Assembly (NCBI GenBank): GCA_030745835.1
Contig: JASLNU010000113.1
Coordinates: 1,361 to 65,360 of the forward strand
DNA from: Rhodospirillales bacterium
GTDB taxonomy: Bacteria; Pseudomonadota; Alphaproteobacteria; Rhodospirillales; UBA2165
DNA length: 64,000 nucleotides
Reading direction: 5' to 3'
The notes under the pieces were generated by a model. The model saw only the letters and a list, made by a program, of their open reading frames with translations, was not told where the DNA came from and made no database searches. The position numbers and the translations under genes were made by a program. Numbering within the stretch: position 1 is the first letter of the stretch; each line of letters opens with the position of its first letter. Shown piece after piece: positions 1 to 64,000 of the stretch.

Positions 1-2
1 AG

Positions 3-380
3 ACCGAGGACGGGGCCAATTTGCTGACCGCCTACAAGCGCGCCGCCAATATTTTGCGAATCGAAGAGAAAAACGACGATGCGTCTTATAACGGCGCGCC
101 CGATGCCAAGCTGCTCGAACAGGCCGAGGAAAAGGCGCTGTTCGAAATCCTGGAAAAACTGGCTGTCGAAATATCGCCGATTCTTGCCGATGAGCGCTAT
201 GGCGACGCCATGGCATTGCTGGCCACCTTGCGCCCACCGGTCGATGCCTATTTTGATCATGTCACCGTCAATTGCGACGATGCCGAGCTTCGTGTAAATC
301 GTCTTAGACTTTTGTCCCAAATCAGGGCGGCCATGAATTTGCTGGCGGACTTTTCTCAGATCGAAGGGGGTGAGCGTTGA
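3..380 (+). CDS. glyS: glycine--tRNA ligase beta subunit, C-terminal fragment (5' end outside window)
   Basis: Frame is open from the window edge. TEDGANLLTAYKRAANILRIEEK...LRLLSQIRAAMNLLADFSQIEG resembles the C-terminal end of bacterial GlyS. Stop TGA (378-380) overlaps the TTG start of ppdK. glyS-ppdK adjacency is common in alphaproteobacteria. Confidence 0.7.
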   Translation, partial: TEDGANLLTAYKRAANILRIEEKNDDASYNGAPDAKLLEQAEEKALFEILEKLAVEISPILADERYGDAMALLATLRPPVDAYFDHVTVNCDDAELRVNRLRLLSQIRAAMNLLADFSQIEGGER

Positions 381-3058
381 GCAAATGGGTTTATGCCTTT
401 GGCGGCGGCGCTGCCGAGGGCGGCGCCGAGATGCGCAATCTGTTGGGCGGCAAGGGGGCGAACCTGGCCGAAATGTCGGCGCTCGGCCTGCCGGTGCCGC
501 CCGGGTTCACACTGACCACCGAGGTCTGTAACCATTTCACCGGCCACCAAGACACTTACCCCGAGGAATTGAAGGGGCAGGTGGACGCGGCCTTGCAGAC
601 TATCGAGGATGAGATCGGCGCGCGCTTTGGCGATGCCGGCAATCCGCTGCTGGTCTCGGTGCGGTCCGGATCGCGCGCCTCGATGCCGGGGATGATGGAT
701 ACGGTGCTCAATCTCGGCCTCAACGACGATACCGTCCGCGGCTTGGCCAAGGCGTCCGGCGACGAACGCTTCGCCTATGACAGCTACCGCCGCTTCATCC
801 AGATGTATGGCGACGTGGTGTTGGGGGTCGGCCACCATCATTTCGAGGATATCCTGGCGCTGCACAAGGAAGACAAAGACGTCGCCCTGGATACGGACCT
901 GGAAGCCGACGACTGGAAAGCCGTCTGCGAGGAATTCAAGGCCAAGGTCGGGGACCTATTGGGCGCGCCCTTTCCGCAGGCGCCCGAAGACCAGCTTTGG
1001 GGCGCCATCGGCGCCGTCTTCGGAAGCTGGATGAACGAACGCGCCATCATCTACCGGCGGCTGCACGAGATTCCCGAAAGCTGGGGCACGGCGGTCAATG
1101 TGCAATCCATGGTGTTCGGCAACATGGGCGACCATTCGGCGACCGGCGTCTGCTTCACGCGCAATCCGTCGACCGGCGAAAACGCCTTCTACGGCGAATA
1201 TCTGATCAACGCCCAGGGCGAGGACGTGGTCGCCGGCATCCGCACGCCGCAGCCGCTGACCATCAATGAGATGGCCCACAGCCATTCCAAGCTGCCGTCG
1301 ATGGAAGAGTTCATGCCCGAAATTTTCGCCGAGCTTTGCGATGTCCGGGGCGCGCTGGAACGGCATTACAAGGACATGCAGGACATGGAGTTCACGGTCC
1401 AGGAGGGCAAGCTGTGGATGCTGCAGACCCGGACCGGCAAGCGCACCGCCAAGGCGGCGCTCAAAATCGCCATCGAAATGTCCGATGACGGCCTGATCAG
1501 CCGGAATGAGGCGATCCAGCGCATCGATCCGGCGCAATTGGACCAATTGCTGCATCCGACCCTGGACCCTGACGCTGAGCGCCATGTGCTGGCCAAGGGA
1601 TTGCCGGCATCGCCCGGCGCCGCTTGCGGGCGCATCGCGTTTTCGGCCGCCGAAGCCGAGGAAATGACCGCCGCCGGGGAAAAAGTAATCCTGGTACGTA
1701 TCGAAACCAGCCCCGAGGATATCGGCGGCATGCACGCCGCCGAAGGCATCCTGACGACGCGCGGCGGCATGACCAGCCACGCCGCCGTGGTGGCGCGCGG
1801 CATGGGCCGCCCTTGTGTCGCCGGCGCCGGCGAAATTCGCATCGATTACCGGGCGCGCACCATGCAGGCGCAAGGACAGACCGTCGAGGCCGGCGCGGTG
1901 ATCACCATCGATGGCTCCAGAGGCGAAGTGATGCTCGGCGAGGTGAAGACCATCCAGCCCGAAATGACCGGCGATTTCGGCACCCTGATGGAATGGGCCG
2001 ATGCGGTGCGCAGCCTCGGCGTCCGCACCAACGCGGAAACCCCCGAAGATGCGGCGACGGCGGTGAAATTCGGCGCCGAAGGCATCGGCCTTTGCCGCAC
2101 CGAGCATATGTTCTTCGATCCCGAACGCATCATCCATATGCGCGAAATGATCCTGGCGGCGGACGAGGACGGGCGGCGCGCGGCGCTCGATAAGCTGCTG
2201 CCCTATCAGCGCGGCGATTTCACCGAACTGTTCCGCATCATGAAGGGATTGCCGGTGACGGTGCGCCTTTTGGACCCGCCGCTGCACGAGTTCCTGCCGA
2301 CCAGCGACGATGAAATGAACGAAGTGGCGGAAGCCGCCGGCGCAGATGTCGGTGATGTGCGGGCGCGCGCCGCCGCCTTGCACGAATCCAATCCGATGCT
2401 CGGCCTGCGCGGCTGCCGGCTCGGCATCATGCATCCGGAAATTTATGAAATGCAGTGCCGCGCCATCTTCGAGGCGGTGGCCGCCGTTCTGGCCGAAGAC
2501 GGCGAGGCGGTGACGCCCGAGGTGATGATCCCGCTGGTCGGTACGGCCCAAGAGTTCGATATCCTGAAAGACATGGTCGAGCGCGTCGCCGCCGAGGTCT
2601 CGAAGGCTAAGGGCGTGGAGCTGACCTACATCACCGGCACCATGATCGAATTGCCGCGCGCCGCCTTGTGTGCCGGCGAGATCGCCGAGGGCGCCGAATT
2701 TTTCTCCTTCGGCACCAACGATCTGACGCAGACCACGTTCGGATTGTCGCGCGACGATTCGGGCTCGTTCCTGGAGGCCTACCAGGAAAAGGGCATTTTC
2801 GAAAAAGACCCGTTCGTCACCATCGACCAGTCGGGCGTCGGCGAACTGGTGCGCCTCGCCGTCGAACGCGGGCGCCGCGTCCGGCCCGATCTGAAGCTCG
2901 GCATCTGCGGCGAACATGGCGGCGATCCGGCGTCCATCCATTTCTGCCAGGATGCCGGCCTCGACTATGTTTCCTGCTCCCCCTACCGGGTTCCCATCGC
3001 CCGCCTGGCGGCGGCCCAGGCGGCGCTCGCCGGCGGCAAGGTGTGCGTCGATGCGTGA
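377..3058 (+). CDS. ppdK: pyruvate, phosphate dikinase
   Basis: 893 aa. N-terminal ATP-grasp region (LLGGKGANLAEM), phosphohistidine swivel (TTRGGMTSHAAVVARGMG), C-terminal PEP/pyruvate barrel (FFSFGTNDLTQ, CGEHGGDP). Full-length architecture. Confidence 0.95.
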   Translation: MSKWVYAFGGGAAEGGAEMRNLLGGKGANLAEMSALGLPVPPGFTLTTEVCNHFTGHQDTYPEELKGQVDAALQTIEDEIGARFGDAGNPLLVSVRSGSRASMPGMMDTVLNLGLNDDTVRGLAKASGDERFAYDSYRRFIQMYGDVVLGVGHHHFEDILALHKEDKDVALDTDLEADDWKAVCEEFKAKVGDLLGAPFPQAPEDQLWGAIGAVFGSWMNERAIIYRRLHEIPESWGTAVNVQSMVFGNMGDHSATGVCFTRNPSTGENAFYGEYLINAQGEDVVAGIRTPQPLTINEMAHSHSKLPSMEEFMPEIFAELCDVRGALERHYKDMQDMEFTVQEGKLWMLQTRTGKRTAKAALKIAIEMSDDGLISRNEAIQRIDPAQLDQLLHPTLDPDAERHVLAKGLPASPGAACGRIAFSAAEAEEMTAAGEKVILVRIETSPEDIGGMHAAEGILTTRGGMTSHAAVVARGMGRPCVAGAGEIRIDYRARTMQAQGQTVEAGAVITIDGSRGEVMLGEVKTIQPEMTGDFGTLMEWADAVRSLGVRTNAETPEDAATAVKFGAEGIGLCRTEHMFFDPERIIHMREMILAADEDGRRAALDKLLPYQRGDFTELFRIMKGLPVTVRLLDPPLHEFLPTSDDEMNEVAEAAGADVGDVRARAAALHESNPMLGLRGCRLGIMHPEIYEMQCRAIFEAVAAVLAEDGEAVTPEVMIPLVGTAQEFDILKDMVERVAAEVSKAKGVELTYITGTMIELPRAALCAGEIAEGAEFFSFGTNDLTQTTFGLSRDDSGSFLEAYQEKGIFEKDPFVTIDQSGVGELVRLAVERGRRVRPDLKLGICGEHGGDPASIHFCQDAGLDYVSCSPYRVPIARLAAAQAALAGGKVCVDA

Positions 3059-3064
3059 CCGGCG

Positions 3065-3826
3065 CTAGACTCCGCCGGTGATGGTATAGACGATGCCGGA
3101 CGTATATGACGCCCGCTCGGAGGCAAGGAAGACGACGAAATCGGCGACCTCGCGCGGCTCGGTGGGCCGCCCGAAGGGCATGGTTGGCAGCAGTTCGGTC
3201 CAGCGCTCCTTGTCACCCAGTTCCTTCTCGGCGCGCGCCAGGTAGCGTTCCGCCTGGCGGTCGGTCTTGGTGATCGAGGGATGCAGGCCGCAGACGCGCA
3301 CCCCCTTGGCCGTGCTGTCCTTGCCGAGGGCCTGGGTCATCGCGTCGAGGGCCGCGTTGGCGCCGCCGCCGGCGATGTAGCGCCCGGTCGGGTTCTGGGC
3401 GGCGCTGCCGATGACGTTGACGATGACGCCCGAGCCGCGCGCTTCCATATGCGGATAGATGGCGCGCATCATATTGATGTAGCCGAACAGCTTCAGCTCC
3501 CAGGCTTGGCGCCAGGCAGCTTCGTCGAGATCGAGGATATTGCCGGGCGGGATGGCGCCGGCGTTGTTGATCAGGATATCGATGCCGGCGCAGGCTTCGG
3601 CCAGGGCGCCGACCTCGCTGGAATTGGAAAGATCGGAGACATGGATTTCGACATTGACGTTATGGCGATCACGGATGGCGCCGGCGGTGGCCTGCAAATC
3701 CACCTCGGTGCGCGCCGCCAGATGCAGGTGGCAGCCTTCCTCGGCCAGGACCTCGGCCACCGCCTTGCCGATGCCGCGGCTGCCGCCGGTGACCAGCGCC
3801 GTCTTGCCTCCGAGGTTCATGTCCAT
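3065..3826 (-). CDS. SDR family oxidoreductase
   Basis: KTALVTGGSRGIGKAV Rossmann motif and NNAG. Start set at ATG 3826 (MDMNLGG), which follows a GGGAGGAGG Shine-Dalgarno on the minus strand, rather than the longest ORF (3940). Confidence 0.85.
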   Translation of the reverse strand: MDMNLGGKTALVTGGSRGIGKAVAEVLAEEGCHLHLAARTEVDLQATAGAIRDRHNVNVEIHVSDLSNSSEVGALAEACAGIDILINNAGAIPPGNILDLDEAAWRQAWELKLFGYINMMRAIYPHMEARGSGVIVNVIGSAAQNPTGRYIAGGGANAALDAMTQALGKDSTAKGVRVCGLHPSITKTDRQAERYLARAEKELGDKERWTELLPTMPFGRPTEPREVADFVVFLASERASYTSGIVYTITGGV

Positions 3827-3932
3827 GGCCGTGCCTCCTCCCTCTATGACCGGGCGATTATCCGGAGCGCATCGGAGGTTTGCAACCGCCGTGGCGCCGG
3901 CGCTAAGGTCGGGCTCATCAGAGGAATAAATT

Positions 3933-4943
3933 ATGGCCATTGATCTGCATACCCACTACATCCCCGAAACCGTCGCCGAAATGCTGCGCCGCCGGGGCAA
4001 GGCGCCGATGATCGTTCCCGGCGACGGCTCGGAAAACTTCCACATCGCCAGCGGCGTGCTGCCGTTCTGGCCCGAATATATGGATATGGCGGGGCGCCTC
4101 ACCTATATGGACGGCCTCGGTGTGACGGCGCAGCTGCTGTCGCTGGCTGGCCTCTTTGGCACCGATTCGCTGCCCGCCGCCGAGGCCCTGCCCATCGCCC
4201 AAGCCTTCAACGATGATGTGAGCCGGCTCGCGGCGGCCAATCCGGACCGCTTCCAAGGCCTCGCCTCGCTGCCCTTCGATGATCTCGACGCGGCGGTGGC
4301 CGAATACCGGCGGGCGCGCACCGAGCTTGGCCTGATCGGCGCCATCCTGCCCAACAATTTCTTTTTGAGCCTGGATTCGGCGGAAAAGCTGACGCCGCTG
4401 TTCGATGCCGCCAACCAGCTCGGCGGTCATATCTTCATCCATCCGGGGCCGCGGCCCGACCAGCGCCCCGACCTGGAAGACGGCTTTACGGCGCCCCGGC
4501 GCGACAACGCCATGGCGCGCGCCGCCCTTGATGTGCAATCGGCGGTCGGCCACGCCATGGTGACGCTGCTGTTCACCGATTTCCTCGACGCTCACCCGAA
4601 TATATCGGTGCACGTGGCCAATCTCGGCGGCACCCTGCCCGATGTCATCGAGCGCATCGACCATATGTCGGTGACCCGCACCCCGGACGCGCCGCTGCCG
4701 TCATCGCGCCTGCGCCGCCTGCATGTGGATTGCTCGTCGTTGGGTCGGCGCGCCATCGAGATCGCGGCCTCGCTGTTCGGGCCTGAACATATCGTCTTTG
4801 GCACCGACTGTCCGATCTTCCGCACCGACTGGTCGCTGAACGCCATCGACGCCGCCTCCCTTTCCGAGACCGAGAAAGAGGCCATCCGTTGGCGCAACGC
4901 CGCCGAGCTTCTGGCGCCGCTGTGGCCGGAACTGGCCGGCTGA
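3933..4943 (+). CDS. amidohydrolase-2 family protein (ACMSD-like metal-dependent hydrolase/decarboxylase)
   Basis: N-terminal IDLHTHYIP (HxH metal motif) and C-terminal VFGTDCP, typical of the amidohydrolase_2 fold. 336 aa. Confidence 0.7.
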   Translation: MAIDLHTHYIPETVAEMLRRRGKAPMIVPGDGSENFHIASGVLPFWPEYMDMAGRLTYMDGLGVTAQLLSLAGLFGTDSLPAAEALPIAQAFNDDVSRLAAANPDRFQGLASLPFDDLDAAVAEYRRARTELGLIGAILPNNFFLSLDSAEKLTPLFDAANQLGGHIFIHPGPRPDQRPDLEDGFTAPRRDNAMARAALDVQSAVGHAMVTLLFTDFLDAHPNISVHVANLGGTLPDVIERIDHMSVTRTPDAPLPSSRLRRLHVDCSSLGRRAIEIAASLFGPEHIVFGTDCPIFRTDWSLNAIDAASLSETEKEAIRWRNAAELLAPLWPELAG

Positions 4944-4953
4944 AAACGGGCCG

Positions 4954-5604
4954 CTAGCGCATGGCGAAAATAACGAATTCCCGGGGGGCGAGGCGGTCAA
5001 CCAGCCGCGCGTTCGGGGCAAGGTGGCGCTGGCAGAAATCCAAATAGTACTCGGGATCGCCGTAATAAAGGGTGTTTTGGCGTTCCGGGTTGTGGACGCT
5101 CAACATGTTGAAACCGAGGCCGGTCCGCGTCTGTGACCAAAGGTGGCAAAGGCTGTCCTCGACCAACTCGCGCCAATCGGCATCGCCGGCATCCATCTTC
5201 ATATTGTAGGTGCCGGAAACGAAAGAATAGTCGGCAACGTGGGTGGCGGCATGGCTGACGATAAATTCGGCGCGCGGATCATTGATGCGGGCGCGCGCCG
5301 CGGCGATCATTTCAGGCGCGATGTCATAGCCGTAATAGCGCCCGTTCTTGAGCGCGGGAAGGGCGGCGAAAGTATCGAACATGGGGCCGTAGCCGCATCC
5401 CAGATCGTTGACCGAGATCGGTTGATCCTCGCCCAAATGGGCGATCAGTCCGGCGAAGATTTGAAAACGGCGCAGCATGCGTTCCGGGTCGGTCCAGGCC
5501 AGCGCCCTGTGCTTGGTTCCGAACGCCTTGAGCGCGCGCCCGAATGTTTGGGCTACCGGCCCCAGCAAAGTGTCATCGTAGGCTGGTTGCTGCTCCGGGC
5601 TCAT
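4954..5604 (-). CDS. class I SAM-dependent methyltransferase
   Basis: Motif I VNDLGCGYGPM. Start placed at the ATG that overlaps the ygfZ stop (ATGA coupling) rather than ORF start 5622. Confidence 0.65.
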   Translation of the reverse strand: MSPEQQPAYDDTLLGPVAQTFGRALKAFGTKHRALAWTDPERMLRRFQIFAGLIAHLGEDQPISVNDLGCGYGPMFDTFAALPALKNGRYYGYDIAPEMIAAARARINDPRAEFIVSHAATHVADYSFVSGTYNMKMDAGDADWRELVEDSLCHLWSQTRTGLGFNMLSVHNPERQNTLYYGDPEYYLDFCQRHLAPNARLVDRLAPREFVIFAMR

Positions 5605-6500
5605 GGTTCCCGGATCATCCATTTGGGCTCAACCGGGATGACGACGGCATCGCCGGAACGAAGCGGCGTGCCGCTGGCGCGCGCCTCTGCGATGGCCTCC
5701 AGGCGCAACAGCGCGATGGCGCGGCCGCCGGTTCCCGATTTAACGGTACCGGCTTCGCGTTTGCCGAAGTTGATGGTGGCGCCGGGCTCGGGCAACGGCC
5801 CCTCTATATCAACCGGGAACAGGCGCCGCTTGACCAGGCCCCGGTACCTGGTGCGCGCCGTCAGCTCCTGACCCATGTAGCAGCCCTTGTCGAAATCGAC
5901 GCCGTTAAGTTCCTCGAAGCCGCATTCCAGCAGCGTCGATTTATCGACATCGATATCGCGGCTGCCGTCGGGCAATCCGTGGCTCAGGCGCAGCGCATCG
6001 TAGGTTTCCGCCCCGGTTGCGGTCAGCCCCAGGCTTTCCAATTTTTCGGCGGCGCCGTGGCCCGAAAGAACTGCGCGCACGCCCATATCGGTCAGGCGCG
6101 GATCAACATAGGCGCATCCATTATGAAACGGGCCGGCCGAACCCGGGCCCGGGCTGAGCCCGAAGGCGGCGTGGACGTCCGGCCCGAAGGCGGCGGCAAC
6201 CTTGAAATCGGCTTGGGTAAGCTGGACCTTGGCGCGCAGCTTGAACATGGTCAGGCGCTGCAAAAGGTCGTCGGCGCGGCCGGCCTCGCAATCGAGGATC
6301 AACTCGCCGTTCAGTTCGGTGACGAAAAAATCGTGCAGGAACTTCCCTTGAGGTGTCAGCAGCGCCGAATAAACGGCCCGGTCCGGTCCGACCCGGTGAA
6401 TGTCGTTGGAGACCAGGCCTTGCAGGAATTCGCGGGCATCTTCGCCGCTGACAGCGATCAACGCCCGGTTTTCAAGTAGCGTGAATTGGCATTCGTCCAT
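5601..6500 (-). CDS. ygfZ: folate-binding Fe-S cluster repair/tRNA-modifying protein YgfZ (CAF17 family)
   Basis: ALIAVSGEDAREFLQGLVSNDI at the N-terminus and the family signature KGCYMGQELTARTRYRG near the C-terminus. Start at MDECQF (6500). Confidence 0.75.
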   Translation of the reverse strand: MDECQFTLLENRALIAVSGEDAREFLQGLVSNDIHRVGPDRAVYSALLTPQGKFLHDFFVTELNGELILDCEAGRADDLLQRLTMFKLRAKVQLTQADFKVAAAFGPDVHAAFGLSPGPGSAGPFHNGCAYVDPRLTDMGVRAVLSGHGAAEKLESLGLTATGAETYDALRLSHGLPDGSRDIDVDKSTLLECGFEELNGVDFDKGCYMGQELTARTRYRGLVKRRLFPVDIEGPLPEPGATINFGKREAGTVKSGTGGRAIALLRLEAIAEARASGTPLRSGDAVVIPVEPKWMIREP

Positions 6501-6588
6501 ACCGGATAATATAGCCGGGCGTCCGCTTGGTGCAATTCCCCGCACTCAGGTTGTTTGCTTTCGCGGTGGCGACGTGTAAACAGCCGTC

Positions 6589-7635
6589 ATGCAGATCACG
6601 ATGATCGACTTCTCCATAGCGTTCGATGGTTCATCGCCCGATGAACGCGCGCTCGGCGGCGCGGAAAAGGCTTTTGCCCGCCTGGCCGCCGCCTTGGCCG
6701 GGCGCGGCCACACGGTTGCCGCCATCAACCGGTGTGCCGATCAAATCCGGCTCGACGACGTCGACTGGCTGCCCTGGGACAGCCCGCGCCCGCCGGAAAC
6801 CGACGTGCTGATTGCTTTTCGCAGGCCAATGCTGTTGCACGAGGTGGATGAGGCGGCGCACCGGACCTTGTGGCTCTGGGATGGACCGAAACTACTTGAT
6901 AGGCCGGAGCACAAGCGTGTCATCGAACGGCAACGTCCGACCTTGGTGTTTACCGGAAACGCGCATCGCGATGCCCTGAATTCTTGGCGGGATTTGCGGC
7001 AAGCGGTCATCGTTCCGGGTGTCGATCGCGCCTATACCGATGCGGCGGAGGATGAAATCGGGATTCCGAATCCTGTCGCGGTGCTGACCACCCATCCTCT
7101 GCATGGCCTGACAGAGATCGTCCGGCTTTGGTCGCAGCGCATACATCCCGGGCGCCCCGAGGCACGTTTACATATCTATTCCGCCGGTTTGTGGCACGGC
7201 ATGGAAGGCGGCGAGGTGGACGCGAAGTTGCAGCCGGCCATGGACGCGGTGCGCGCGGCGGTAGATGATGGCGTCGAGGTGCGCCCGCCGCTGGCAGACC
7301 CCGGAATGGCTGCCGTGTACCGGCGCGCCAGCGCTCATCTATATCCCGTAATCAGGGGTGAAATGTACGGCTCCACCTTGGCCGAAAGCCAAGCCGCGGG
7401 AACGCCGGCGGTGGTTCACACCTCCGCCGGGGCCAGCCGGGCGTTGTCGGAGCGTGTCAGGAATGGCCAGACCGGATACATGGCGCCCGACGACGATGCC
7501 TTCGTCAATTTGACGCTGGGGTTGCTGGAGCCGGATTCGGCCATGTATCAAAGCCTCGGCCGCGAAGCGCGCGCCACGCAAGGGGCGCGCGGCTGGGATC
7601 AGGCGGCCATCGAATTTGAAGCGCTTTGGAAGTAG
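6589..7635 (+). CDS. glycosyltransferase (GT1/GT4-like)
   Basis: C-terminal GT-B motif YPVIRGEMYGSTLAESQAAGTPAVV (E-x7-E like). First gene of the coupled GT operon. Confidence 0.65.
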   Translation: MQITMIDFSIAFDGSSPDERALGGAEKAFARLAAALAGRGHTVAAINRCADQIRLDDVDWLPWDSPRPPETDVLIAFRRPMLLHEVDEAAHRTLWLWDGPKLLDRPEHKRVIERQRPTLVFTGNAHRDALNSWRDLRQAVIVPGVDRAYTDAAEDEIGIPNPVAVLTTHPLHGLTEIVRLWSQRIHPGRPEARLHIYSAGLWHGMEGGEVDAKLQPAMDAVRAAVDDGVEVRPPLADPGMAAVYRRASAHLYPVIRGEMYGSTLAESQAAGTPAVVHTSAGASRALSERVRNGQTGYMAPDDDAFVNLTLGLLEPDSAMYQSLGREARATQGARGWDQAAIEFEALWK

Positions 7636-7645
7636 TATTGGCGCC

Positions 7646-8605
7646 ATGAAGCTTTTATTTGTCACATCGACGCGGGTCGGCGACGCTATTTTATCGACCG
7701 GGCTATTGCATCACGTAATCGAAAGCAACCAGGATGCTAAAATCACGGTGGCATGCGGGCCGGCGGCGGCGCCGTTGTTCGAAGCGGTTCCGGGTCTGGA
7801 GCGGATTATTGTTCTCGACAAAATGCTGATGTCGCTGCATTGGCTGCGCCTGTGGCTCTTATGCGCCGGGCGGTTCTGGGATCTGGTCATCGATCTTCGC
7901 AACGCGCCGGTGACCTATCTGCTTGCCCGGCGGCAGAGGCGCGGCATGCCGCGCGACGGTTCCGACCAGCGGCGCGTCGAGCGCATGACCCGCGTATTGG
8001 GATTGGACCATACGCCGGCGCCCAATTTGTGGACGGCCGATACGCACAGGGAATTCGCCTTGGCCGCGATCCCGGGTGGCGGTCCGGTGCTGGCCGTCGG
8101 TCCGACCGCCAATTGGCGGGCAAAAACCTGGCGGCCGGAAAACTTTGCCGCGTTGATCGAACGCCTGACCGAACCGGGCGGCATATTGCCAGATGCCCGC
8201 GTCGCCGTATTCGGGCGCGACGACGAACGCCCGATGGCGCTGCGCCTGATAAGCGCCATACCAGAGGCGCGGCGCATCGATCTGGTCGGCAAGCTGGACC
8301 TTTTAACCGCCTATGCCTGTCTCGAGCGGTGCCGGTTTTATGTCGGCAACGATTCCGGCCTGATGCATCTTGCCGCGGCATCCGGCGTACCAACCCTGGG
8401 CTTGTTCGGCCCGACACAGGAATCGCTGTATGCGCCGTGGGGAACGCACACCGGCATCGTCCGCACAAAAACACCCTATGCCGAGATATTTCCAGACGAA
8501 TTCGACCACCGGACATCTGATTCGCTGATGGACAGTCTGACCGTCGATATGGTGGAAGAGGGCGCCCGCGATTTGTGGCAACGTTGCCAGGAAGCCGCCG
8601 AATGA
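7646..8605 (+). CDS. glycosyltransferase family 9 (heptosyltransferase-like)
   Basis: MKLLFVTSTRVGDAIL N-terminus, KTWRPENFAALIERL, NDSGLMHLAAASGVPTLGLFGPT. Typical GT9 motifs. Start at the second ATG (7646). Confidence 0.75.
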   Translation: MKLLFVTSTRVGDAILSTGLLHHVIESNQDAKITVACGPAAAPLFEAVPGLERIIVLDKMLMSLHWLRLWLLCAGRFWDLVIDLRNAPVTYLLARRQRRGMPRDGSDQRRVERMTRVLGLDHTPAPNLWTADTHREFALAAIPGGGPVLAVGPTANWRAKTWRPENFAALIERLTEPGGILPDARVAVFGRDDERPMALRLISAIPEARRIDLVGKLDLLTAYACLERCRFYVGNDSGLMHLAAASGVPTLGLFGPTQESLYAPWGTHTGIVRTKTPYAEIFPDEFDHRTSDSLMDSLTVDMVEEGARDLWQRCQEAAE

Positions 8606-9357
8606 GTATCCGCCTGTCAGCCGTGACCAGCGTCCACAACGAAGAAAAGCGCCTGGCCGCTTGTCTCGAACGGGTGGCATTCGCCGATCAGATCGTCGTC
8701 GTCCTGGACCGTTGCACGGACGGATCGAGGGCCGTCGCCGAGCGCTTCGGCGCCAAGATCACCGAGGGCGCCTGGGAGGTGGAGGGCGATCGCCGCAACG
8801 CCGCCATCGAGGCCTGTGACGGCGATTGGATTCTCGAGGTCGATGCCGACGAGCATGTAACCGAGGCGTTGGCCGAGGAAATCCGAAGCGTAATTGAAAC
8901 TTCCAGCCATGCCTGGCACGAAATACCGGTGGACAATTTCATCGGCGCCCGCCGCGTCCGGCACGGCTGGGGCGCATCCTACGGCAAGGCGGCTTATCCC
9001 GGGCTGTTCCGCAAAGGCGCCAAGCGATGGGGCCGCCAAAGGGTTCATCCCCGGCTGGAATGGAGCGGAGCCAAGGGCCCGATGCTGCGGGGCCGGGTGA
9101 ACCATTATGTCGACCGGAATGTTTCCGACATGATCCGGCGGCTCGACGCCTACACTTCGGCGCGGGCCAAGGATATGCGCGAATCCGGCGAAATCGGAAG
9201 TGCCGTTAATAATGTGCGGCGGCTGTTTTCGCGCTTCATCAAATGCTATATCGGGCGCAAGGGTTATAAAGAGGGCGGATACGGCTTGTTGATCGCGCTC
9301 TTTGCCGGGCTTTACCCGATCGTCTCCCACATCAAGGCTAAGCTTGAAGACGACTAA
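8602..9357 (+). CDS. glycosyltransferase family 2
   Basis: SAVTSVHNEEKRL...VVVLDRCTDGS...LEVDADEHV (DxD). ATG overlaps the upstream stop (ATGA). Confidence 0.8.
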   Translation: MSIRLSAVTSVHNEEKRLAACLERVAFADQIVVVLDRCTDGSRAVAERFGAKITEGAWEVEGDRRNAAIEACDGDWILEVDADEHVTEALAEEIRSVIETSSHAWHEIPVDNFIGARRVRHGWGASYGKAAYPGLFRKGAKRWGRQRVHPRLEWSGAKGPMLRGRVNHYVDRNVSDMIRRLDAYTSARAKDMRESGEIGSAVNNVRRLFSRFIKCYIGRKGYKEGGYGLLIALFAGLYPIVSHIKAKLEDD

Positions 9358-10397
9358 TGTGTGCGCGGATCGTCCTTGCCGATGACGGCATAGAATTCGA
9401 CGGCGAAAGCCCGATGCGGGGCCCCCTCGGCGGGGTCGAAAGTTCGGTGGTCAACCTGACGCGCGCCCTAGCGGAGCGCGGCCATGAGGTGCTGGTCCGC
9501 AACAAGTGCCGGCGCGCGCGCCTCATCGACGACGTCGATTGGGCGCCGATCGAGAGCGGCATGCCGGAAAGCGCCGATCTTTATATCGCCAACCGCGGCG
9601 ATAAGCTGTTGCCGCTGATGCCGGGCGCGCGGCGCACGGTTTTCTGGATACACAACCCGGCCCGATACTTGCTGAAATGGCGGTATCTCTCCAAGCTTTG
9701 GCGGGTTAGGCCGGCGATCATCTTTATCGGCGACTACCACGCGAGCACCTATCCCAAATGGGCGCCGTCCGGCGAACGGGTGGTGATACCTTACGGCATC
9801 GCGCCGGAATTTTCAGATATCACGCCCTTGGACGCGCCGCCGCCACGGCGCGCCATATTCACATCCAACCCGCTGCGTTCGCTCGATTGGCTGCTCAGGC
9901 TTTGGTCCGATCGAATCCGGCCATCGGCGCCGGATGCGGAATTGCACCTCTATTGCGGCGCCGCGACCTATGGCTCGGTGGGATCGGAAAAAGCGCGCGA
10001 GATGGAGCAAGTTCTTGATATTGCGCGTTCTTTGCGGCATGAGGGCGTGGTTCTGAACGAACCGGTGGCGAAACAGAGATTGATAGAAGAATTCAGGAAC
10101 GCCCGCGCCATGCTCTATCGGGGAGACGTCAATGAAACATTCTGCCTGGCCGTCGGCGAGGCGCAGGCCGCTGGGGTGCCGGCGGTGGTTCAGCGCATCG
10201 GATCGGTGGTCGAACGGGTTATCGATGGCGAGACCGGCGCCGTGACCGATGACGACCAGTCCTTTGCGGAAGCGGCGGTTAAGATACTGACCGACGATGC
10301 ATATTGGCGCCGTTGCCACATTGCCGCGCTGCAAAAACAAAATAGTTGGGGATGGGCGGATGCCGCTCAACGCTTCGAAAGGCTGATCCCGGAATGA
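9357..10397 (+). CDS. glycosyltransferase (GT1/GT4-like)
   Basis: GGVESSVVNLTRALAERGHEV N-terminal GT4-type motif and ETFCLAVGEAQAAGVPAVV C-terminal motif. Start overlaps the upstream stop by 1 nt. Confidence 0.7.
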   Translation: MCARIVLADDGIEFDGESPMRGPLGGVESSVVNLTRALAERGHEVLVRNKCRRARLIDDVDWAPIESGMPESADLYIANRGDKLLPLMPGARRTVFWIHNPARYLLKWRYLSKLWRVRPAIIFIGDYHASTYPKWAPSGERVVIPYGIAPEFSDITPLDAPPPRRAIFTSNPLRSLDWLLRLWSDRIRPSAPDAELHLYCGAATYGSVGSEKAREMEQVLDIARSLRHEGVVLNEPVAKQRLIEEFRNARAMLYRGDVNETFCLAVGEAQAAGVPAVVQRIGSVVERVIDGETGAVTDDDQSFAEAAVKILTDDAYWRRCHIAALQKQNSWGWADAAQRFERLIPE

Positions 10398-11416
10398 AGA
10401 TTCTTCAGGCGATCGCCGGCGCCGAATATGGCGGCGCGGAAGCCTTTTTCACCAGGCTGTCGATCGCCTTTCAGCGCGCCGGTTTAACCCAGCGGATCGT
10501 CATGCGCCGACATGAGGGCAGGGCGCGGGCGTTGACCGCCGCCAGCATCGCCCCGGTGCAAGTTCGCTTTGGCGGAAAACTGGATATTGCCAGCCGCCTT
10601 GCCCTGCGCCGCCAGATTGCCGAGTTCCAGCCGGATATCGTCCTCAGCTGGATGAACCGCGCCACATCCTTCTGTCCCGCCGGAAATTTTGTCCATGTCG
10701 GCCGGCTGGGCGGCTACTACGACATCAAGTATTACCGGAAATGCGATCACCTGATCGCCAATACCTCGGATATCGCCGATTACCTCAAGAATAGCGGCTG
10801 GAACGAGGATCGCGTCCACCACCTGCCGAATTTCGTCGGCGGGGAACAGGCGGCGCCCGCCCCGCGGCAGAAATTCTATACGCCCGATACCGCACCGCTT
10901 ATCCTCGCCCTAGGCAGGTTGCACGAGAACAAGGCGTTTGATGTCCTTTTGAAAGCCATGGCGCGGGTGCCCAATGTTTATCTTTGGATCGCTGGCGAGG
11001 GGCCGCTACGCAAGCAGCTTGAAGAACAGGCGGAAGTATTGGGCATCAAGCCCAGGGTCCGGTTCCTTGGATGGCGCGACGATGCAGCGGCTTTGTTTGC
11101 GGCGGCTGATATATTTGTTTGCCCTTCTCGTCACGAACCGCTCGGCAACGTGGTCATCGAAGCCTGGGCGCACGGCATACCGGTGATCGCCGCCGACAGC
11201 ATCGGCCCCGGAACCCTTATCCAGCAGGGTGACAACGGTATATTGTTTCCCATCGACGACGCAGTCACCCTGGCGAATTACATCAAACGCCTGATTAAGG
11301 ATGACGATTTGCGGAGGACCGTTTCGGCGAACGGGATGGCCAGATATGAAGAGGAATTTACCGAACATATTGTGGTCGGAAAATATGTCGAATTCTTTGA
11401 ACAATTGTTGAAATGA
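10394..11416 (+). CDS. glycosyltransferase family 4
   Basis: MKILQAIAGAEYGGAEAFF N-terminus and PSRHEPLGNVVIEAWAHGIPVIA (E-x7-E). ATGA overlap with the upstream gene. Confidence 0.8.
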   Translation: MKILQAIAGAEYGGAEAFFTRLSIAFQRAGLTQRIVMRRHEGRARALTAASIAPVQVRFGGKLDIASRLALRRQIAEFQPDIVLSWMNRATSFCPAGNFVHVGRLGGYYDIKYYRKCDHLIANTSDIADYLKNSGWNEDRVHHLPNFVGGEQAAPAPRQKFYTPDTAPLILALGRLHENKAFDVLLKAMARVPNVYLWIAGEGPLRKQLEEQAEVLGIKPRVRFLGWRDDAAALFAAADIFVCPSRHEPLGNVVIEAWAHGIPVIAADSIGPGTLIQQGDNGILFPIDDAVTLANYIKRLIKDDDLRRTVSANGMARYEEEFTEHIVVGKYVEFFEQLLK

Positions 11417-11417
11417 T

Positions 11418-13193
11418 ATGTGTGGGATTGCGGGCGTCATATTGAAGTCAGGGGGCGCCGATCCCGAAATCTTGGACCGGTTGACACGGGCGCTCGCCCA
11501 TCGGGGACCGGACGGTACCGGTACATTCGCCGACGGCGGCAACGGCTTGGTTCACACCCGGCTCGTCATCATCGATCTTGAAACCGGCGATCAGCCCCTT
11601 ACCGATGATGCCGGCAGTCAGCTGATCGTCAATGGCGAGATCTATAACTTCGTCGAATTAAAGCAGGAAATAGGGCTGGATCAATTCAAGACCAAGTCCG
11701 ATTGCGAAGTAGTTTTGCCTCTAATGCGCCGCGACGGCGCCGGGTTCGGCCCCAGCCTTCGCGGCATGTATGCCGTGGCCGCAACACAGCAGAACGGCAA
11801 GCCAACCTATCTGGCGCGCGATCCCTTCGGCATCAAACCGCTTTATTATATGGAGGATTCGCGGGGGCTGTATTTTTCGTCGGAGCCCAAAGCCATGTTC
11901 GCCGCTGGCCTCGGCACGCCGCAACTGGATAACGAACGGCGCGATGAATTTCTGCAAATACAATTCACCAGCGGCGCTGAAACCATTTACCGTGGCGTAC
12001 GCCGGGTTCTGCCCGGCGAAACCCTGACCGTGGAAGAGGGCCGCGTTACCGCGCGCGCGCACTTGCATGCCCTGCCGCCGGGCGGGCCGGAGAATATTTC
12101 AGAGAGCGAGGCGATCAAGCGTGTCGGCGATGCATTGATGGATAGCGTCCGCGTGCATCAGCGATCGGACGTGCCTTACGGCATGTTCCTGTCCGGCGGT
12201 ATTGATTCCTCCGTCATTCTCGCATGTATGAGGGAATTGAACGATCGCCCGGTCGAGGCATTTACGGTCGGATTTTCCGGCACCGGTGTTTCCGACGAGC
12301 GTGCCCACGCGCAAGTGGTCGCCCGCGCCGCCGGCGCCAACTTCCATCCCGTGGAGTTTTCCGAAGACGACTTTTGGTCGCTTTTGCCGTCGGTTGTTGC
12401 CGCCTTCGACGACCCAATTGCCGATTATGCGATTCTGCCCACATTCAAGCTCGGTATGACCTTGGCTGAGCATGGGCTCAAAGTGGTGCTCAGCGGCGAG
12501 GGCGGCGACGAGATGTTCGCCGGTTATGGCCGTTACCGGCGCCTGCTGCGGCCATGGTGGCTCGGCGGCCGGCCGATGCGCCAGCGCGGTATTCTGGAGG
12601 GGCTGAACTTGCTGCGCGCGCAGCCGGTTGACTGGCGCGCCGGCATCCGGAAAACCGAAGACGCGGTTTCGCTGCCGGGCCGATCGAAGCTGCAGATCGC
12701 TCAGGCCGTCGATTGCGCCGATTGGCTGCCCCACGATTTACTGCTGAAGCTGGACCGATGCCTGATGGCGCATGGCGTCGAGGGCCGGACGCCGATGCTC
12801 GATCCCGTCGTCGCTTCCGTCGCATCAACCTTGCCGGACCGGTTGAAAGTGCGCGGCCGCCAGGGAAAATACGTTCTCAGAAAATGGCTGGATCAAAACC
12901 TGCCCGAAGCGGAACCCTTTGCCCGCAAACGTGGCTTCACGGTTCCGGTGGCCGAATGGATCGGTAAAAACGGGCGCCGTATCGGCGAATTGGTGGTGGC
13001 GGCCGAATGCATCGGCGAGCTGTGCGATCCTGGTCGGGTGGTGGAACTATTCGCCGGGCTCGAAGGGAACATCGCCCGCCATCACGGCCAGGCGGCATGG
13101 ATATTGTTGTTTTACGCCCTTTGGCACCGGGTTCATATTGACGGCGCGCTTGCCGAGGGCGACACATTCGATGTTTTGTCGGCCGCGGTTTGA
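11418..13193 (+). CDS. asnB: asparagine synthase (glutamine-hydrolysing) family amidotransferase
   Basis: MCGIAG Ntn-amidotransferase N-terminus (Cys2) and FLSGGIDSS PP-loop. 591 aa. Starts 1 nt after the last GT gene, so it may amidate a sugar rather than make Asn. Confidence 0.8.
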   Translation: MCGIAGVILKSGGADPEILDRLTRALAHRGPDGTGTFADGGNGLVHTRLVIIDLETGDQPLTDDAGSQLIVNGEIYNFVELKQEIGLDQFKTKSDCEVVLPLMRRDGAGFGPSLRGMYAVAATQQNGKPTYLARDPFGIKPLYYMEDSRGLYFSSEPKAMFAAGLGTPQLDNERRDEFLQIQFTSGAETIYRGVRRVLPGETLTVEEGRVTARAHLHALPPGGPENISESEAIKRVGDALMDSVRVHQRSDVPYGMFLSGGIDSSVILACMRELNDRPVEAFTVGFSGTGVSDERAHAQVVARAAGANFHPVEFSEDDFWSLLPSVVAAFDDPIADYAILPTFKLGMTLAEHGLKVVLSGEGGDEMFAGYGRYRRLLRPWWLGGRPMRQRGILEGLNLLRAQPVDWRAGIRKTEDAVSLPGRSKLQIAQAVDCADWLPHDLLLKLDRCLMAHGVEGRTPMLDPVVASVASTLPDRLKVRGRQGKYVLRKWLDQNLPEAEPFARKRGFTVPVAEWIGKNGRRIGELVVAAECIGELCDPGRVVELFAGLEGNIARHHGQAAWILLFYALWHRVHIDGALAEGDTFDVLSAAV

Positions 13194-13234
13194 AGCGGCT
13201 TCTAATCTAGATTGATGTTTCGGGGAGAATAATA

Positions 13235-14458
13235 TTGGCCGGCCCACTTGCAGGAATTCGCGTTCTCGACCTTTCCCGGGTCATGGCCGGGCCATGGTGT
13301 ACACAATTATTGGCCGATCTCGGCGCCGAGGTGGTCAAGATCGAACGGCGCGAGGGTGGTGATGATACGCGCCACTGGGGGCCGCCTTGGCTTAAAGACA
13401 CCGACGACAATGATACAAACGAAGCCGCCTATTACCTGTCGGCCAACCGCGGCAAGCATTCGCTAACCTTGGATATCGCGACCGATGAGGGGCGGCGGAT
13501 CGTCCGCGATCTGGCCGCCAAATCCGATATCTTTATCGAGAATTTCAAAGTTGGCGATCTCGCCGAAAAGGGTCTTGGTTACGATGATCTTTGCGCGGTT
13601 AATCCGGGCATCATCTATTGTTCGATCACCGGCTTCGGCCAGACCGGGCCGCGCGCCAGCCAGGCCGGCTACGATTACCTCATTCAAGGCATGGGCGGGC
13701 TGATGAGCATCACCGGAGTGGCCGATGGCGAGCCGGGCGCAGGGCCGCAACGGGTCGGGCTGGCGGTGTCGGATCTGACCACCGGCATGTATTCGGCAAT
13801 TGGCATCCTGGCGGCCCTCAACCACCGGGAAAAAACCGGCGAGGGGCAGTATATCGACCTGGCGCTGCTGGATACGCAGGTCGGCTGGCTCGCCAACCAG
13901 GCGCAGAACTATTTCACCAGCGGCGTTTGCCCGGGGCGTACCGGCGCCTGGCACCCCAACGTGGCGCCCTATCAGCCGTTTAAAACCAAGGACGGATATG
14001 TGATCATCGCCATCGGCAATGACGGCCAGTTCCGCCGCTTCTGCGTTCATATCGGCGTTGAGGAACTGGCCGACGATGCGCGCTTCCAATCCAATTCCGC
14101 ACGCGTCCAGAACCGCGCCGCCCTCGCCGAGATTATGGAGGGCTATATCAGCGAACGCGATAGCCGCGAATGGATGGAGGAATTACCCAAAATCGCGGTT
14201 CCGTGCGGGCCCATCAACTCGATCTATCAGGTGTTCGAGGAACCCCAGGTGGCGGCGCGGGGAATGAAGAGCGAGGTGCCGCATCCGTTGGCCGGATCGA
14301 TGTCGATTGTCGGCAACCCGCTGAAATTTTCCATAACCGATATTGAATACCTGAAGGCGCCGCCCACCTTGGGCGAGGACAGCGATGACGTTCTCGGGCG
14401 TATTCTTGGCAAAAGCCCGGAAGAAATCGAGAAACTGCGCAAGTCGGAAATCATCTGA
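13235..14458 (+). CDS. CaiB/BaiF family (class III) CoA-transferase
   Basis: GIRVLDLSRVMAGPWCTQLLADLGAEVVKIE N-terminal signature. 407 aa. TTG start. Confidence 0.85.
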   Translation: MAGPLAGIRVLDLSRVMAGPWCTQLLADLGAEVVKIERREGGDDTRHWGPPWLKDTDDNDTNEAAYYLSANRGKHSLTLDIATDEGRRIVRDLAAKSDIFIENFKVGDLAEKGLGYDDLCAVNPGIIYCSITGFGQTGPRASQAGYDYLIQGMGGLMSITGVADGEPGAGPQRVGLAVSDLTTGMYSAIGILAALNHREKTGEGQYIDLALLDTQVGWLANQAQNYFTSGVCPGRTGAWHPNVAPYQPFKTKDGYVIIAIGNDGQFRRFCVHIGVEELADDARFQSNSARVQNRAALAEIMEGYISERDSREWMEELPKIAVPCGPINSIYQVFEEPQVAARGMKSEVPHPLAGSMSIVGNPLKFSITDIEYLKAPPTLGEDSDDVLGRILGKSPEEIEKLRKSEII

Positions 14459-14555
14459 GGTTTGAAAACGAGTTGTCTGACCCTTCGGGCGACTTTACAT
14501 ATTCAACGCCTAAGAGCGGGGCTTTGAATGATGCTCTGAACCAGGGAGAAGTAAG

Positions 14556-16880
14556 GTGCGTTTTGCAGTTGGCCAGCCGGTCCCAAGGACCGAAGACCCG
14601 CGCCTGTTGACCGGCAATGGCCGTTACACGGACGATTTCAATCTGCCGTTTCAGGCGCATGCCTATTTCCTGAGATCACCCCACGCCCACGCCGAAATCC
14701 GCGGTATCGATAGTTCCGCGGCCGAGGCCATGCCCGGCGTCGTCGCCGTTCTGACCGGCGAGGATTATGAGAATGACGGCATCGGCGAGATCACCGGCGG
14801 ATCGCCGCGCCAGCGGCGCGACGGCTCGGTCATGTACCGCCCGCCGCGCCCGGCGCTGACCCGGGACCGCGCCCGCCATGTCGGCCAGGCCGTCGTCATG
14901 GTCATCGCCGACAGTCTTGCCGAGGCCAAGGATGCGGCAGAAGCCATCGTTATCGATTATGGCGAACTGCCGTTCAATGTGGACACCGAGGCCGCCAACA
15001 AACCGGACGCACCGACCATTTGGGAGGATTGCGCCGACAACGAATCCTTCTATTTCGATGCCGGCGACCGGGAAGCGACGGAAGCCGCAATTGCCGGGGC
15101 CAAGCATGTGGTCCGCCAGAAATTTATCATCAACCGGGTTACCGCCAATACCTTGGAGCCGCGCGGCGCGCTCGGCGATTACAATCCGGGCGAAGACCGC
15201 TACACCATCCATGTCGGGCACCAGCGGCCCTATGCGTGGCGCACCAATCTCGCGAAAAACGTATTCCGCGTCGCCGAAAACCAGATCACCCTGATTACCG
15301 GAGACGTCGGCGGCTCGTTCGGCATGAAAGGCGCCATCTATCCCGAGGTCGCCTTGGTCGGCTGGGCGTCGAAACGCGTCGGACGGCCGGTGAAATGGAG
15401 TTGCGAGCGTAGCGAGGGCCTGATGGCCGACGATCACGCCCGCGACAACGTGACCGAAGCCGAATTGGCTTTGGACGAGGATGGCAAGTTCCTGGGCCTG
15501 CGCGTCACCACCAATGCAAATCTGGGCGCTTATGTGTCGTTCCTGGGGGCCGGACCGCCGACCGGGAACACCGGCGGACTGGCTGGTCTTTACACGACGC
15601 CGGCGATCAATGTCCGGGTGTCCGGTGTCCTCTCCAATACCTCGCCGTTATCGCCCTATCGCGGCGCCGGCAGGCCGGAAGCAGCCTATATCGTGGAACG
15701 CATGATCCAGGTGGCGGCACGTGAGTTGGACTTGGACCCGGCGGAATTGCGGCGGCGAAACTTCATTGCGCCTGACGCCATGCCGTACAAGACGCCTTTG
15801 ACCTTCACCTATGATTGCGGCGAGTTTGAAGCGCTGATGGATAAGTGCCTGGAGAATTCCGATTATCGTGGGTTCGGGGCGCGCCGCGATGAAGCGTCGG
15901 CGCGCGGCCGGGCACGCGGCATCGGCATCTCCTGCACCATCGAACAGGCGGCGGCGCCGCAGACAGAGACGGCGGAAATCCGCTTCGATCCGTCGGGCAC
16001 GGTGACGCTGCTGGTCGGGACAACACCGCACGGCCAGGGGCATGAGACCATTTACAAGCAACTGGTCTGTGAAAAACTGGGTTTGGCGCCGGAAGATATT
16101 CGGGTGGTCGAGGGCGACACCGACAAGGTGACCTTCGGTACCGGCACCGGCGGCTCGCGCTCGGCATCGATCGGCACATCGGCGGTGTTCGAGGCGGTCG
16201 GCAAGGTCGTCGAAAAGGGCCGTAAAATCGCCGCCCATATGCTGGAAGCCGCCGAAGCGGATATCGAGTTCGAAGACGGCGCCTTCGCCGTTTCGGGTAC
16301 CGACAAACGGGTCGCCTTTGTCGAGGTGGCGAAAACATCATTCCAGTCGGCGCAACTGCCCGAAGGGGTGGAGCCGGGGCTGTATGAGATCGCAACATAC
16401 GATCCGAAGAAAGCCAATTTCCCCAACGGGTGCCATATCTGCGAGGTTGAGGTGGAGCCGGAAACCGGCACCATCGAGATTGCCCGTTACACCGTCGTCG
16501 ATGATGTCGGGTATGAATTGAACCCCTTGCTGGTCAAGGGTCAGATCATGGGCGGCGTCACCCAGGGCGCCGGCCAGATCCTTATGGAAAACATCGTTTA
16601 CGATAATGACAGCGGCCAGTTGATCAGCGGCTCCTTCTTGGATTACGCGATGCCGCGCGCCGATGATTTTTGCGCCATCGAAATCGAGGGAAGGCCGGTC
16701 CCCACCGCCACCAATCCCCTGGGCGTCAAGGGCGCCGGCGAATGCGGGACGGTCGGCGCCTTGCCGGCGGTGATGAACGCTATCAATGATGCGCTTCTCC
16801 AATTGGGTGTCGCCCACATCGACATGCCGGCGACCCCCGAGCGGGTTTGGCGGGCCATCAGGGATGCGGCTTCGCCTTAG
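14556..16880 (+). CDS. xanthine dehydrogenase family molybdopterin-binding subunit (form-II CoxL-like)
   Basis: 774 aa. RTEDPRLLTGNGRYTDD N-terminus, PYRGAGRPEA active-site loop (AYxGAGR type), C-terminal NPLGVKGAGE. GTG start behind GGGAGAAG. No adjacent FAD or FeS subunit genes. Confidence 0.85.
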   Translation: MRFAVGQPVPRTEDPRLLTGNGRYTDDFNLPFQAHAYFLRSPHAHAEIRGIDSSAAEAMPGVVAVLTGEDYENDGIGEITGGSPRQRRDGSVMYRPPRPALTRDRARHVGQAVVMVIADSLAEAKDAAEAIVIDYGELPFNVDTEAANKPDAPTIWEDCADNESFYFDAGDREATEAAIAGAKHVVRQKFIINRVTANTLEPRGALGDYNPGEDRYTIHVGHQRPYAWRTNLAKNVFRVAENQITLITGDVGGSFGMKGAIYPEVALVGWASKRVGRPVKWSCERSEGLMADDHARDNVTEAELALDEDGKFLGLRVTTNANLGAYVSFLGAGPPTGNTGGLAGLYTTPAINVRVSGVLSNTSPLSPYRGAGRPEAAYIVERMIQVAARELDLDPAELRRRNFIAPDAMPYKTPLTFTYDCGEFEALMDKCLENSDYRGFGARRDEASARGRARGIGISCTIEQAAAPQTETAEIRFDPSGTVTLLVGTTPHGQGHETIYKQLVCEKLGLAPEDIRVVEGDTDKVTFGTGTGGSRSASIGTSAVFEAVGKVVEKGRKIAAHMLEAAEADIEFEDGAFAVSGTDKRVAFVEVAKTSFQSAQLPEGVEPGLYEIATYDPKKANFPNGCHICEVEVEPETGTIEIARYTVVDDVGYELNPLLVKGQIMGGVTQGAGQILMENIVYDNDSGQLISGSFLDYAMPRADDFCAIEIEGRPVPTATNPLGVKGAGECGTVGALPAVMNAINDALLQLGVAHIDMPATPERVWRAIRDAASP

Positions 16881-16962
16881 TTAATCCAGCTTCTTCGGCA
16901 ATCTTTTCTAGCCAGACGCGGAAAAATCTTCTAATAATGCGCGCCTTCACCGGAGCGGAATA

Positions 16963-17631
16963 ATGCTTTCGAACGACAAATTGATATTTGCCGTGCCGCG
17001 CGGCCGCATCCTCGACGATGTAATGCCGTTGATCAGGCGCGCCGGGATCGAGCCCGAGGACAGTTTTTGGGATAAGGACGCCCGTCAACTGTGCTTTTCG
17101 ACCAGCGATCCGTCGCTGGACATGGTACGCGTGCGCTCGTTCGATATCGCCACCATGATTGCTTACGGCGCGGCGCATATCGGCATCGCCGGGCTCGATG
17201 TGCTGATGGAGTTCGATTCCCGCGAAATCTATGCGCCCCTCGATCTCGGCGTCGGCGCTTGCCGCATGATCGTCGCCGAGTCGGAAGAGTTTGCTCCCAG
17301 TGACGATCCGCGCCGTTGGAGCCATATCCGCATCGCCACCAAATACCCTGAATTAACACGCCGCCATTTTGCCGCCCGCGGGGTGCATGCCGAATGCGTA
17401 AAAATGAACGGCGCCATCGAGATCGCGCCGGCCATGGGGCTTTGCCAGCGCATCGTCGACCTGACCTCGACCGGCGAGACGCTCAAGGCCAATGGCTTGG
17501 TCGAGGTCGAGGAAATCGCCAAGATCACTTCGCGGCTGGCGGTCAACCGGACGGCGTTCAAAACCCGCAGCGAAGAGATCAGCGGCTGGATCGAGCGGAT
17601 CCGGGAAGCGGTCGATGCCGGCGCGGATTGA
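16963..17631 (+). CDS. hisG: ATP phosphoribosyltransferase (short form)
   Basis: 222 aa. LIFAVPRGRILDD, DIATMIAYGAAHIGIAGLDVL, DLTSTGETLKANGL. Directly upstream of and overlapping hisD. Confidence 0.85.
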   Translation: MLSNDKLIFAVPRGRILDDVMPLIRRAGIEPEDSFWDKDARQLCFSTSDPSLDMVRVRSFDIATMIAYGAAHIGIAGLDVLMEFDSREIYAPLDLGVGACRMIVAESEEFAPSDDPRRWSHIRIATKYPELTRRHFAARGVHAECVKMNGAIEIAPAMGLCQRIVDLTSTGETLKANGLVEVEEIAKITSRLAVNRTAFKTRSEEISGWIERIREAVDAGAD

Positions 17632-18919
17632 CTTAGGCGATCCCGGCTTCGAACAAGAATTCGAACGCTTCCTGGGCGCCAAGCGGGAAACCGCCGGGGA
17701 TGTGGCCGGCGCGGTCGCCGCCATCATCGATCAGGTACGCGAGCGGGGCGATGACGCCCTCATCGAACTGACCCGCCGTTTCGACGGCTTCGAGTTGGAC
17801 GCCGAAAACCTGCGGCTCGGCGAAGGCGAGATCAAAAAGGCGCGCCATGACTGTTCCAATGATGAAATCCAGGCGCTGGAGCTGGCGGCCGAGCGGATAA
17901 GCGCCTTCCACGCCCGCCAATCGCCCGAGGATTTGGAATACCGGGACGAGGCCGGGTTGCGCCTCGGCCATCGCTGGCGTGCCATCAAATCGGTCGGCAT
18001 GTATGTCCCCGGCGGCACCGCCGCCTATCCGTCCTCGGTGCTGATGAACGCCCTGCCGGCCAAGGTTGCCGGAGTTTCGCGCCTGGTGATGACGGCGCCG
18101 GCGCCCGGCGGCGCGTTCAATCCGCTGGTCCTGACCGCCGCCGAGATCGCCGGCGTCGACGAGATTTACCGCGTCGGTGGCGCTCAAGCTATCGCCGCCA
18201 TGGCTATGGGCACCGAAAGCATCCAGCCGGTCGACAAGATCGTCGGGCCGGGCAACGCCTATGTGGCCGAGGCCAAGCGCCAACTGTTCGGCATCGTCGG
18301 TATCGATATGATCGCCGGGCCGTCGGAAATCCTGGTGGTTGCCGACGGCGATAACGATCCGGGTTGGATCGCCGCCGATCTTTTGTCGCAGGCCGAGCAC
18401 GATTCGAGCGCCCAGGCTATTCTGATTACCGATGACGCCGGGTTCGCCGACCAGGTTTTGGAGCGCATCCAGGCGATGCTTGAAAGTCTGCCGCGCAAGG
18501 CCATCGCTTCGGAAAGCTGGGACCGCTTTGGCGCCGTCATATTGGTGGGAGCGCTTTCCGATGCGGCGCCGATCATCGATGCCATCGCGCCCGAACATTT
18601 GGAACTGGCGATGGACGGCGCCGATGAATTGTTCGCCGAGATTGAACACGCCGGATCGGTATTCCTTGGCCGTTATGCGCCGGAAGCTCTTGGCGATTAC
18701 CTGGCCGGCCCCAACCATGTCTTGCCGACCGGCCGCAGCGCGCGCTTTTCGTCGGGTCTTGGCGTGTTGGACTTCATGAAACGGACCTCTTTCATCGGCG
18801 CGGGCAAGGCTCCGGTCGAAAAAATCGGCGCGGCGGCGGTGACCCTGGCCAGAGCCGAGGGGTTGCATGCGCACGCGTTGTCCGTGTCCTTGCGGCTCGG
18901 ACAGACCGATCCGGATTGA
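17615..18919 (+). CDS. hisD: histidinol dehydrogenase
   Basis: GPGNAYVAEAKR, AGPSEILVVAD, LLSQAEHD, NHVLPT motifs. Start moved to ATG 17615 (MPARIDL). The longer ORF from 17492 adds an Arg/Ser-rich out-of-context N-terminus inside hisG. Confidence 0.9.
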   Translation: MPARIDLGDPGFEQEFERFLGAKRETAGDVAGAVAAIIDQVRERGDDALIELTRRFDGFELDAENLRLGEGEIKKARHDCSNDEIQALELAAERISAFHARQSPEDLEYRDEAGLRLGHRWRAIKSVGMYVPGGTAAYPSSVLMNALPAKVAGVSRLVMTAPAPGGAFNPLVLTAAEIAGVDEIYRVGGAQAIAAMAMGTESIQPVDKIVGPGNAYVAEAKRQLFGIVGIDMIAGPSEILVVADGDNDPGWIAADLLSQAEHDSSAQAILITDDAGFADQVLERIQAMLESLPRKAIASESWDRFGAVILVGALSDAAPIIDAIAPEHLELAMDGADELFAEIEHAGSVFLGRYAPEALGDYLAGPNHVLPTGRSARFSSGLGVLDFMKRTSFIGAGKAPVEKIGAAAVTLARAEGLHAHALSVSLRLGQTDPD

Positions 18920-19395
18920 AGCTTGTGGACGAACGGCGACGCATCGTTGACGTGCGCCTCGATGGCGATGCCCGGGCCTGGGAGCGCCCCGAGATAAAGC
19001 ATGACCGGGCGGTCGCCATCTTCGATCTTTTGGAGGAAAATACTTTCGCGCCCGTCGATGGCACGCTCGGGCCGTTCGTGCTGCATCTGCGCGTCAGCGA
19101 AAACAGGCTGATATTCGATTTGCGCGACGAAGCCGACGGGCCGTTGCAGGAATTTACCCTGCCCGGGACCGTGTTCCGGTCCGTTATCCGGGACTATTTT
19201 GTGGTTTGCGAAAGCTACTACGAGGCCATCAAGACGGCTTCGCCATCCAAGATTCAGGCCATCGATATGGGCCGGCGCGGCCTCCACAACGAAGGCGCCG
19301 AATTGCTGCGTGAGCGCTTGGCCGACGACGTTGATATCGATGTCGATACGGCGCGGCAGTTGTTTACATTGATTTGCGTGCTGCATCTAAGGTAG
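18916..19395 (+). CDS. UPF0262 family protein
   Basis: 159-aa acidic protein. TTG start overlaps the hisD stop. The position directly after hisD and the sequence (DLLEENTFAP...LIFDLRDE) fit the alphaproteobacterial UPF0262 family as I recall it. Confidence 0.6.
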   Translation: MKLVDERRRIVDVRLDGDARAWERPEIKHDRAVAIFDLLEENTFAPVDGTLGPFVLHLRVSENRLIFDLRDEADGPLQEFTLPGTVFRSVIRDYFVVCESYYEAIKTASPSKIQAIDMGRRGLHNEGAELLRERLADDVDIDVDTARQLFTLICVLHLR

Positions 19396-19401
19396 GCGAG
19401 G

Positions 19402-19839
19402 ATGAACGCTCTGCCCTCCGCCGTCTTGTTCGCCTGCTCGATGAATTCGGTGCGCTCGCCGATGGCGGAAGGCTTGCTGAAATCCACCCTCGGACACCGC
19501 ATCTATGTCGATTCGGTCGGCGTGCGCGGTGATCAGGTGAATGGCTTCGCGGTCGAGGTTTTGGCCGAAATCGGGATCGATATCTCGAACCATAAACCGA
19601 AGACATTTAAGACCCTGGACGATACCTCGTTCGACGTGGTGATCTCGCTGTCGCCCGAAGCTCAGCACTCGGCCGTGGAATTGACCCGCTGGATGTCCTG
19701 CGAGGTGGAATACTGGCCGACCCTGGATCCGTCGGTGGTGGATGGCAGCCGCGAGCGGCGGCTGGAAACCTTCCGCCAGGTGCGTGACGACTTGAAACGC
19801 CGGATCGATGTGCGATTTCCGCCCGAAAATGGCAATTAA
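19402..19839 (+). CDS. low-molecular-weight phosphatase family protein (LMW-PTP/ArsC-like)
   Basis: VLFACSMNSVRSPMAEG gives the C-x5-R-S P-loop. 145 aa. Confidence 0.75.
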   Translation: MNALPSAVLFACSMNSVRSPMAEGLLKSTLGHRIYVDSVGVRGDQVNGFAVEVLAEIGIDISNHKPKTFKTLDDTSFDVVISLSPEAQHSAVELTRWMSCEVEYWPTLDPSVVDGSRERRLETFRQVRDDLKRRIDVRFPPENGN

Positions 19840-19921
19840 TAGGGGGTTTTTGGAAAAAAAACTTGACCCGACAACCACATCAGACCAGTTTCCTACCGGT
19901 TTTGACACTAGAGGATAGCTA

Positions 19922-20140
19922 ATGGCGAAAGAAGAACTTTTGGAATTTTCGGGCACGGTCACGGAACTGCTGCCCAACGCGATGTTCCGCGTCGTACTTG
20001 ATAACGAACATGAAATACTCGCGCACACCGCGGGAAAAATGAGAAAACATAGAATTCGCGTACTGGCCGGCGATCGTGTCAATGTTGAAATGACGCCCTA
20101 CGATCTTTCCAAAGGCCGCATCACCTTCCGCTTTAAGTGA
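19922..20140 (+). CDS. infA: translation initiation factor IF-1
   Basis: 72 aa. [72 protein letters not shown] is near-canonical IF-1. Confidence 0.97.
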
Positions 20141-20171
20141 TTCGGGCCCCTGGCCGACGGACGACGGTTCC

Positions 20172-20768
20172 ATGCCGGAAAGCACAGCGTCGGTCCTGGT
20201 TCTCGCTTCCGCCTCGCCCAGGCGCCTTGACCTGTTGCGCCAGGTTTTGATCGAACCCGATCACATCCATGCCGCCGAAATCGACGAAACGCCCACAGCC
20301 GCCGAGGCGCCGCGCGCCCTTGCCGAACGCCTGGCCGCGGCCAAGGCCGGGCAGGTGGCCGCTGAATATCCGGGCGCTTATGTCATCGGCGCCGACACCA
20401 TCGTCGCCGCCGGTCGACGCATCCTCGGCAAGGCCGAAGACGCGGCAACGGCGCAACGCTATCTTTCGCTCCTGTCGGGCCGCCGCCACAAGGTGCTGGG
20501 TGGGGTTACGGTCATCGCGCCCGACGGGCGGCGCGCCAGCCGGCTGGTCGAAACCTCGGTCACCTTCGCGCGCCTGACCGGCGGCGACATCGAGGCATAC
20601 CTCGCGACCGGTGAATGGCGGGGCAAGGCCGGCGCCTATGCCATCCAGGGTTATGCCGCCCGCTTTGTGCGCGCGCTCGGCGGCTCCTACAGCAATGTCG
20701 TCGGCCTGCCCTTGTTTGAAGCCGTGCGCCTTTTAGAAGGGCTGGGTTACCGGCCACCAGGCGGCTGA
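20172..20768 (+). CDS. maf: Maf family nucleoside triphosphate pyrophosphatase
   Basis: LVLASASPRRLDLL N-terminus and GKAGAYAIQG C-terminal motif. 198 aa. Confidence 0.85.
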   Translation: MPESTASVLVLASASPRRLDLLRQVLIEPDHIHAAEIDETPTAAEAPRALAERLAAAKAGQVAAEYPGAYVIGADTIVAAGRRILGKAEDAATAQRYLSLLSGRRHKVLGGVTVIAPDGRRASRLVETSVTFARLTGGDIEAYLATGEWRGKAGAYAIQGYAARFVRALGGSYSNVVGLPLFEAVRLLEGLGYRPPGG

Positions 20769-20773
20769 TCGCC

Positions 20774-22009
20774 ATGAAGGCGGCGGACGTTCTGATAAAC
20801 GTAACGCCGGGGAAAACCCGGCTCGCCGCCCTTGAGGGCGGCAGGCTTATCGATCTGGTCTATGCGCGGGATATCTGGCGGGACCGGCTCGGCGACATTT
20901 ATTTGGGCCGCGTTACCGCCATATCCAAGCCCCTGAACGCTGCCTTCGTCGATATTGGCGCCGGCTAACCCGGTTTCCTCGGCGCCTCCGATGCGCAAAT
21001 CTTCGATCCGGCATCGCAAAAACCGGAACCCATCCAGCGTCTGTTCAACGAGGGCGATTCCGTTGCCGTCGAGGTCACCCGCGCCGCCATGGACGGCAAG
21101 GGCGCCAGGCTGACCACGAGGCTGAGCACGCGGTTGGCGCCGCCGATCGACGCAGGCACGGCAGCGGCCAAGGCGCCGGCGTTGTTGCGCGCCCGTCGCG
21201 ATCCGATCCTGAGGTATTTCTTAGAGCGGGCCGATGCCGGATGGCGGCGGGTGGTTATCGATGACCGCGCCGAATTGGCTCGCATCCGGGCGTTTGGCGA
21301 AGCGCGGCTGCAAGCATTGCCGGGCCTCTTGGAATTCCATGACGGGCCGGAACCATTGTTCGAAGCCGAGGGCGCCGAAGCGGATATCGACGAAATATGC
21401 GGCCCGGTGGTCCAGCTTGGCGGCGGCGGATCGCTGGTGATCGAGGAAACCAGCGCCTTGACGGCCATCGACGTCAATAGCGGTGGGCGCGCCGTGCCCG
21501 GCGATAAGAACCGCAACATGATGGATTTGAACATCGAAGCGGCGCGGGAAGCGGCGCGGCAAATACGCCTGCGTGACATCGGCGGTCAAATCCTGATCGA
21601 TTTTGCCGCCACCAAGCGGCGCCGGCAACGCGATCAATTGCTCGATGCCTTGCGGGCGGCGGCCGATGGCGATGCCGCCGAGGTTCGCGTCATCGGCTTT
21701 ACCCGGCTCGGACTGGTGGAACTGACCCGGCGGGCCAGCGGGCCGTCCTTGACGCGCCGCTTAATAGGCACGGATGGCCGGAAAACGGCGGAAACCGCTT
21801 TTTTCTGTCTGTTGCGTGACCTTTGGCGCTGGTCGCGCCATAATCCCGGCAAGGCCGCGCGGGCTTCGGTTTCCGGGGAAATAGAAGACCTGGCGCGGGG
21901 CCGCCTCAAGGCCGCGTTCGATGCGCTTGCCGGGCGCGTCAGGGTGGAAATCGAGGTATCGCCGGGCAACGAAGACGATTACCGGATAACCGGGGAAAAG
22001 GGAGCGTAA
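20774..22009 (+). pseudogene. rng: ribonuclease E/G family gene interrupted by one in-frame TAA (20966-20968)
   Basis: ORFs 20774-20968 (S1-like N-terminus: GDIYLGRVTAISKPLNAAFVDIGAG*) and 21089-22009 are in the same frame (both coordinates mod 3 = 2). Read-through gives ...DIGAG*PGFLGASD..., continuous with the RNase G core (LTAIDVNSGG, QIRLRDIGGQILIDF). maf-rng-yacG synteny. Confidence 0.6.
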
Positions 22010-22011
22010 TC

Positions 22012-22218
22012 ATGGCCACCGCAAGACGGCCAGATGGTCCGAAGAAGCGCCAGTGTCCGATGTGCGGCCAGCCCGCCGAAAGCGCCTACCGGCCCTTTTG
22101 CTCCAAGCGTTGCAAGGAGCTGGATCTGGGCAACTGGCTCAACGAATCCTATCGGGTGCCGGTGGTCGAAACCGACGATATGGACCCCGACGGCGAGGAT
22201 GACCAGTTCGAGGGTTAA
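22012..22218 (+). CDS. yacG: DNA gyrase inhibitor YacG (zinc finger)
   Basis: CPMCGQP...PFCSKRCKELDLGNWLNESYRVP: four-Cys zinc finger plus the conserved DLGxW motif. 68 aa. Confidence 0.85.
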   Translation: MATARRPDGPKKRQCPMCGQPAESAYRPFCSKRCKELDLGNWLNESYRVPVVETDDMDPDGEDDQFEG

Positions 22219-22254
22219 AGCCGCTACGATTGAACAGACAGGGACATTAATGAC

Positions 22255-23211
22255 ATGCATAAAGCCGCGATCCTGGACGATTACCAAAATGTGGCCCTCG
22301 GGTTCGCCGATTGGCGGCGGCTCGGCGGCGAGGTCGAGGTGACGGTCTTCAACGATCATCTGTCGGGCGAGGAGGCCATCGCCAAACGGCTGCGGGATTT
22401 TGACATTCTGGTCCTCAACCGGGAAAGAACGCCGATCCCGGAAACTCTTTTGCTTCGATTGCCCAATCTGAAACTGATGACCACCAGCGGCATGTACAAC
22501 CGTTCGGTGGACATGGAAGCGGCGCGGGCGCGCGGCATCGATGTCTGCGGCACCGAAATGAAAAGCGCTTCGACGCCGGAATTAACCTGGGGCCTGATCC
22601 TGGCACTGGCCCGTCAAATTCCGCGCGAGGACCAAAATGTCCGCGCCGGGCGCTGGCAGGAAACGGTGGGCGTCGGGCTGGCGGGCAAGGTGCTGGGCAT
22701 CATCGGCCTCGGCAAGTTGGGCACGCCGGTGGCGCGTATCGGGCAGGCGTTCAACATGGAGGTCATCGCCTGGAGCCCCAATCTGACGCAGGAACGCGCC
22801 GACGAAGTGGGTGTCCGCTGCGTGGACAAAGACACGCTGATGTCGAGCGCCGATTTTATCACCCTGCATATGCCCTTGAGCGAACGCAGCCGGGGCATCC
22901 TGCAAGCGGACGATCTCGCCAAGATAAAAAGCACGGCTTTTTTGATTAATACCTCGCGCGGGCCGCTGATTGACGAAGGCGCGCTGATCGATGCCTTGCA
23001 GAGGAAATTATTCGCCGGCGCCGGGCTCGATGTCTACGATGTCGAACCTTTGCCCGCCGACCATCCGATCCGGCGCCTGGACAACACCGTTTTGACCCCC
23101 CATTTGGGCTATGTTTCGCGTGATACCTACGAAACCTCTTTCGCGCAAACGGTGGACAATATCGAAGCCTGGCTGAAGGGAACGCCCCAGCGTCTGATCA
23201 ATGGCGTTTAA
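22255..23211 (+). CDS. D-isomer-specific 2-hydroxyacid dehydrogenase family protein
   Basis: NAD-binding GKVLGIIGLGKLGTPVA, FLINTSRGPLID, TPHLGY. 318 aa. Confidence 0.8.
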   Translation: MHKAAILDDYQNVALGFADWRRLGGEVEVTVFNDHLSGEEAIAKRLRDFDILVLNRERTPIPETLLLRLPNLKLMTTSGMYNRSVDMEAARARGIDVCGTEMKSASTPELTWGLILALARQIPREDQNVRAGRWQETVGVGLAGKVLGIIGLGKLGTPVARIGQAFNMEVIAWSPNLTQERADEVGVRCVDKDTLMSSADFITLHMPLSERSRGILQADDLAKIKSTAFLINTSRGPLIDEGALIDALQRKLFAGAGLDVYDVEPLPADHPIRRLDNTVLTPHLGYVSRDTYETSFAQTVDNIEAWLKGTPQRLINGV

Positions 23212-23229
23212 TCAACGGCGCCTGAACAT

Positions 23230-24198
23230 TCAACGTTTGGCTTCCAGTTCCTTGACCTTGGTGCGCGCCTTGCCGTACTGGCGGTCGGCGGAAACCCGGT
23301 ACCATTTTAAAGCTTCACCCATGTCCTGCTTGACGCCCAGGCCCTTTTCATAGATGCGGCCGAGCTCGAACGACGCGATCCGGTGGCCCCGGTTGGATGC
23401 CACCCGCAAAAGCCGCAAGGCTTCCTTGGGATCCTTGGGAACCCCCAGCCCATCCAGATACAAGAGCCCCATGCCGTAATAGGCGGATGTGTATTTGCCG
23501 TTCTGCGCGAACCGGTACCAGCGTTCGGCCTGGGTGTAATCCTTCTTGAAGTATTTTCCCTTGTGGTACATCTCGCCAAGCAGGTATTGGGCGCGGGGAT
23601 AGTTCTTGCGCGCCGCCAGCTTATATTGGCGCGCCGCTTCCTTCATGTTTTTCTTGGTGCCGCGGCCCTTTTCATAAAGCCGGCCAAGCTCGAATATGGA
23701 TTGGGCGTGCCCGGCCTTGGCCGCCTCGCTGTAAAGCTTGAAGGCGATGGCGTTGCTTTTCTTGACGCCCAACCCGTAGCGGTGAAGATAGGCCAGATTG
23801 GCCTTTGCCGTGTTGCTCTTGGACGAAGCCCTTTTGTACCAATAACCGGCGCGTTTGTAGCTTCGTTTCAGGCCCTCGCCGCGCCGGTACATAGAGCCCA
23901 GATTATTCATGGCGCTGATATGGCCCTGCTCGGCCGCCAGCGTGTACCATTGCCGGGCCTTGCCATGGTCCTGTGGAACGCCGCGGCCATGGTGATACAT
24001 AAGCGCGATATTATATTGCGAGGCGGCGTGGCCATCCAATGCCAGCGCCCGGAACTCGCGTAGCGCGGTCGCGAAATCCTGCTTCTGCGCGGCCTGCAGA
24101 CCTTTCTTGTAGTCGGCCGAATGGGACTGCGTTATTGCTCCAAAGCACAGTCCGGCAAGAATCAAAACGGAATAAATAAATTTCGGCCTAAACATCAC
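23230..24198 (-). CDS. Sel1-like repeat (SLR/TPR-like) protein with signal peptide
   Basis: N-terminal hydrophobic signal (FIYSVLILAGLCFGAITQSHSA), then about 7-8 repeats of the ~36-aa pattern A..WY..AA.QG...A...LG.MY..G.GV..D. Divergent from the giant adhesin gene. Confidence 0.85.
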   Translation of the reverse strand: MMFRPKFIYSVLILAGLCFGAITQSHSADYKKGLQAAQKQDFATALREFRALALDGHAASQYNIALMYHHGRGVPQDHGKARQWYTLAAEQGHISAMNNLGSMYRRGEGLKRSYKRAGYWYKRASSKSNTAKANLAYLHRYGLGVKKSNAIAFKLYSEAAKAGHAQSIFELGRLYEKGRGTKKNMKEAARQYKLAARKNYPRAQYLLGEMYHKGKYFKKDYTQAERWYRFAQNGKYTSAYYGMGLLYLDGLGVPKDPKEALRLLRVASNRGHRIASFELGRIYEKGLGVKQDMGEALKWYRVSADRQYGKARTKVKELEAKR

Positions 24199-24419
24199 TA
24201 ACCTCGTCTAGGATTTTAGTATTGTCATCTCGTTATCTTGGTCGACTCGGTTCGGCCTTAACACAGCCTTGAATAAATTATAATTGTTGAAATCACCAAT
24301 TTTACCAACCGCTTCGCATTTACCGGAACAATAAGGCAATCCCAGGGCGTTTTCAAAAACCGCCAAATCCAATCGATCGAGTTTATAATTTAATATATAT
24401 AATTCAGACGGTTACAAGG

Positions 24420-24435
24420 TGTGATGACCGTCACA
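24420..24435. promoter_or_regulatory. perfect CRP/FNR-type palindrome TGTGATGACCGTCACA upstream of the giant adhesin gene
   Basis: TGTGA-N6-TCACA read directly, in the AT-rich intergenic region 115 nt before ATG 24550. A possible -10 (TAGATT, 24457-24462) would centre the site near -41.5 (class II geometry). A near-identical site lies at 41470-41485. Confidence 0.45.
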
Positions 24436-24549
24436 GCAGCATCCCGCCAAGAGGCTTAGATTGAAGCTATCGAATTATGCGCGCCACCCGCCGGCGGAGA
24501 ATCGGATTTTACGGCGGACGCGGGCGCGCCTTGGCGAGAGGGTGCCGAT

Positions 24550-27500
24550 ATGGCTGACGAAATTATCCGAGACGACGAAAACCTGACCTTGGCCGATGAT
24601 GACGGCGCGGGCGGACAAAGCATTACCGTAGAGGTTGGCGCCGATGGCGCCGTGATGCTGCCCGAGGGCGTTAACTTCGGCACCGCCGATTTCGCCCAAT
24701 CGGGATCGGACCTGATACTGACCGGTCCGGATGGCACCCAGGTCGTTGTCGAAGGTTATTTCGATTCTGAATCGGCGCCGATGCTCAGGACCCCGGGCGG
24801 CAGCGAATTGCCGGGCGAAACGGCAACCCATCTGGCGCGTGTCTTGTCGCCAAGCCAGGAAGTGGCGCAGGCGGCGCCCAGCGCCGATGCCCAGCCGATC
24901 GGCCAGGTCGAAAGCGTAACCGGCACCGTCGTCGCCATCCGCGCCAACGGCGAGCGCGTCGAGCTGCAAGCCGGCGATCCGGTGTTCCAAGGCGATGTGC
25001 TGCAATCGGGCGAAGAAGGCGCCATCGGTATCGTGTTGGCCGACGAAACCACCTTTTCCATGGCCGAAAACGGGCGCATGGTTTTGGACGAAATGGTCTA
25101 TGACCCGGGCACCCAGGAAGGCAGCATTTCGATGTCGGTGCTGCAGGGCGTGTTCACCTTCGTTTCCGGCCAGGTGGCCAAGGTCGATCCCGATGCCATG
25201 ACCCTGAAGACGCCGGTGGCGACCATTGGTATCCGCGGAACGCAAGTTGGTATCGATTTGCGCGATACCGGCACGGGCGAGCCGGACCTTAGAGTCGTGC
25301 TGATGGAAGAATCCGACGGTTTCGTCGGCGAAGTGGTAATTTCCAACGCCGGCGGCATCCAGATCCTCAATCTGCCCGATCAGGGCTCTTCCGTCAGCAG
25401 CGCCACTTCGGCGCCGGCCGAACCGCGCGTATTGCAACGCAGCGAAATCCGCGAATCCTACGGCGAAGCATTGGATTCCCTGCCGACAGCGGTCGGCACC
25501 GGCAACAATTACGGTTCCCGCGAAGACGAAGCCCAGGAACAGGAACAAGAAGAGGAACAACAGCAGGAAGAAGGAGAGGAAGCTGCCGACGAATTCGCCG
25601 AAACCGAAGGCGGTGGCGAAGGCGAAGGCGAAGACCTGGACGATTTCGAAACCGCCGCCGGCGGAGAGGAAGAAGAAGAAGAAGGCGAGGGCGAGGAAGA
25701 AGATGGCTTAGTCGACCTTGCCGCCGAAGAAGAGGCTGCCGCTGAAGCCGCCGCCGCCGAAGCCGCCGCCGAAGCTGCCGCCGCCGCGGCTGCGGCCGAG
25801 GAAGCCGCCGCCGCCGAAGCCGCGGCCGCGGCCGCCGATGCCGCCGCCGAGGCCGCCGCGCAGGCGGCCGCCGATGCCGCCGCCGCCGCCGCGCGCGCCG
25901 CCGCGCAGGCTGCCGCCGATGCCGCGCGCGCCGCCGCCGAGGCCGAAGCAGCGCGTATCCAAGCCGAAATCGATGCCGAAAACGCGGTTGCCGATCTGGC
26001 CACCGTGAAGATTGATGTGGCGCAGGGTGATGAAGATACCGCCATAGATCTGGCCATCAACGCCACCATGGGCGGTACATCGGACCGATTGGAAAGCGTT
26101 ACCGTCGATAATATCCCCGAGGGCGCGACCATCAGCCTTGATGGCGTTGAACTGCTATTGACCGATAATAATGACGGCACCTACAGCGTTACCTTGGAAC
26201 CCAGCCAGCTGACCGGCCTGACCGTCACCCCGGCGCTCGATGAAAATGCGGACTTCACGCTCGAGGTCAGAGCCACCTCCATCGATCCCGACTCCGGCGT
26301 CACCGCGACCACCAGGCCGAGCACCCTGGATGTCACCGTTGACGCCACGGTCGATCCGGCGGTGGTAACCGCGGTTCCCGGCGAAGGCTATGAAGACGCC
26401 CCCATCCAGTTGGATGTTTCCACCTTCCTTGCCGACGCCGACGGCACTGTTACCAGTATCGCCATCGACAACATCCCCGACGGTGCGACGCTGACCTATG
26501 TCGACGAAACCGGCGCCACCGTCGAGATCGTCATCACCGATGGCAGCGTGACACTATCTCCCGATCAGTTGAACGGCCTGATGATCACGCCGCCCTCCGA
26601 TGACGCCCATGATTTCAACCTGGACGTGACCGCCACGGCGACCGACATCGATCCCGATATGGTCGAGGAAGCCGCCGCCGCCGATGCCGCGGCCGCTGAA
26701 GCCGCAATCGCCGAAACGCAGGCGATCGCCGCCTCCGATGCCGCCGATTTGGCCGTGCCCGAAGCGCAAACCGCCGCCGACGAGGCCGCCGCCGCCCTCG
26801 CCGGTGCCGACGCCGATGCGACCGATGCCAATATCGCCGAGCTGCAAGCCGCTGTGGACGCCGCCGACACCGCACTCGCAGACGCCAAGAAAGCCGCTTC
26901 CGATGCCGAAACCGCCGAAGTCGACGCCATCGCCGCGTCCGATGCAGCCGATGACGTGGCCGCCGGCTACGAATTGACCGTCGCCGCCATCGAAGCCATG
27001 GCCGAAGCCGATGCCGCCGCCGAGGCCGTCGTCGATGCTAATACCGCTCTCGATGCCGCCGAAGCTGCCGCGACCGCCGCCGATCTTGCCGAAACCCAAG
27101 CCATCGCCGCCTCTGATGCCGCCGATCTAGCGGTGACCGAGGCGCAGACCGCCGTCGATGAAGCCAGCGCCGCCCTCGCCGATGCCAAACGCAATGAAGT
27201 CGACGAGTTAGAGGCCGCTCTGGCCGACGCCGAAGCCGTGCTCGCCGATGCCGAGGCTGCCGCTACTGCCGCCGAAACCGCCGAAGACGACGCCATCGCC
27301 GCCTCCGATGCCGCCGATGCGAACGTCACCGATGCCGAAACCGCGGTCACCACCGCCGAAGCCCATGCCGAATCTACCGCCGCCGCGGCTGACGATGCCG
27401 TCATTGCCGCTGCCGAGGGCGATGCCACCGGCCTGGTCACCAGCACCAGCGAAACCCAATCGCAAACCGTCGAGGTGATCGCTACCGTCGATGCGCCGGT

Positions 27501-30500
27501 TGTCACTGTGGATGATGCCTCCGGCTTGGAAGATACGGCGATCGATCTGGATTTGACCGCTACCGTCGATACCGCCGGTATCCCCGACGGCACGCTGGAC
27601 AGCGTCACCATCACCGATATTCCCGAAGGCGCGGTCATCAGCCTTGATGGCGTTGATCTGGCATTGACCGATAATGGCGACGGCACCTCCAGCGTCACCC
27701 TCGCGCCCGGCCAACTGACCGGCCTGACCATCACCCCGGCCCAGGACGACGCCCACGATTTCGCCGTCACCGTTACCGCCACGGCGGTCGATATCGATCC
27801 TGATTTTCAGATCGCCGTCGATAATGCCGAAGCCGCTGCCGCCGAAGCCGCAACCGCCCTTACCGCCGCCGAAGCCGCCGCCGGCGTTGCCGCGACCGCC
27901 GAAACCGACGCCATCGCCGCGTCCGATGCCGCCGATTTGGTGGTCACCGAAGCGCAGACCGTCGCCGACGATGCCGCCGCCGCCCTCGCCGATGCCGGCG
28001 AGGATGCGACACCTGCCGAGATCGCCGAGTTGCAAGCCGTCGTGGACGACGCCGAAGCCGCGCTCGCGGTCGCTACCGCCGACGCCGCCGAAGCCGAAAC
28101 CGCCGAAACCGACGCCATTGCCGCATCCGATGCTGCCGATCTGGCTGTCACCGAGGCGCAAACCGCTGTCACCGCCGCCGATACCGAGGTTGCGGACGCC
28201 ACCGCCGCACGCGATGCCGGCGGGATTTCCAACACCAGCGAACCCATATCCCTGGATGTCGAGGTCAACGCCACCGTCGATGCGCCGGAGGTGGTGGATA
28301 TCGCCGCCCGCGGCGACGAAGACGCGGCGATCCCGTTGGATATAAACTCGGCCATCAGCCTCGATACAGAGGGGATCATCGACGGCACCCTCGACAGTGT
28401 CAGCATCACCAATATTCCCGATGGCGCCACCATGAGCTATGTGGATGACGCCGGCGCGGCCCAGTCGATCACCATCACCGGCGGCGGCGCGACCCTGACG
28501 CCCGCCCAATTGGATGGCCTGACCATCACGCCGCCTTCGGACGACGCCGGTGACTTCAATCTGAGCTTCACCGCGACGGCAACCGATACGGATCCCGATA
28601 CCGGCGCCGTCGTCACCAATACCAGCGCCGCGCAGACCCTGGCGGTAACCGTCGATGTTACCGTCGATGCGCCGGGTGTCGTGGATACCGCTACCCGCGG
28701 CGACGAAGACGCGGCGATCCCGCTGGATATCAACACGGCGATCACCATGGATACGGAGGGTATCATCGACGGCACCCTCGACAGTGTTTCGATCACCGAT
28801 ATTCCGGATGGCGCCGTGTTGATGAGCGGCGGCGTGGCCATCACCCTGACCGGACCGGACGCGACGACCGGTCTTTTCAGCGCCGAGTTAACGCCCGATC
28901 AGTTGGCCGGCCTGACCATCACGCCGGCCTCGGACGACGCCGGTGACTTCAACCTGAGCTTCACCGCGACGGCGACCGACACCGATCCCGATTCGGGCGT
29001 CGTGGTCACCAATACCAGCGAAGCACATTCGCTGACGGTGACGGTGGATGCCACCGTCGATGCGCCGGAAGTCGTGGACACCGCCGCCCGCGGCGACGAA
29101 GACGCGGCGATCCCGCTCGATGTTGCCGGCGCCATCAGCCTTGATACCGAGGGCATCATTGATGGCACCCTCGACAGCGTTGCCATTACCGATATTCCAG
29201 ACGGCGCCGTGTTGATGAGCGATGGCGTGGCCATCACCTTGACTGGCCCAGATGCGACGACCGGTCTATTCAGCGCCGAGTTAACGCCCGATCAGTTGGC
29301 CGGCCTGACCATCACGCCGGCCCAGGACGACGCCAATGATTTCGACCTGAGCTTCACCGCCACGACCACCGACACCGACCCCGATTCGGGCGTCGTGGTC
29401 ACCAATACCAGCGAGGCACATTCGCTGACGGTGACGGTGGATGCCACCGTCGATGCGCCGACTGTGACCGACGCCGCCGCCGCCGGCGACGAAGACACCG
29501 CCATCCCGTTGGATGTTGCCTCGGCGATCAGCGTCGATGTGGCCGACGGTTCGCTCGACAGCGTCGATGTCACCAATATCCCGGCGGGCGCCAGCCTGAC
29601 CTATGTGGACGGCAGCGGCGCGACGCAGCAAATTGCCATTGTCGATGGCAGTGCGACCCTGACGCCCGATCAGCTAAGCAGCTTGGCGATCACGCCGCCG
29701 GCCGACGATGCCTCTGATTTCACCTTGAGCTTCACCGCCACGACCACCGACACCGATCCCGATACCGGCAACAGGGTCACCAACACCAGCACGGCGCAAT
29801 CGCTGGTGATTGCCGTGGCGGCGACCGCCGATGCGCCCGATGTTTCGGTTGACGACGCGGCGGGCTCCGCAAATACCCCCATCGCGCTGGATATCGCGGC
29901 GACGGTGGACGTCGGCGACGATATCCTCGAAAGCGTCACCATCGCTGATATCCCGCCTGGCGCCACCCTGACTTATGTGGACGCTACCGGCGCCACCCAG
30001 GAAATCACCATCGCCGGTGACAGTGCGATCCTGACGCCGGAGCAGTTGAACGGCTTGGCGGTGACGCCGGCCGCCGGCGATACGACGGATTTCAATCTCA
30101 GCGTTTCCGCGACGGCGTCGGATACCGATCCCGACACCGGTGAAACCGTAACCAGCACCAGCCAGCCGGTGACGCTGAACGTCGATATAACCAGCGGCAA
30201 TGTCGCGCCGGTGGCCACCGACGATACGGATGCGGTCGGCGACGATATCGGCGACACCGTAACGGGTAATGTTTTGAGCAACGACTTCGATCTTGACGGC
30301 GATGTATTGAACGTCACGCAGGTTGAATTCGAAGGCACCGTCCATCAATTCCCCGAAGGTGAGGATTCGCTCACCATCGAAGGCGACCTTGGTACGCTGG
30401 TCATCGGCTCCGATGGCACCTACACCTATACCAAGGGCGAGTTTGAGAATGATTGGGCCGAGGGAACGCCGACGTGGGTTCCTCCGCAGGAGCAGCAGGA

Positions 30501-33500
30501 ACTTGACCCCGTGCAGGTGGATCAGGCGAATTTGACCGTGCCGGACGGCGCCGATTCTGTCACCGTGACCTTCCAGGGCGAAGAAGCCGGTTACCACAAC
30601 ATCGTCGGCTGGTACAAGATCGATGCCGACGGCAACCCGTTTGAGCCGCAGATCGCCTGGCAAGACGCCTCGCAGGTGGGCAGCGGCGGCGATATGGTGC
30701 CGGGCGAATCGCAATTCACCATCGATGATCTGGGGCCGGGCGAGAGTTTCGGTTTCTTCATCATCAAGGATGGCGCCGACGAATACCGGTGGATCGACAG
30801 GGTCCCGGACAACCATTATTTCGAATTCAACGAAGACGGCGAGTTGATCGAATATAACGAATCCGGCGAGGAGGTCGGTCAGAGCGAAGGCGAGGGTCAA
30901 GGCCACAAAATCGATGTCGATGATGTTTTTCACGCCGTCGACAACAATCTGACCGACAGCCTTTTGAATACCGACAATGTCGCCCATACCAATTCGGGCA
31001 TCGATCCCGAAACCGGCGACTTGATGATCGGTTTCGAAGACCTCTATGGCGGCGGCGACGAAGATTACAACGACCTGATGTTCTCGGTCGACTATGAGGG
31101 AACCGGTTACGGTGATCAGGATGTGTTCAGCTACACAGTTACCGACGGTGAATTCACCGATACCGCCAACCTGACCATTGAAATCGATCCCGATAACGAT
31201 GCGCCGGTGGCGGTGGATGATTCTCTGATTGCCCACGAAGATGATGCGTTGGTGATTACCGCCGATCAGCTTCTGGCCAACGACACGGATGCGGATTTGG
31301 ACACGCTGACCATCACCGATGTCGGCGAGGCGACCCACGGCACGGCGACCCTCAACGATGACGGCAGCATCACCTTCACCCCCGATGACGATTACGAGGG
31401 GCCGGCCCAGTTCACCTATACGGTGTCCGACGGCGCCGGCGGCACCGATACCGCCGTGGTCCACCTGACGGTGACCGGGAATGACGATTATCCGGTTGCG
31501 GTCGCCGATGTGGCGACCTTGGACGAAGATTCCTCGGTGATCATCGATGCGCTGGCCAACGACATTGCGGTGGATGGCGGCCCAATCCTTGATTCCTTTA
31601 CCCAGCCCGAGCACGGCACGGTAACCGTCAACGAGGACGGCACCTTCACCTATACGCCGGAAGCCAATTATAACGACGGCGACAGTTTCACCTACACCAT
31701 CACCGATACCGACGGCGATACCTCGACGGCGATTGTCAGTGTCGCGGTCAACCCGGTCGATGATCCGGTTGTGGCGGTCGAGGACACGGCGGTGTTGAAC
31801 GAAGACGCATCGGCGGTGATCGACGTGCTCGCCAACGATACGGCTGTCGACGGCGGGCTCGAACTGACCGGCGTCACCCAGCCGCTGCACGGCACCGTCG
31901 CCATCAACGAAGACGGCACGGTGACCTATACGCCGGCCACCGATTACAACGGCAGCGACAGCTTCACCTATTCGGTGACGGACGCCGATGGCAGCGTTGC
32001 AACAGCGACGGTCAGCCTGACCATCGATCCCACCAATGATGCACCGGTCGCGGTCGACGATACCGCGACCCTGAACGAGGACGCATCGGCAGTGATCAAC
32101 GTGCTCGCCAACGATAGCGATCTGGACGGCGATACGCTGAGCCTCGATAGCGTCACCCAGCCGGATCACGGCACGGTCGCTATCAATGCCGACGGCACGG
32201 TGACCTACACCCCGGATGCCAATTACAACGGCGCCGACAGCTTCACCTACAGCATTTCCGATGGCGCCGGCGGCACTGCGACGGCGAGCGTCAGCCTGAC
32301 GGTGAACCCGGAGAATGACCTTCCGGTGGCGGTTGATGATGTCGCAACCCTGAACGAAGACGCCTCGGCGGTGATCAATGTGCTCGCCAACGATAGCGAT
32401 CTGGACGGCGATACCTTGAGCCTCGACAGCGTCACCCAGCCCGATCACGGCACGGTTGCCATCAACGCCGACGGCAGCGTCACCTATCCGCCGGAGGCCG
32501 ACTATACCGGCAGCGACAGCTTCACCTACTCCATCTCCGATGGCGCCGGCGGCACTTCGACGGCGAGCGTCAGCCTGACCGTCAATCCCGAGAACGATGC
32601 GCCAGTGGCGGTTGACGATACGGCGATCCTCAACGAAGACGCTTCGGCGGTGATCGACGTGCTGGCCAACGATTCCGATCTGGACGGCGACACGCTGAGC
32701 CTGGATAGCGTCACCCAGCCCGATCACGGCACGGTCAGTATCAACCCCGACGGCACCGTGACCTACACCCCGGAAGCCAATTACAATGGCGCCGACAGCT
32801 TCACCTACAGCATATCCGATGGCGCCGGCGGCACTTCGACGGCGAACGTCAGCCTGACGGTGAACCCCGAAAATGACGATCCGGTCGCGGTTGGCGATAC
32901 GGCGATTCTCAACGAAGACGCTTCGGCGGTGATCAATGTGCTCGCCAACGATAGCGATCTGGACGGCGATACCTTGAGCCTCGACAGCGTCACCCAGCCG
33001 GAGCACGGTACGGTTGCCATCAATGCGGACGGCAGCGTCACCTATACGCCGGAGGCCGACTATACCGGCAGCGACAGCTTCACCTACTCCATCTCCGACG
33101 GTGCCGGCGGCACTTCGACGGCGAGCGTCAGCCTGACCGTCAATCCCGAGAACGATGCGCCGGTCGCGGTGGACGACACGGCGATTCTCAACGAAGACGC
33201 TTCGGCGGTGATCGACGTGCTGGCCAACGATTCCGATCTGGACGGCATCGCCCTGAGCGTCGACAGCGTCACCCAGCCCGATCACGGCACGGTCGCCATC
33301 AACGCCGACGGCACGGTCACCTATACGCCGGAGGCCAACTACAACGGCGCCGACAGCTTCACCTATACGGTGTCCGACGGCGCCGGCGGCCTCTCGACGG
33401 CGAGCGTCAGCCTTACCGTCAACCCGGAGAACGATGTGCCGGTGGCGGTCGATGCCACGGCGGTGCTGGATGAAGACACCGCGTTTGCCGGCCAGTTGAG

Positions 33501-36500
33501 CGCCAGCGATATCGACGGCGACAGCCTTGAATATTCATTGTCGGATCAAGGCGCACCCGAACATGGCACCGTCGCAATCAACGCCGACGGCAGTTATACC
33601 TACACCCCCGACGGTGATTACAGCGGCACCGACAGCTTTACCTTCACCGTCGATGACGGCGCCGGCGGCACCTCGAGCGCCACCGTGACCTTGTCGGTCA
33701 CCGGCGTTGCTGATGATCCGGTGGTGGTGGTCAGCGACGATACCGGCGTCGAGGACACCTGGACCCAGTTGCACCTGGATAGCTCGCTTTCCGATACCGA
33801 CGGCTCGGAAGCCCTGAGCGTATCGATTTCCAACGTTCCCGACGGCGCCACCTTAAGCCCGGGCACCAATCTGGGCGGCGGCGAATGGACGGTTTTGCCC
33901 GAACAGCTGCATCTGGTCTGCATCCTGCCGCCGGATGATTTCTCGGGCGAAATCGACATGACCTTGTCGGTGACCTCGACCGAAGCCGACGGCGATGTCG
34001 CCACCGTTTCCAGCGGCTTCACGGTTGACGTGACGCCCGCCGGCGATGTCAGTGTGTCGGCCGCCGATGTGACCGGGACCGAGGACAGCGTCATCGATCT
34101 GGGCCTTTCGGCGGATTCTTTCTCGATCACCGATGCCGATGGTTCGGAAACCCTGCAATCCATCGAAATCTCATTCTCCGGCCTGCCCGAGGGCGCGGTG
34201 GTCAACAACGCCACCTACAATCAGGCAACCGGCACCTATACGGTGGCGACAGTGGCGGCGCTGGCCATCGTCTCGGTAACGCCGCCCGATGATTGGAGCG
34301 GCCAGTTCGACGCCACTCTGAACGTCACCTCCAACGAAGGTTCCGCTGCGCAAACCTTCGGCGTCACCGTCAGCCCGGGCAACGATGCGCCGGTGATCTC
34401 CACCTCGCCGGTGTTCTCGATGAACGAGGACGGATCGATCGTCATTTCCGAGGCCCAGCTTCTCGCCGGTGCCTCCGACGCGGACGGCGATACGCTCAGT
34501 GTTACCGACCTGGTGGTCAATGGCGGGCAAGGGACATTGACCGGCCCCGATGCCGACGGCAATTACACCTATGCGCCGCCGGCCGATTTCAGCGGCGACG
34601 TATCGCTCGATTACAATGTATCCGACGGCACCGCGAGCGTTGCGCAAACGGCAAGCATTGCCGTGGCCGGCGTCGCCGATGCGCCTGAACTGACCGTTGA
34701 CATCGGAGAAGGTGAACTGGTCACGGTCGGTGGCGATCCGGTTGAAGTGTCCATTGATTTTGATAGTGTCACGGATACCGACGCCGGATTCACCGTGACT
34801 GCCCGTTCGATCGACGACCAGGGTCAGCTGACCGATGCAAGCGCCGACAATATTTCTTTCCACAATACGTCTCCTCAAGGTTTTGGCGTCAGCGGCAATG
34901 CCTCGGGCGCGAATTCAGAACTTGGCTACGACAGCGATGCCGGAATTTCCGAACAGTTGATCGTGTCGTTTGACAGCGACGTTTCGTCCGCCGACGTCTC
35001 GTTCGCTTGGAAGCACAGCGGTGAAGACGCCACGTTTGAATTCTACAAGGACGGTGTGAAAGTTGGTGAAGGCACCATAATCGGCGGCAGCGACGGAATA
35101 GACCCGGCGGTCACGATTTCGCCGGACGATGGCAGTTCATTTGATCAGATCGTGTTTATGGCGTCGGGTTCGGGCGATGATTACCTGATCAATTCGATCG
35201 ATTTTGAAGCCAATGCGAATGCTGATACCGTCATTGAGTATCCAGTCACCATTGCGGCCGATTTGGTGGACACGGACGGCTCTGAAACGCTGTCCACCAT
35301 CACCATCGATATGGAGGGTATGCCCGAAGGGGTGAGCTTCAGTGCAGGCGGCTTGAACGCAGACGGTAATTGGGAACTCACCCCGGCGCAGCTCGATGGC
35401 CTGACCATGACCGCACCGGAAGGCTCGGGTGATATTGATCTAACCGTTAGTGTAACCTCGACCGAAGCCAACGGTGATGCCGCGACGACGACAGTGACGG
35501 CGACCGCAGATGGGGCAAATGTCGGACCTGAAGTCAGTGGCACGCCCGAGTTGGCGATGAACGAGGACGGCACCTTGACAATCACCGCGGATCAGCTTCT
35601 GGCCGGCGCGACCGATGCCGATGGCGATACATTGAGCGTCGAGAATTTGGTGGTGAATGGCGGCACTGGGACTTTGACGGGTCCGGACGATGCCGGCAAC
35701 TATACCTATCTGCCGCCGGCCGATTTCAGCGGCGATGTCACCCTCGACTATGATGTCAGCGACGGCACCGCGAGCGTTGCGCAAACGGCTTCCATCGCCG
35801 TTGCCGGCGTTGCCGATACTCCGGAATTGACGGCCGGCGTTACCGGCGTCACCGAAGTCATGGCGGAAACCGCCGTGCCGGTGTCGCAGGTGCTTCTCGA
35901 TCAAGTGGAAGCCGACCATGTGGTCACCATCACCGGCGTTCCCGATGGCGCCACGCTCAATGCCGGCGTCGATAACGGCGATGGCAGCTGGACCCTGACC
36001 GGTGATCTGCTGGACGGCCTGAGCGTCACCGCGCCGGATGGCTATGCCGGTGATCTGAACCTGGATATTTCGGTTGTCGATAGCGGTGGCGGCGGCAGCC
36101 AAACGCTAATCGAAGCCGACTTCAACTCCGGCACCTCCGGGTTCACCTATTCCGATGATGCCTTCGGAACGGACAATCCAGCACATGCCCGAGGAAAGTG
36201 GGACGACAATGACGGTGAAGATGGCAGCGGCGCGCTTAAGATTAAACTGGGCGGCGCCGACGATGACGACGTTACCGACGGCATGTCCGGCGGTTTTGGA
36301 CAGAACTTCACGGTCACCGACGAGGGCGCCGGCACGCTAACCTTCAGCTACCGGCTGGATCAGGATTCCCGCTACGAGGACGACGAATATTCCGAAGTTC
36401 TGGTCAGTATCGATGGTGAATTGGTCAGCCTCGACGGCAATGATTACATCGCGCGCATCTCGGGCGGCGGCGATACCGGCTGGCAAACCGTGACCCTCGA

Positions 36501-37575
36501 TCTCGGCACCCTGCCGGAAGGCGAGCATACTCTGGTCATCGGTGGTTTTAACAACCAGTCGACAGAAAAAAAGGAAAAGACCGAGATTAATTTCGACGAT
36601 CTTGAATTGACCGTCGAGAGCGGTGAGACGTTTGTGGCCAGCGAAAGCCTCAGCTTCGCGCCCGATGTCGGTGGCCATCTCTATGCCATCGATATTGCGG
36701 CGGCGCTCGGCGATACGGACGGCTCGGAATCCCTTTCGGCCATCACCTTCGAAGGCTTGCCCGACGGCGTTACCCTCAACGCGGGATCGTCCGACGGCGA
36801 GGGCGGCTGGACCGTCGACGCGGGTGATCTTGCCGGATTGGAGGTCACGGTGCCCGACGGCAGCGGCGCGTTCCAGATGACCGTGAGCGCGACCTCGACC
36901 GATACCGGCGGCGATACAGCCAGCATCACCCGGACCATGGATTTCTCCGATCATCTCGGCGCCGACAGCGCGGACACCCTCGCCGGCGAGGCGGGCGATG
37001 TCGCCGATACGCTGTATGGCGGCGCCGGCGACGATGCGCTTTCGGGTGACGGCGGCGACGATACGCTTTACGGCGGATCCGGCGACGATGATGTCACCGG
37101 CGGCGATGGCGCCGACACCATCTATGGTGGCGACGGCATCGATACGCTCTACGGCGGATCGGGCGTCGATTACCTGTCCGGCGGCGATGGCAACGATGTC
37201 ATCTACGGCGAGTCGGGCAACGATATCATCCTCGGCGGCGCCGGCGACGATCAGCTCCATGGCGGCGAGGGCAATGACGAGTTCGTCTTCGACCTCGGCG
37301 ACGGCAACGACACCATCTTTGATTTCGAGGCTGGCGATGCGCTCAGCTTCGACGGGGTCAGCCTGGCCGAAGGCGATAACGTCGAAATCACCACCGATGG
37401 CAACGATGTGGTCATCCGCATCATCGGCCAGGACGGCGCCGAAACCAACAAGGTGACATTGAAGGATTCGGTTGACGAAACCGACCAAAACGCGGTCGAA
37501 AATATCGGCGATGGTTATTCGGTCACCGACACCGGCGATGGCGGCGTATCGATCGTCGTCGATCAAACCGGTTAG
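24550..37575 (+). CDS. giant (4341 aa) RTX-type T1SS-secreted adhesin with LapA-like retention region
   Basis: N-terminal region VESVTGTVVAIRANGERVELQAGDPVFQGDVLQSGEEGAIGIVLADETTFSMAENGRMVLDEMVYDP resembles LapA-type retention modules. Then an acidic tract with TAAG, Ala-rich tracts, ~131-aa repeats (DGTLDSV.IT.IPDGA...LTPDQL.GLTITP..DDA.DF.L), a DUF4114-like module (DEDYNDLMFSV), nine 93-aa tandem-95/cadherin-like repeats, and Gly/Asp nonapeptide RTX repeats (GGAGDDALSGDGGDDTLYGGSGDD...). The C-terminus is non-repetitive with no Cys. Confidence 0.9.
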   Translation: MADEIIRDDENLTLADDDGAGGQSITVEVGADGAVMLPEGVNFGTADFAQSGSDLILTGPDGTQVVVEGYFDSESAPMLRTPGGSELPGETATHLARVLSPSQEVAQAAPSADAQPIGQVESVTGTVVAIRANGERVELQAGDPVFQGDVLQSGEEGAIGIVLADETTFSMAENGRMVLDEMVYDPGTQEGSISMSVLQGVFTFVSGQVAKVDPDAMTLKTPVATIGIRGTQVGIDLRDTGTGEPDLRVVLMEESDGFVGEVVISNAGGIQILNLPDQGSSVSSATSAPAEPRVLQRSEIRESYGEALDSLPTAVGTGNNYGSREDEAQEQEQEEEQQQEEGEEAADEFAETEGGGEGEGEDLDDFETAAGGEEEEEEGEGEEEDGLVDLAAEEEAAAEAAAAEAAAEAAAAAAAAEEAAAAEAAAAAADAAAEAAAQAAADAAAAAARAAAQAAADAARAAAEAEAARIQAEIDAENAVADLATVKIDVAQGDEDTAIDLAINATMGGTSDRLESVTVDNIPEGATISLDGVELLLTDNNDGTYSVTLEPSQLTGLTVTPALDENADFTLEVRATSIDPDSGVTATTRPSTLDVTVDATVDPAVVTAVPGEGYEDAPIQLDVSTFLADADGTVTSIAIDNIPDGATLTYVDETGATVEIVITDGSVTLSPDQLNGLMITPPSDDAHDFNLDVTATATDIDPDMVEEAAAADAAAAEAAIAETQAIAASDAADLAVPEAQTAADEAAAALAGADADATDANIAELQAAVDAADTALADAKKAASDAETAEVDAIAASDAADDVAAGYELTVAAIEAMAEADAAAEAVVDANTALDAAEAAATAADLAETQAIAASDAADLAVTEAQTAVDEASAALADAKRNEVDELEAALADAEAVLADAEAAATAAETAEDDAIAASDAADANVTDAETAVTTAEAHAESTAAAADDAVIAAAEGDATGLVTSTSETQSQTVEVIATVDAPVVTVDDASGLEDTAIDLDLTATVDTAGIPDGTLDSVTITDIPEGAVISLDGVDLALTDNGDGTSSVTLAPGQLTGLTITPAQDDAHDFAVTVTATAVDIDPDFQIAVDNAEAAAAEAATALTAAEAAAGVAATAETDAIAASDAADLVVTEAQTVADDAAAALADAGEDATPAEIAELQAVVDDAEAALAVATADAAEAETAETDAIAASDAADLAVTEAQTAVTAADTEVADATAARDAGGISNTSEPISLDVEVNATVDAPEVVDIAARGDEDAAIPLDINSAISLDTEGIIDGTLDSVSITNIPDGATMSYVDDAGAAQSITITGGGATLTPAQLDGLTITPPSDDAGDFNLSFTATATDTDPDTGAVVTNTSAAQTLAVTVDVTVDAPGVVDTATRGDEDAAIPLDINTAITMDTEGIIDGTLDSVSITDIPDGAVLMSGGVAITLTGPDATTGLFSAELTPDQLAGLTITPASDDAGDFNLSFTATATDTDPDSGVVVTNTSEAHSLTVTVDATVDAPEVVDTAARGDEDAAIPLDVAGAISLDTEGIIDGTLDSVAITDIPDGAVLMSDGVAITLTGPDATTGLFSAELTPDQLAGLTITPAQDDANDFDLSFTATTTDTDPDSGVVVTNTSEAHSLTVTVDATVDAPTVTDAAAAGDEDTAIPLDVASAISVDVADGSLDSVDVTNIPAGASLTYVDGSGATQQIAIVDGSATLTPDQLSSLAITPPADDASDFTLSFTATTTDTDPDTGNRVTNTSTAQSLVIAVAATADAPDVSVDDAAGSANTPIALDIAATVDVGDDILESVTIADIPPGATLTYVDATGATQEITIAGDSAILTPEQLNGLAVTPAAGDTTDFNLSVSATASDTDPDTGETVTSTSQPVTLNVDITSGNVAPVATDDTDAVGDDIGDTVTGNVLSNDFDLDGDVLNVTQVEFEGTVHQFPEGEDSLTIEGDLGTLVIGSDGTYTYTKGEFENDWAEGTPTWVPPQEQQELDPVQVDQANLTVPDGADSVTVTFQGEEAGYHNIVGWYKIDADGNPFEPQIAWQDASQVGSGGDMVPGESQFTIDDLGPGESFGFFIIKDGADEYRWIDRVPDNHYFEFNEDGELIEYNESGEEVGQSEGEGQGHKIDVDDVFHAVDNNLTDSLLNTDNVAHTNSGIDPETGDLMIGFEDLYGGGDEDYNDLMFSVDYEGTGYGDQDVFSYTVTDGEFTDTANLTIEIDPDNDAPVAVDDSLIAHEDDALVITADQLLANDTDADLDTLTITDVGEATHGTATLNDDGSITFTPDDDYEGPAQFTYTVSDGAGGTDTAVVHLTVTGNDDYPVAVADVATLDEDSSVIIDALANDIAVDGGPILDSFTQPEHGTVTVNEDGTFTYTPEANYNDGDSFTYTITDTDGDTSTAIVSVAVNPVDDPVVAVEDTAVLNEDASAVIDVLANDTAVDGGLELTGVTQPLHGTVAINEDGTVTYTPATDYNGSDSFTYSVTDADGSVATATVSLTIDPTNDAPVAVDDTATLNEDASAVINVLANDSDLDGDTLSLDSVTQPDHGTVAINADGTVTYTPDANYNGADSFTYSISDGAGGTATASVSLTVNPENDLPVAVDDVATLNEDASAVINVLANDSDLDGDTLSLDSVTQPDHGTVAINADGSVTYPPEADYTGSDSFTYSISDGAGGTSTASVSLTVNPENDAPVAVDDTAILNEDASAVIDVLANDSDLDGDTLSLDSVTQPDHGTVSINPDGTVTYTPEANYNGADSFTYSISDGAGGTSTANVSLTVNPENDDPVAVGDTAILNEDASAVINVLANDSDLDGDTLSLDSVTQPEHGTVAINADGSVTYTPEADYTGSDSFTYSISDGAGGTSTASVSLTVNPENDAPVAVDDTAILNEDASAVIDVLANDSDLDGIALSVDSVTQPDHGTVAINADGTVTYTPEANYNGADSFTYTVSDGAGGLSTASVSLTVNPENDVPVAVDATAVLDEDTAFAGQLSASDIDGDSLEYSLSDQGAPEHGTVAINADGSYTYTPDGDYSGTDSFTFTVDDGAGGTSSATVTLSVTGVADDPVVVVSDDTGVEDTWTQLHLDSSLSDTDGSEALSVSISNVPDGATLSPGTNLGGGEWTVLPEQLHLVCILPPDDFSGEIDMTLSVTSTEADGDVATVSSGFTVDVTPAGDVSVSAADVTGTEDSVIDLGLSADSFSITDADGSETLQSIEISFSGLPEGAVVNNATYNQATGTYTVATVAALAIVSVTPPDDWSGQFDATLNVTSNEGSAAQTFGVTVSPGNDAPVISTSPVFSMNEDGSIVISEAQLLAGASDADGDTLSVTDLVVNGGQGTLTGPDADGNYTYAPPADFSGDVSLDYNVSDGTASVAQTASIAVAGVADAPELTVDIGEGELVTVGGDPVEVSIDFDSVTDTDAGFTVTARSIDDQGQLTDASADNISFHNTSPQGFGVSGNASGANSELGYDSDAGISEQLIVSFDSDVSSADVSFAWKHSGEDATFEFYKDGVKVGEGTIIGGSDGIDPAVTISPDDGSSFDQIVFMASGSGDDYLINSIDFEANANADTVIEYPVTIAADLVDTDGSETLSTITIDMEGMPEGVSFSAGGLNADGNWELTPAQLDGLTMTAPEGSGDIDLTVSVTSTEANGDAATTTVTATADGANVGPEVSGTPELAMNEDGTLTITADQLLAGATDADGDTLSVENLVVNGGTGTLTGPDDAGNYTYLPPADFSGDVTLDYDVSDGTASVAQTASIAVAGVADTPELTAGVTGVTEVMAETAVPVSQVLLDQVEADHVVTITGVPDGATLNAGVDNGDGSWTLTGDLLDGLSVTAPDGYAGDLNLDISVVDSGGGGSQTLIEADFNSGTSGFTYSDDAFGTDNPAHARGKWDDNDGEDGSGALKIKLGGADDDDVTDGMSGGFGQNFTVTDEGAGTLTFSYRLDQDSRYEDDEYSEVLVSIDGELVSLDGNDYIARISGGGDTGWQTVTLDLGTLPEGEHTLVIGGFNNQSTEKKEKTEINFDDLELTVESGETFVASESLSFAPDVGGHLYAIDIAAALGDTDGSESLSAITFEGLPDGVTLNAGSSDGEGGWTVDAGDLAGLEVTVPDGSGAFQMTVSATSTDTGGDTASITRTMDFSDHLGADSADTLAGEAGDVADTLYGGAGDDALSGDGGDDTLYGGSGDDDVTGGDGADTIYGGDGIDTLYGGSGVDYLSGGDGNDVIYGESGNDIILGGAGDDQLHGGEGNDEFVFDLGDGNDTIFDFEAGDALSFDGVSLAEGDNVEITTDGNDVVIRIIGQDGAETNKVTLKDSVDETDQNAVENIGDGYSVTDTGDGGVSIVVDQTG
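25651..25662 (+). other. candidate LapG/BTLCP cleavage motif T-A-A-G (aa 368-371) in the adhesin
   Basis: ACC GCC GCC GGC in frame, context EDLDDFETAAGGEEEEEE. LapG substrates are cleaved at a (T/P/A)-A-A-(G/V) di-alanine motif downstream of the retention module. Confidence 0.5.
28230..29470 (+). repeat. near-identical ~393-bp (131-aa) in-frame tandem repeats within the adhesin gene
   Basis: The landmark AATACCAGCG recurs at 28618, 29011 and 29404 (393-bp spacing) with long identical flanks (…TNTSEAHSLTVTVDATVDAPEVVDTAARGDEDAAIPLD…). Confidence 0.8.
31192..33705 (+). repeat. nine in-frame 279-bp (93-aa) tandem-95/cadherin-like repeats; copies 4-8 (about 32030-33425) nearly identical
   Basis: Repeat unit NDAPVAVDDTA.LNEDASAVI.VLANDSDLDGDTLSLDSVTQPDHGTVAINADG.VTYTPEA.Y.G.DSFTYSISDGAGGTSTASVSLTVNPE. 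Antisense ORF artefacts recur every 279 bp (31968, 32247, 32526, 32805, 33084). Confidence 0.9.
36958..37300 (+). repeat. RTX calcium-binding nonapeptide repeat block (GGxGxDxUx) of the adhesin
   Basis: LYGGAGDDALSGDGGDDTLYGGSGDDDVTGGDGADTIYGGDGIDTLYGGSGVDYLSGGDGNDVIYGESGNDIILGGAGDDQLHGGEGND. Confidence 0.9.
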
Positions 37576-37622
37576 ACGCAGCCCGCGTCGGGTTGGCAGG
37601 GTCGGCCACGCGGGCGTCGGAC
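37575..37622. repeat. REP-like palindromic element, copy 1 (copy 2 at 60437-60494)
   Basis: GACGCAGCCCGCGTCGGGTTGGCAGGGTCGGCCACGCGGGCGTCGGAC versus GACGCAGCCCGTGTGGGGTTGGCTGGGCCGGCCACACGGGCGTG(AGGTACGCT)CGGAC. Each contains an internal inverted repeat (CCCGYGT.GG / CCACRCGGG). Confidence 0.5.
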
Positions 37623-37641
37623 TAGGCACCTGTTTACGATA

Positions 37642-37670
37642 GGGCCGCCCCCACCGGGCGGCTCTTTTTA
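37642..37670 (+). terminator. rho-independent terminator after the adhesin gene
   Basis: GCCGCCC-CCACC-GGGCGGC stem-loop followed by CTTTTTA. Overlaps the stop codon of the convergent TPR/ATP-grasp gene. Confidence 0.6.
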
Positions 37671-39167
37671 TGCCGACCCCGCCCTGCCGCCGTCCGATGC
37701 ATGGGAAACCGGTTTTTCATCCGCCGCCGGCAATGCGCGGGACAGGATCATGTTCTGGAAGGCATCCGTGATGCGCCTGGCATGGGGTTCCAGATAGGGA
37801 AAATTCCGGGCGTGCTCGAAACTGTGGCGCATGGCCGGATTGGTTTCGAAGATCAGTATTCGCCCATCCTCCATGACATCGAAATCAACGCCGAAGAAAT
37901 CGAGCCCGGAAATCTTGGGTAGCGCATTCAGGGCCGCGAAAGCATCGGCGCCCACATAGGCCGCCGGATCGTCCAAGTAAGCTTCCTCGAGGTCCGTCAT
38001 CCACGGGGTTTCGGCCATCACCGTGGTGCGGTTGAAACCGTGAACGTTCCAAACCGTATCGACGTGATGGACCACCGGATAAAGTTCGCCGTCGATAAAA
38101 AAGACTCGCATCTTGCGGAAATAATCCTCGCGGAACGGAGACAGCACATATTCGATCACGTAATGGGTGCCTGCACCCTCGGTAAGGAAATAGTCTTCGA
38201 CCACGGGCAGGCTGTCGGCCTTGACCGTGGAAACCGCCGTATGGGTTCCGGTCCGGCGCAAGATGACCGGCAACTCCAATCCTTCCCGGCTGAGGAATTC
38301 GGCCGCATCAAACGGAACATCCGGGCGCACTTCGGCACGCATGGACTTGGGGAAGCGGATACCCGGAACCTCTTTCAGGCGCCTATAATTGTTGTCGCGT
38401 GTGGATTCGAGAACCCGCGCCGGGTCATTGATCACCGGCATACCGGGATTGCGCGCCAAATATCGTGCCGCCGTTTCCAGGGATTGGCCCTCCAGATCCG
38501 CGTCGGCGACGCTGTTGACCACGATATCGTGGGCGGGGATACCCTCATGGCTGAGGATGTTTTCGTCCGAGATCAGAAAATTTATGGTGGTGAATTGGTT
38601 CTGATCCCAAAGCGCGCTCGAAGAAAAATTGCCGCCGGAAAGGCGCAGCCAATGGCTGCCCTCGGGAGCCACCTTATAAAATGCGTTCTGCACCCCGCGC
38701 AGGCGCAGGATGCGGGCCTTGGGCGCTCCCAGACAGGATTGAACCGAGATCGGGCGTTTGCAAAGGCCGATCTTCAGGGTTTGCCTGGACACCTCTATCT
38801 CGCCCAATTCCCGCTGGATCGCCGACAGCGACAGATAGGCGCGGGCTTCGCCGGGAAATTTTTCAATGATGGTTGCGTAAACGGTTGCCGCCCGTTTCAT
38901 GTCGCCGGCGCGCACCAGAAGATCGCCCAACTGCATCAAAAGCGGCAGACTATCGGGACGATATTGAAGCGCCTGCCAAAAGCAATAGGCGGCGTCGTCC
39001 AGCCGGTTAAGCCCGATAAGGGCCAGCCCCAATCCGCGCCAGGCATCGGCGTCCTCGGGATTTGCCTTCAGATGCGCGCGGTAGGCGGTTTCCGCTTCCT
39101 TGTTCTGGCCGGCGCGCCTCAGGCGCTGAGCCTCGGCCGCGCCGCCAACGGAACGCCGCGCCATCAT
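37668..39167 (-). CDS. TPR-repeat protein with C-terminal ATP-grasp-like domain
   Basis: N-terminal ~135 aa are TPR-like (AETAYRAHLKANPEDADAWRGLGLALIGLNRLDDAAYCFWQALQYRPD...). The C-terminus has the ATP-grasp Mg/ATP motif pattern (DFFGVDFDVMEDGRILIFETNPAM, cf. E-x-N). Starts 3 nt after the stop of the upstream sensor gene. Confidence 0.6.
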   Translation of the reverse strand: MMARRSVGGAAEAQRLRRAGQNKEAETAYRAHLKANPEDADAWRGLGLALIGLNRLDDAAYCFWQALQYRPDSLPLLMQLGDLLVRAGDMKRAATVYATIIEKFPGEARAYLSLSAIQRELGEIEVSRQTLKIGLCKRPISVQSCLGAPKARILRLRGVQNAFYKVAPEGSHWLRLSGGNFSSSALWDQNQFTTINFLISDENILSHEGIPAHDIVVNSVADADLEGQSLETAARYLARNPGMPVINDPARVLESTRDNNYRRLKEVPGIRFPKSMRAEVRPDVPFDAAEFLSREGLELPVILRRTGTHTAVSTVKADSLPVVEDYFLTEGAGTHYVIEYVLSPFREDYFRKMRVFFIDGELYPVVHHVDTVWNVHGFNRTTVMAETPWMTDLEEAYLDDPAAYVGADAFAALNALPKISGLDFFGVDFDVMEDGRILIFETNPAMRHSFEHARNFPYLEPHARRITDAFQNMILSRALPAADEKPVSHASDGGRAGSA

Positions 39168-39170
39168 TTC

Positions 39171-41366
39171 TTATCCCCGATGCAGGAAGTGCGCCCATTT
39201 AAGGGCGCCGCCATGATTTTCCACATGGTTTAGCAACGCCGAAACCACGCGCCGGTCGTAGATGGTCCCCGAATCGGCCAAAAGCCGCGCCGTCGCCTGT
39301 TCCAGCGACAGGCCCGGACCGCCGCCCCGGGGGCTGGTTAGATCGACGAAAGCGTTGGCAACGGCGACGATGCGCGCCGTCAGGACAATGCTTTCGCCGC
39401 TTAAGGCTTCGGCGCCGGTGCCGTCGTAATGTTCCGATGACTGGCGGATGGTATCGACCACCGGTCCCTCGAAATCGATGCCGCCGAGAAGTTGGGCGCT
39501 GGTAATATGAGCCTCGGTCAATTGGCGCCGGTCGCCGATTGCCAAATCGTTCAGGCTGCGGCCCATCAATTCGGGCGAAACAAGCACGGTGCCGAGGCTC
39601 CTGAGGCTGCCGGCAAAGCCGGCGGTATCGACCTCGCGGCGCTCACATTCCAATTCCTCGGCGATCGACCGCGCCACGTCGCCGACATCGCTGGAACGGG
39701 TATCCGAGGTCGGATCGCGCCGGTCGACGACGCTGGCCAGGGTGGTCACCAACTGTTTCAGCCGGTTCTCGCTTTTAAGCTGCTCGCGCGAAAATTCGGT
39801 GATGTCGTCGACGATCATCAGGACGCCGGGCGGATGGTCGCGGTCGCCGCGTAGCGGGATATGGTCCGATTTCAGGACTTCCATCTCGCCGCTTTCGTCC
39901 TCGAACCGCTGGATGAAGGATTTACGCACCTTCTGCACCGAATCCTCGACGCCTTCCTCTTCCATATCGGCGAAATCCTTCAGGATATCCTTGTTGACAT
40001 CGGCGTAATATTTGGCCTTCACCGGCCCCATGATGCTGGCCATGGTCTTGCCCATCATGTCTTCGGGCTGAATGCCCGCAGCCTTGGCCGCCGGTTCATT
40101 GGAAAAAGTGTAGGTGGTGGTGCCGTCGACGGCGACGATATGGGTCGGCTGGGAGTTGGTGATGACGCGCATGAATTTCGAAATATTCTCGAACCGTTCG
40201 GACGAAATGCGGAATTTTTCGGCCGCCGCCGCGGCGCGTAAACTCGTGCCGTGGCGCCAGACTGCGATCATGCCGACGGTGACACCGACGATTATCAGCA
40301 CGAAGACAATTAAGATGGTGCGCAGCCTGGTATCGTTTGCAGACAGCGCCTCGGCACGCGAGATTTTACGCACCAGCACCCAGGGCACATCGGCCAGCGC
40401 CCGCGACGTGACCAGAACCTCTTCGCCCGCATAATCGCGTTTAATGGCGAACCCGCCCGGTTTTTCAATGGCGAAAGCGGCGGCAAGATCGGCGGTATCG
40501 AACGCCATCGCCCGTTTCAGCGGCGCCGTCCGGTCGGCCAGGGGCGACAGGTATTCGACCGAATTAGCCTTCTTGCGCACCAAATAGGTTTCCGATGTTT
40601 TCGACGTATCGCCGGGCTGTTTCAATAGATCGAACAGTTCCGCATCGACAATGCGGATGCCGATGGCGACGCCGATCCCTTTCGAGCCGCTGTCCGATTG
40701 GACGCCGTAGATGGGAAGCGAGAAGCCGATGGTCGGCTCGTTGGTCGCGCCCTTATACATATCGATGACCGCCGGTTCGCCATCCAGCGAGGAGGCGATG
40801 GCCTTGCGCATGTTGCCGCCCAGGGCGGGCATTTCCGGCGTCGACACCAAGGGCTTGCCGTCGGCGTCGGTCAGCGCCAAGCCGGCGACGCCGGCGCGCT
40901 CCACGTTGGCATTGGTTTCCTGTTGCGGCGCCAGCGGGACGAAACCGTTGCGGTCGGCCATGGCGACCAAAAGGTTGCTCAAATAGCCTTGCTGCGCGGT
41001 GCCGTCGGTGACCTGGGATGTATCGCCCTTGGCGTCGGAAAGTTCGGTCAGGTAAAGTTGCAGCGATGCGTTTTCCGTCAGTTCCGCGATGACATCGAAA
41101 TTGGTATCGACCCACTCGTTAATTTCGGCGACGCGGCTATCGGCGACGATGCCGAGGCGGATTTGCCATTCATTAAGGGCGCGCTGGCGCTCGCCTTCGA
41201 CAAATTGGAACGAAAAGAAGACGCCGGCGCCGATGACCGCCAGGAGAACGATAATGGCGATGGCCACCGTCCGGTTGACCTTGCCTTTCGGCGTTTCCCC
41301 CTCGGCCTCCTTGTCCAGGTCGGCCTGTTTGTCTTTCGGGGCCTCGTCCGCCGCTGCGTCTGCCAT
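39171..41366 (-). CDS. two-TM sensor protein: ~300-aa periplasmic (Cache-like) domain, PAS-like region, degenerate HD-GYP domain
   Basis: TM1 VAIAIIVLLAVIGAGVFFSF and TM2 ILIVFVLIIVGVTVGMIAVW flank ~300 aa. The C-terminal ~190 aa align to the HD-GYP pattern, but RDPTSDTRSS replaces RD.YT.GHS, LRSLGT replaces LHDIGK, and SSEHYDGTGAE replaces HHER.DG.GYP. All metal/catalytic His/Asp and the GYP are lost. Confidence 0.7.
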   Translation of the reverse strand: MADAAADEAPKDKQADLDKEAEGETPKGKVNRTVAIAIIVLLAVIGAGVFFSFQFVEGERQRALNEWQIRLGIVADSRVAEINEWVDTNFDVIAELTENASLQLYLTELSDAKGDTSQVTDGTAQQGYLSNLLVAMADRNGFVPLAPQQETNANVERAGVAGLALTDADGKPLVSTPEMPALGGNMRKAIASSLDGEPAVIDMYKGATNEPTIGFSLPIYGVQSDSGSKGIGVAIGIRIVDAELFDLLKQPGDTSKTSETYLVRKKANSVEYLSPLADRTAPLKRAMAFDTADLAAAFAIEKPGGFAIKRDYAGEEVLVTSRALADVPWVLVRKISRAEALSANDTRLRTILIVFVLIIVGVTVGMIAVWRHGTSLRAAAAAEKFRISSERFENISKFMRVITNSQPTHIVAVDGTTTYTFSNEPAAKAAGIQPEDMMGKTMASIMGPVKAKYYADVNKDILKDFADMEEEGVEDSVQKVRKSFIQRFEDESGEMEVLKSDHIPLRGDRDHPPGVLMIVDDITEFSREQLKSENRLKQLVTTLASVVDRRDPTSDTRSSDVGDVARSIAEELECERREVDTAGFAGSLRSLGTVLVSPELMGRSLNDLAIGDRRQLTEAHITSAQLLGGIDFEGPVVDTIRQSSEHYDGTGAEALSGESIVLTARIVAVANAFVDLTSPRGGGPGLSLEQATARLLADSGTIYDRRVVSALLNHVENHGGALKWAHFLHRG

Positions 41367-41469
41367 GGGCGCTCTCTTTCGGGGAATCTAAAGGTGTATG
41401 CGTACCGGCGTACTCTAAATTAACGATTAAAGCTTTCAAAGTAGATTTGGACTTGATGGAATACTACAT

Positions 41470-41485
41470 TGTGTTCCCGGTCACA
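41470..41485. promoter_or_regulatory. CRP/FNR-type palindrome TGTGTTCCCGGTCACA in the sensor/protease divergent intergenic region
   Basis: One mismatch from TGTGA-N6-TCACA. Shares the right arm CGGTCACA/CCGTCACA with the site at 24420-24435. Lies 55 nt upstream of ATG 41540. Confidence 0.4.
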
Positions 41486-41539
41486 GACAATTTATTGGAA
41501 AATTCGGCACAATGACCGAACTTGCATTAATATAGCCCC

Positions 41540-42349
41540 ATGACATGCATGATTAAATTGGTACCGCATAAGACTTTGATGATGGCAGCCGCGATGGCTG
41601 TTCTGATGCTCGACCCGCAACCTTCTAAAGCGGGTGTGCTCTCCCTCGATCCGGGAAAATTAGAGCAGGCGCAGCCGGCGGGGATATTCGAGTTGGCTTC
41701 CGCGCGCAAGCGTACGCGCGGTTCACGCCGGCGCGGCCGTTCATCGCGCCGGGCGAAGACCAGGACCGCCCGTTCCACCACACCTAAGAAAAGCGCGGCC
41801 GGCAACAGCCTGTTGTTCGGCACCCATGAGACCCAATCGAGCAATTTCAAGCCGTTCAAGAAATGGTCCGGGGCCGTGCAAAAAATGGCCAAGGAACAGG
41901 CCGATCTCGGCAAATTCAAGAAACGCTTCAAGAAATGGATCGTGTTTCTGGACGGTCTCAAGGGCAAGGACCGGCTAACCCAGATCAAGGCGGTCAACAA
42001 GTTCATGAACCGGTCCAAATATATCCAGGACAACAAGAATTGGGGGATCAAGGATTATTGGGCCTCGCCGGGCGAATTCCTGTCCAAGTTCGGCGATTGC
42101 GAGGACTATTCCATTGCCAAATACATGGCGCTCAAATATCTGGGCCACGATGCCGGCAAAATGCGCATCGTCGCGGTCAAGGACCTCAACCTCAAGATCG
42201 GGCATGCGATCCTTGCCGTTTATTACAAGAACCGGATTGTGATCCTCGACAACCAGATCAAGATCGTCGCCGATTCGCGCAAGATCCGCCATTACCAGCC
42301 GGTCTATTCGATCAACGAAGTTCACTGGTGGCGGCACCGCGCCACCTGA
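41540..42349 (+). CDS. periplasmic transglutaminase-like cysteine protease (BTLCP / Peptidase C93, LapG-like)
   Basis: Signal peptide (MMAAAMAVLMLDPQPSKA). Family core IKAVNKFMNRSKYIQDNKNWGIKDYWASPGEFLSKFGDCEDYSIAKYMALKYLG...GHAILAVYY...ILDNQ with the Cys-His-Asp triad intact. Unusual Arg/Lys-rich tract (ARKRTRGSRRRGRSSRRAKTRTARSTTPKKS) after the signal peptide. Confidence 0.8.
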   Translation: MTCMIKLVPHKTLMMAAAMAVLMLDPQPSKAGVLSLDPGKLEQAQPAGIFELASARKRTRGSRRRGRSSRRAKTRTARSTTPKKSAAGNSLLFGTHETQSSNFKPFKKWSGAVQKMAKEQADLGKFKKRFKKWIVFLDGLKGKDRLTQIKAVNKFMNRSKYIQDNKNWGIKDYWASPGEFLSKFGDCEDYSIAKYMALKYLGHDAGKMRIVAVKDLNLKIGHAILAVYYKNRIVILDNQIKIVADSRKIRHYQPVYSINEVHWWRHRAT

Positions 42350-42445
42350 GCCGGCCCAACCGATCCGAAAATTTCTTTTCCTGACCGTTTCAGCAGCGTA
42401 TCAAGGCGCGTTTGAATTCAACCTGATTCAAAACGGGAGGCGCGC

Positions 42446-43450
42446 GTGATCGATGCCGCCGTTGTCGGGCTCGGCTGGTGGGGCCGCTATATCGTCGAAA
42501 GGTTTTCGGGCGAGCGTGAAAGCCAGCACCTGCGTTTCCGCCGCGCCGTCGATATCGATCCGGGCTCGGCACGGGATTTCGCCGAAGACCACGGCCTGGC
42601 CTTGAGCGCCGCCCTCGGTGACGCTCTGGCCGACGAGGCCATCGGCGCCGTTGCCATCGCCACCCCCAACAGCCTGCACCAAGAGCAGATCACCGCCGCG
42701 GCGGGCGCCGGCAAGCACGTCTTTTGCGAAAAGCCGCTGGGCTTGACCCGCGCCGCCGCCGAGGCCGCCGTGAATGCCTGTAATGAAGCCGGTGTCGTCC
42801 TCGGCATCGGCCACGAGCGCCGCTTCGAGCCGGCCATCGCCGAGGCCAAGCGCATGCTGGATACCGGCCAGATCGGCACCGTCATGCATTTGGAAATGAG
42901 CTTCAGTCACGACAAACTGGTGGACCTGCCCGCCGATAATTGGCGCGCCTCGGCGATCGAGGCGCCGGCCGCCAGCCTGACCGCCACCGGCGTCCACCTG
43001 ACCGACACCTTCCTGCACATGCTGGGCGGCATCGAAACGGTATATGCGCTCACCGGCAACTGGGCGGCGAACTTTCAATCGGGCGATCTGTTGTCGGTGC
43101 AGCTTCGCTTTGAAAGCGGCGCCACCGGCTACATCAATTCCATGCTCTCGACGCCCCTTTACAGTTGCTTCCGCGCCTTCGGCACGCAGGGCTGGATCGA
43201 AGTGCGCGATACCGCCCATCCGAGCGAGCCGGGCCTATCGGTCATGTCTTTTTGCCGGGCCGAGGGCGAGATCGAAAGCCGTGAGTTCCAGCCCATCGAC
43301 AGCGTGCGCGCCAATATCGAAGCCTTCGCCATCGCCGCCGGCGGCGGCGCGCCCTATCCTTTCAGCGATGCCGAACTGATCGGCAATATTGCCGTCTTCG
43401 AAGCCATTTGCCGGTCGGTGGCAACGGGCGCGCCGGAGCCCGTGGGCTGA
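42446..43450 (+). CDS. Gfo/Idh/MocA family oxidoreductase
   Basis: IDAAVVGLGWWGRYIV Rossmann N-terminus and GKHVFCEKPL motif. GTG start behind GGGAGG. Confidence 0.85.
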   Translation: MIDAAVVGLGWWGRYIVERFSGERESQHLRFRRAVDIDPGSARDFAEDHGLALSAALGDALADEAIGAVAIATPNSLHQEQITAAAGAGKHVFCEKPLGLTRAAAEAAVNACNEAGVVLGIGHERRFEPAIAEAKRMLDTGQIGTVMHLEMSFSHDKLVDLPADNWRASAIEAPAASLTATGVHLTDTFLHMLGGIETVYALTGNWAANFQSGDLLSVQLRFESGATGYINSMLSTPLYSCFRAFGTQGWIEVRDTAHPSEPGLSVMSFCRAEGEIESREFQPIDSVRANIEAFAIAAGGGAPYPFSDAELIGNIAVFEAICRSVATGAPEPVG

Positions 43451-43641
43451 CCGGATTTAGCCCGAAAATCCCCCGCATACTTCGCGGTAACCGGGGTACC
43501 TATCAGTCTCCCCAATGCCGCTTGCTTCGGCCAATCGATTAATTTATGGATAGTCTTCTATAAGAGCCGGGCGGCCGATTTCGGCGAATGCGGAAGTTCG
43601 GTGGCCCCGGGTGGAAAGCGTGCAAGTTAGGAGGAATATCC

Positions 43642-44895
43642 ATGTCGTCAGGCACAGCAAATTTCGGTATTACCGGCGTCGATTGGCAGCAGCGCATCAA
43701 TTGGGACCGTCTTCGCAATTATCGGATCGAACGCGCCCGCGAGCGCATGAAGACTGCCGGCCTCGGCGCCATGCTTCTGATGTATGACGAAAACGTCCGC
43801 TACGTCACCAGCACCCTGACCCCGGGCTGGAATCGCCTGAAGCCCGGCCTCCGCTACGCCATGCTCTGCGGTGACGGCGCGCCGATCCTGTTCGAACAGG
43901 GCGATATCGGCACCCAGATCGCCCGTCACGCGCCCTGGATTCCGGAAGAAAACATCCGTTACTCCTATGCCTGGATCAAGGGCGCGGCCGGTCCCGCGTC
44001 GAGCCAGCAAGTGAAGAAATTTGTCGACGCCGCCAAGTACGAAATGAAACGCCATGGCGTCGAGGGCGAAAAACTGGGCGTCGATTTCATCGACATCAAC
44101 ATGCTGAAAGCGTTCGAGGAAGAAGGCATCACCTGGGCCGACGGCATGAGCCCGATGATGGAAGCCCGCGCCGTCAAGAACGAGGACGAGCACGAATGCA
44201 TGCGCATCGTCGGCGCCATCGGCGACGCGGCGCACTGGGAGACCATGAAGTTCCTGGAGCCGGGCATCACCGAAAACCAGGTCACCGCCCACATCATGCA
44301 GTTCCTTTACAACATTCCGGGCATGGAGGACGTCGAAGACGTGATCGTCTCGTCGGGCCCCAACACCTGGCCCAACTGGCGCAACTTCTCCGACCGCATC
44401 ATCCAGCCCGGCGATATCGTCTTTATGGACCTCGCGGCGCTCACCTGGAACGGCTACAAGTCGTGTTATTACCGCACCTATTGCGTCGGCGCCGAACCGA
44501 CCCAGGAGCAGAAGGATTACTATGCCAAGGCCCTGGAATGGCTGCAGGCCTCCATCGACGCGGTGAAGGTTGGTGCCACCACCAAGGACATCGCCGAAAA
44601 ATGGCCGTCGGCGAAGGAAGCCTGGGGGTATGATGAAGAAGACCAGGCGGCGGCCAACTTGTGGGGCCACGGCCTCGGCCTCGCCCAGTACGACCCGCCG
44701 GTGATCTCGCGCATCTGGTCCCTCGACCACCCGATCGAGATTCAGGAAGGCATGGTGTTCGCCCTCGAAACCCAGCACGGCAAGCCGCTGGAATGGGGCG
44801 TCCGCATCGAGGAAATGGTCATCGTCCACAAGGACGAGACCGAGCTAATCACCCATTTCCCGATCGACCGCATCATGCCGGTGAAAGTGATTTAA
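43642..44895 (+). CDS. M24 (creatinase/prolidase-fold) family protein, atypical metal site
   Basis: Creatinase_N-like N-terminus (RIERARERMKTAGLGAMLLMYDENVRYVT) and pita-bread core (GDIVFMDLAA...GHGLGL...VFALETQ...RIEEMV). The second canonical Asp position reads KSCYYRTY (Cys, not Asp). ATG 43642 follows AGGAGG. Confidence 0.7.
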   Translation: MSSGTANFGITGVDWQQRINWDRLRNYRIERARERMKTAGLGAMLLMYDENVRYVTSTLTPGWNRLKPGLRYAMLCGDGAPILFEQGDIGTQIARHAPWIPEENIRYSYAWIKGAAGPASSQQVKKFVDAAKYEMKRHGVEGEKLGVDFIDINMLKAFEEEGITWADGMSPMMEARAVKNEDEHECMRIVGAIGDAAHWETMKFLEPGITENQVTAHIMQFLYNIPGMEDVEDVIVSSGPNTWPNWRNFSDRIIQPGDIVFMDLAALTWNGYKSCYYRTYCVGAEPTQEQKDYYAKALEWLQASIDAVKVGATTKDIAEKWPSAKEAWGYDEEDQAAANLWGHGLGLAQYDPPVISRIWSLDHPIEIQEGMVFALETQHGKPLEWGVRIEEMVIVHKDETELITHFPIDRIMPVKVI

Positions 44896-44919
44896 TTAGG
44901 GATATCCGGGAAAGACATC

Positions 44920-46209
44920 TTGGCTCAACTCGTCGTTGCCCTGTCGTCGCCGGACGCGGCCGACGCCGACCTGTTCGGTCCGAAAGCCGCCAATCAGGCG
45001 GCGCTCGGCCAGGCCGGCTTGCCCATACCCGACGGTTTTTGCCTGAGCGCCGAAGCCTACCGGGTGCAGTTGCGAGCCCACGGCCTGGAAAAGAGCATCG
45101 CCAAACTGCCGTCCGCGGATATGCGCGAAGCGCGCCTGCTCGCCAACGAAATCAGGATCGGGCTTTTCGATAATCCGATTGTACCGGAAATCCTCGAACC
45201 CCTGCTTGAGGCCCGCCGCGGCCTGTTGCAGCGCAGCGATGCGCCCTTGGTGGTGCGCTCGTCGGCGCTGGTCGAAGACCGCGAAGGATCGAGTTTTGCC
45301 GGCCAGTTCGAAAGTTTCCTGGGGCTGGGCAGCGAAGACGAGTTTCTCACCGCCGTCCGTGCCTGTTGGGCGGCCCTATGGTCGGTGCGGGCGCTGCGCT
45401 ATATGGGCGGACACGAAATCGATCCCTCGGATACGGCGATGGCGCTGCTGATCCAGCCTCTTATCGAAGCCGTTAGTTCCGGCGGCGGGCTCAGCCAGAC
45501 AGCGGACGGCGGCATGATCCTGAGCGCCACCTGGGGGCTCGGCGAAGCCATCGCGCAAGGCGAAGTTGTGCCCGACCGCTATGAATTGGACGCCGGCGGC
45601 GCCATCCTGCATGTCGATGCCGGGCGCAAGACGCACAAGGTCGGCTGCCATCTGCACGATGCGGAGCACCGGTCGGCGGTGGTGGCCAAGGATCTGGTGG
45701 ACCAGCCGTGCCTTGCAAACGATCAAGTCATCGAATTGGCCGGCCATTTGAAAAAAGCCGAAGCCATGATCGGCATGGCGGCGGAAATCGAATGGGCGCG
45801 CGACGCGGGCGGTTTCAAAATGCTCCAGGTGCGTCCCCTGCAAATGGAAAAATCGGTCGTGCCCGATGAAATATGGCTCCGCCATCCCGGCCTCAAGGGC
45901 CATCCCGCCGGCATCGGCTGGGCGTCGGGCAAGGCCTGCGTCATAAATTGCGAATGCGAACTGGCCCGCGTCGCGCCCGGCGATGTGCTGGTAACGCAAG
46001 TGGCGGGACCGACCCTGAGCCAGATCCTGCCGATGGTTTCCGGCGTCGTCGCCGAACTCGGCGGCTCAACCTCGCACCTGGCCTCATTGGCCCGCGAGCG
46101 CGGCATCCCGATGGTCCTCGGCGTCCAGGACGCCACATCCAGCATCCCCGACGGCAGCCAGGTCGCCGTCGACGGGGTGGCCGGCATCGTCAGGTGGATC
46201 GAGGGTTAG
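44920..46209 (+). CDS. PEP-utilising enzyme family protein (PPDK_N-type ATP-grasp plus mobile His domain, no PEP/pyruvate barrel)
   Basis: FGPKAANQAALGQAGLPIPDGFCL and VVRSSALVEDREGSSFAGQFESFLG (nucleotide-binding domain). C-terminal swivel GDVLVTQVAGPTLSQILPMVSGVVAELGGSTSHLASLARERGIPMVLGV. 429 aa. TTG start. Confidence 0.7.
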   Translation: MAQLVVALSSPDAADADLFGPKAANQAALGQAGLPIPDGFCLSAEAYRVQLRAHGLEKSIAKLPSADMREARLLANEIRIGLFDNPIVPEILEPLLEARRGLLQRSDAPLVVRSSALVEDREGSSFAGQFESFLGLGSEDEFLTAVRACWAALWSVRALRYMGGHEIDPSDTAMALLIQPLIEAVSSGGGLSQTADGGMILSATWGLGEAIAQGEVVPDRYELDAGGAILHVDAGRKTHKVGCHLHDAEHRSAVVAKDLVDQPCLANDQVIELAGHLKKAEAMIGMAAEIEWARDAGGFKMLQVRPLQMEKSVVPDEIWLRHPGLKGHPAGIGWASGKACVINCECELARVAPGDVLVTQVAGPTLSQILPMVSGVVAELGGSTSHLASLARERGIPMVLGVQDATSSIPDGSQVAVDGVAGIVRWIEG

Positions 46210-46210
46210 C

Positions 46211-46744
46211 TCACCCCGCCGCCTGCAACCCAATCGCCCTTGTGAATACCTGCATGCCGTAGTGGAAGGCGATGAAGCCGCCGAGTTCCATGATCTCGGC
46301 TTCCGAATAATGGGTCTTGCCTTCGTCGTAGAAGGCTTTGTCCAGTTTCTTGGGTTCGGTGTACATGAGCCTGGCGTAGGAAAGCGCCCATTTTTCGGCC
46401 GCATTGAATCGGTCGTCATTTTCGAAATCGTCCGAGCCGGCGTCGATCACCTCCTCGGTAAGCCCGGCTTCGGCGGCTTGTTTGGAACGCTGGTTTTCGA
46501 AATAGGGGTCTTCGGCCTGGCGCGCCAATTGAATGCGGATGATTTCCTTTAATTTATGATCCACATTGCCGTCCGCGTGGCTGTGGGTGAGGGCATCGAA
46601 CAGGGCCTCGGCGTAGTTCGGCACCTGGCCCACCAGGCGGATGAAGTTTTCGTCGACGCCGCCCAGTTCCTCGGCCCGCGCGCGCATCTTATCGAACTTG
46701 TCGCTATCCGGCTGGCCCAAGGGGAGGAGGTTCACATAAGCCAT
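46211..46744 (-). CDS. carboxymuconolactone decarboxylase (CMD/AhpD-like) family protein, no redox Cys motif
   Basis: DHKLKEIIRIQLARQAEDPYFENQRS...YSEAEIMELGGFIAFHYG. Paralogue of the upstream gene. The position of the CxxC motif reads DPYF. Confidence 0.8.
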   Translation of the reverse strand: MAYVNLLPLGQPDSDKFDKMRARAEELGGVDENFIRLVGQVPNYAEALFDALTHSHADGNVDHKLKEIIRIQLARQAEDPYFENQRSKQAAEAGLTEEVIDAGSDDFENDDRFNAAEKWALSYARLMYTEPKKLDKAFYDEGKTHYSEAEIMELGGFIAFHYGMQVFTRAIGLQAAG

Positions 46745-46753
46745 TGCCGCCTC

Positions 46754-47410
46754 CTATTCCGCTGCTTCATCGGGCGTGGTGGCCCGCTGCGTGGGGCCGT
46801 TCAGATGCGAAGTCGGCGTGTCGCCATAGATGCGCCGCGATTCGTCTTGGCTGACCAGCCGCCCGTCGGGGGTGAACATCGGGTAGAAATCGAGGCTGCC
46901 GAAAAATGTGTGGTAGCCGATATTGAAGCCGATATAGGCGCCGAGCTCGATAATCTCGGCTTCCGAATAGTGTTCGCCGAGCGCGTCATAGATTTCCGGG
47001 CCGATCTTGTCCGGCGCGTTGGCCATCATGTCGGAATAGCGCAAGGCCACCCGCTCGGCATCGCTGAGCTTGCCGCTGGTCTCAAAATTATCGATACCTT
47101 CGTCGATGATGTCTTCCGTCAAACCCTGCTGCTTCGCCGAAGCAGACCGGACATTGCCTCAATAATTACAATCGGCCATGCGCGACAGTTGGACGCGGAT
47201 GATCTCTTTCAGCTTGTGATCGACGGCGCCGGTGGAAAACACCGTGCCCCAGGCGATATACATGGATTTCGACAGCTCCGGATTGTGACCCATCATGGCG
47301 TGGAAGGCCGGGTCCGGCGCCCGGTGCCTGAGGCATTTCTTGATGAACGGCTTCAACGGCCCCTTTTGCAGCTCGTCCACATTGAGCATGGTGATATTCG
47401 GCATGGCCAA
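46754..47410 (-). CDS. CMD/AhpD-like family protein with in-frame TGA at 47159-47161 (selenocysteine candidate, or pseudogene)
   Basis: ORFs 47159-47410 and 46754-47122 are in the same frame. Read-through gives ...DHKLKEIIRVQLSRMADCNY[TGA]GNVRSASAKQQGLTEDIIDEG..., i.e. C-N-Y-U at the family CxxC position. Hairpin CUGCUU-CGGCG-AAGCAG starts 13 nt after the UGA. Confidence 0.5.
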
Positions 47411-47642
47411 TCCCTTTGTCAGTTGTGGTCCTTTTCCGTTTCAGGCGCGGTGGATACATGAATAACGCCCGGCATGGCGGTTTAATCCGTGATCGGCATC
47501 GATCATGCCGGATTTCCTAGGGCACCATCAAGGCCCGTGGGCCCGCGGCCGGTGCCCGTGCGGCTGCATCGATCCTTGTAATTTCGGCGCCCGGCTGGTC
47601 ACATGCGCCTCGGAGGGGCTTCAATGGCATCGACGGGGTCTA

Positions 47643-47907
47643 GTGGCCTGTGTCATCTAATTTGCATCCCTACGACGGTGTTGCAAGGTTTCCGGCGAGG
47701 AGCGCGCCGCGCCGTGGTGCCAATCCACCACAAGGGGTGCGCGACGATGTTCGGGAGCCTTGCAACGCCGCCCTCTGGGTCGCTTTTCCCGTTCCCTCGG
47801 GGTGTCGAAAGGGCTTGCCGATGGGCACCGCATCGCCGGCGCCCTTTCTCCTACCGAGGAAACGGGAAAAACGATCGTAGGGGTGCAAATTAGATGACAC
47901 AGGCCAC
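47643..47907. mobile_element. MITE-like element (265 bp) with 33-bp terminal inverted repeats flanked by TA
   Basis: Left end TA|GTGGCCTGTGTCATCTAATTTGCATCCCTACGA (47641-47675). Right end TCGTAGGGGTGCAAATTAGATGACACAGGCCAC|TA (47875-47909). One mismatch. The interior holds two further long hairpins (GGTGTTGCAAGG/CCTTGCAACGCC; TTCCCGTTCCCTCGG/CCGAGGAAACGGGAA). No transposase. Confidence 0.6.
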
Positions 47908-48793
47908 TAAGTCTGGACAAGGTTTCGGCATCGCCGTGGCGCTTGGCGCGGCGGTCTGTTTCGGCCTTGCCAACACGATCGCCGGCGTCGCCTATGCCGG
48001 CGGCAGCGACCCGACATCGGTCTCCGGCAGCCGCTTCGTTTTGCCCATCCTTATTCTCGCCGCCTTCGCCTATTTGCGCAAAATCCCTCTCGCCCTGCCC
48101 CGGCGCGAGGCTGCCTGGGCCCTGGCCCTTGGGGTGATCACGGCGCTCTACACCCTTGCCCTCCTGAGCGCCATTAACCTTTTGCCGGTGGGAATCGCAA
48201 TCCTGGTTTTTTACCTGTTTCCCATTTTGACCGCCTTTATCGCCGCCATCATGGGTTGGGTACCGCTTGGGCTTCGGACGGCGGGCGCGGCGGTGGTTGC
48301 GCTGGCCGGCCTTACCTTCGCCCTCGGCGTGCGTATCGAGGACTATGATCCCTGGGGAATTTCGCTTTCGGCGTTGGGGGCGCTGGGTCTGGCCATTGTC
48401 TCGGCGGTCAGCGGCCGGGTCATCGCCAACTCGGATCCCATGCGCGCCACATTCTATATGGCGGTGGGCGCGCTAATTCCACTTTTATTCGTTGTCTTCG
48501 CCGCCGGCGGCTTCAATCGGCCCGAATCCCAAACCGGATGGCTCGGCCTCGTCTTCACCAACATATTCTATGCCTTTGCGATGATCGGTTATTTCGTCGC
48601 CATCGGCCGCGTCGGCGCGCCGATGACCACCACCCTGTCGAACCTGGAGCCGCTGGTCGCCATCACCGCCGCCTTCCTTTTGCTCGGCCAATCTCTGGCG
48701 CCGCTGCAACTGGCCGGCGCGGCGGTCGTCGTCGGCGCGCTCATTTTTGCCGCGTACCCGAGGCGGGTGGCGGCAGAAGCGGCGAGCAGTTAA
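47894..48793 (+). CDS. DMT superfamily (EamA-like) transporter
   Basis: 299 aa, about 10 hydrophobic segments, two EamA-like halves. The ATG and first ~5 codons lie inside the right inverted repeat of the MITE, so the start is uncertain (next in-frame GTG at 47936). Confidence 0.75.
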   Translation: MTQATKSGQGFGIAVALGAAVCFGLANTIAGVAYAGGSDPTSVSGSRFVLPILILAAFAYLRKIPLALPRREAAWALALGVITALYTLALLSAINLLPVGIAILVFYLFPILTAFIAAIMGWVPLGLRTAGAAVVALAGLTFALGVRIEDYDPWGISLSALGALGLAIVSAVSGRVIANSDPMRATFYMAVGALIPLLFVVFAAGGFNRPESQTGWLGLVFTNIFYAFAMIGYFVAIGRVGAPMTTTLSNLEPLVAITAAFLLLGQSLAPLQLAGAAVVVGALIFAAYPRRVAAEAASS

Positions 48794-49335
48794 TAACGGG
48801 CGTAGACCTTGGCGCCGCCGATGTCGTCGAAAATCAGAACCTCATAGGGTTCCTTGTCGGCGCCTTCCATGCCGGGCGAGCCGCCGGGCATGCCGGGCAC
48901 CGCCAACCCGCGGGCGGATGGCTTCTCTTTCAAGAGGCGCTTGATGCTGTCGGCGGGGACATGGCCTTCGATGGTGTAACCTGACACGAACGCCGTGTGG
49001 CAGGATTGCAGGCTTTCATGGACGCCTCCCATCCTCTTGATAAGATCCAGATGCGCCAGATCCTTGACCTTGACGGCAAAGCCGTTGCGCTTGAGGTGAT
49101 CCACCCAATCGCCACAGCAGCCGCAGGTCGCGGTCTTGTAGACCTGGATTTCCGGTGTTTCGCCGGTGATCGCCACCGTCAAACCCCAGGCGCCGCCGGC
49201 AAGCAACACGGCCACGATGCCCGCCATGATCCAGGTTCGCGGCCTCGCATACCAGTGCCTGGGCGGCGCGGCCTCGGCCTCGTTATCAGATTTGGTTCTT
49301 TTCTTGCGGCGGGGCCGTTTCCTGGCTTTGGCCAT
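48790..49335 (-). CDS. DUF411 family metal-binding protein (CopG-like, copper homeostasis associated)
   Basis: TATCGCCGDWVDHLKRNGF...SCHTAFVSGYTIEGHVPADSIKRLL...GLAVPGMPGGSPGME is the DUF411 pattern. TM/signal segment IMAGIVAVLLAGGAWG. Start uncertain (49335 chosen; ORF extends to 49389). Confidence 0.7.
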   Translation of the reverse strand: MAKARKRPRRKKRTKSDNEAEAAPPRHWYARPRTWIMAGIVAVLLAGGAWGLTVAITGETPEIQVYKTATCGCCGDWVDHLKRNGFAVKVKDLAHLDLIKRMGGVHESLQSCHTAFVSGYTIEGHVPADSIKRLLKEKPSARGLAVPGMPGGSPGMEGADKEPYEVLIFDDIGGAKVYARY

Positions 49336-49451
49336 GCCATGACCTCCGGGTCCGCGGCGCAGCGTCCGCCGCTTCCGATCGACGCTCACCCTAGGCCTTT
49401 TCGCCGTTTTCGTCGTTGATGCCGGTCAAAACCCCCGATCACGCACACGAA

Positions 49452-49485
49452 ATAACCCGGCCGCCTTGCGGGGGCCGGGTTTTTC
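49452..49485 (-). terminator. stem-loop terminator downstream of the LeuA/HMGL-family gene
   Basis: AACCCGGCC-N10-GGCCGGGTT with T/A runs on both sides (bidirectional shape). Lies 20-50 nt past the stop at 49504 on the minus strand. Confidence 0.5.
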
Positions 49486-49503
49486 GTGGACGTAGTTTCC
49501 GCG

Positions 49504-50733
49504 TCAGTCGGCCAGCGTATCCTCGGTCAATTTGCGGAACTCGTCGTCATCCATCAGGCGCTTGTGCACAAGACCCCAATCCTTGACCGCCATCAGTACT
49601 TCCATGGCCTGCTCGTCGGTATATCGGATCTGGTACTTGTCCATATAGTGTTTGACGTTGTCGATGCCGCAACCCTTGCCGATCACGGCGATCGGGTTTT
49701 CCTGGCCGACCATGGTCGGGCGGAACGGCACGACGGTGGTCAAATCCTCTTCGAGCCCGCAATTCAACAGCCAGGTGGCGATGATGCCGCTTTCGATCTT
49801 GAAAATATCATCGCCGACGATCGGCCGGTTGCCCAGAATGGTGGCGCCGGATATTTCGGCCACCATGTCGGCCAGCGGCTTCAGCTTTTCGGTCTTGATG
49901 CCGACATCGATGTCGTAAAGGGTCAACAGCGCCATCACCGTTTCTTCCATCGGCACGTTGCCGGCGCGCTCGCCAAGGCCGAGGACGGTGGACTGGATCA
50001 CCTCGACGCCTTCGGAAAGGGCGACGATGGTGTTGGCGACGCCAAGCCCGAAATCCATGTGGAAGTGGGCTTCCAAGGGCACGTCCGGGAAACGGGATTT
50101 CACGGCGCGCACGAAATAGGGCATCGCGTGGATCGAGGTGACGCCCATGGTATCGACCAGCGCGAGGCCGTCCATGTGACCTTCATTGCCGACCTTCTCG
50201 ACCAGGTCGATCACCCATTTCAATTCCGAGCGGGTGAAGTCGATCGGGAAGAAGACCACCTCGAGGCCCTGGTCATGGGCATATTTGGTGGCTTCGATGG
50301 AAAGATCGATGGCCCGCTCCAGCTCCCAGCGATAGCCTTTTTCGATCAAATGCTGGCTCGCCGGGACTTCCATGATGACGCCGCCGACACCGGCATCGAC
50401 GGCGCGCTTGACGTCGTCGACCATGCAGCGGGCGAAGGAATAAATCTTCGGGCCGAAATCGCGCTTGGCCAGATCCTGAACGACGCGGGCGTCATCGCGG
50501 GACACCACCGGCATGCCCGCCTCGATGCGGTGGACGCCGGCTTCCGCCAGGCCCTCGGCGATGCGGATTTTGTCGTCGTAGTCGAAAGCGAGGCCGGCTT
50601 GCTGTTCGCCGTCGCGCAGGGTGACATCATGAATTTGGATTTTCTCAGGGAACTTCCAATCCTTGGTCACTTCGGGGGCGAAGTTCCAGGGGCTGGTGTG
50701 CCAATTTTCATTAAGCCAGGGTGTGTCGCTCAT
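49504..50733 (-). CDS. HMGL-like (pyruvate carboxyltransferase) domain protein of the isopropylmalate/homocitrate/citramalate synthase family
   Basis: IHDVTLRDGEQ signature, HFHMDFGLGVANT, LGLGERAGNVPMEE. About 410 aa without a LeuA regulatory domain. Start at ATG 50733 behind AGGAGG. Confidence 0.75.
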   Translation of the reverse strand: MSDTPWLNENWHTSPWNFAPEVTKDWKFPEKIQIHDVTLRDGEQQAGLAFDYDDKIRIAEGLAEAGVHRIEAGMPVVSRDDARVVQDLAKRDFGPKIYSFARCMVDDVKRAVDAGVGGVIMEVPASQHLIEKGYRWELERAIDLSIEATKYAHDQGLEVVFFPIDFTRSELKWVIDLVEKVGNEGHMDGLALVDTMGVTSIHAMPYFVRAVKSRFPDVPLEAHFHMDFGLGVANTIVALSEGVEVIQSTVLGLGERAGNVPMEETVMALLTLYDIDVGIKTEKLKPLADMVAEISGATILGNRPIVGDDIFKIESGIIATWLLNCGLEEDLTTVVPFRPTMVGQENPIAVIGKGCGIDNVKHYMDKYQIRYTDEQAMEVLMAVKDWGLVHKRLMDDDEFRKLTEDTLAD

Positions 50734-50906
50734 CAATCTTCCTCCTGAATAATCCGCCTGAAAATCTACTGGGCGGTGAGAGCTCAATACGCTGAAATTT
50801 TATTCTTATACCGGGTCCAGATGCGAAGCGGCGCGCACCATAGGAGGCGCGGGTGTGACTGTCAACGCGGCCAATTTGATCCCTAAGCAACCAACCGGTA
50901 ACCCCT

Positions 50907-51656
50907 TTAAACCGCCGTGTACCCGCCGTCGATCAAGAGATCGGTTCCGGTCATGAAAGACGATTCATCGCTGGCCAGGAATACCGCGCCCGCCGCCATT
51001 TCGTGCGTTTCGCCGAGGCGGTCAAACAATGTAGAAGCGTGGGCGTGGGCTTCCGCCTCGTTCGGCCATTGGCTGAAGAAGCGGGCGTCGGCGGTCGGCC
51101 CAGGCGACAGAGTATTGGCGCGGATGTTTTGCGCGGCATGGTCCACCGCCAGCGCCTTGGCAAGGCTCAGAAGCGCGCCCTTTTGCGAAGCGTACCAGGC
51201 GCGCCCCGGTTTCGGCGCCCGCGCCAATTGCGAAGCAACCAGGATGATCGAACCGCCGCCGCCCCCGGCCATCACCGGAATGGCATGTTTCAACAACAGG
51301 AACACACCGGTCAGATTGACGTCGATGGAACGCCGCCAATCTTCAAGCGGCAATTCGGTGACCGGCAGGTAGGGCACGTCCAGATGCGCGCTGGTGACGA
51401 TTGTCGAAAGGCCGCCGAACTCGCCTTTCGCTGTTTCCACCAGTTGTGCGGCGTAGGCTTCTTCGGCCGCGTCTCCCGCTACGCCGATGGCCCGCCCGCC
51501 CGCGTCCCGGATTCCGGACACGGTATTGCTCAGCGCCTCTGCGTTGATGTCGGCGCAGACCAGGTTGGCGCCCTCGGCGGCGAAAGCCCGGCAGACGGCT
51601 TCGCCGATACCGCCGCCCGCCCCGGTGACGATGGCGGTTTTCTCATTCAAGCGCAT
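50907..51656 (-). CDS. SDR family oxidoreductase
   Basis: KTAIVTGAGGGIGEAV, and YASQKGAL (YxxxK). Start at MRLNEK (51656). Confidence 0.85.
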   Translation of the reverse strand: MRLNEKTAIVTGAGGGIGEAVCRAFAAEGANLVCADINAEALSNTVSGIRDAGGRAIGVAGDAAEEAYAAQLVETAKGEFGGLSTIVTSAHLDVPYLPVTELPLEDWRRSIDVNLTGVFLLLKHAIPVMAGGGGGSIILVASQLARAPKPGRAWYASQKGALLSLAKALAVDHAAQNIRANTLSPGPTADARFFSQWPNEAEAHAHASTLFDRLGETHEMAAGAVFLASDESSFMTGTDLLIDGGYTAV

Positions 51657-51782
51657 GACAAGCTCCCCCAAATCTTAGTCCGTTCGACGCCGTTCTAGAT
51701 GCTCCCGGCGGCTTTGCAAGAATATAACCGATTCACTATGCTGGAAACCGTGGGCATAATTCCATGCCCGCAGGGGGTGACC

Positions 51783-52643
51783 ATGACAGGCATATTCGCC
51801 GGAAAATTCGATCGCGAGACCATCAATGCCCGCTTGGCTGGCGAACGGGACGCGGGCCGCGCCATCTATGACGCCCTTTGCGGGACCGGAATTACGGCCA
51901 AGATGGCGGCGCGCGGCGGCGCCGACCTGGTGACCACCCACGATCTCGCTTATTTCCGCATGCAGGGCCTGTCCTCGATGGCCGGTTACTTGCCGATCGG
52001 CGACGCCAACGCCATCACCCTTGAACTTGGCGAACGGTTCCTGATCAATGTGGTGTCCGAATGCCCGGTGATCGCCGGTATTCTCGGCGTTGATCCGACC
52101 CGCGACATGCGCCGCTTCATCGATAGGCTGGTGGCCGCCGGTTACGACGGCATCATGAACTGCCCGACGGTGGCCCTGATCGACGGTAAGTTCCGGAGCG
52201 ATCTGGAAGAAACCGGCCTGGGTTATGCGAAAGAGGTGGAGGCGCTGGGCTATGCATCGGCGCGCGGCATCTTTACCAAGGCCTTCTGCACCTCGGTCGA
52301 CGAGGCCCTGGCCATGGCCGAGGCCGGCGTCGACAACATCATTGTGCATTTCGGCAATTCCTCGGGCGGCAGCACCGGCTCGCAGACGGTGATGGCGGAC
52401 GACAGCGCCATCTCGCGCGCCGCCGGAATCTGCGATGCGCTGGCCGCCAAGCATGGCGGCCTGATCGTGACCTGCCACGGCGGGTCGATCGAAACGCCCG
52501 CCGACTTCGCCGGCTTCCTCGCAGCCGAGCCGCGCCTCGACGGCTATGTGGGCGGCTCGTCCGCCGAACGTTTTCCGATCGAGGCATCGGTACCCAAGGC
52601 GGCCGAGGGCTTCAAGAGCGTCCGCCTTCCGGGCCGGGGCTGA
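51783..52643 (+). CDS. PEP-hydrolase-like TIM-barrel protein (Tm-1 C-terminal-domain family)
   Basis: GTGITAKMAARGGADLVTTHDLAYFRMQG...GYDGIMNCPTVALIDG...VHFGNSSGG matches my recollection of the PEP_hydrolase family that pairs with UPF0261. Start at ATG 51783. Confidence 0.65.
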   Translation: MTGIFAGKFDRETINARLAGERDAGRAIYDALCGTGITAKMAARGGADLVTTHDLAYFRMQGLSSMAGYLPIGDANAITLELGERFLINVVSECPVIAGILGVDPTRDMRRFIDRLVAAGYDGIMNCPTVALIDGKFRSDLEETGLGYAKEVEALGYASARGIFTKAFCTSVDEALAMAEAGVDNIIVHFGNSSGGSTGSQTVMADDSAISRAAGICDALAAKHGGLIVTCHGGSIETPADFAGFLAAEPRLDGYVGGSSAERFPIEASVPKAAEGFKSVRLPGRG

Positions 52644-52650
52644 CCGGTAA

Positions 52651-53910
52651 ATGCCAGATAGTTTGACGCGTGGCCCCAACATCGCCGTTCTTGTCACCCT
52701 CGACAGCAAGGATGCCGCCGCCCGCTTCATCTGTGAAGTTTTGCGGGGACTCGGCGCGGAACCCTGGTTGGTCGATCCGTCGCTGCGTCCCCACGATATC
52801 GCGGGCGCCAATCTCGGCGGCGGCGAACTGGCCGAATTGTCCGGCACCAGCTGGAACGCGATGGCCGGGATGGAGCGGTCGGAAGCCGCCGAAACCATGA
52901 TTATCGGCGCCACCCGGGCGCTGCTGGACAAATATGAAGCCGGCGGCATCGATGGCGTCATCGGTATCGGCGGGGCCAACGGGTCCACCGTTTTCTGCGC
53001 CATGATGCGCGCCCTGCCGCCCCTCTTTCCGAAGGTGATGGTGACGCCGGTGGCGGCAACGGCGGCGGTGCAATGGTATGTGGCGGAAAGCGACATCGCC
53101 ATGTTCCCGACCATCGGCGATATCGTTCTCAACCGGGTGACGCGCGCGGTCATGGAAAACGCCGCCCACGCGGTGGTCGGCATGGCCGAGGCCCATAGGG
53201 CGCGCGCCGGACGCGATGATGACAGCCCGCCGCTGGTCGGCGTCTCGTCGTTCGGCAATCTGCAAAAATGCGTCGACCGGGTGACCGACCGGCTTGAGGC
53301 CGAGGGCTTCGAGGTGATGCATTTCCATGCTTCGGGACCCGGCGGCAAGGCATTGGAAAATCTGGCCGGCAGGGGGCTTTTGGCCGGGGTGATCGATATT
53401 ACCACCTCGGAATTGACCGATCTCTTGACCGGCGGCGTTTATTCGGCGGGCGATGGGCGGCTGAAATCGGCGGGCGCGGCGGGCCTGCCCCAGGTGGTGG
53501 CGCCGGGCGCCATCGATCATACCAATTGGTGGGTGGGCGAATGCCCGGAACGCTATCGGGACCGGGAATTCTATCAATATAATGTCGAGATCCTGCTGAT
53601 GCGCACCAACGCCGAGGAAATGACCACCCTTGGCGAATTGTTCGCCGAGCGCCTGAACGCCGCCGCCGGGCCGGTCACGGTGATGATCCCTACCCAAGGT
53701 TTCAGCCAGCATGTGATTCGCAAGACCCAGGATATCGACGGCAATGTGGTCGGCGAATGGAAGCAGCCCGAAACCGACCGCCGGTTCACCGAAGCGGTGC
53801 GGGCAAAGCTCAGCCATGGCGCCGTGAAAGAGCTTGATCTGCATATCAATGACGACGCCTTCGCCGATGCCTGCGTCGATGAGTTTCTGTCGATGATGGC
53901 GCGGCAATGA
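52651..53910 (+). CDS. UPF0261 family protein (Tm-1 N-terminal-domain-like, ATP-binding)
   Basis: IAVLVTLDSKDAAARFI N-terminus, IGIGGANGSTV, HFHASGPGGKALE. 419 aa. Immediately follows its usual TIM-barrel partner. Confidence 0.7.
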   Translation: MPDSLTRGPNIAVLVTLDSKDAAARFICEVLRGLGAEPWLVDPSLRPHDIAGANLGGGELAELSGTSWNAMAGMERSEAAETMIIGATRALLDKYEAGGIDGVIGIGGANGSTVFCAMMRALPPLFPKVMVTPVAATAAVQWYVAESDIAMFPTIGDIVLNRVTRAVMENAAHAVVGMAEAHRARAGRDDDSPPLVGVSSFGNLQKCVDRVTDRLEAEGFEVMHFHASGPGGKALENLAGRGLLAGVIDITTSELTDLLTGGVYSAGDGRLKSAGAAGLPQVVAPGAIDHTNWWVGECPERYRDREFYQYNVEILLMRTNAEEMTTLGELFAERLNAAAGPVTVMIPTQGFSQHVIRKTQDIDGNVVGEWKQPETDRRFTEAVRAKLSHGAVKELDLHINDDAFADACVDEFLSMMARQ

Positions 53911-55595
53911 CCGAAACCATACCCGTCCGGCGCCACCGTTGCGATGTGCTGATCGTCGGCGGCGGCGCGGCGGCGAGCATGGCCGCCTTCGAATGCGCCG
54001 ATGCCGGCGTCACCATGATCCAGGCAACAAAGGGACGCGCCACCTCGGGCACCACGACGGTGGCCAGGGGCGGGTTCGCCGCCGCCATCGGCGAAAATGA
54101 CAGCCCGGAACAGCACCTGGCCGAGATTCTGGAACATGGCGGCGAGCTGATCGATCCGGAACTGGCGGCGGTCTGGACCCGCGATATCGTCGCGATCGTC
54201 CATGATTTGCAATCCTGGGGCGCCGAATTTGTGACCGGCGACGACGGCGCGCTGGACCTCAAATCCTTTCCCGGCCACAGCCGCCCGCGCGCCGTGCATC
54301 ATTTCGACACCACCGGCAACATGTTGACCAAGGTGTTGTCGGCCAAGCTGCGCGGCGATGACCGCATCGAAAAACATTCGCTAACCGCCATCGTCGATTT
54401 GATCGCTGATGGCAGCCGGGTCACCGGCGCCTGGGGCGTTGATTACGGCGCCGGCGAGCTTGTCGCCTATGCGGCCAAACAGGTGATCGTCGCCACCGGC
54501 GGCGGCAGCGGGCTGTTCTACGTCAACGACAATCCGCCGCAGGTGACCGGCGACGGCTACGCCATGGGCTTCCGCGCCGGCTGTCCACTGCTGGGGATCG
54601 AGATGATCGATTTCCAGGCCATGTGTTGTAGCCCAGAAGAATTGTTCGGCTTTGCTCCGCATCCGACCGGCTTCATCAACGCCGGCGCCGTTTTCCGCAA
54701 CCGTAATGGCGAGGAATTCCTCAAACGCTATTACCCGGAGACGGCGGAACAGAGCACGCGCAGCGAAGTAATCCTGGCGATGGCTCGCGAAATCCACGCC
54801 GGGCGGGCGGCGCTCACCGGCGGCATCTTCATGGACGCGACGCGCGTCCCGCTGGAGGTGATCGAAAAGCAGATCCCGCATGTCTATAAAACCTGCCTGC
54901 ACCGGGGCATCGACATTACCGAAACGCCGCTCGAAGTGGCGCCCGGCAGCCACACCTGGCTCGGCGGATTGAAGATCGATGCTGACGGGCGGACGCCGGT
55001 GGCCGGCCTCTGGGCGGCGGGCGAAACGGCGGGCGGTATCCACGGCGGCAACCGCATCGGCGGATCGGCGCTGTCGGCATCCCTGGTATTTGGGCGCCGC
55101 GCCGGGCACGCCGCGGCGCGCGCCGCCAGGGTGGAAGATGCGCCACCGGTGGAAATCCCAGCCGAGGATGCCGATTGGGTGGCCCAACTGATAAGCCGGC
55201 GCGGCGGCCCGCACCAGGGCGAGGTGCGCCTCAACTGCCGCATGCTGGCCCATGAGAACCTGGGACCGATCCGCGATGCGGTCCATTGCAACGACGCCAT
55301 CCGGGCCTTCGAAAAAATCGAGGCCGAAGACGTCGGCCAAATGTGCCTCGCCGAAGAGGCTGGCGGGTCGCCGAAAATCCTGGGCCAGGAACTGGAAAGC
55401 GCCCTGGCGGTGAAAAACCTGGCGCTGTTGGGCCGCCTGCTGGGCACTGCGGCCGGCAGGCGCGAGGAAAGCCGCGGCGCCCACTACCGCATCGATTTCC
55501 CCGAAACCGACGATGCCCGCTGGCGCACGGTGACACGGCTGCATCCGGCGCAAGATGGCGCTATCGCGTTTCATGCCGATCCCGTGAAAGCTTAA
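53907..55595 (+). CDS. FAD-binding oxidoreductase of the fumarate reductase/succinate dehydrogenase/L-aspartate oxidase flavoprotein family
   Basis: CDVLIVGGGAAASMAAF dinucleotide fold, GLWAAGETAGGIHGGNRIGGSALSASLVFGRRAG, ESRGAHYRIDFPE. ATGA overlap with the upstream gene. Confidence 0.8.
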   Translation: MTETIPVRRHRCDVLIVGGGAAASMAAFECADAGVTMIQATKGRATSGTTTVARGGFAAAIGENDSPEQHLAEILEHGGELIDPELAAVWTRDIVAIVHDLQSWGAEFVTGDDGALDLKSFPGHSRPRAVHHFDTTGNMLTKVLSAKLRGDDRIEKHSLTAIVDLIADGSRVTGAWGVDYGAGELVAYAAKQVIVATGGGSGLFYVNDNPPQVTGDGYAMGFRAGCPLLGIEMIDFQAMCCSPEELFGFAPHPTGFINAGAVFRNRNGEEFLKRYYPETAEQSTRSEVILAMAREIHAGRAALTGGIFMDATRVPLEVIEKQIPHVYKTCLHRGIDITETPLEVAPGSHTWLGGLKIDADGRTPVAGLWAAGETAGGIHGGNRIGGSALSASLVFGRRAGHAAARAARVEDAPPVEIPAEDADWVAQLISRRGGPHQGEVRLNCRMLAHENLGPIRDAVHCNDAIRAFEKIEAEDVGQMCLAEEAGGSPKILGQELESALAVKNLALLGRLLGTAAGRREESRGAHYRIDFPETDDARWRTVTRLHPAQDGAIAFHADPVKA

Positions 55596-55705
55596 CATAT
55601 TCATATTTTGTGATATTTCACGGTTAGATTTATTATAGAATTCTGGCAAAAAACATTGAAGATATGAATATATTAAGTTATTATTGTCGATATCTGATAT
55701 TTCAC
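55596..55705. promoter_or_regulatory. AT-rich control region with repeated GTGATATTTCAC-type boxes upstream of the GntR/Mo-hydroxylase operon
   Basis: GTGATATTTCAC (55610-55621, palindromic GTGA-N4-TCAC) and CTGATATTTCAC (55694-55705), plus inverted pair ATATTCATAT / ATATGAATAT. GC drops sharply relative to the flanks. Confidence 0.35.
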
Positions 55706-55715
55706 TGGTTCCAAA

Positions 55716-56390
55716 ATGCTAGATGACAGTTCCATTACCAATGGCGGGCTGATCCGCGATAGCGTCTATGACAAGATACGCGCCGATATTCTCGCCTGCA
55801 CCCTGGCGCCGGGCGCGCGCATCCATGAAAACGACCTGGCGGCGCGCCATGATGTCTCGAAGTCGCCGGTGCGCGACGCGCTTCTGCGCCTCGAGGTGGA
55901 GGGCCTGATCGAGGTCTTGCCGCGCAAGGGCTACCGGGTGCGCCCGATATCGGTATCCGATGTGGGCGAGCTTTATGAAATGCGCTTGCTTTTGGAAAAA
56001 GCCTGCGTTCGCCGTGCCATCGCAGAGGCGACGGATGAAACCTTGGCCGGCCTCGATAGTTTCCGAAGCGCCGGTGATCGAGGCGGGCTCGCCGAATGGG
56101 TCCGCTACAACCGCCAATTCCACCGCGCCATCGCCATTGCTGCCGGCAATGCGCGCCTCGGCAAGGCCGCCGCCGAGGTTATCGACCAGTTCGACCGGCT
56201 GACCTTCGTCGGCGTCGCCCACATCACCAGCGAGGGCGCGGCGGAAAAGCTGGTGGTCGAACATGGCGCCCTGATCGATGCCATCCAGGGCCGCGACAAA
56301 GGCCGCGCCGGGCGCCTGATCACCGACCACATCAAGCAATCCCGGAAGCGGGTGTTCGCGGTGCTTGCCGATCCACCCATTGTAGATTAG
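55716..56390 (+). CDS. GntR family transcriptional regulator (FadR/FCD subfamily)
   Basis: N-terminal wHTH (LAARHDVSKSPVRDALLRLEVEGLIEVLPRKGYRV) and helical FCD-type C-terminal domain. 224 aa. Confidence 0.85.
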   Translation: MLDDSSITNGGLIRDSVYDKIRADILACTLAPGARIHENDLAARHDVSKSPVRDALLRLEVEGLIEVLPRKGYRVRPISVSDVGELYEMRLLLEKACVRRAIAEATDETLAGLDSFRSAGDRGGLAEWVRYNRQFHRAIAIAAGNARLGKAAAEVIDQFDRLTFVGVAHITSEGAAEKLVVEHGALIDAIQGRDKGRAGRLITDHIKQSRKRVFAVLADPPIVD

Positions 56391-56418
56391 GGGCGCCGAA
56401 CCAAGGGGGACAAAGCCA

Positions 56419-57291
56419 ATGAAACCATTCGAATTTATCAAGGCGGAGACTACCGAGGACGCCATCGCCGCGCTCGCCGAACATGGTCCGGATATCCGCA
56501 TCCTGGCCGGCGGCACCGACCTGCTGGTCGATCTCAAGCATGCCGGCGCATCGCCGGGCGTGGTCCTGGATATCTCTCGGGTGGATGACCTGTCCGCCAT
56601 ATCGCTGGCCGATGACGGGCTGCATATCGGCGCCGCCGTCACCCACACGGAGATCATGGACGATCCGCTGATCGAGGAACATGCGCCGGCGATGATCGAT
56701 GCGGCGCACACTGTCGGTGCCGTGCAGACCCGCAATCTGGGCACCATCGGCGGCAATCTTGTGACCTGCGTGCCGTCCATGGATTCAGGGCCGGTGCTGA
56801 TGGCGCTCGAAGCCGAGGTAACGCTGGCCGGCAGTGGCGGGCGGCGTCGCATGAAATTGACCGAATTCTTTGTCGGTCCGCGCAAGACCATCCTGGCAAC
56901 CGACGAGTTGCTGCTGGAAATCGTCATCCCGACGGAAAATCTTGGCAAGCCAGCCCATTTCCTGAAATTCGGCCTGCGCAAGGGGCAGGCCCTGGCGTTG
57001 GTCAATGTGGCTTCCAGCCTGTGGCTCGAGGACGGCAAGATCACGGCGCCGCGCATTGCCTTGGGCGCCGTCGCGCCCGTCGTCATCCGCTGCGAAGGCG
57101 CCGAAGCCGCGCTCGAGGGCCAGGCCGTCTCGGATCAAGTCATTGCCGAGGCCGCCAAAATCGCCGCCGGTGAAGCCAGGCCGATCGACGATTTCCGCGC
57201 CTCCAAGGAATATCGGATGGATTTAATAGAAGTGGGCGTTCGAAGGACGCTTGCCGCCGCCATTGAGCTGGCCGGCCAGGAAGGAGAGTAA
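56419..57291 (+). CDS. xanthine dehydrogenase family FAD-binding subunit (CoxM-like)
   Basis: ILAGGTDLLVDLK, TIGGNL, DFRASKEYR motifs. 290 aa. Confidence 0.85.
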   Translation: MKPFEFIKAETTEDAIAALAEHGPDIRILAGGTDLLVDLKHAGASPGVVLDISRVDDLSAISLADDGLHIGAAVTHTEIMDDPLIEEHAPAMIDAAHTVGAVQTRNLGTIGGNLVTCVPSMDSGPVLMALEAEVTLAGSGGRRRMKLTEFFVGPRKTILATDELLLEIVIPTENLGKPAHFLKFGLRKGQALALVNVASSLWLEDGKITAPRIALGAVAPVVIRCEGAEAALEGQAVSDQVIAEAAKIAAGEARPIDDFRASKEYRMDLIEVGVRRTLAAAIELAGQEGE

Positions 57292-57295
57292 ATCA

Positions 57296-57775
57296 ATGGA
57301 TGTCACGATGACCGTAAACGGGCGCGAGATGAGTGCCTCGGTGCCGCCGGAAACGACGCTCTTGAAATTGCTGCGCGAAGATTGGGACCTGACCGGCGCC
57401 AAATTGGGGTGCGATGTCGGCGATTGCGGCGCCTGCACGGTGCTGGTCGACGGCATGGCGGTAAATGCCTGCCTGATGCTCGCCGGGCAGGCCGACGGGC
57501 GCGAGATCACAACCATCGAAGGGCTCGCCGATCTCGACGCCTTCCACCCGTTGCAGAAAACCTTCGAGGAACTGGCCGCCCTGCAATGCGGTTTCTGCGG
57601 GCCGGGCATCATCCTGGCGGCAAAATACCTGCTCGATAACAATCCCGATCCCAGCATCGACGAAATCCGCGATGGCCTGGCCGGCAATCTCTGCCGCTGT
57701 ACCGGTTACACCAAGATCATCGAGGCTGTAGCCGACACCGCCAAGGAATTGGCCGCCGGGAAAGACGCGGCCTGA
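57296..57775 (+). CDS. (2Fe-2S)-binding subunit (CoxS-like)
   Basis: GCDVGDCGACTV and QCGFCGPG...CRCTGY cluster motifs. Start at ATG 57296 behind GGAAGGAGAG. Confidence 0.9.
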   Translation: MDVTMTVNGREMSASVPPETTLLKLLREDWDLTGAKLGCDVGDCGACTVLVDGMAVNACLMLAGQADGREITTIEGLADLDAFHPLQKTFEELAALQCGFCGPGIILAAKYLLDNNPDPSIDEIRDGLAGNLCRCTGYTKIIEAVADTAKELAAGKDAA

Positions 57776-57789
57776 CTGAGGAGAGAACT

Positions 57790-59175
57790 ATGGACGACAA
57801 TGTCAAGGTACTGGACAAGGACACGGCGCTGGAAGAGTTGCGCGAAGCCGACGAAGCGCTGCGCCTGCCCGCCGTCCGTGAGCCGGTCACCTACCCGATC
57901 GAGACGCGGGTTCCAGATGCCCGCCAGCAGACCCCCGCCGTCGGCCAGCGCGCCACCCGGCCCGATGGCCGCCTGCATGGCCTCGGCCAGACCAAATATA
58001 TCGACGATTTGTCATTTCCCGGCATGATCCACGCCAAGATCAAGCGCGCCGGCATCGCCCATGCGCGCATCAAAAGCATCGACGTTTCCGAAGCCGAAAA
58101 TATGCCGGGTGTGCTGGCGACCCTGGTCGGCAGCGAAATCCCGGTCAATTCCTTCGGCCCCAGCCTGCAGGACCAGCCGGTGCTGGCCAGCGAAATCGTG
58201 TTCCACGCCGGCGACGGCGTCGCCGCTGTCGCCGCCGTTACCGAGCAATTGGCCCTGGATGCGCTCGAAAAAATCAAGGTCGAATTTGAGCCGATGACCC
58301 CGGTCTTCGATCCCATCGAAGCGATGCAGGACGATGCGCCCCGTGTGCATGATCCGGACAGCAACATTTATTCCACCAAAATCATCAAGAAGGGCGAGGT
58401 GGACAAGGGATTCGCCGAGGCAGACCATATCTTCGAAGGCACCTTCAGGACCCAGATGGTGGAGCACGTACCAATGGAACCGCACGCCACCATCGCCGAA
58501 TGGGACGGCAACGGGCGCCTGACCCTCTGGTCCACGCTCGGGCGCATCACCCTCGGGCGCGCCGATATTTCGCGCACCCTCGAGTTGCCGTTCAACCGCA
58601 TCCGCATCATCGGCACCGTGGTCGGCGGCAATTTCGGCGGCAAGAACGAGATCACCCAGGAACCGATCCTCGGCCTCCTCTCCAAAAAAACCGGGCGTCC
58701 GGTGAAGGGCGTCTATAGCCGCGAAGACGAGTTCATTTCCTCGACCACACGCCACCCCTTCATCATGGAATACAAGACCGGCGTCAATTCCGACGGCCGC
58801 ATCCAGGCCCGCAAGGTGCGCCTGGTCTGCGACGGCGGCGCCTATTGTTCCTGGTCGGAAACGACGCTCGGCAAGGCCTGCATCCTATCGGCGGGGCCCT
58901 ACAATATCGACAACCTGCATGTGGAAGCCTTCGCCGTCTACACCAACAAGACGATGACCGGGGCGATGCGCGGCTTCGGCGCGCCGCAGGTCTGCTTCGC
59001 CTATGAAAGCCACATGGACGACATGGCGGCGGCGCTCGGTATCGATCCCCTGGAAATTCGGGTGCTGAACGCCTTCGAGGAAAACGCCGCCAGTCCCACC
59101 GGCCAGGTGCTGCAGTCGGTGGTGGTCAAGGATTCGCTTGAAATGGCCGCCGAACGCTTCGGCTGGAAGGAGTAG
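57790..59175 (+). CDS. molybdopterin-binding subunit, N-terminal part (split large subunit)
   Basis: Ald_Xan_dh a/b-hammerhead region (GQTKYIDDLSFPGMIHAKIKRA) and GGNFGGK, MTGAMRGFGAPQ motifs. Ends 5 nt before the next ORF. Confidence 0.85.
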   Translation: MDDNVKVLDKDTALEELREADEALRLPAVREPVTYPIETRVPDARQQTPAVGQRATRPDGRLHGLGQTKYIDDLSFPGMIHAKIKRAGIAHARIKSIDVSEAENMPGVLATLVGSEIPVNSFGPSLQDQPVLASEIVFHAGDGVAAVAAVTEQLALDALEKIKVEFEPMTPVFDPIEAMQDDAPRVHDPDSNIYSTKIIKKGEVDKGFAEADHIFEGTFRTQMVEHVPMEPHATIAEWDGNGRLTLWSTLGRITLGRADISRTLELPFNRIRIIGTVVGGNFGGKNEITQEPILGLLSKKTGRPVKGVYSREDEFISSTTRHPFIMEYKTGVNSDGRIQARKVRLVCDGGAYCSWSETTLGKACILSAGPYNIDNLHVEAFAVYTNKTMTGAMRGFGAPQVCFAYESHMDDMAAALGIDPLEIRVLNAFEENAASPTGQVLQSVVVKDSLEMAAERFGWKE

Positions 59176-59180
59176 CCGAT

Positions 59181-60203
59181 ATGAAACACTCAGGAAAAGG
59201 CATCGGCTGCATGTGGTACCCGATCGGCTTCACGGTGGCCGCCAACCCGTCGGCGGCGACCGTCAAGGTCAACGAGGACGGCACCGCGACGGTGCTCACC
59301 GGCACCGTCGAAACCGGGCAGGGGTCGCTCACCGTCCTCGGCCAGATCGCGGCGGAGGAGCTGGGCATTTCGGCGGACGATGTGCATGTGGTCTCCGCCG
59401 ACACCGACACCACGCCGATGGATACCGGCGCCATCGCGTCGCGCACCACCTATGTCACCGGCAACGCCATCCAGCTGGCCGCCGAGAAGGCCAAGGAAAT
59501 ATTGTTCGAGGTGGCGGCGCCGATGTTGCGCGTCCGCCCCGACCAGTTGGAAACCGCCGACCGCAAGATCCAGGTCAAGGGCTTCCCGCAACGCTGCCTG
59601 CCGATCGCCGAGGTCGCCAATCAGGCCCAGTTCGTGATCGGCATGCCGGCCATCGGCTCGGCCTCGTTCAACCCGCCGACGGTCGAGATGGACCCCGAAA
59701 CCGGGCAGGGCAAACCCTTTTCCACCTATGTCTATGCGACCCAGATCGCCGAGGTCGAGGTCGATGACGAAACCGGCGAGGTCGATGTATTGCGCATCGC
59801 CGCCGCCCACGATTGCGGCACCGCCATCAACCCGATGCTGGTCGAGGGCCAGGTGCAGGGTGGCATCTCGATGGGTATCGGCTTCGCCCTGCAGGAAGAA
59901 ATGCTGTTCGACGAAGCGGGGCTGCAGGTCAATCCCAACCTGACCAACTATATCATGCCGACATCGCTCGATATGCCCGAGATCGAGGTGGATATCGTCG
60001 AAAACTTCGATCCCACCGGGCCGTTCGGCGCCAAGGGCGTCGGCGAGCCGACCTCGGTGCCGACGGCGGCGGCGATCCTCAACGCCATCCATGACGCCGT
60101 CGGGGTGCGGATATATTCGCTGCCCGCCACGGCGGAGAAGATTTTGGCGGCGATCAAGGAAAAACGAGAAGGCGCAGCCCAAGCCTTGCCGGCGGCGGAA
60201 TAA
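59181..60203 (+). CDS. molybdopterin-binding subunit, C-terminal part (split large subunit)
   Basis: GKGIGCMWYP, TVETGQGS, DCGTAINP, GPFGAKGVGEP motifs equal the C-terminal half of a CoxL/XdhB-type subunit. Confidence 0.85.
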   Translation: MKHSGKGIGCMWYPIGFTVAANPSAATVKVNEDGTATVLTGTVETGQGSLTVLGQIAAEELGISADDVHVVSADTDTTPMDTGAIASRTTYVTGNAIQLAAEKAKEILFEVAAPMLRVRPDQLETADRKIQVKGFPQRCLPIAEVANQAQFVIGMPAIGSASFNPPTVEMDPETGQGKPFSTYVYATQIAEVEVDDETGEVDVLRIAAAHDCGTAINPMLVEGQVQGGISMGIGFALQEEMLFDEAGLQVNPNLTNYIMPTSLDMPEIEVDIVENFDPTGPFGAKGVGEPTSVPTAAAILNAIHDAVGVRIYSLPATAEKILAAIKEKREGAAQALPAAE

Positions 60204-60436
60204 TAGCTCAAGCGTTCTTCACGGCGCGGGCGTGAGGTAAGCTCGGACAGTCATTACACGTTCGCCATGCCCCATACATAAACAGGTGCCAAGTTCGACG
60301 GGCGCGCGGCCAACCCGTGGCCATCCCCGCGCGCCCTGCGTCCGTGGTGCGACACATTTTCCAAAAATCGACCATACCGTTTCATCACTATTCCTAACGG
60401 TTCCTACCGGTTTATACCGGTTCTGGATGGCTCAGC

Positions 60437-60494
60437 GACGCAGCCCGTGTGGGGTTGGCTGGGCCGGCCACACGGGCGTGAGGTACGCTCGGAC
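60437..60494. repeat. REP-like palindromic element, copy 2 (partial third copy 60225-60248)
   Basis: See 37575-37622. GGCGTGAGGTA(A/C)GCTCGGAC recurs at 60229 and 60474. GGCCAACCCG(T)GGCCATCCCC recurs at 60308 and 60586. Confidence 0.5.
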
Positions 60495-61057
60495 CTATAT
60501 GCATGCGGGGCACGCGCCGCCATCGACATCTTGACGGGTTTTAAACCCGCCCACGCCAACGACCGAGTGTGCATCACGCCCGGCTGGCCAACCCGGCCAT
60601 CCCCAGCCGGGCTGTTTCCTTACGACCTATTCACAATGTCCAAGAGCCTTGCATTGTATTTAGAACGTATGGTGAACGATGCAAGGGGACTCATCGGCAT
60701 TGGGTGCGTGGCGATGGCCGGGTCGAGGCAGCGTTCATGCCGGGATGAGACGGGGCGGCGTTGCGGCGGGTTTTTGCACCACGGAGGGCACAAAGGACAC
60801 AGAGGGGCGTTTAATCGCGAAGACTGTATTTAATGCTCACGATTGGGCCTCATTAATTAAGTGTACTGCCCCGAAATAGCGCGAAATAGCACTGTGGAAG
60901 CGGATTATTAGGGCGGTGGATGAGCTGCTTTCGGAAGAAAGGCCCGAAGCGGTTGGCGAGCAATAACCGAAGTCCGCTTCGCCCCCTAAAGCCGACATTC
61001 AGCGTATATGGCCGGAATGTCCGCTGTTGACCCGGAGCGGACATCAGAAGAAGTAAG

Positions 61058-61477
61058 TCACCTGCCAAAATGCTTGGTTAGGATAAGACAATTTCGTCCC
61101 CTTTCACGCCGATATTCGATGCCATCCATTAGACCCTTTACCAGATGGATGCCTAAACCGCCTACCTCGCGATCCTTTAAGGCAGCTTTAGTATCGGGTT
61201 CCTTTGCATCTCTCGGATCGAAGGCTGCGGCGTCGTCTGTTATCCTCACATCCAACTTATCAGACTTCAGGTCAATCTGTATTTCAATGGTATGTGCATC
61301 TTGATCTGAATAGCCGTAGGAGACCGTATTTGTCAGCAATTCTTCGATTGAGAGCTTAACCATATAAAGGATGTCAGGGGGCAACCCATTCTGCTCCCCG
61401 AACGCGTGCACACGATCTCTAACTCGGCGAATTTGTCCCAGTTCGTTTGCAACTTTGATTGTGAGTTGGTCAATCAA
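61058..61477 (-). CDS. anti-sigma regulatory factor-type Ser/Thr kinase (RsbW/SpoIIAB-like HATPase)
   Basis: 139 aa. VKLSIEELLTNTVSYG (N-box), DDAAAFDP, GGLGIHLVKGLMD (G-boxes). TTG start overlaps the stop of the upstream phosphatase gene. Confidence 0.7.
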   Translation of the reverse strand: MIDQLTIKVANELGQIRRVRDRVHAFGEQNGLPPDILYMVKLSIEELLTNTVSYGYSDQDAHTIEIQIDLKSDKLDVRITDDAAAFDPRDAKEPDTKAALKDREVGGLGIHLVKGLMDGIEYRRERGRNCLILTKHFGR

Positions 61478-63420
61478 TTTGGCCTCTGAACTTTAGTATT
61501 TGGGTTTTCACCATCCCGTAGGTATCGCATTGCAACGCAAGTCATATCGTCAAATGGCGGCGCGTGATCGGTAAACTCGCTGACCTTATCGAACACATGG
61601 TTGATCACGTCTTCCGCCGGGAACTGAACGCATTCTTTGAGAACCGTAGCTAGGTTCGTGTCGGAAAACTCTTTGTGAGATGGATTCTTTGCCTCGGTAA
61701 TGCCATCGGAATAACAGAACAGCGCGTCCCCAGGGACCAAGTTCACTGATTTTTCCACGTACGAAGTATCTAACCTAACCCCCACAGGGAGTGCTCCCGG
61801 CGCCGACAGCTGCTCCAAATTTCGGTCGGATCCGAACAGGTACGGTGGGAGGTGGCCTGCGTTGGCGTAAGTGAGCACGCCTGTCTTGATGTCGAAAACG
61901 CCATAAAAAACTGTCGCGAACATGAATGACTCGTTACCCGGGACTAATTCATTATTAAGCTGCATCAGAACAGAGCCCGGCCCCCGGTCGCGACTGATCG
62001 TGGTTTTCAATATTGTAAAAGCCCGAGCCATGAACAATGCCGCCCCAACGTCATGGCCCGTTGCATCGCCGATTACAATGCCGATACGATGTTCGCCGAC
62101 CTCAAAGACATCGTAGAAATCCCCGGTGACTTCCCCGGAAGGCGTCCATTTTGCGGCAAATGTAAGCGGCCGCTCGGGAGTTGGGAGTGGGAACTGTCTT
62201 GGCAATAAAGCAAGCTGCAGTTCATGTGCGGATTGAAGCTCTTTCTGTACCCGCAGCCATTCGGCGTTCGCTCTGTCTTCCGCGAGCTTGAGTTCGGTGA
62301 CATCCATATAAACTGCCACGGTCCCGCTAGTTTCCGTTTTCCGCTCGCTGATCTGAACCCAGCGGCCGTCTCCTCGTTGCTGCAGGTGGGGCCCGCTTGG
62401 GTTGCGATGTTTTTCGAGCCGGTCAGCAACCCATTCATCGATTCGATCGCCGGCATCTGGGATCAAGCCTTGTTGTGCTGCCGTGCGAACAATCGATTCG
62501 AACGGCGTGCCATGGAGTAGATAGTCCTTGATCCCGGGAGGAAGCATTATCTCGCGATATATGCTGTTGAACAGCACCAATCGGTCGTCGGCATCGTAAA
62601 GCGAAAAGCCCTCGGTGATGCTTTCGAGAGCGTCGGTAAGCGTATTTTGGGCCCGTTCCAACTCGGCGGTTCTGGTCGCAACGAGTTCTTCCAGATGGTC
62701 ACGATGCTCGGCTAGCTCGTGCATCATTTGGCCAATGTTGTCGCTGAGAAATTCGAACTCACTGATGCCTTTATATTCAGGCGGCTTTTGCTCGCGAAAA
62801 TCGCTGATCAACTGGTTGATAGGCCGGCCTATTGCGCGGCGAAGGTAGACGGCAAGCACTCCCGCGAGCAATAAAACGACAAGACCGGTTCCTACGGAGA
62901 AGTTGCGAACCCGCTCTTTGAGAATGGAAAATGCCCCGGATCCTTTCAGAAGTACAATGCGCCAGTTCCAAGGTTTGAATTCGACGCTCCTGGCGTAGAA
63001 AGCCTCTCCATCGGGACCATAAACATATACATCTTGAGCATCGCCAATACGATCGAGGAGACGGGGTACTATGGAATCGCCGCTTGAAAACGACATCCTA
63101 TTGTTGTCCAACTCGTAAACGACAACACCCACCTCATCTTGGCGTGTAATATCTTCGAAGCGCTCGAATACCCGCAGTTGGGCGACTAATTTCTGAGGAC
63201 CCTTCCGACATTCTAAGCCCCGGATGTTGCATCGGTCGATTTCGAAGTCGACTTCCCTGTAAAAGGCCCTGGAAAGCGAGGAGAGGTTTTCCTTAATGAT
63301 TTGGCCGACGATTTCCTCCACAGGACCTGAAATCAGAAAATAGAAGCCGACCCCCGCAAAGATCAGGAGCGTCGCAACCGGCGCGAGAATGATCGTTTCC
63401 AGGCTTTTCAAGCGCGGCAT
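61474..63420 (-). CDS. membrane sensor PP2C phosphatase (SpoIIE/RsbU-like) with extracytoplasmic domain, HAMP and PAS
   Basis: Two TM segments flank ~160 aa. HAMP-like RRAIGRPINQLISDF. PAS-like ALESITEGFSLYDADDRLVLFNSIY. PP2C/SpoIIE core GDFYDVFEVGEHRIGIVIGDATGHDVGAALFMA...ANAGHLPP...CYSDGITE. Start at ATG 63420 behind GGGAG. Confidence 0.8.
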   Translation of the reverse strand: MPRLKSLETIILAPVATLLIFAGVGFYFLISGPVEEIVGQIIKENLSSLSRAFYREVDFEIDRCNIRGLECRKGPQKLVAQLRVFERFEDITRQDEVGVVVYELDNNRMSFSSGDSIVPRLLDRIGDAQDVYVYGPDGEAFYARSVEFKPWNWRIVLLKGSGAFSILKERVRNFSVGTGLVVLLLAGVLAVYLRRAIGRPINQLISDFREQKPPEYKGISEFEFLSDNIGQMMHELAEHRDHLEELVATRTAELERAQNTLTDALESITEGFSLYDADDRLVLFNSIYREIMLPPGIKDYLLHGTPFESIVRTAAQQGLIPDAGDRIDEWVADRLEKHRNPSGPHLQQRGDGRWVQISERKTETSGTVAVYMDVTELKLAEDRANAEWLRVQKELQSAHELQLALLPRQFPLPTPERPLTFAAKWTPSGEVTGDFYDVFEVGEHRIGIVIGDATGHDVGAALFMARAFTILKTTISRDRGPGSVLMQLNNELVPGNESFMFATVFYGVFDIKTGVLTYANAGHLPPYLFGSDRNLEQLSAPGALPVGVRLDTSYVEKSVNLVPGDALFCYSDGITEAKNPSHKEFSDTNLATVLKECVQFPAEDVINHVFDKVSEFTDHAPPFDDMTCVAMRYLRDGENPNTKVQRPN

Positions 63421-63430
63421 TTCAATCTCC

Positions 63431-64000
63431 CTACTTGAACTTTGGTCGGGCGTCCCCGCGATGTTCCTCGGGATGAACAATCACCTTTTCACCACCACGC
63501 CACTGAATGATGAGCGGGCGGTGCTTGATCGGCACACCGAAACGGTCAACGCGGAACCGACCGATGGCGGTGTGGTGGTCGAGGTCATAAAGCGCTTGCC
63601 TCACCTTGTCGCGACTGAGGCCTCCGGCATTCTTGATCGCTGCTTCCAGGATCTGCCCCGCGGCATAGGCGTTGGCGGCATGATACGAAGGCGAACTACC
63701 ATATGCGCGCTCAAAGTCTTCAATCAATCGCCGGGATCCTGGAAATTCCAGTTTCTTATTCGGCTCCCAAAGTGACGGAGCGAAGGTATGATTGGCGTCC
63801 GACCCCAACATATCGCCGTATTTTTGAAGCGTCGGCCCGATCGTCGCGAAATAAGCCCGCGGATGCCATTGGATCGACTTCAAGGCGCGGCGCATGTCGA
63901 CCGATTCGTTGAAATGGCCAGCGACGATAAGCAGATCGGCTTTTGCTTCTTTTGCCACGGAAGCCAAATGCGTGAGGTCTTGCGTCCCCTTTTTGAATCG
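63431..64000 (-). CDS. ABC transporter substrate-binding protein, Leu/Ile/Val-binding (Peripla_BP_6-like), C-terminal fragment
   Basis: Frame is open to the window edge. ...ADLLIVAGHFNESV...YHAANAYAAGQILEAAIKNAGGLSRDKVRQAL...GRFRVDRFG is typical of the C-terminal lobe of LivK-type binding proteins. Confidence 0.7.
   Translation of the reverse strand, partial: RFKKGTQDLTHLASVAKEAKADLLIVAGHFNESVDMRRALKSIQWHPRAYFATIGPTLQKYGDMLGSDANHTFAPSLWEPNKKLEFPGSRRLIEDFERAYGSSPSYHAANAYAAGQILEAAIKNAGGLSRDKVRQALYDLDHHTAIGRFRVDRFGVPIKHRPLIIQWRGGEKVIVHPEEHRGDARPKFK

Follow-up and report, generated by a model that had tools for sequence, protein, structure and literature searches.

A probable DvhD/DvhG-type adhesin-release system in an alphaproteobacterium, with apparent loss of key c-di-GMP-binding residues from its receptor

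Introduction

A 64-kb stretch of DNA (64,000 nucleotides, hereafter the window) from an uncultured marine Rhodospirillales bacterium encodes three components of a possible surface-release circuit: a giant surface adhesin, a periplasmic protease and a membrane receptor with a dead HD-GYP domain (ORFs, Pfam). As the initial annotation of this DNA had it, the locus is devoid of GGDEF/EAL genes; we found no GGDEF, EAL or T1SS gene in the window, using Pfam on essentially all ORFs of at least 180 aa and a six-frame motif scan. How, then, might the release of the adhesin be controlled, and is this a new kind of Lap-type system? The same annotation proposed that the dead-HD-GYP protein fills the slot of LapD and gates the BTLCP protease, and was aware of no earlier description of a Lap-type system with an HD-GYP pseudoenzyme at its core. 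The first proposal is supported by matches to DvhD, by the mapping of 11 DvhD residues and by gene linkage in 69 of 72 loci. The novelty is not: such a system has been published as DvhD-DvhG-DvhA/DVU1545 of Desulfovibrio (Nitratidesulfovibrio) vulgaris Hildenborough (Karbelkar et al. 2024 PNAS, PMC10990149; Font et al. 2026 Nat Commun, PMC13090378). Since the DvhD/DvhG system has already been described in Desulfovibrio, the locus is not a new kind of system. It is very probably an alphaproteobacterial copy of it, that is, a DvhDG-type variant of the Lap circuit. Every part is homologous to a characterised component, and both the gene linkage and the cleavage motif are conserved.

The adhesin and the protease

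The plus strand carries the adhesin and protease genes:
24550..37575, plus strand: giant T1SS-type RTX adhesin, 4341 aa (ORF, Pfam, NCBIfam)
24892..25419, plus strand: periplasmic retention (plug) domain of the adhesin, residues ~115-290 (AF2, Foldseek, phmmer)
25645..25665, plus strand: predicted protease cleavage motif FETAAGG, adhesin residues 366-372 (consensus match, homologue alignment)
36955..37500, plus strand: C-terminal RTX nonapeptide repeats and T1SS secretion region of the adhesin (HemolysinCabind and RTX_toxin matches)
41540..42349, plus strand: BTLCP/LapG-DvhG-like periplasmic cysteine protease, 269 aa (Peptidase_C93, LapG structures)

The ORF and Pfam analyses agree with the annotation of a 4341-aa RTX adhesin bearing a TAAG motif. 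The protein contains 12-13 Cadherin_5/Big_9/Cadherin_4 repeats (E down to 6e-238), matches CshA_repeat and DUF4114, and has a FecR-like domain at residues 150-240 (all Pfam); NCBIfam adds tandem-95 repeats and a BapA/LapF-type large-adhesin C-terminal model. The DNA of the gene also repeats in tandem (393 nt x3.2, 279 nt x6.7 and 81 nt x2.9). At the C-terminus, HemolysinCabind matches in five stretches (E=2.5e-19, Pfam) and residues 4136-4317 match RTX_toxin (NCBIfam).

A LapA-like retention region had been asserted, and both sequence and fold confirm it. In the AF2 model of residues 1-400 (pLDDT 86.5), a beta-rich FecR-like fold encloses an MpIBP-type anchor subdomain. The model matches the founding retention-domain structure, the 'cell surface anchoring domain' 5ix9 (Foldseek TM 0.78, rmsd 0.9 Å, 27% identity), to which residues 115-196 also align by phmmer (E=5.5e-5); the FecR/PupR-type domains 4m0n and 6ovk_R are matched as well (Foldseek, E ~2e-5). 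Among the NCBIfam retention-module models, the region has no match. The TAAG motif occupies residues 368-371, inside ...DLDDFETAAGGEEE, in an acidic disordered linker 141 residues beyond the GIRGT anchor of the retention domain. FETAAGG fits the [T/A/P]AAG consensus cut by LapG and DvhG; the predicted scissile bond is between A369 and A370. Across 86 aligned adhesin N-terminal homologues, L..F.TAAG is the majority consensus, and of the 38 homologues whose length allowed a judgement, 26 have TAAG after the retention domain; its median distance past GIRGT is 128 aa, and some carry 2-4 tandem copies.

The protease (266 or 251 aa according to other gene callers, against 269 aa for the ORF) is hydrophobic at its N-terminus, continues through ~60 aa of Arg/Lys-rich linker and has its catalytic domain at residues 113-265. 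It matches Peptidase_C93 (3e-15, Pfam), the LapG crystal structures 4fgo and 4u65 (1.3e-19) and the NCBIfam LapG model (1.7e-28, under that model's equivalog cut-off). In the alignment with the LapG structures, GDCEDY provides the calcium-binding Asp and Glu together with the catalytic Cys, AHAIL the His and ILDN the Asp; the Cys-His-Asp triad is intact, as annotated, and so is the calcium site.

A receptor homologous to DvhD

Divergent from the protease gene lies the receptor gene:
39171..41366, minus strand: DvhD-type receptor, 731 aa (Pfam HD_5 and PAS_4; PDB phmmer)
40332..41201, minus strand: periplasmic dCache domain, receptor residues 56-345 (AF2, Foldseek)
39783..40175, minus strand: cytoplasmic PAS domain, receptor residues 398-528 (PAS_4, PAS, TIGR00229; aligns with the DvhD 9rc0 PAS)
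39222..39740, minus strand: degenerate HD-GYP domain, receptor residues 543-715 (residue mapping, dN/dS)

The protein, 100% identical to the NCBI MAG protein QF393_15955, has two hydrophobic spans (~33-56 and 349-370) and reads TM1, periplasmic dCache, TM2, PAS, stalk and catalytically dead HD-GYP. Pfam places PAS_4 at residues 405-526 and HD_5 at 543-707 (E=4e-22). The three degenerate strings quoted in the annotation are all present, RDPTSDTRSS (550-559), LRSLGT (588-593) and SSEHYDGTGAE (643-653); HD has become RS, HH has become SS and GYP has become GAE, leaving the domain without any metal or catalytic residue. No intact HD or HH motif occurs in any of 111 family representatives. Pfam detects no LapD_MoxY_N, HAMP, GGDEF or EAL domain in the receptor.

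The best structural matches of all three receptor domains are DvhD structures (9rc2, 9rc0 and 9rbz). In a PDB-wide phmmer search the receptor matches 9rc0 (PAS/HD-GYP) at 1.3e-25 and 9rbz at 2.1e-19, while the next HD-GYP structure reaches only 6.5e-6, and in the receptor alignment a single numbering offset recovers all 11 DvhD residues named in PMC13090378. The periplasmic domain had been described as Cache-like, and its AF2 model (pLDDT 86.9) has as top match 9rc2, 'DvhD, periplasmic domain' (Foldseek E=4.8e-12, TM 0.78), against 4.5e-8 for the next dCache. It includes the broken helix alpha1/alpha1' at residues 98-111, ENASLQLYLTEL. In DvhD, alpha1' is the modelled interface with DvhG (Font et al. 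2026, PMC13090378), and we predict that the dCache domain is the protease-docking surface here. Conservation within the receptor peaks in alpha1 and alpha1', in the juxtamembrane segment and in a PAS loop: the most conserved 12-mer is HIPLRGDRDHPP in the PAS domain (502-513), and the alpha1' 12-mer ranks third (mean conservation 0.90).

Apparent loss of c-di-GMP-binding residues

The trigger of DvhD is c-di-GMP, which occupies a canonical site and a dimer-bridging site (PMC13090378) and binds with a Kd of 322 nM and 99 nM in two studies (PMC10990149, PMC13090378); 3'3'-cGAMP is also accepted (PMC13090378). DvhD has no catalytic activity, and in a reconstituted system it controls DvhG (PMC10990149, PMC13090378). 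Its c-di-GMP stabilisation is abolished by Y652A/R653A and by P567T, two of three such mutations (PMC13090378). At the equivalent positions the window receptor has G682/G683 and S597, and T553 in place of Y523. It carries natural equivalents of the DvhD binding-loss mutants, and the input signal may therefore differ. The nucleotide sensing proposed in the annotation is made doubtful for this receptor by G682/G683 and S597.

The wider family clearly conserves the c-di-GMP site: the R-x-aromatic-R loop of DvhD is kept in ~94% of representatives, and the 111 full-length representatives have R650 in 105, an aromatic residue at 652 in 105, R653 in 107 and P567 in 98. Positions that are 94-96% conserved family-wide are nevertheless lost throughout the window's subclade, whose loop is R-G-G-G with Ser for Pro567. 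Of its 26 members, 19 have G at position 652, 20 have S or G at position 653, none has an aromatic residue at 523, and 6 delete the 577-582 loop. The Tyr of GYP (DvhD Y621) is missing in all 119 close homologues aligned. The HD-GYP domain is also the least conserved of the receptor and is where identity falls furthest between the window and the other family members (0.40, compared with 0.62-0.63 for PAS and dCache). Judged from these alignments, key residues for c-di-GMP binding have apparently been lost from the receptor of the window's lineage, and because the equivalents of Y652/R653, P567 and Y523 are replaced, we lean towards the view that c-di-GMP is not read there in the DvhD manner.

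A somewhat less probable reading, though a serious one, is that the same DvhDG-type module senses c-di-GMP or 3'3'-cGAMP much as DvhD does, with G682/G683, S597 and T553 tolerated or compensated. The window receptor keeps or conservatively replaces L608, R613, L676, R680 and D698 of the DvhD site, and the bridging-site R550 is conserved. Its HD-GYP domain is under purifying selection (dN/dS 0.14-0.22 in five pairs of close relatives). The conservation of the site across the wider family points to nucleotide sensing as the ancestral function, and the acceptance of 3'3'-cGAMP by DvhD fits this reading too. Against it stand the changes set out above, at positions where mutation of DvhD is sufficient to abolish stabilisation, and the divergence of the domain as a whole. 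In favour of c-di-GMP sensing, Thr553 could still hydrogen-bond a ribose, so that c-di-GMP might be bound more weakly or at a re-shaped site, and a ligand site still in function would likewise keep the HD-GYP domain under purifying selection.

Gene linkage

Two further features adjoin the receptor gene:
41367..41539, no strand: AT-rich intergenic region, 173 bp, between the divergent receptor and protease genes (sequence)
37668..39167, minus strand: TPR protein, 499 aa, with a divergent RimK-type ATP-grasp-like C-terminal domain (Pfam TPR)

The intergenic region presumably holds the promoters. The annotation suggested examining the co-occurrence of the degenerate HD-GYP receptor with BTLCP genes, and 16 of 16 loci had the two side by side and divergent, as did then 69 of the 72 related loci that could be evaluated (species-level loci, receptor identity 44-86%), with gaps of 130-830 nt in the 69. 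In 42 of 53 loci an RTX C-terminus is encoded downstream. T1SS genes occur within 10 kb in just 1 of 84. The TPR gene begins 3 nt past the receptor stop codon and is therefore probably co-transcribed with the receptor gene; it is found downstream of the receptor in loci L001-L006 and L017 (44-71% identity) and in L020, L021, L028 and L030 (~40-43%). The C-terminal 362 aa of its product have no Pfam or PDB match, and some homologues carry PF08443.

This linkage bears on whether the 731-aa protein could be an unrelated sensor that merely sits beside the protease, the latter being controlled by a canonical LapD elsewhere or left unregulated. Such an arrangement would agree with a 64-kb window that holds neither T1SS nor lapD genes, and with the 3 of 72 evaluable loci that have no adjacent BTLCP gene. 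We consider it improbable, given divergent adjacency down to 44% receptor identity, the absence of any GGDEF gene within 10 kb in all 84 related loci, the high conservation of the periplasmic helices alpha1 and alpha1', and homology to DvhD, which has been experimentally shown to control its protease.

Even less credit is due to a Lap-type class of its own, not described before, with an HD-GYP pseudoenzyme in place of LapD. The architecture does exist and differs from that of LapD, but its class has been published: DvhD, which combines a dCache domain with a catalytically inactive HD-GYP receptor for c-di-GMP, controls DvhG, and it is the best match of the window receptor in both sequence and structure. 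Alphaproteobacterial DvhD homologues, for example in Pelagibius, Kiloniella, Sneathiella and Fodinicurvata, are included in Supplementary Data 1 of PMC13090378. The DvhD literature and the PDB matches rule this candidate out. An active HD-GYP phosphodiesterase lowering local c-di-GMP, to which the matches to Pfam HD_5 and (below cut-off) the NCBIfam NosR-family PDE model might point, has next to no likelihood and is ruled out at the sequence level by the loss of HD, HH and GYP, in line with the absence of intact HD or HH across the family and with the inactivity of DvhD in vitro.

Proposed mechanism

For the DvhDG-type module that we favour, homology to the characterised components suggests how the adhesin would be cleaved, where the protease would dock on the receptor and in which direction the signal would run. 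The adhesin would be exported through a T1SS encoded outside the window, a route that we assume because T1SS genes are absent from the window and rarely close by in related loci. Its N-terminal retention domain (~115-290) would plug the outer-membrane channel from the periplasmic side and thereby hold the adhesin on the surface. Cutting of FETA|AGG by the BTLCP protease could then free the adhesin and allow the cell to detach. The 731-aa receptor would gate access of the protease to the adhesin: the dCache domain, probably via helix alpha1', may hold or occlude the protease, and the state of the cytoplasmic PAS/pseudo-HD-GYP dimer might be relayed outward across the membrane. If c-di-GMP is not read, the input could come via PAS and/or dCache, or from another ligand, with the HD-GYP fold, which is still under purifying selection, kept as a dimeric transducer.

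Comparison with known systems

The closest relative is the Dvh system. Both receptors have two TM helices, a dCache domain with broken alpha1/alpha1', PAS, a stalk and a metal-site-dead HD-GYP domain; both adjoin a BTLCP protease gene with a C-H-D triad and a D-C-E calcium site; and both go with a large T1SS adhesin in which an N-terminal retention domain is followed by TAAG preceded by hydrophobic residues. The window's host is, however, an alphaproteobacterium and not a member of the Desulfovibrionales. Its receptor is only 27% identical to DvhD in the cytoplasmic part and 16% in dCache, its subclade is without Y523, P567, Y652 and R653, and DvhD's HD-GYP domain, inactive in vitro, carries fewer substitutions. 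T1SS genes are present in most published Dvh neighbourhoods but unlinked here, and the TPR/ATP-grasp-like gene 3 nt downstream of the receptor gene is a further difference. The N-terminus of the window protease resembles a signal peptide and its basic linker spans ~60 aa, whereas DvhG bears a TM helix and its linker spans ~180 aa. The adhesin has a larger retention region with the motif 141 aa past GIRGT, whereas the spacings of DvhA and DVU1545 are described as short.

With LapD-LapG-LapA of Pseudomonas fluorescens (and gammaproteobacterial, Bordetella and Legionella orthologues; 4u65, 4fgo) the locus shares an N-terminally plugged T1SS adhesin, release by a homologous periplasmic BTLCP protease (E=1.3e-19) at [T/A/P]AAG, and gating by a receptor in the inner membrane whose c-di-GMP-turnover domains are degenerate. 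Its receptor is nonetheless not homologous to LapD, being without LapD_MoxY_N, HAMP, GGDEF and EAL, and lapEBC-type T1SS genes are not adjacent. The retention domain resembles the anchor of the Marinomonas primoryensis ice-binding adhesin (5ix9) in alignment and fold (TM 0.78), but in the window a larger FecR/PupR-like beta domain (4m0n, 6ovk_R) surrounds the anchor subdomain, and an extra beta domain of ~80 aa (residues 20-100) precedes it.

Results

A probable four-gene adhesin release module

Four genes grouped together in the window encode an adhesin, a TPR protein, a membrane receptor and a protease of the BTLCP family.

Products of the module genes (position, strand, description)
24550-37575 (+): adhesin, 4341 aa; 12-13 cadherin-like/Big_9 repeats, DUF4114, alanine-rich helical stretches and C-terminal RTX nonapeptide repeats
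37668-39167 (-): TPR protein, 499 aa; N-terminal TPR repeats, cytoplasmic
39171-41366 (-): receptor, 731 aa; two hydrophobic spans, Pfam HD_5 at residues 543-707 (E=4e-22) and PAS_4 at residues 405-526
41540-42349 (+): BTLCP protease, 269 aa; Peptidase_C93/PF06035 at 3e-15

The receptor and protease genes are divergently oriented and separated by a spacer of 173 bp. The initial annotation had placed a large RTX adhesin, a BTLCP protease and a two-TM protein with a dead HD-GYP domain at these positions, and all three proved to be real. It had also reported that the locus has no GGDEF or EAL ORF. This holds for the full 64 kb, in which Pfam searches of essentially all long ORFs and a six-frame motif scan detected no GGDEF, EAL, ABC exporter, HlyD or TolC-type genes. 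According to the Pfam scans, the remaining long ORFs are housekeeping and metabolic genes only, and an Rfam scan of the window (covering, e.g., c-di-GMP riboswitches) returned no family reaching its gathering threshold. The receptor protein is 100% identical to one encoded by the Rhodospirillales MAG GCA_030743895.1 (contig JASLRO010000149.1), and a JGI marine metagenome contig also matches the window.

The TPR gene starts 3 nt past the receptor stop codon. The related loci L001-L006 and L017 have this gene after that of the receptor, more distant versions are found in L020, L021, L028 and L030, and homologues of the protein exist elsewhere too, for example in Kordiimonas. Its C-terminal domain of ~360 aa matched nothing in Pfam at E<=10 and nothing meaningful in the PDB; the only hint comes from a few homologues that bear a RimK-type ATP-grasp domain (PF08443). 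Immediately upstream of the adhesin gene lies a gene for a Sel1-repeat protein (23230-24198, -; 7 repeats, E=7e-59). L008, L015 and L063 also have Sel1-repeat genes close to the module, which may reflect coincidence or an accessory factor. On the other side of the module, 43588-46209 (+) contains a gene for an M24/creatinase-like peptidase, followed by a truncated pyruvate-phosphate-dikinase-like gene (PPDK_N and mobile domain only, 429 aa). L001, L002 and L006 keep this pair next to the module, and a full-length PPDK gene is present at 377-3058 (+). An ORF of 263 aa at 42428-43219 (-) seemed conserved beside the protease gene by tblastn; it is almost certainly a spurious antisense artefact, since 42446-43450 (+) encodes a GFO/IDH/MocA oxidoreductase, an assignment with which gene callers concur.

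The protease and its predicted substrate

The protease aligned with the LapG structures 4fgo and 4u65 (E=1.3e-19). The Cys-His-Asp triad, described as intact in the initial annotation, lies in the aligned motifs GDCEDY, AHAIL and ILDN, and the calcium-binding Asp/Glu residues are present as well. Against the NCBIfam LapG equivalog model the protein scored 99 bits with a cut-off of 320, and it is therefore a relative rather than an equivalog or orthologue of gammaproteobacterial LapG. An N-terminal hydrophobic stretch, LMMAAAMAVLML...SKA|G, can be seen in the sequence and is a candidate signal peptide or membrane anchor for a periplasmic location. Between this segment and the catalytic domain lies an unusually basic (Arg/Lys-rich), low-complexity linker of ~60 residues, with RKRTRGSRRRGRSSRRAKTRTARSTTPKKS at residues ~51-97 (41690-41830, +). 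Together, the hydrophobic segment and basic linker loosely resemble the membrane anchor and disordered linker of DvhG, the protease of the Desulfovibrio vulgaris Hildenborough system. The linker is poorly kept in distant loci, where tblastn matches begin at residue ~72-93.

The initial annotation had assigned a LapA-like retention region and a TAAG motif to the adhesin, and both are borne out. Pfam places a FecR-like domain at residues 150-240. Residues 115-196 match the anchoring domain of the Marinomonas primoryensis adhesin (5ix9) by sequence (E=5.5e-5) and, in an AF2 model of the N-terminus with a pLDDT of 86.5, by fold (TM 0.78, rmsd 0.9 A). In this model, the anchor subdomain is nested within a larger FecR/PupR-like beta domain. 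The NCBIfam retention-module model did not match the adhesin; the retention domain is established via 5ix9. The TAAG motif occupies residues 368-371, as part of FETAAGG, 141 residues past the conserved GIRGT of the anchor and within an acidic disordered linker. An alignment of 86 N-terminal homologues gives L..F.TAAG as the majority consensus. Of the 38 homologues with sufficient length for assessment, 26 have TAAG beyond the anchor, the median spacing being 128 aa; by an estimate from amino-acid frequencies, chance would yield ~0.04 occurrences per 300 residues. The predicted cleavage motif fits the [T/A/P]AAG pattern with preceding hydrophobic residues that is cut by LapG and DvhG. Since the linker around this site is strongly acidic and that of the protease is basic, an electrostatic attraction between protease and substrate is conceivable. 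In seven homologues (P0127, P0162, P0177, P0141, P0149, P0161 and P0180), tandem copies of ...L..FETAAG..., two to four in number and spaced by 30-70 acidic residues, suggest multiple alternative cleavage sites.

The protein repeats of the adhesin are encoded by tandem DNA repeats of 393, 279 and 81 nt. A TARA scaffold (L088) carries an identical receptor gene beside an adhesin ORF of 1452 aa, compared with 4341 aa in the window. Length polymorphism was ruled out in this case: the short ORF is 100% identical to the last 1452 residues of the 4341-aa protein and reflects an assembly break in the repeats. In five other relatives (L035, L039, L051, L054 and L057), retention region and RTX C-terminus lie just ~1-3 kb apart (~450-1300 aa), compared with 4341 aa in the window, indicating that the module serves substrates of very different sizes.

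The receptor is a distant DvhD homologue

Pfam and NCBIfam searches of the 731-aa receptor returned HD_5 and PAS together with a weak dCache_1 match, and recovered no LapD_MoxY_N, HAMP/S-helix, GGDEF or EAL domain, which rules out membership in the LapD family. The protein can likewise be ruled out as an active HD-GYP c-di-GMP phosphodiesterase, as the metal-coordinating and catalytic motifs are replaced (HD by RS, HH by SS, GYP by GAE). The degenerate motifs quoted in the initial annotation (RDPTSDTRSS, LRSLGT and SSEHYDGTGAE) are present, and the C-terminal domain does match HD-GYP models, as that annotation had proposed. Loss of the catalytic motifs is a family trait, with an intact HD or HH in 0 of 111 full-length family representatives.

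Structural comparisons instead identified DvhD, the receptor of the Desulfovibrio vulgaris system. Two TM spans visible in the sequence flank the periplasmic domain, whose AF2 model (pLDDT 86.9) had as its best Foldseek match 9rc2, annotated 'DvhD, periplasmic domain' (E=4.8e-12, TM 0.78), leading the generic dCache sensors by four orders of magnitude. PF02743 is precomputed in many receptor homologues. For the cytoplasmic part, phmmer against all PDB chains ranked 9rc0 (E=1.3e-25, spanning both PAS and HD-GYP) and 9rbz (2.1e-19) first; the next HD-GYP structure reached just 6.5e-6. We identified 9rbz and 9rc0 as DvhD because a single offset of 490 on the 9rbz chain brings every one of the eleven DvhD residues named in PMC13090378 into register (11/11). 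The model of the periplasmic domain also shows the broken alpha1/alpha1' helix that is a feature of DvhD and its modelled DvhG-docking surface (PMC13090378). The receptor shares little sequence with DvhD, with 27% identity over the cytoplasmic part and 16% over the dCache domain. The window receptor is a distant member of the family, beyond a mere look-alike, and we consider that its lineage would probably fail the E<=1e-50 filter of the published survey (PMC13090378).

The family to which the periplasmic domain belongs is large. An exhaustive phmmer search of public data with the dCache domain alone gave 219 clusters (50% identity) at E<=1e-30, nearly all of them proteins of ~700 aa.

Gene linkage in related genomes

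Two scans of contigs, with one genome per species, yielded 84 loci encoding receptor relatives at 44-86% identity, nearly all of them labelled Alphaproteobacteria MAGs (Rhodospirillales, Thalassospiraceae, Magnetovibrio and others). The degenerate HD-GYP receptor and the BTLCP gene do co-occur, the latter being the divergent upstream neighbour in 69 of the 72 loci with enough flank, with 130-830 nt between the two genes. Downstream, 42/53 loci encode an RTX C-terminus. The initial annotation had also called for a search of the rest of the genome for a canonical lapD and type 1 secretion (T1SS) genes. In none of the 84 related loci does a GGDEF gene lie within 10 kb, and L063 is the only one where a T1SS ABC gene and an HlyD gene are found together close to the module. 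Secretion genes are thus usually unlinked to the module in the window clade. In L063 (2223-9004), genes for a 681-aa ABC exporter and an HlyD-family protein are followed by a gene for a 1111-aa SAM / class III nucleotidyl cyclase / AAA_16 ATPase protein, directly upstream of the BTLCP gene. One MAG (JADHSV01; L034 and L062) contains two receptor-protease pairs, each with its own BTLCP gene, and the published list has two for Pelagibius marinus as well (PMC13090378); multiple DvhDG-type modules per genome therefore occur.

Ligand-site residues and selection

DvhD binds c-di-GMP at a canonical site formed by Y523, L577, K582, Y621, M646, R650, Y652 and E668, and at a dimer-bridging site formed by K520, P567 and R569 (PMC13090378). 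We compared the window receptor at these positions. It keeps or conservatively replaces six of them (L608, R613, L676, R680, D698 and R550); T553, S597, E599 and G682 (with G683 in place of R653) represent lost ligand-site residues, and Y621 is deleted. Across the 111 full-length family representatives, R650 is found in 105, an aromatic residue at 652 in 105, R653 in 107, P567 in 98, L577 in 102 and M646 in 89, so that R650, the aromatic 652, R653 and P567 are each kept in 88-96%. As a conservation pattern, this near-universal retention of the c-di-GMP loop supports the published mechanism.

The window receptor belongs to a subclade of 26 clusters at >=60% identity (that is, at least 60%) in which the PR-x-Y-R loop has become PRGGG or PRDGS. 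Of the 26, 19 have G at position 652 and 20 have S or G at 653; no member has an aromatic residue at 523, six have deleted the 577-582 loop, and position 567 in the window is S, not P. In DvhD, R650A, P567T and Y652A/R653A each abolish stabilization by c-di-GMP (PMC13090378). The window's R-G-G-G and S597 are therefore natural equivalents of two of these three mutants.

The HD-GYP domain is nevertheless under purifying selection, with no decay: its dN/dS was 0.14-0.22 in five pairs of close relatives, compared with 0.11-0.14 for the dCache domain and 0.05-0.10 for TM2 plus PAS, and a sixth pair gave ~0.03-0.04 in all three regions alike. The most conserved stretches of the receptor are a PAS loop, HIPLRGDRDHPP, the periplasmic alpha1 (WQIRLGIVADSR) and alpha1' (ENASLQLYLTEL), and the juxtamembrane segment. 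The PAS loop (residues 502-513; 39828-39863, -) is the top 12-mer of the receptor family, with a mean conservation of 0.95; 62 sequences show no variation at H502, P504, R506, G507, D508, R509, D510, P512 and P513. DvhD reads differently at this position (…SESEHPRGV…). Lying beside the stalk, this Arg/Asp-rich loop might mediate a dimer contact or offer another site for ligand binding. The 16-residue C-terminal tail ENHGGALKWAHFLHRG (residues 716-731; 39171-39221, -) shows zero non-synonymous change in four of the closest-relative pairs, and a core of N713, N717, G720 and W724 is kept across the family.

Discussion

The interpretation offered in the initial annotation, a Lap-type release module governed by a nucleotide-sensing HD-GYP pseudoenzyme, stands only in part. 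The functional assignment is upheld by homology to DvhD. The statement that no Lap-type system built on an HD-GYP pseudoenzyme had been described is out of date: the DvhDG system has been published (PMC10990149, PMC13090378), and alphaproteobacterial homologues (Pelagibius, Denitrobaculum, Kiloniella, Fodinicurvata, Oceanibacterium and Sneathiella) are among the 78 DvhD homologues whose neighbourhoods are listed in Supplementary Data 1 of the latter study. Nucleotide sensing by the window protein is doubtful, given the lost ligand-site residues.

For c-di-GMP, DvhD of D. vulgaris Hildenborough has a Kd of 322 nM (Karbelkar et al. 2024, PMC10990149). Its periplasmic domain is a dCache by crystal structure, its HD and HH motifs are replaced by SQ and MN, and c-di-GMP binding splays its stalk helices (Font et al. 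2026, PMC13090378). In the DvhDG/LapDG literature, the adhesin is held in an outer-membrane channel until a calcium-dependent cut between two alanines, and the protease is restrained by the receptor through inside-out signalling. By analogy, cleavage, channel retention, protease restraint and inside-out signalling would also operate at the window locus, where the receptor would control both the protease and adhesin retention. The adhesin would be exported by a T1SS encoded outside the window, and alpha1' of the receptor is the predicted protease-docking surface.

The input to this circuit may have changed in the window lineage. Judging from the ligand-contact residues, c-di-GMP input as defined in DvhD has, on balance, rather probably been weakened or lost, and we read protease gating and transmembrane coupling as retained. 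A more specific proposal, which we hold tentatively and at a little under even chances, is that this marine Rhodospirillales subclade is twice degenerate: its HD-GYP domain would lack both catalysis and the residues required to bind c-di-GMP (R-G-G-G, Ser597, Thr553), yet the protease gene, an adhesin bearing the predicted cleavage motif and purifying selection throughout the receptor are all kept. Adhesin release would then be uncoupled from c-di-GMP and respond to a cue sensed in the periplasm by the dCache domain or by the PAS domain, or else to another nucleotide. If true, the subclade would exemplify in nature how a Lap/Dvh-type switch can be connected to another input. The interest of the locus rests mainly on this natural loss of the c-di-GMP-binding loop within a family that otherwise keeps it. 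As a rare natural exception, the window lineage could help to separate the parts of the receptor that gate the protease from those that sense the nucleotide.

The DvhDG variant of the Lap release circuit extends well beyond sulfate reducers, into abundant uncultured marine Alphaproteobacteria. Whereas published Dvh neighbourhoods mostly include linked secretion genes, the window clade usually lacks them. The window locus opens no new category; it is an uncharacterised and rather divergent instance of the known DvhDG-type system.
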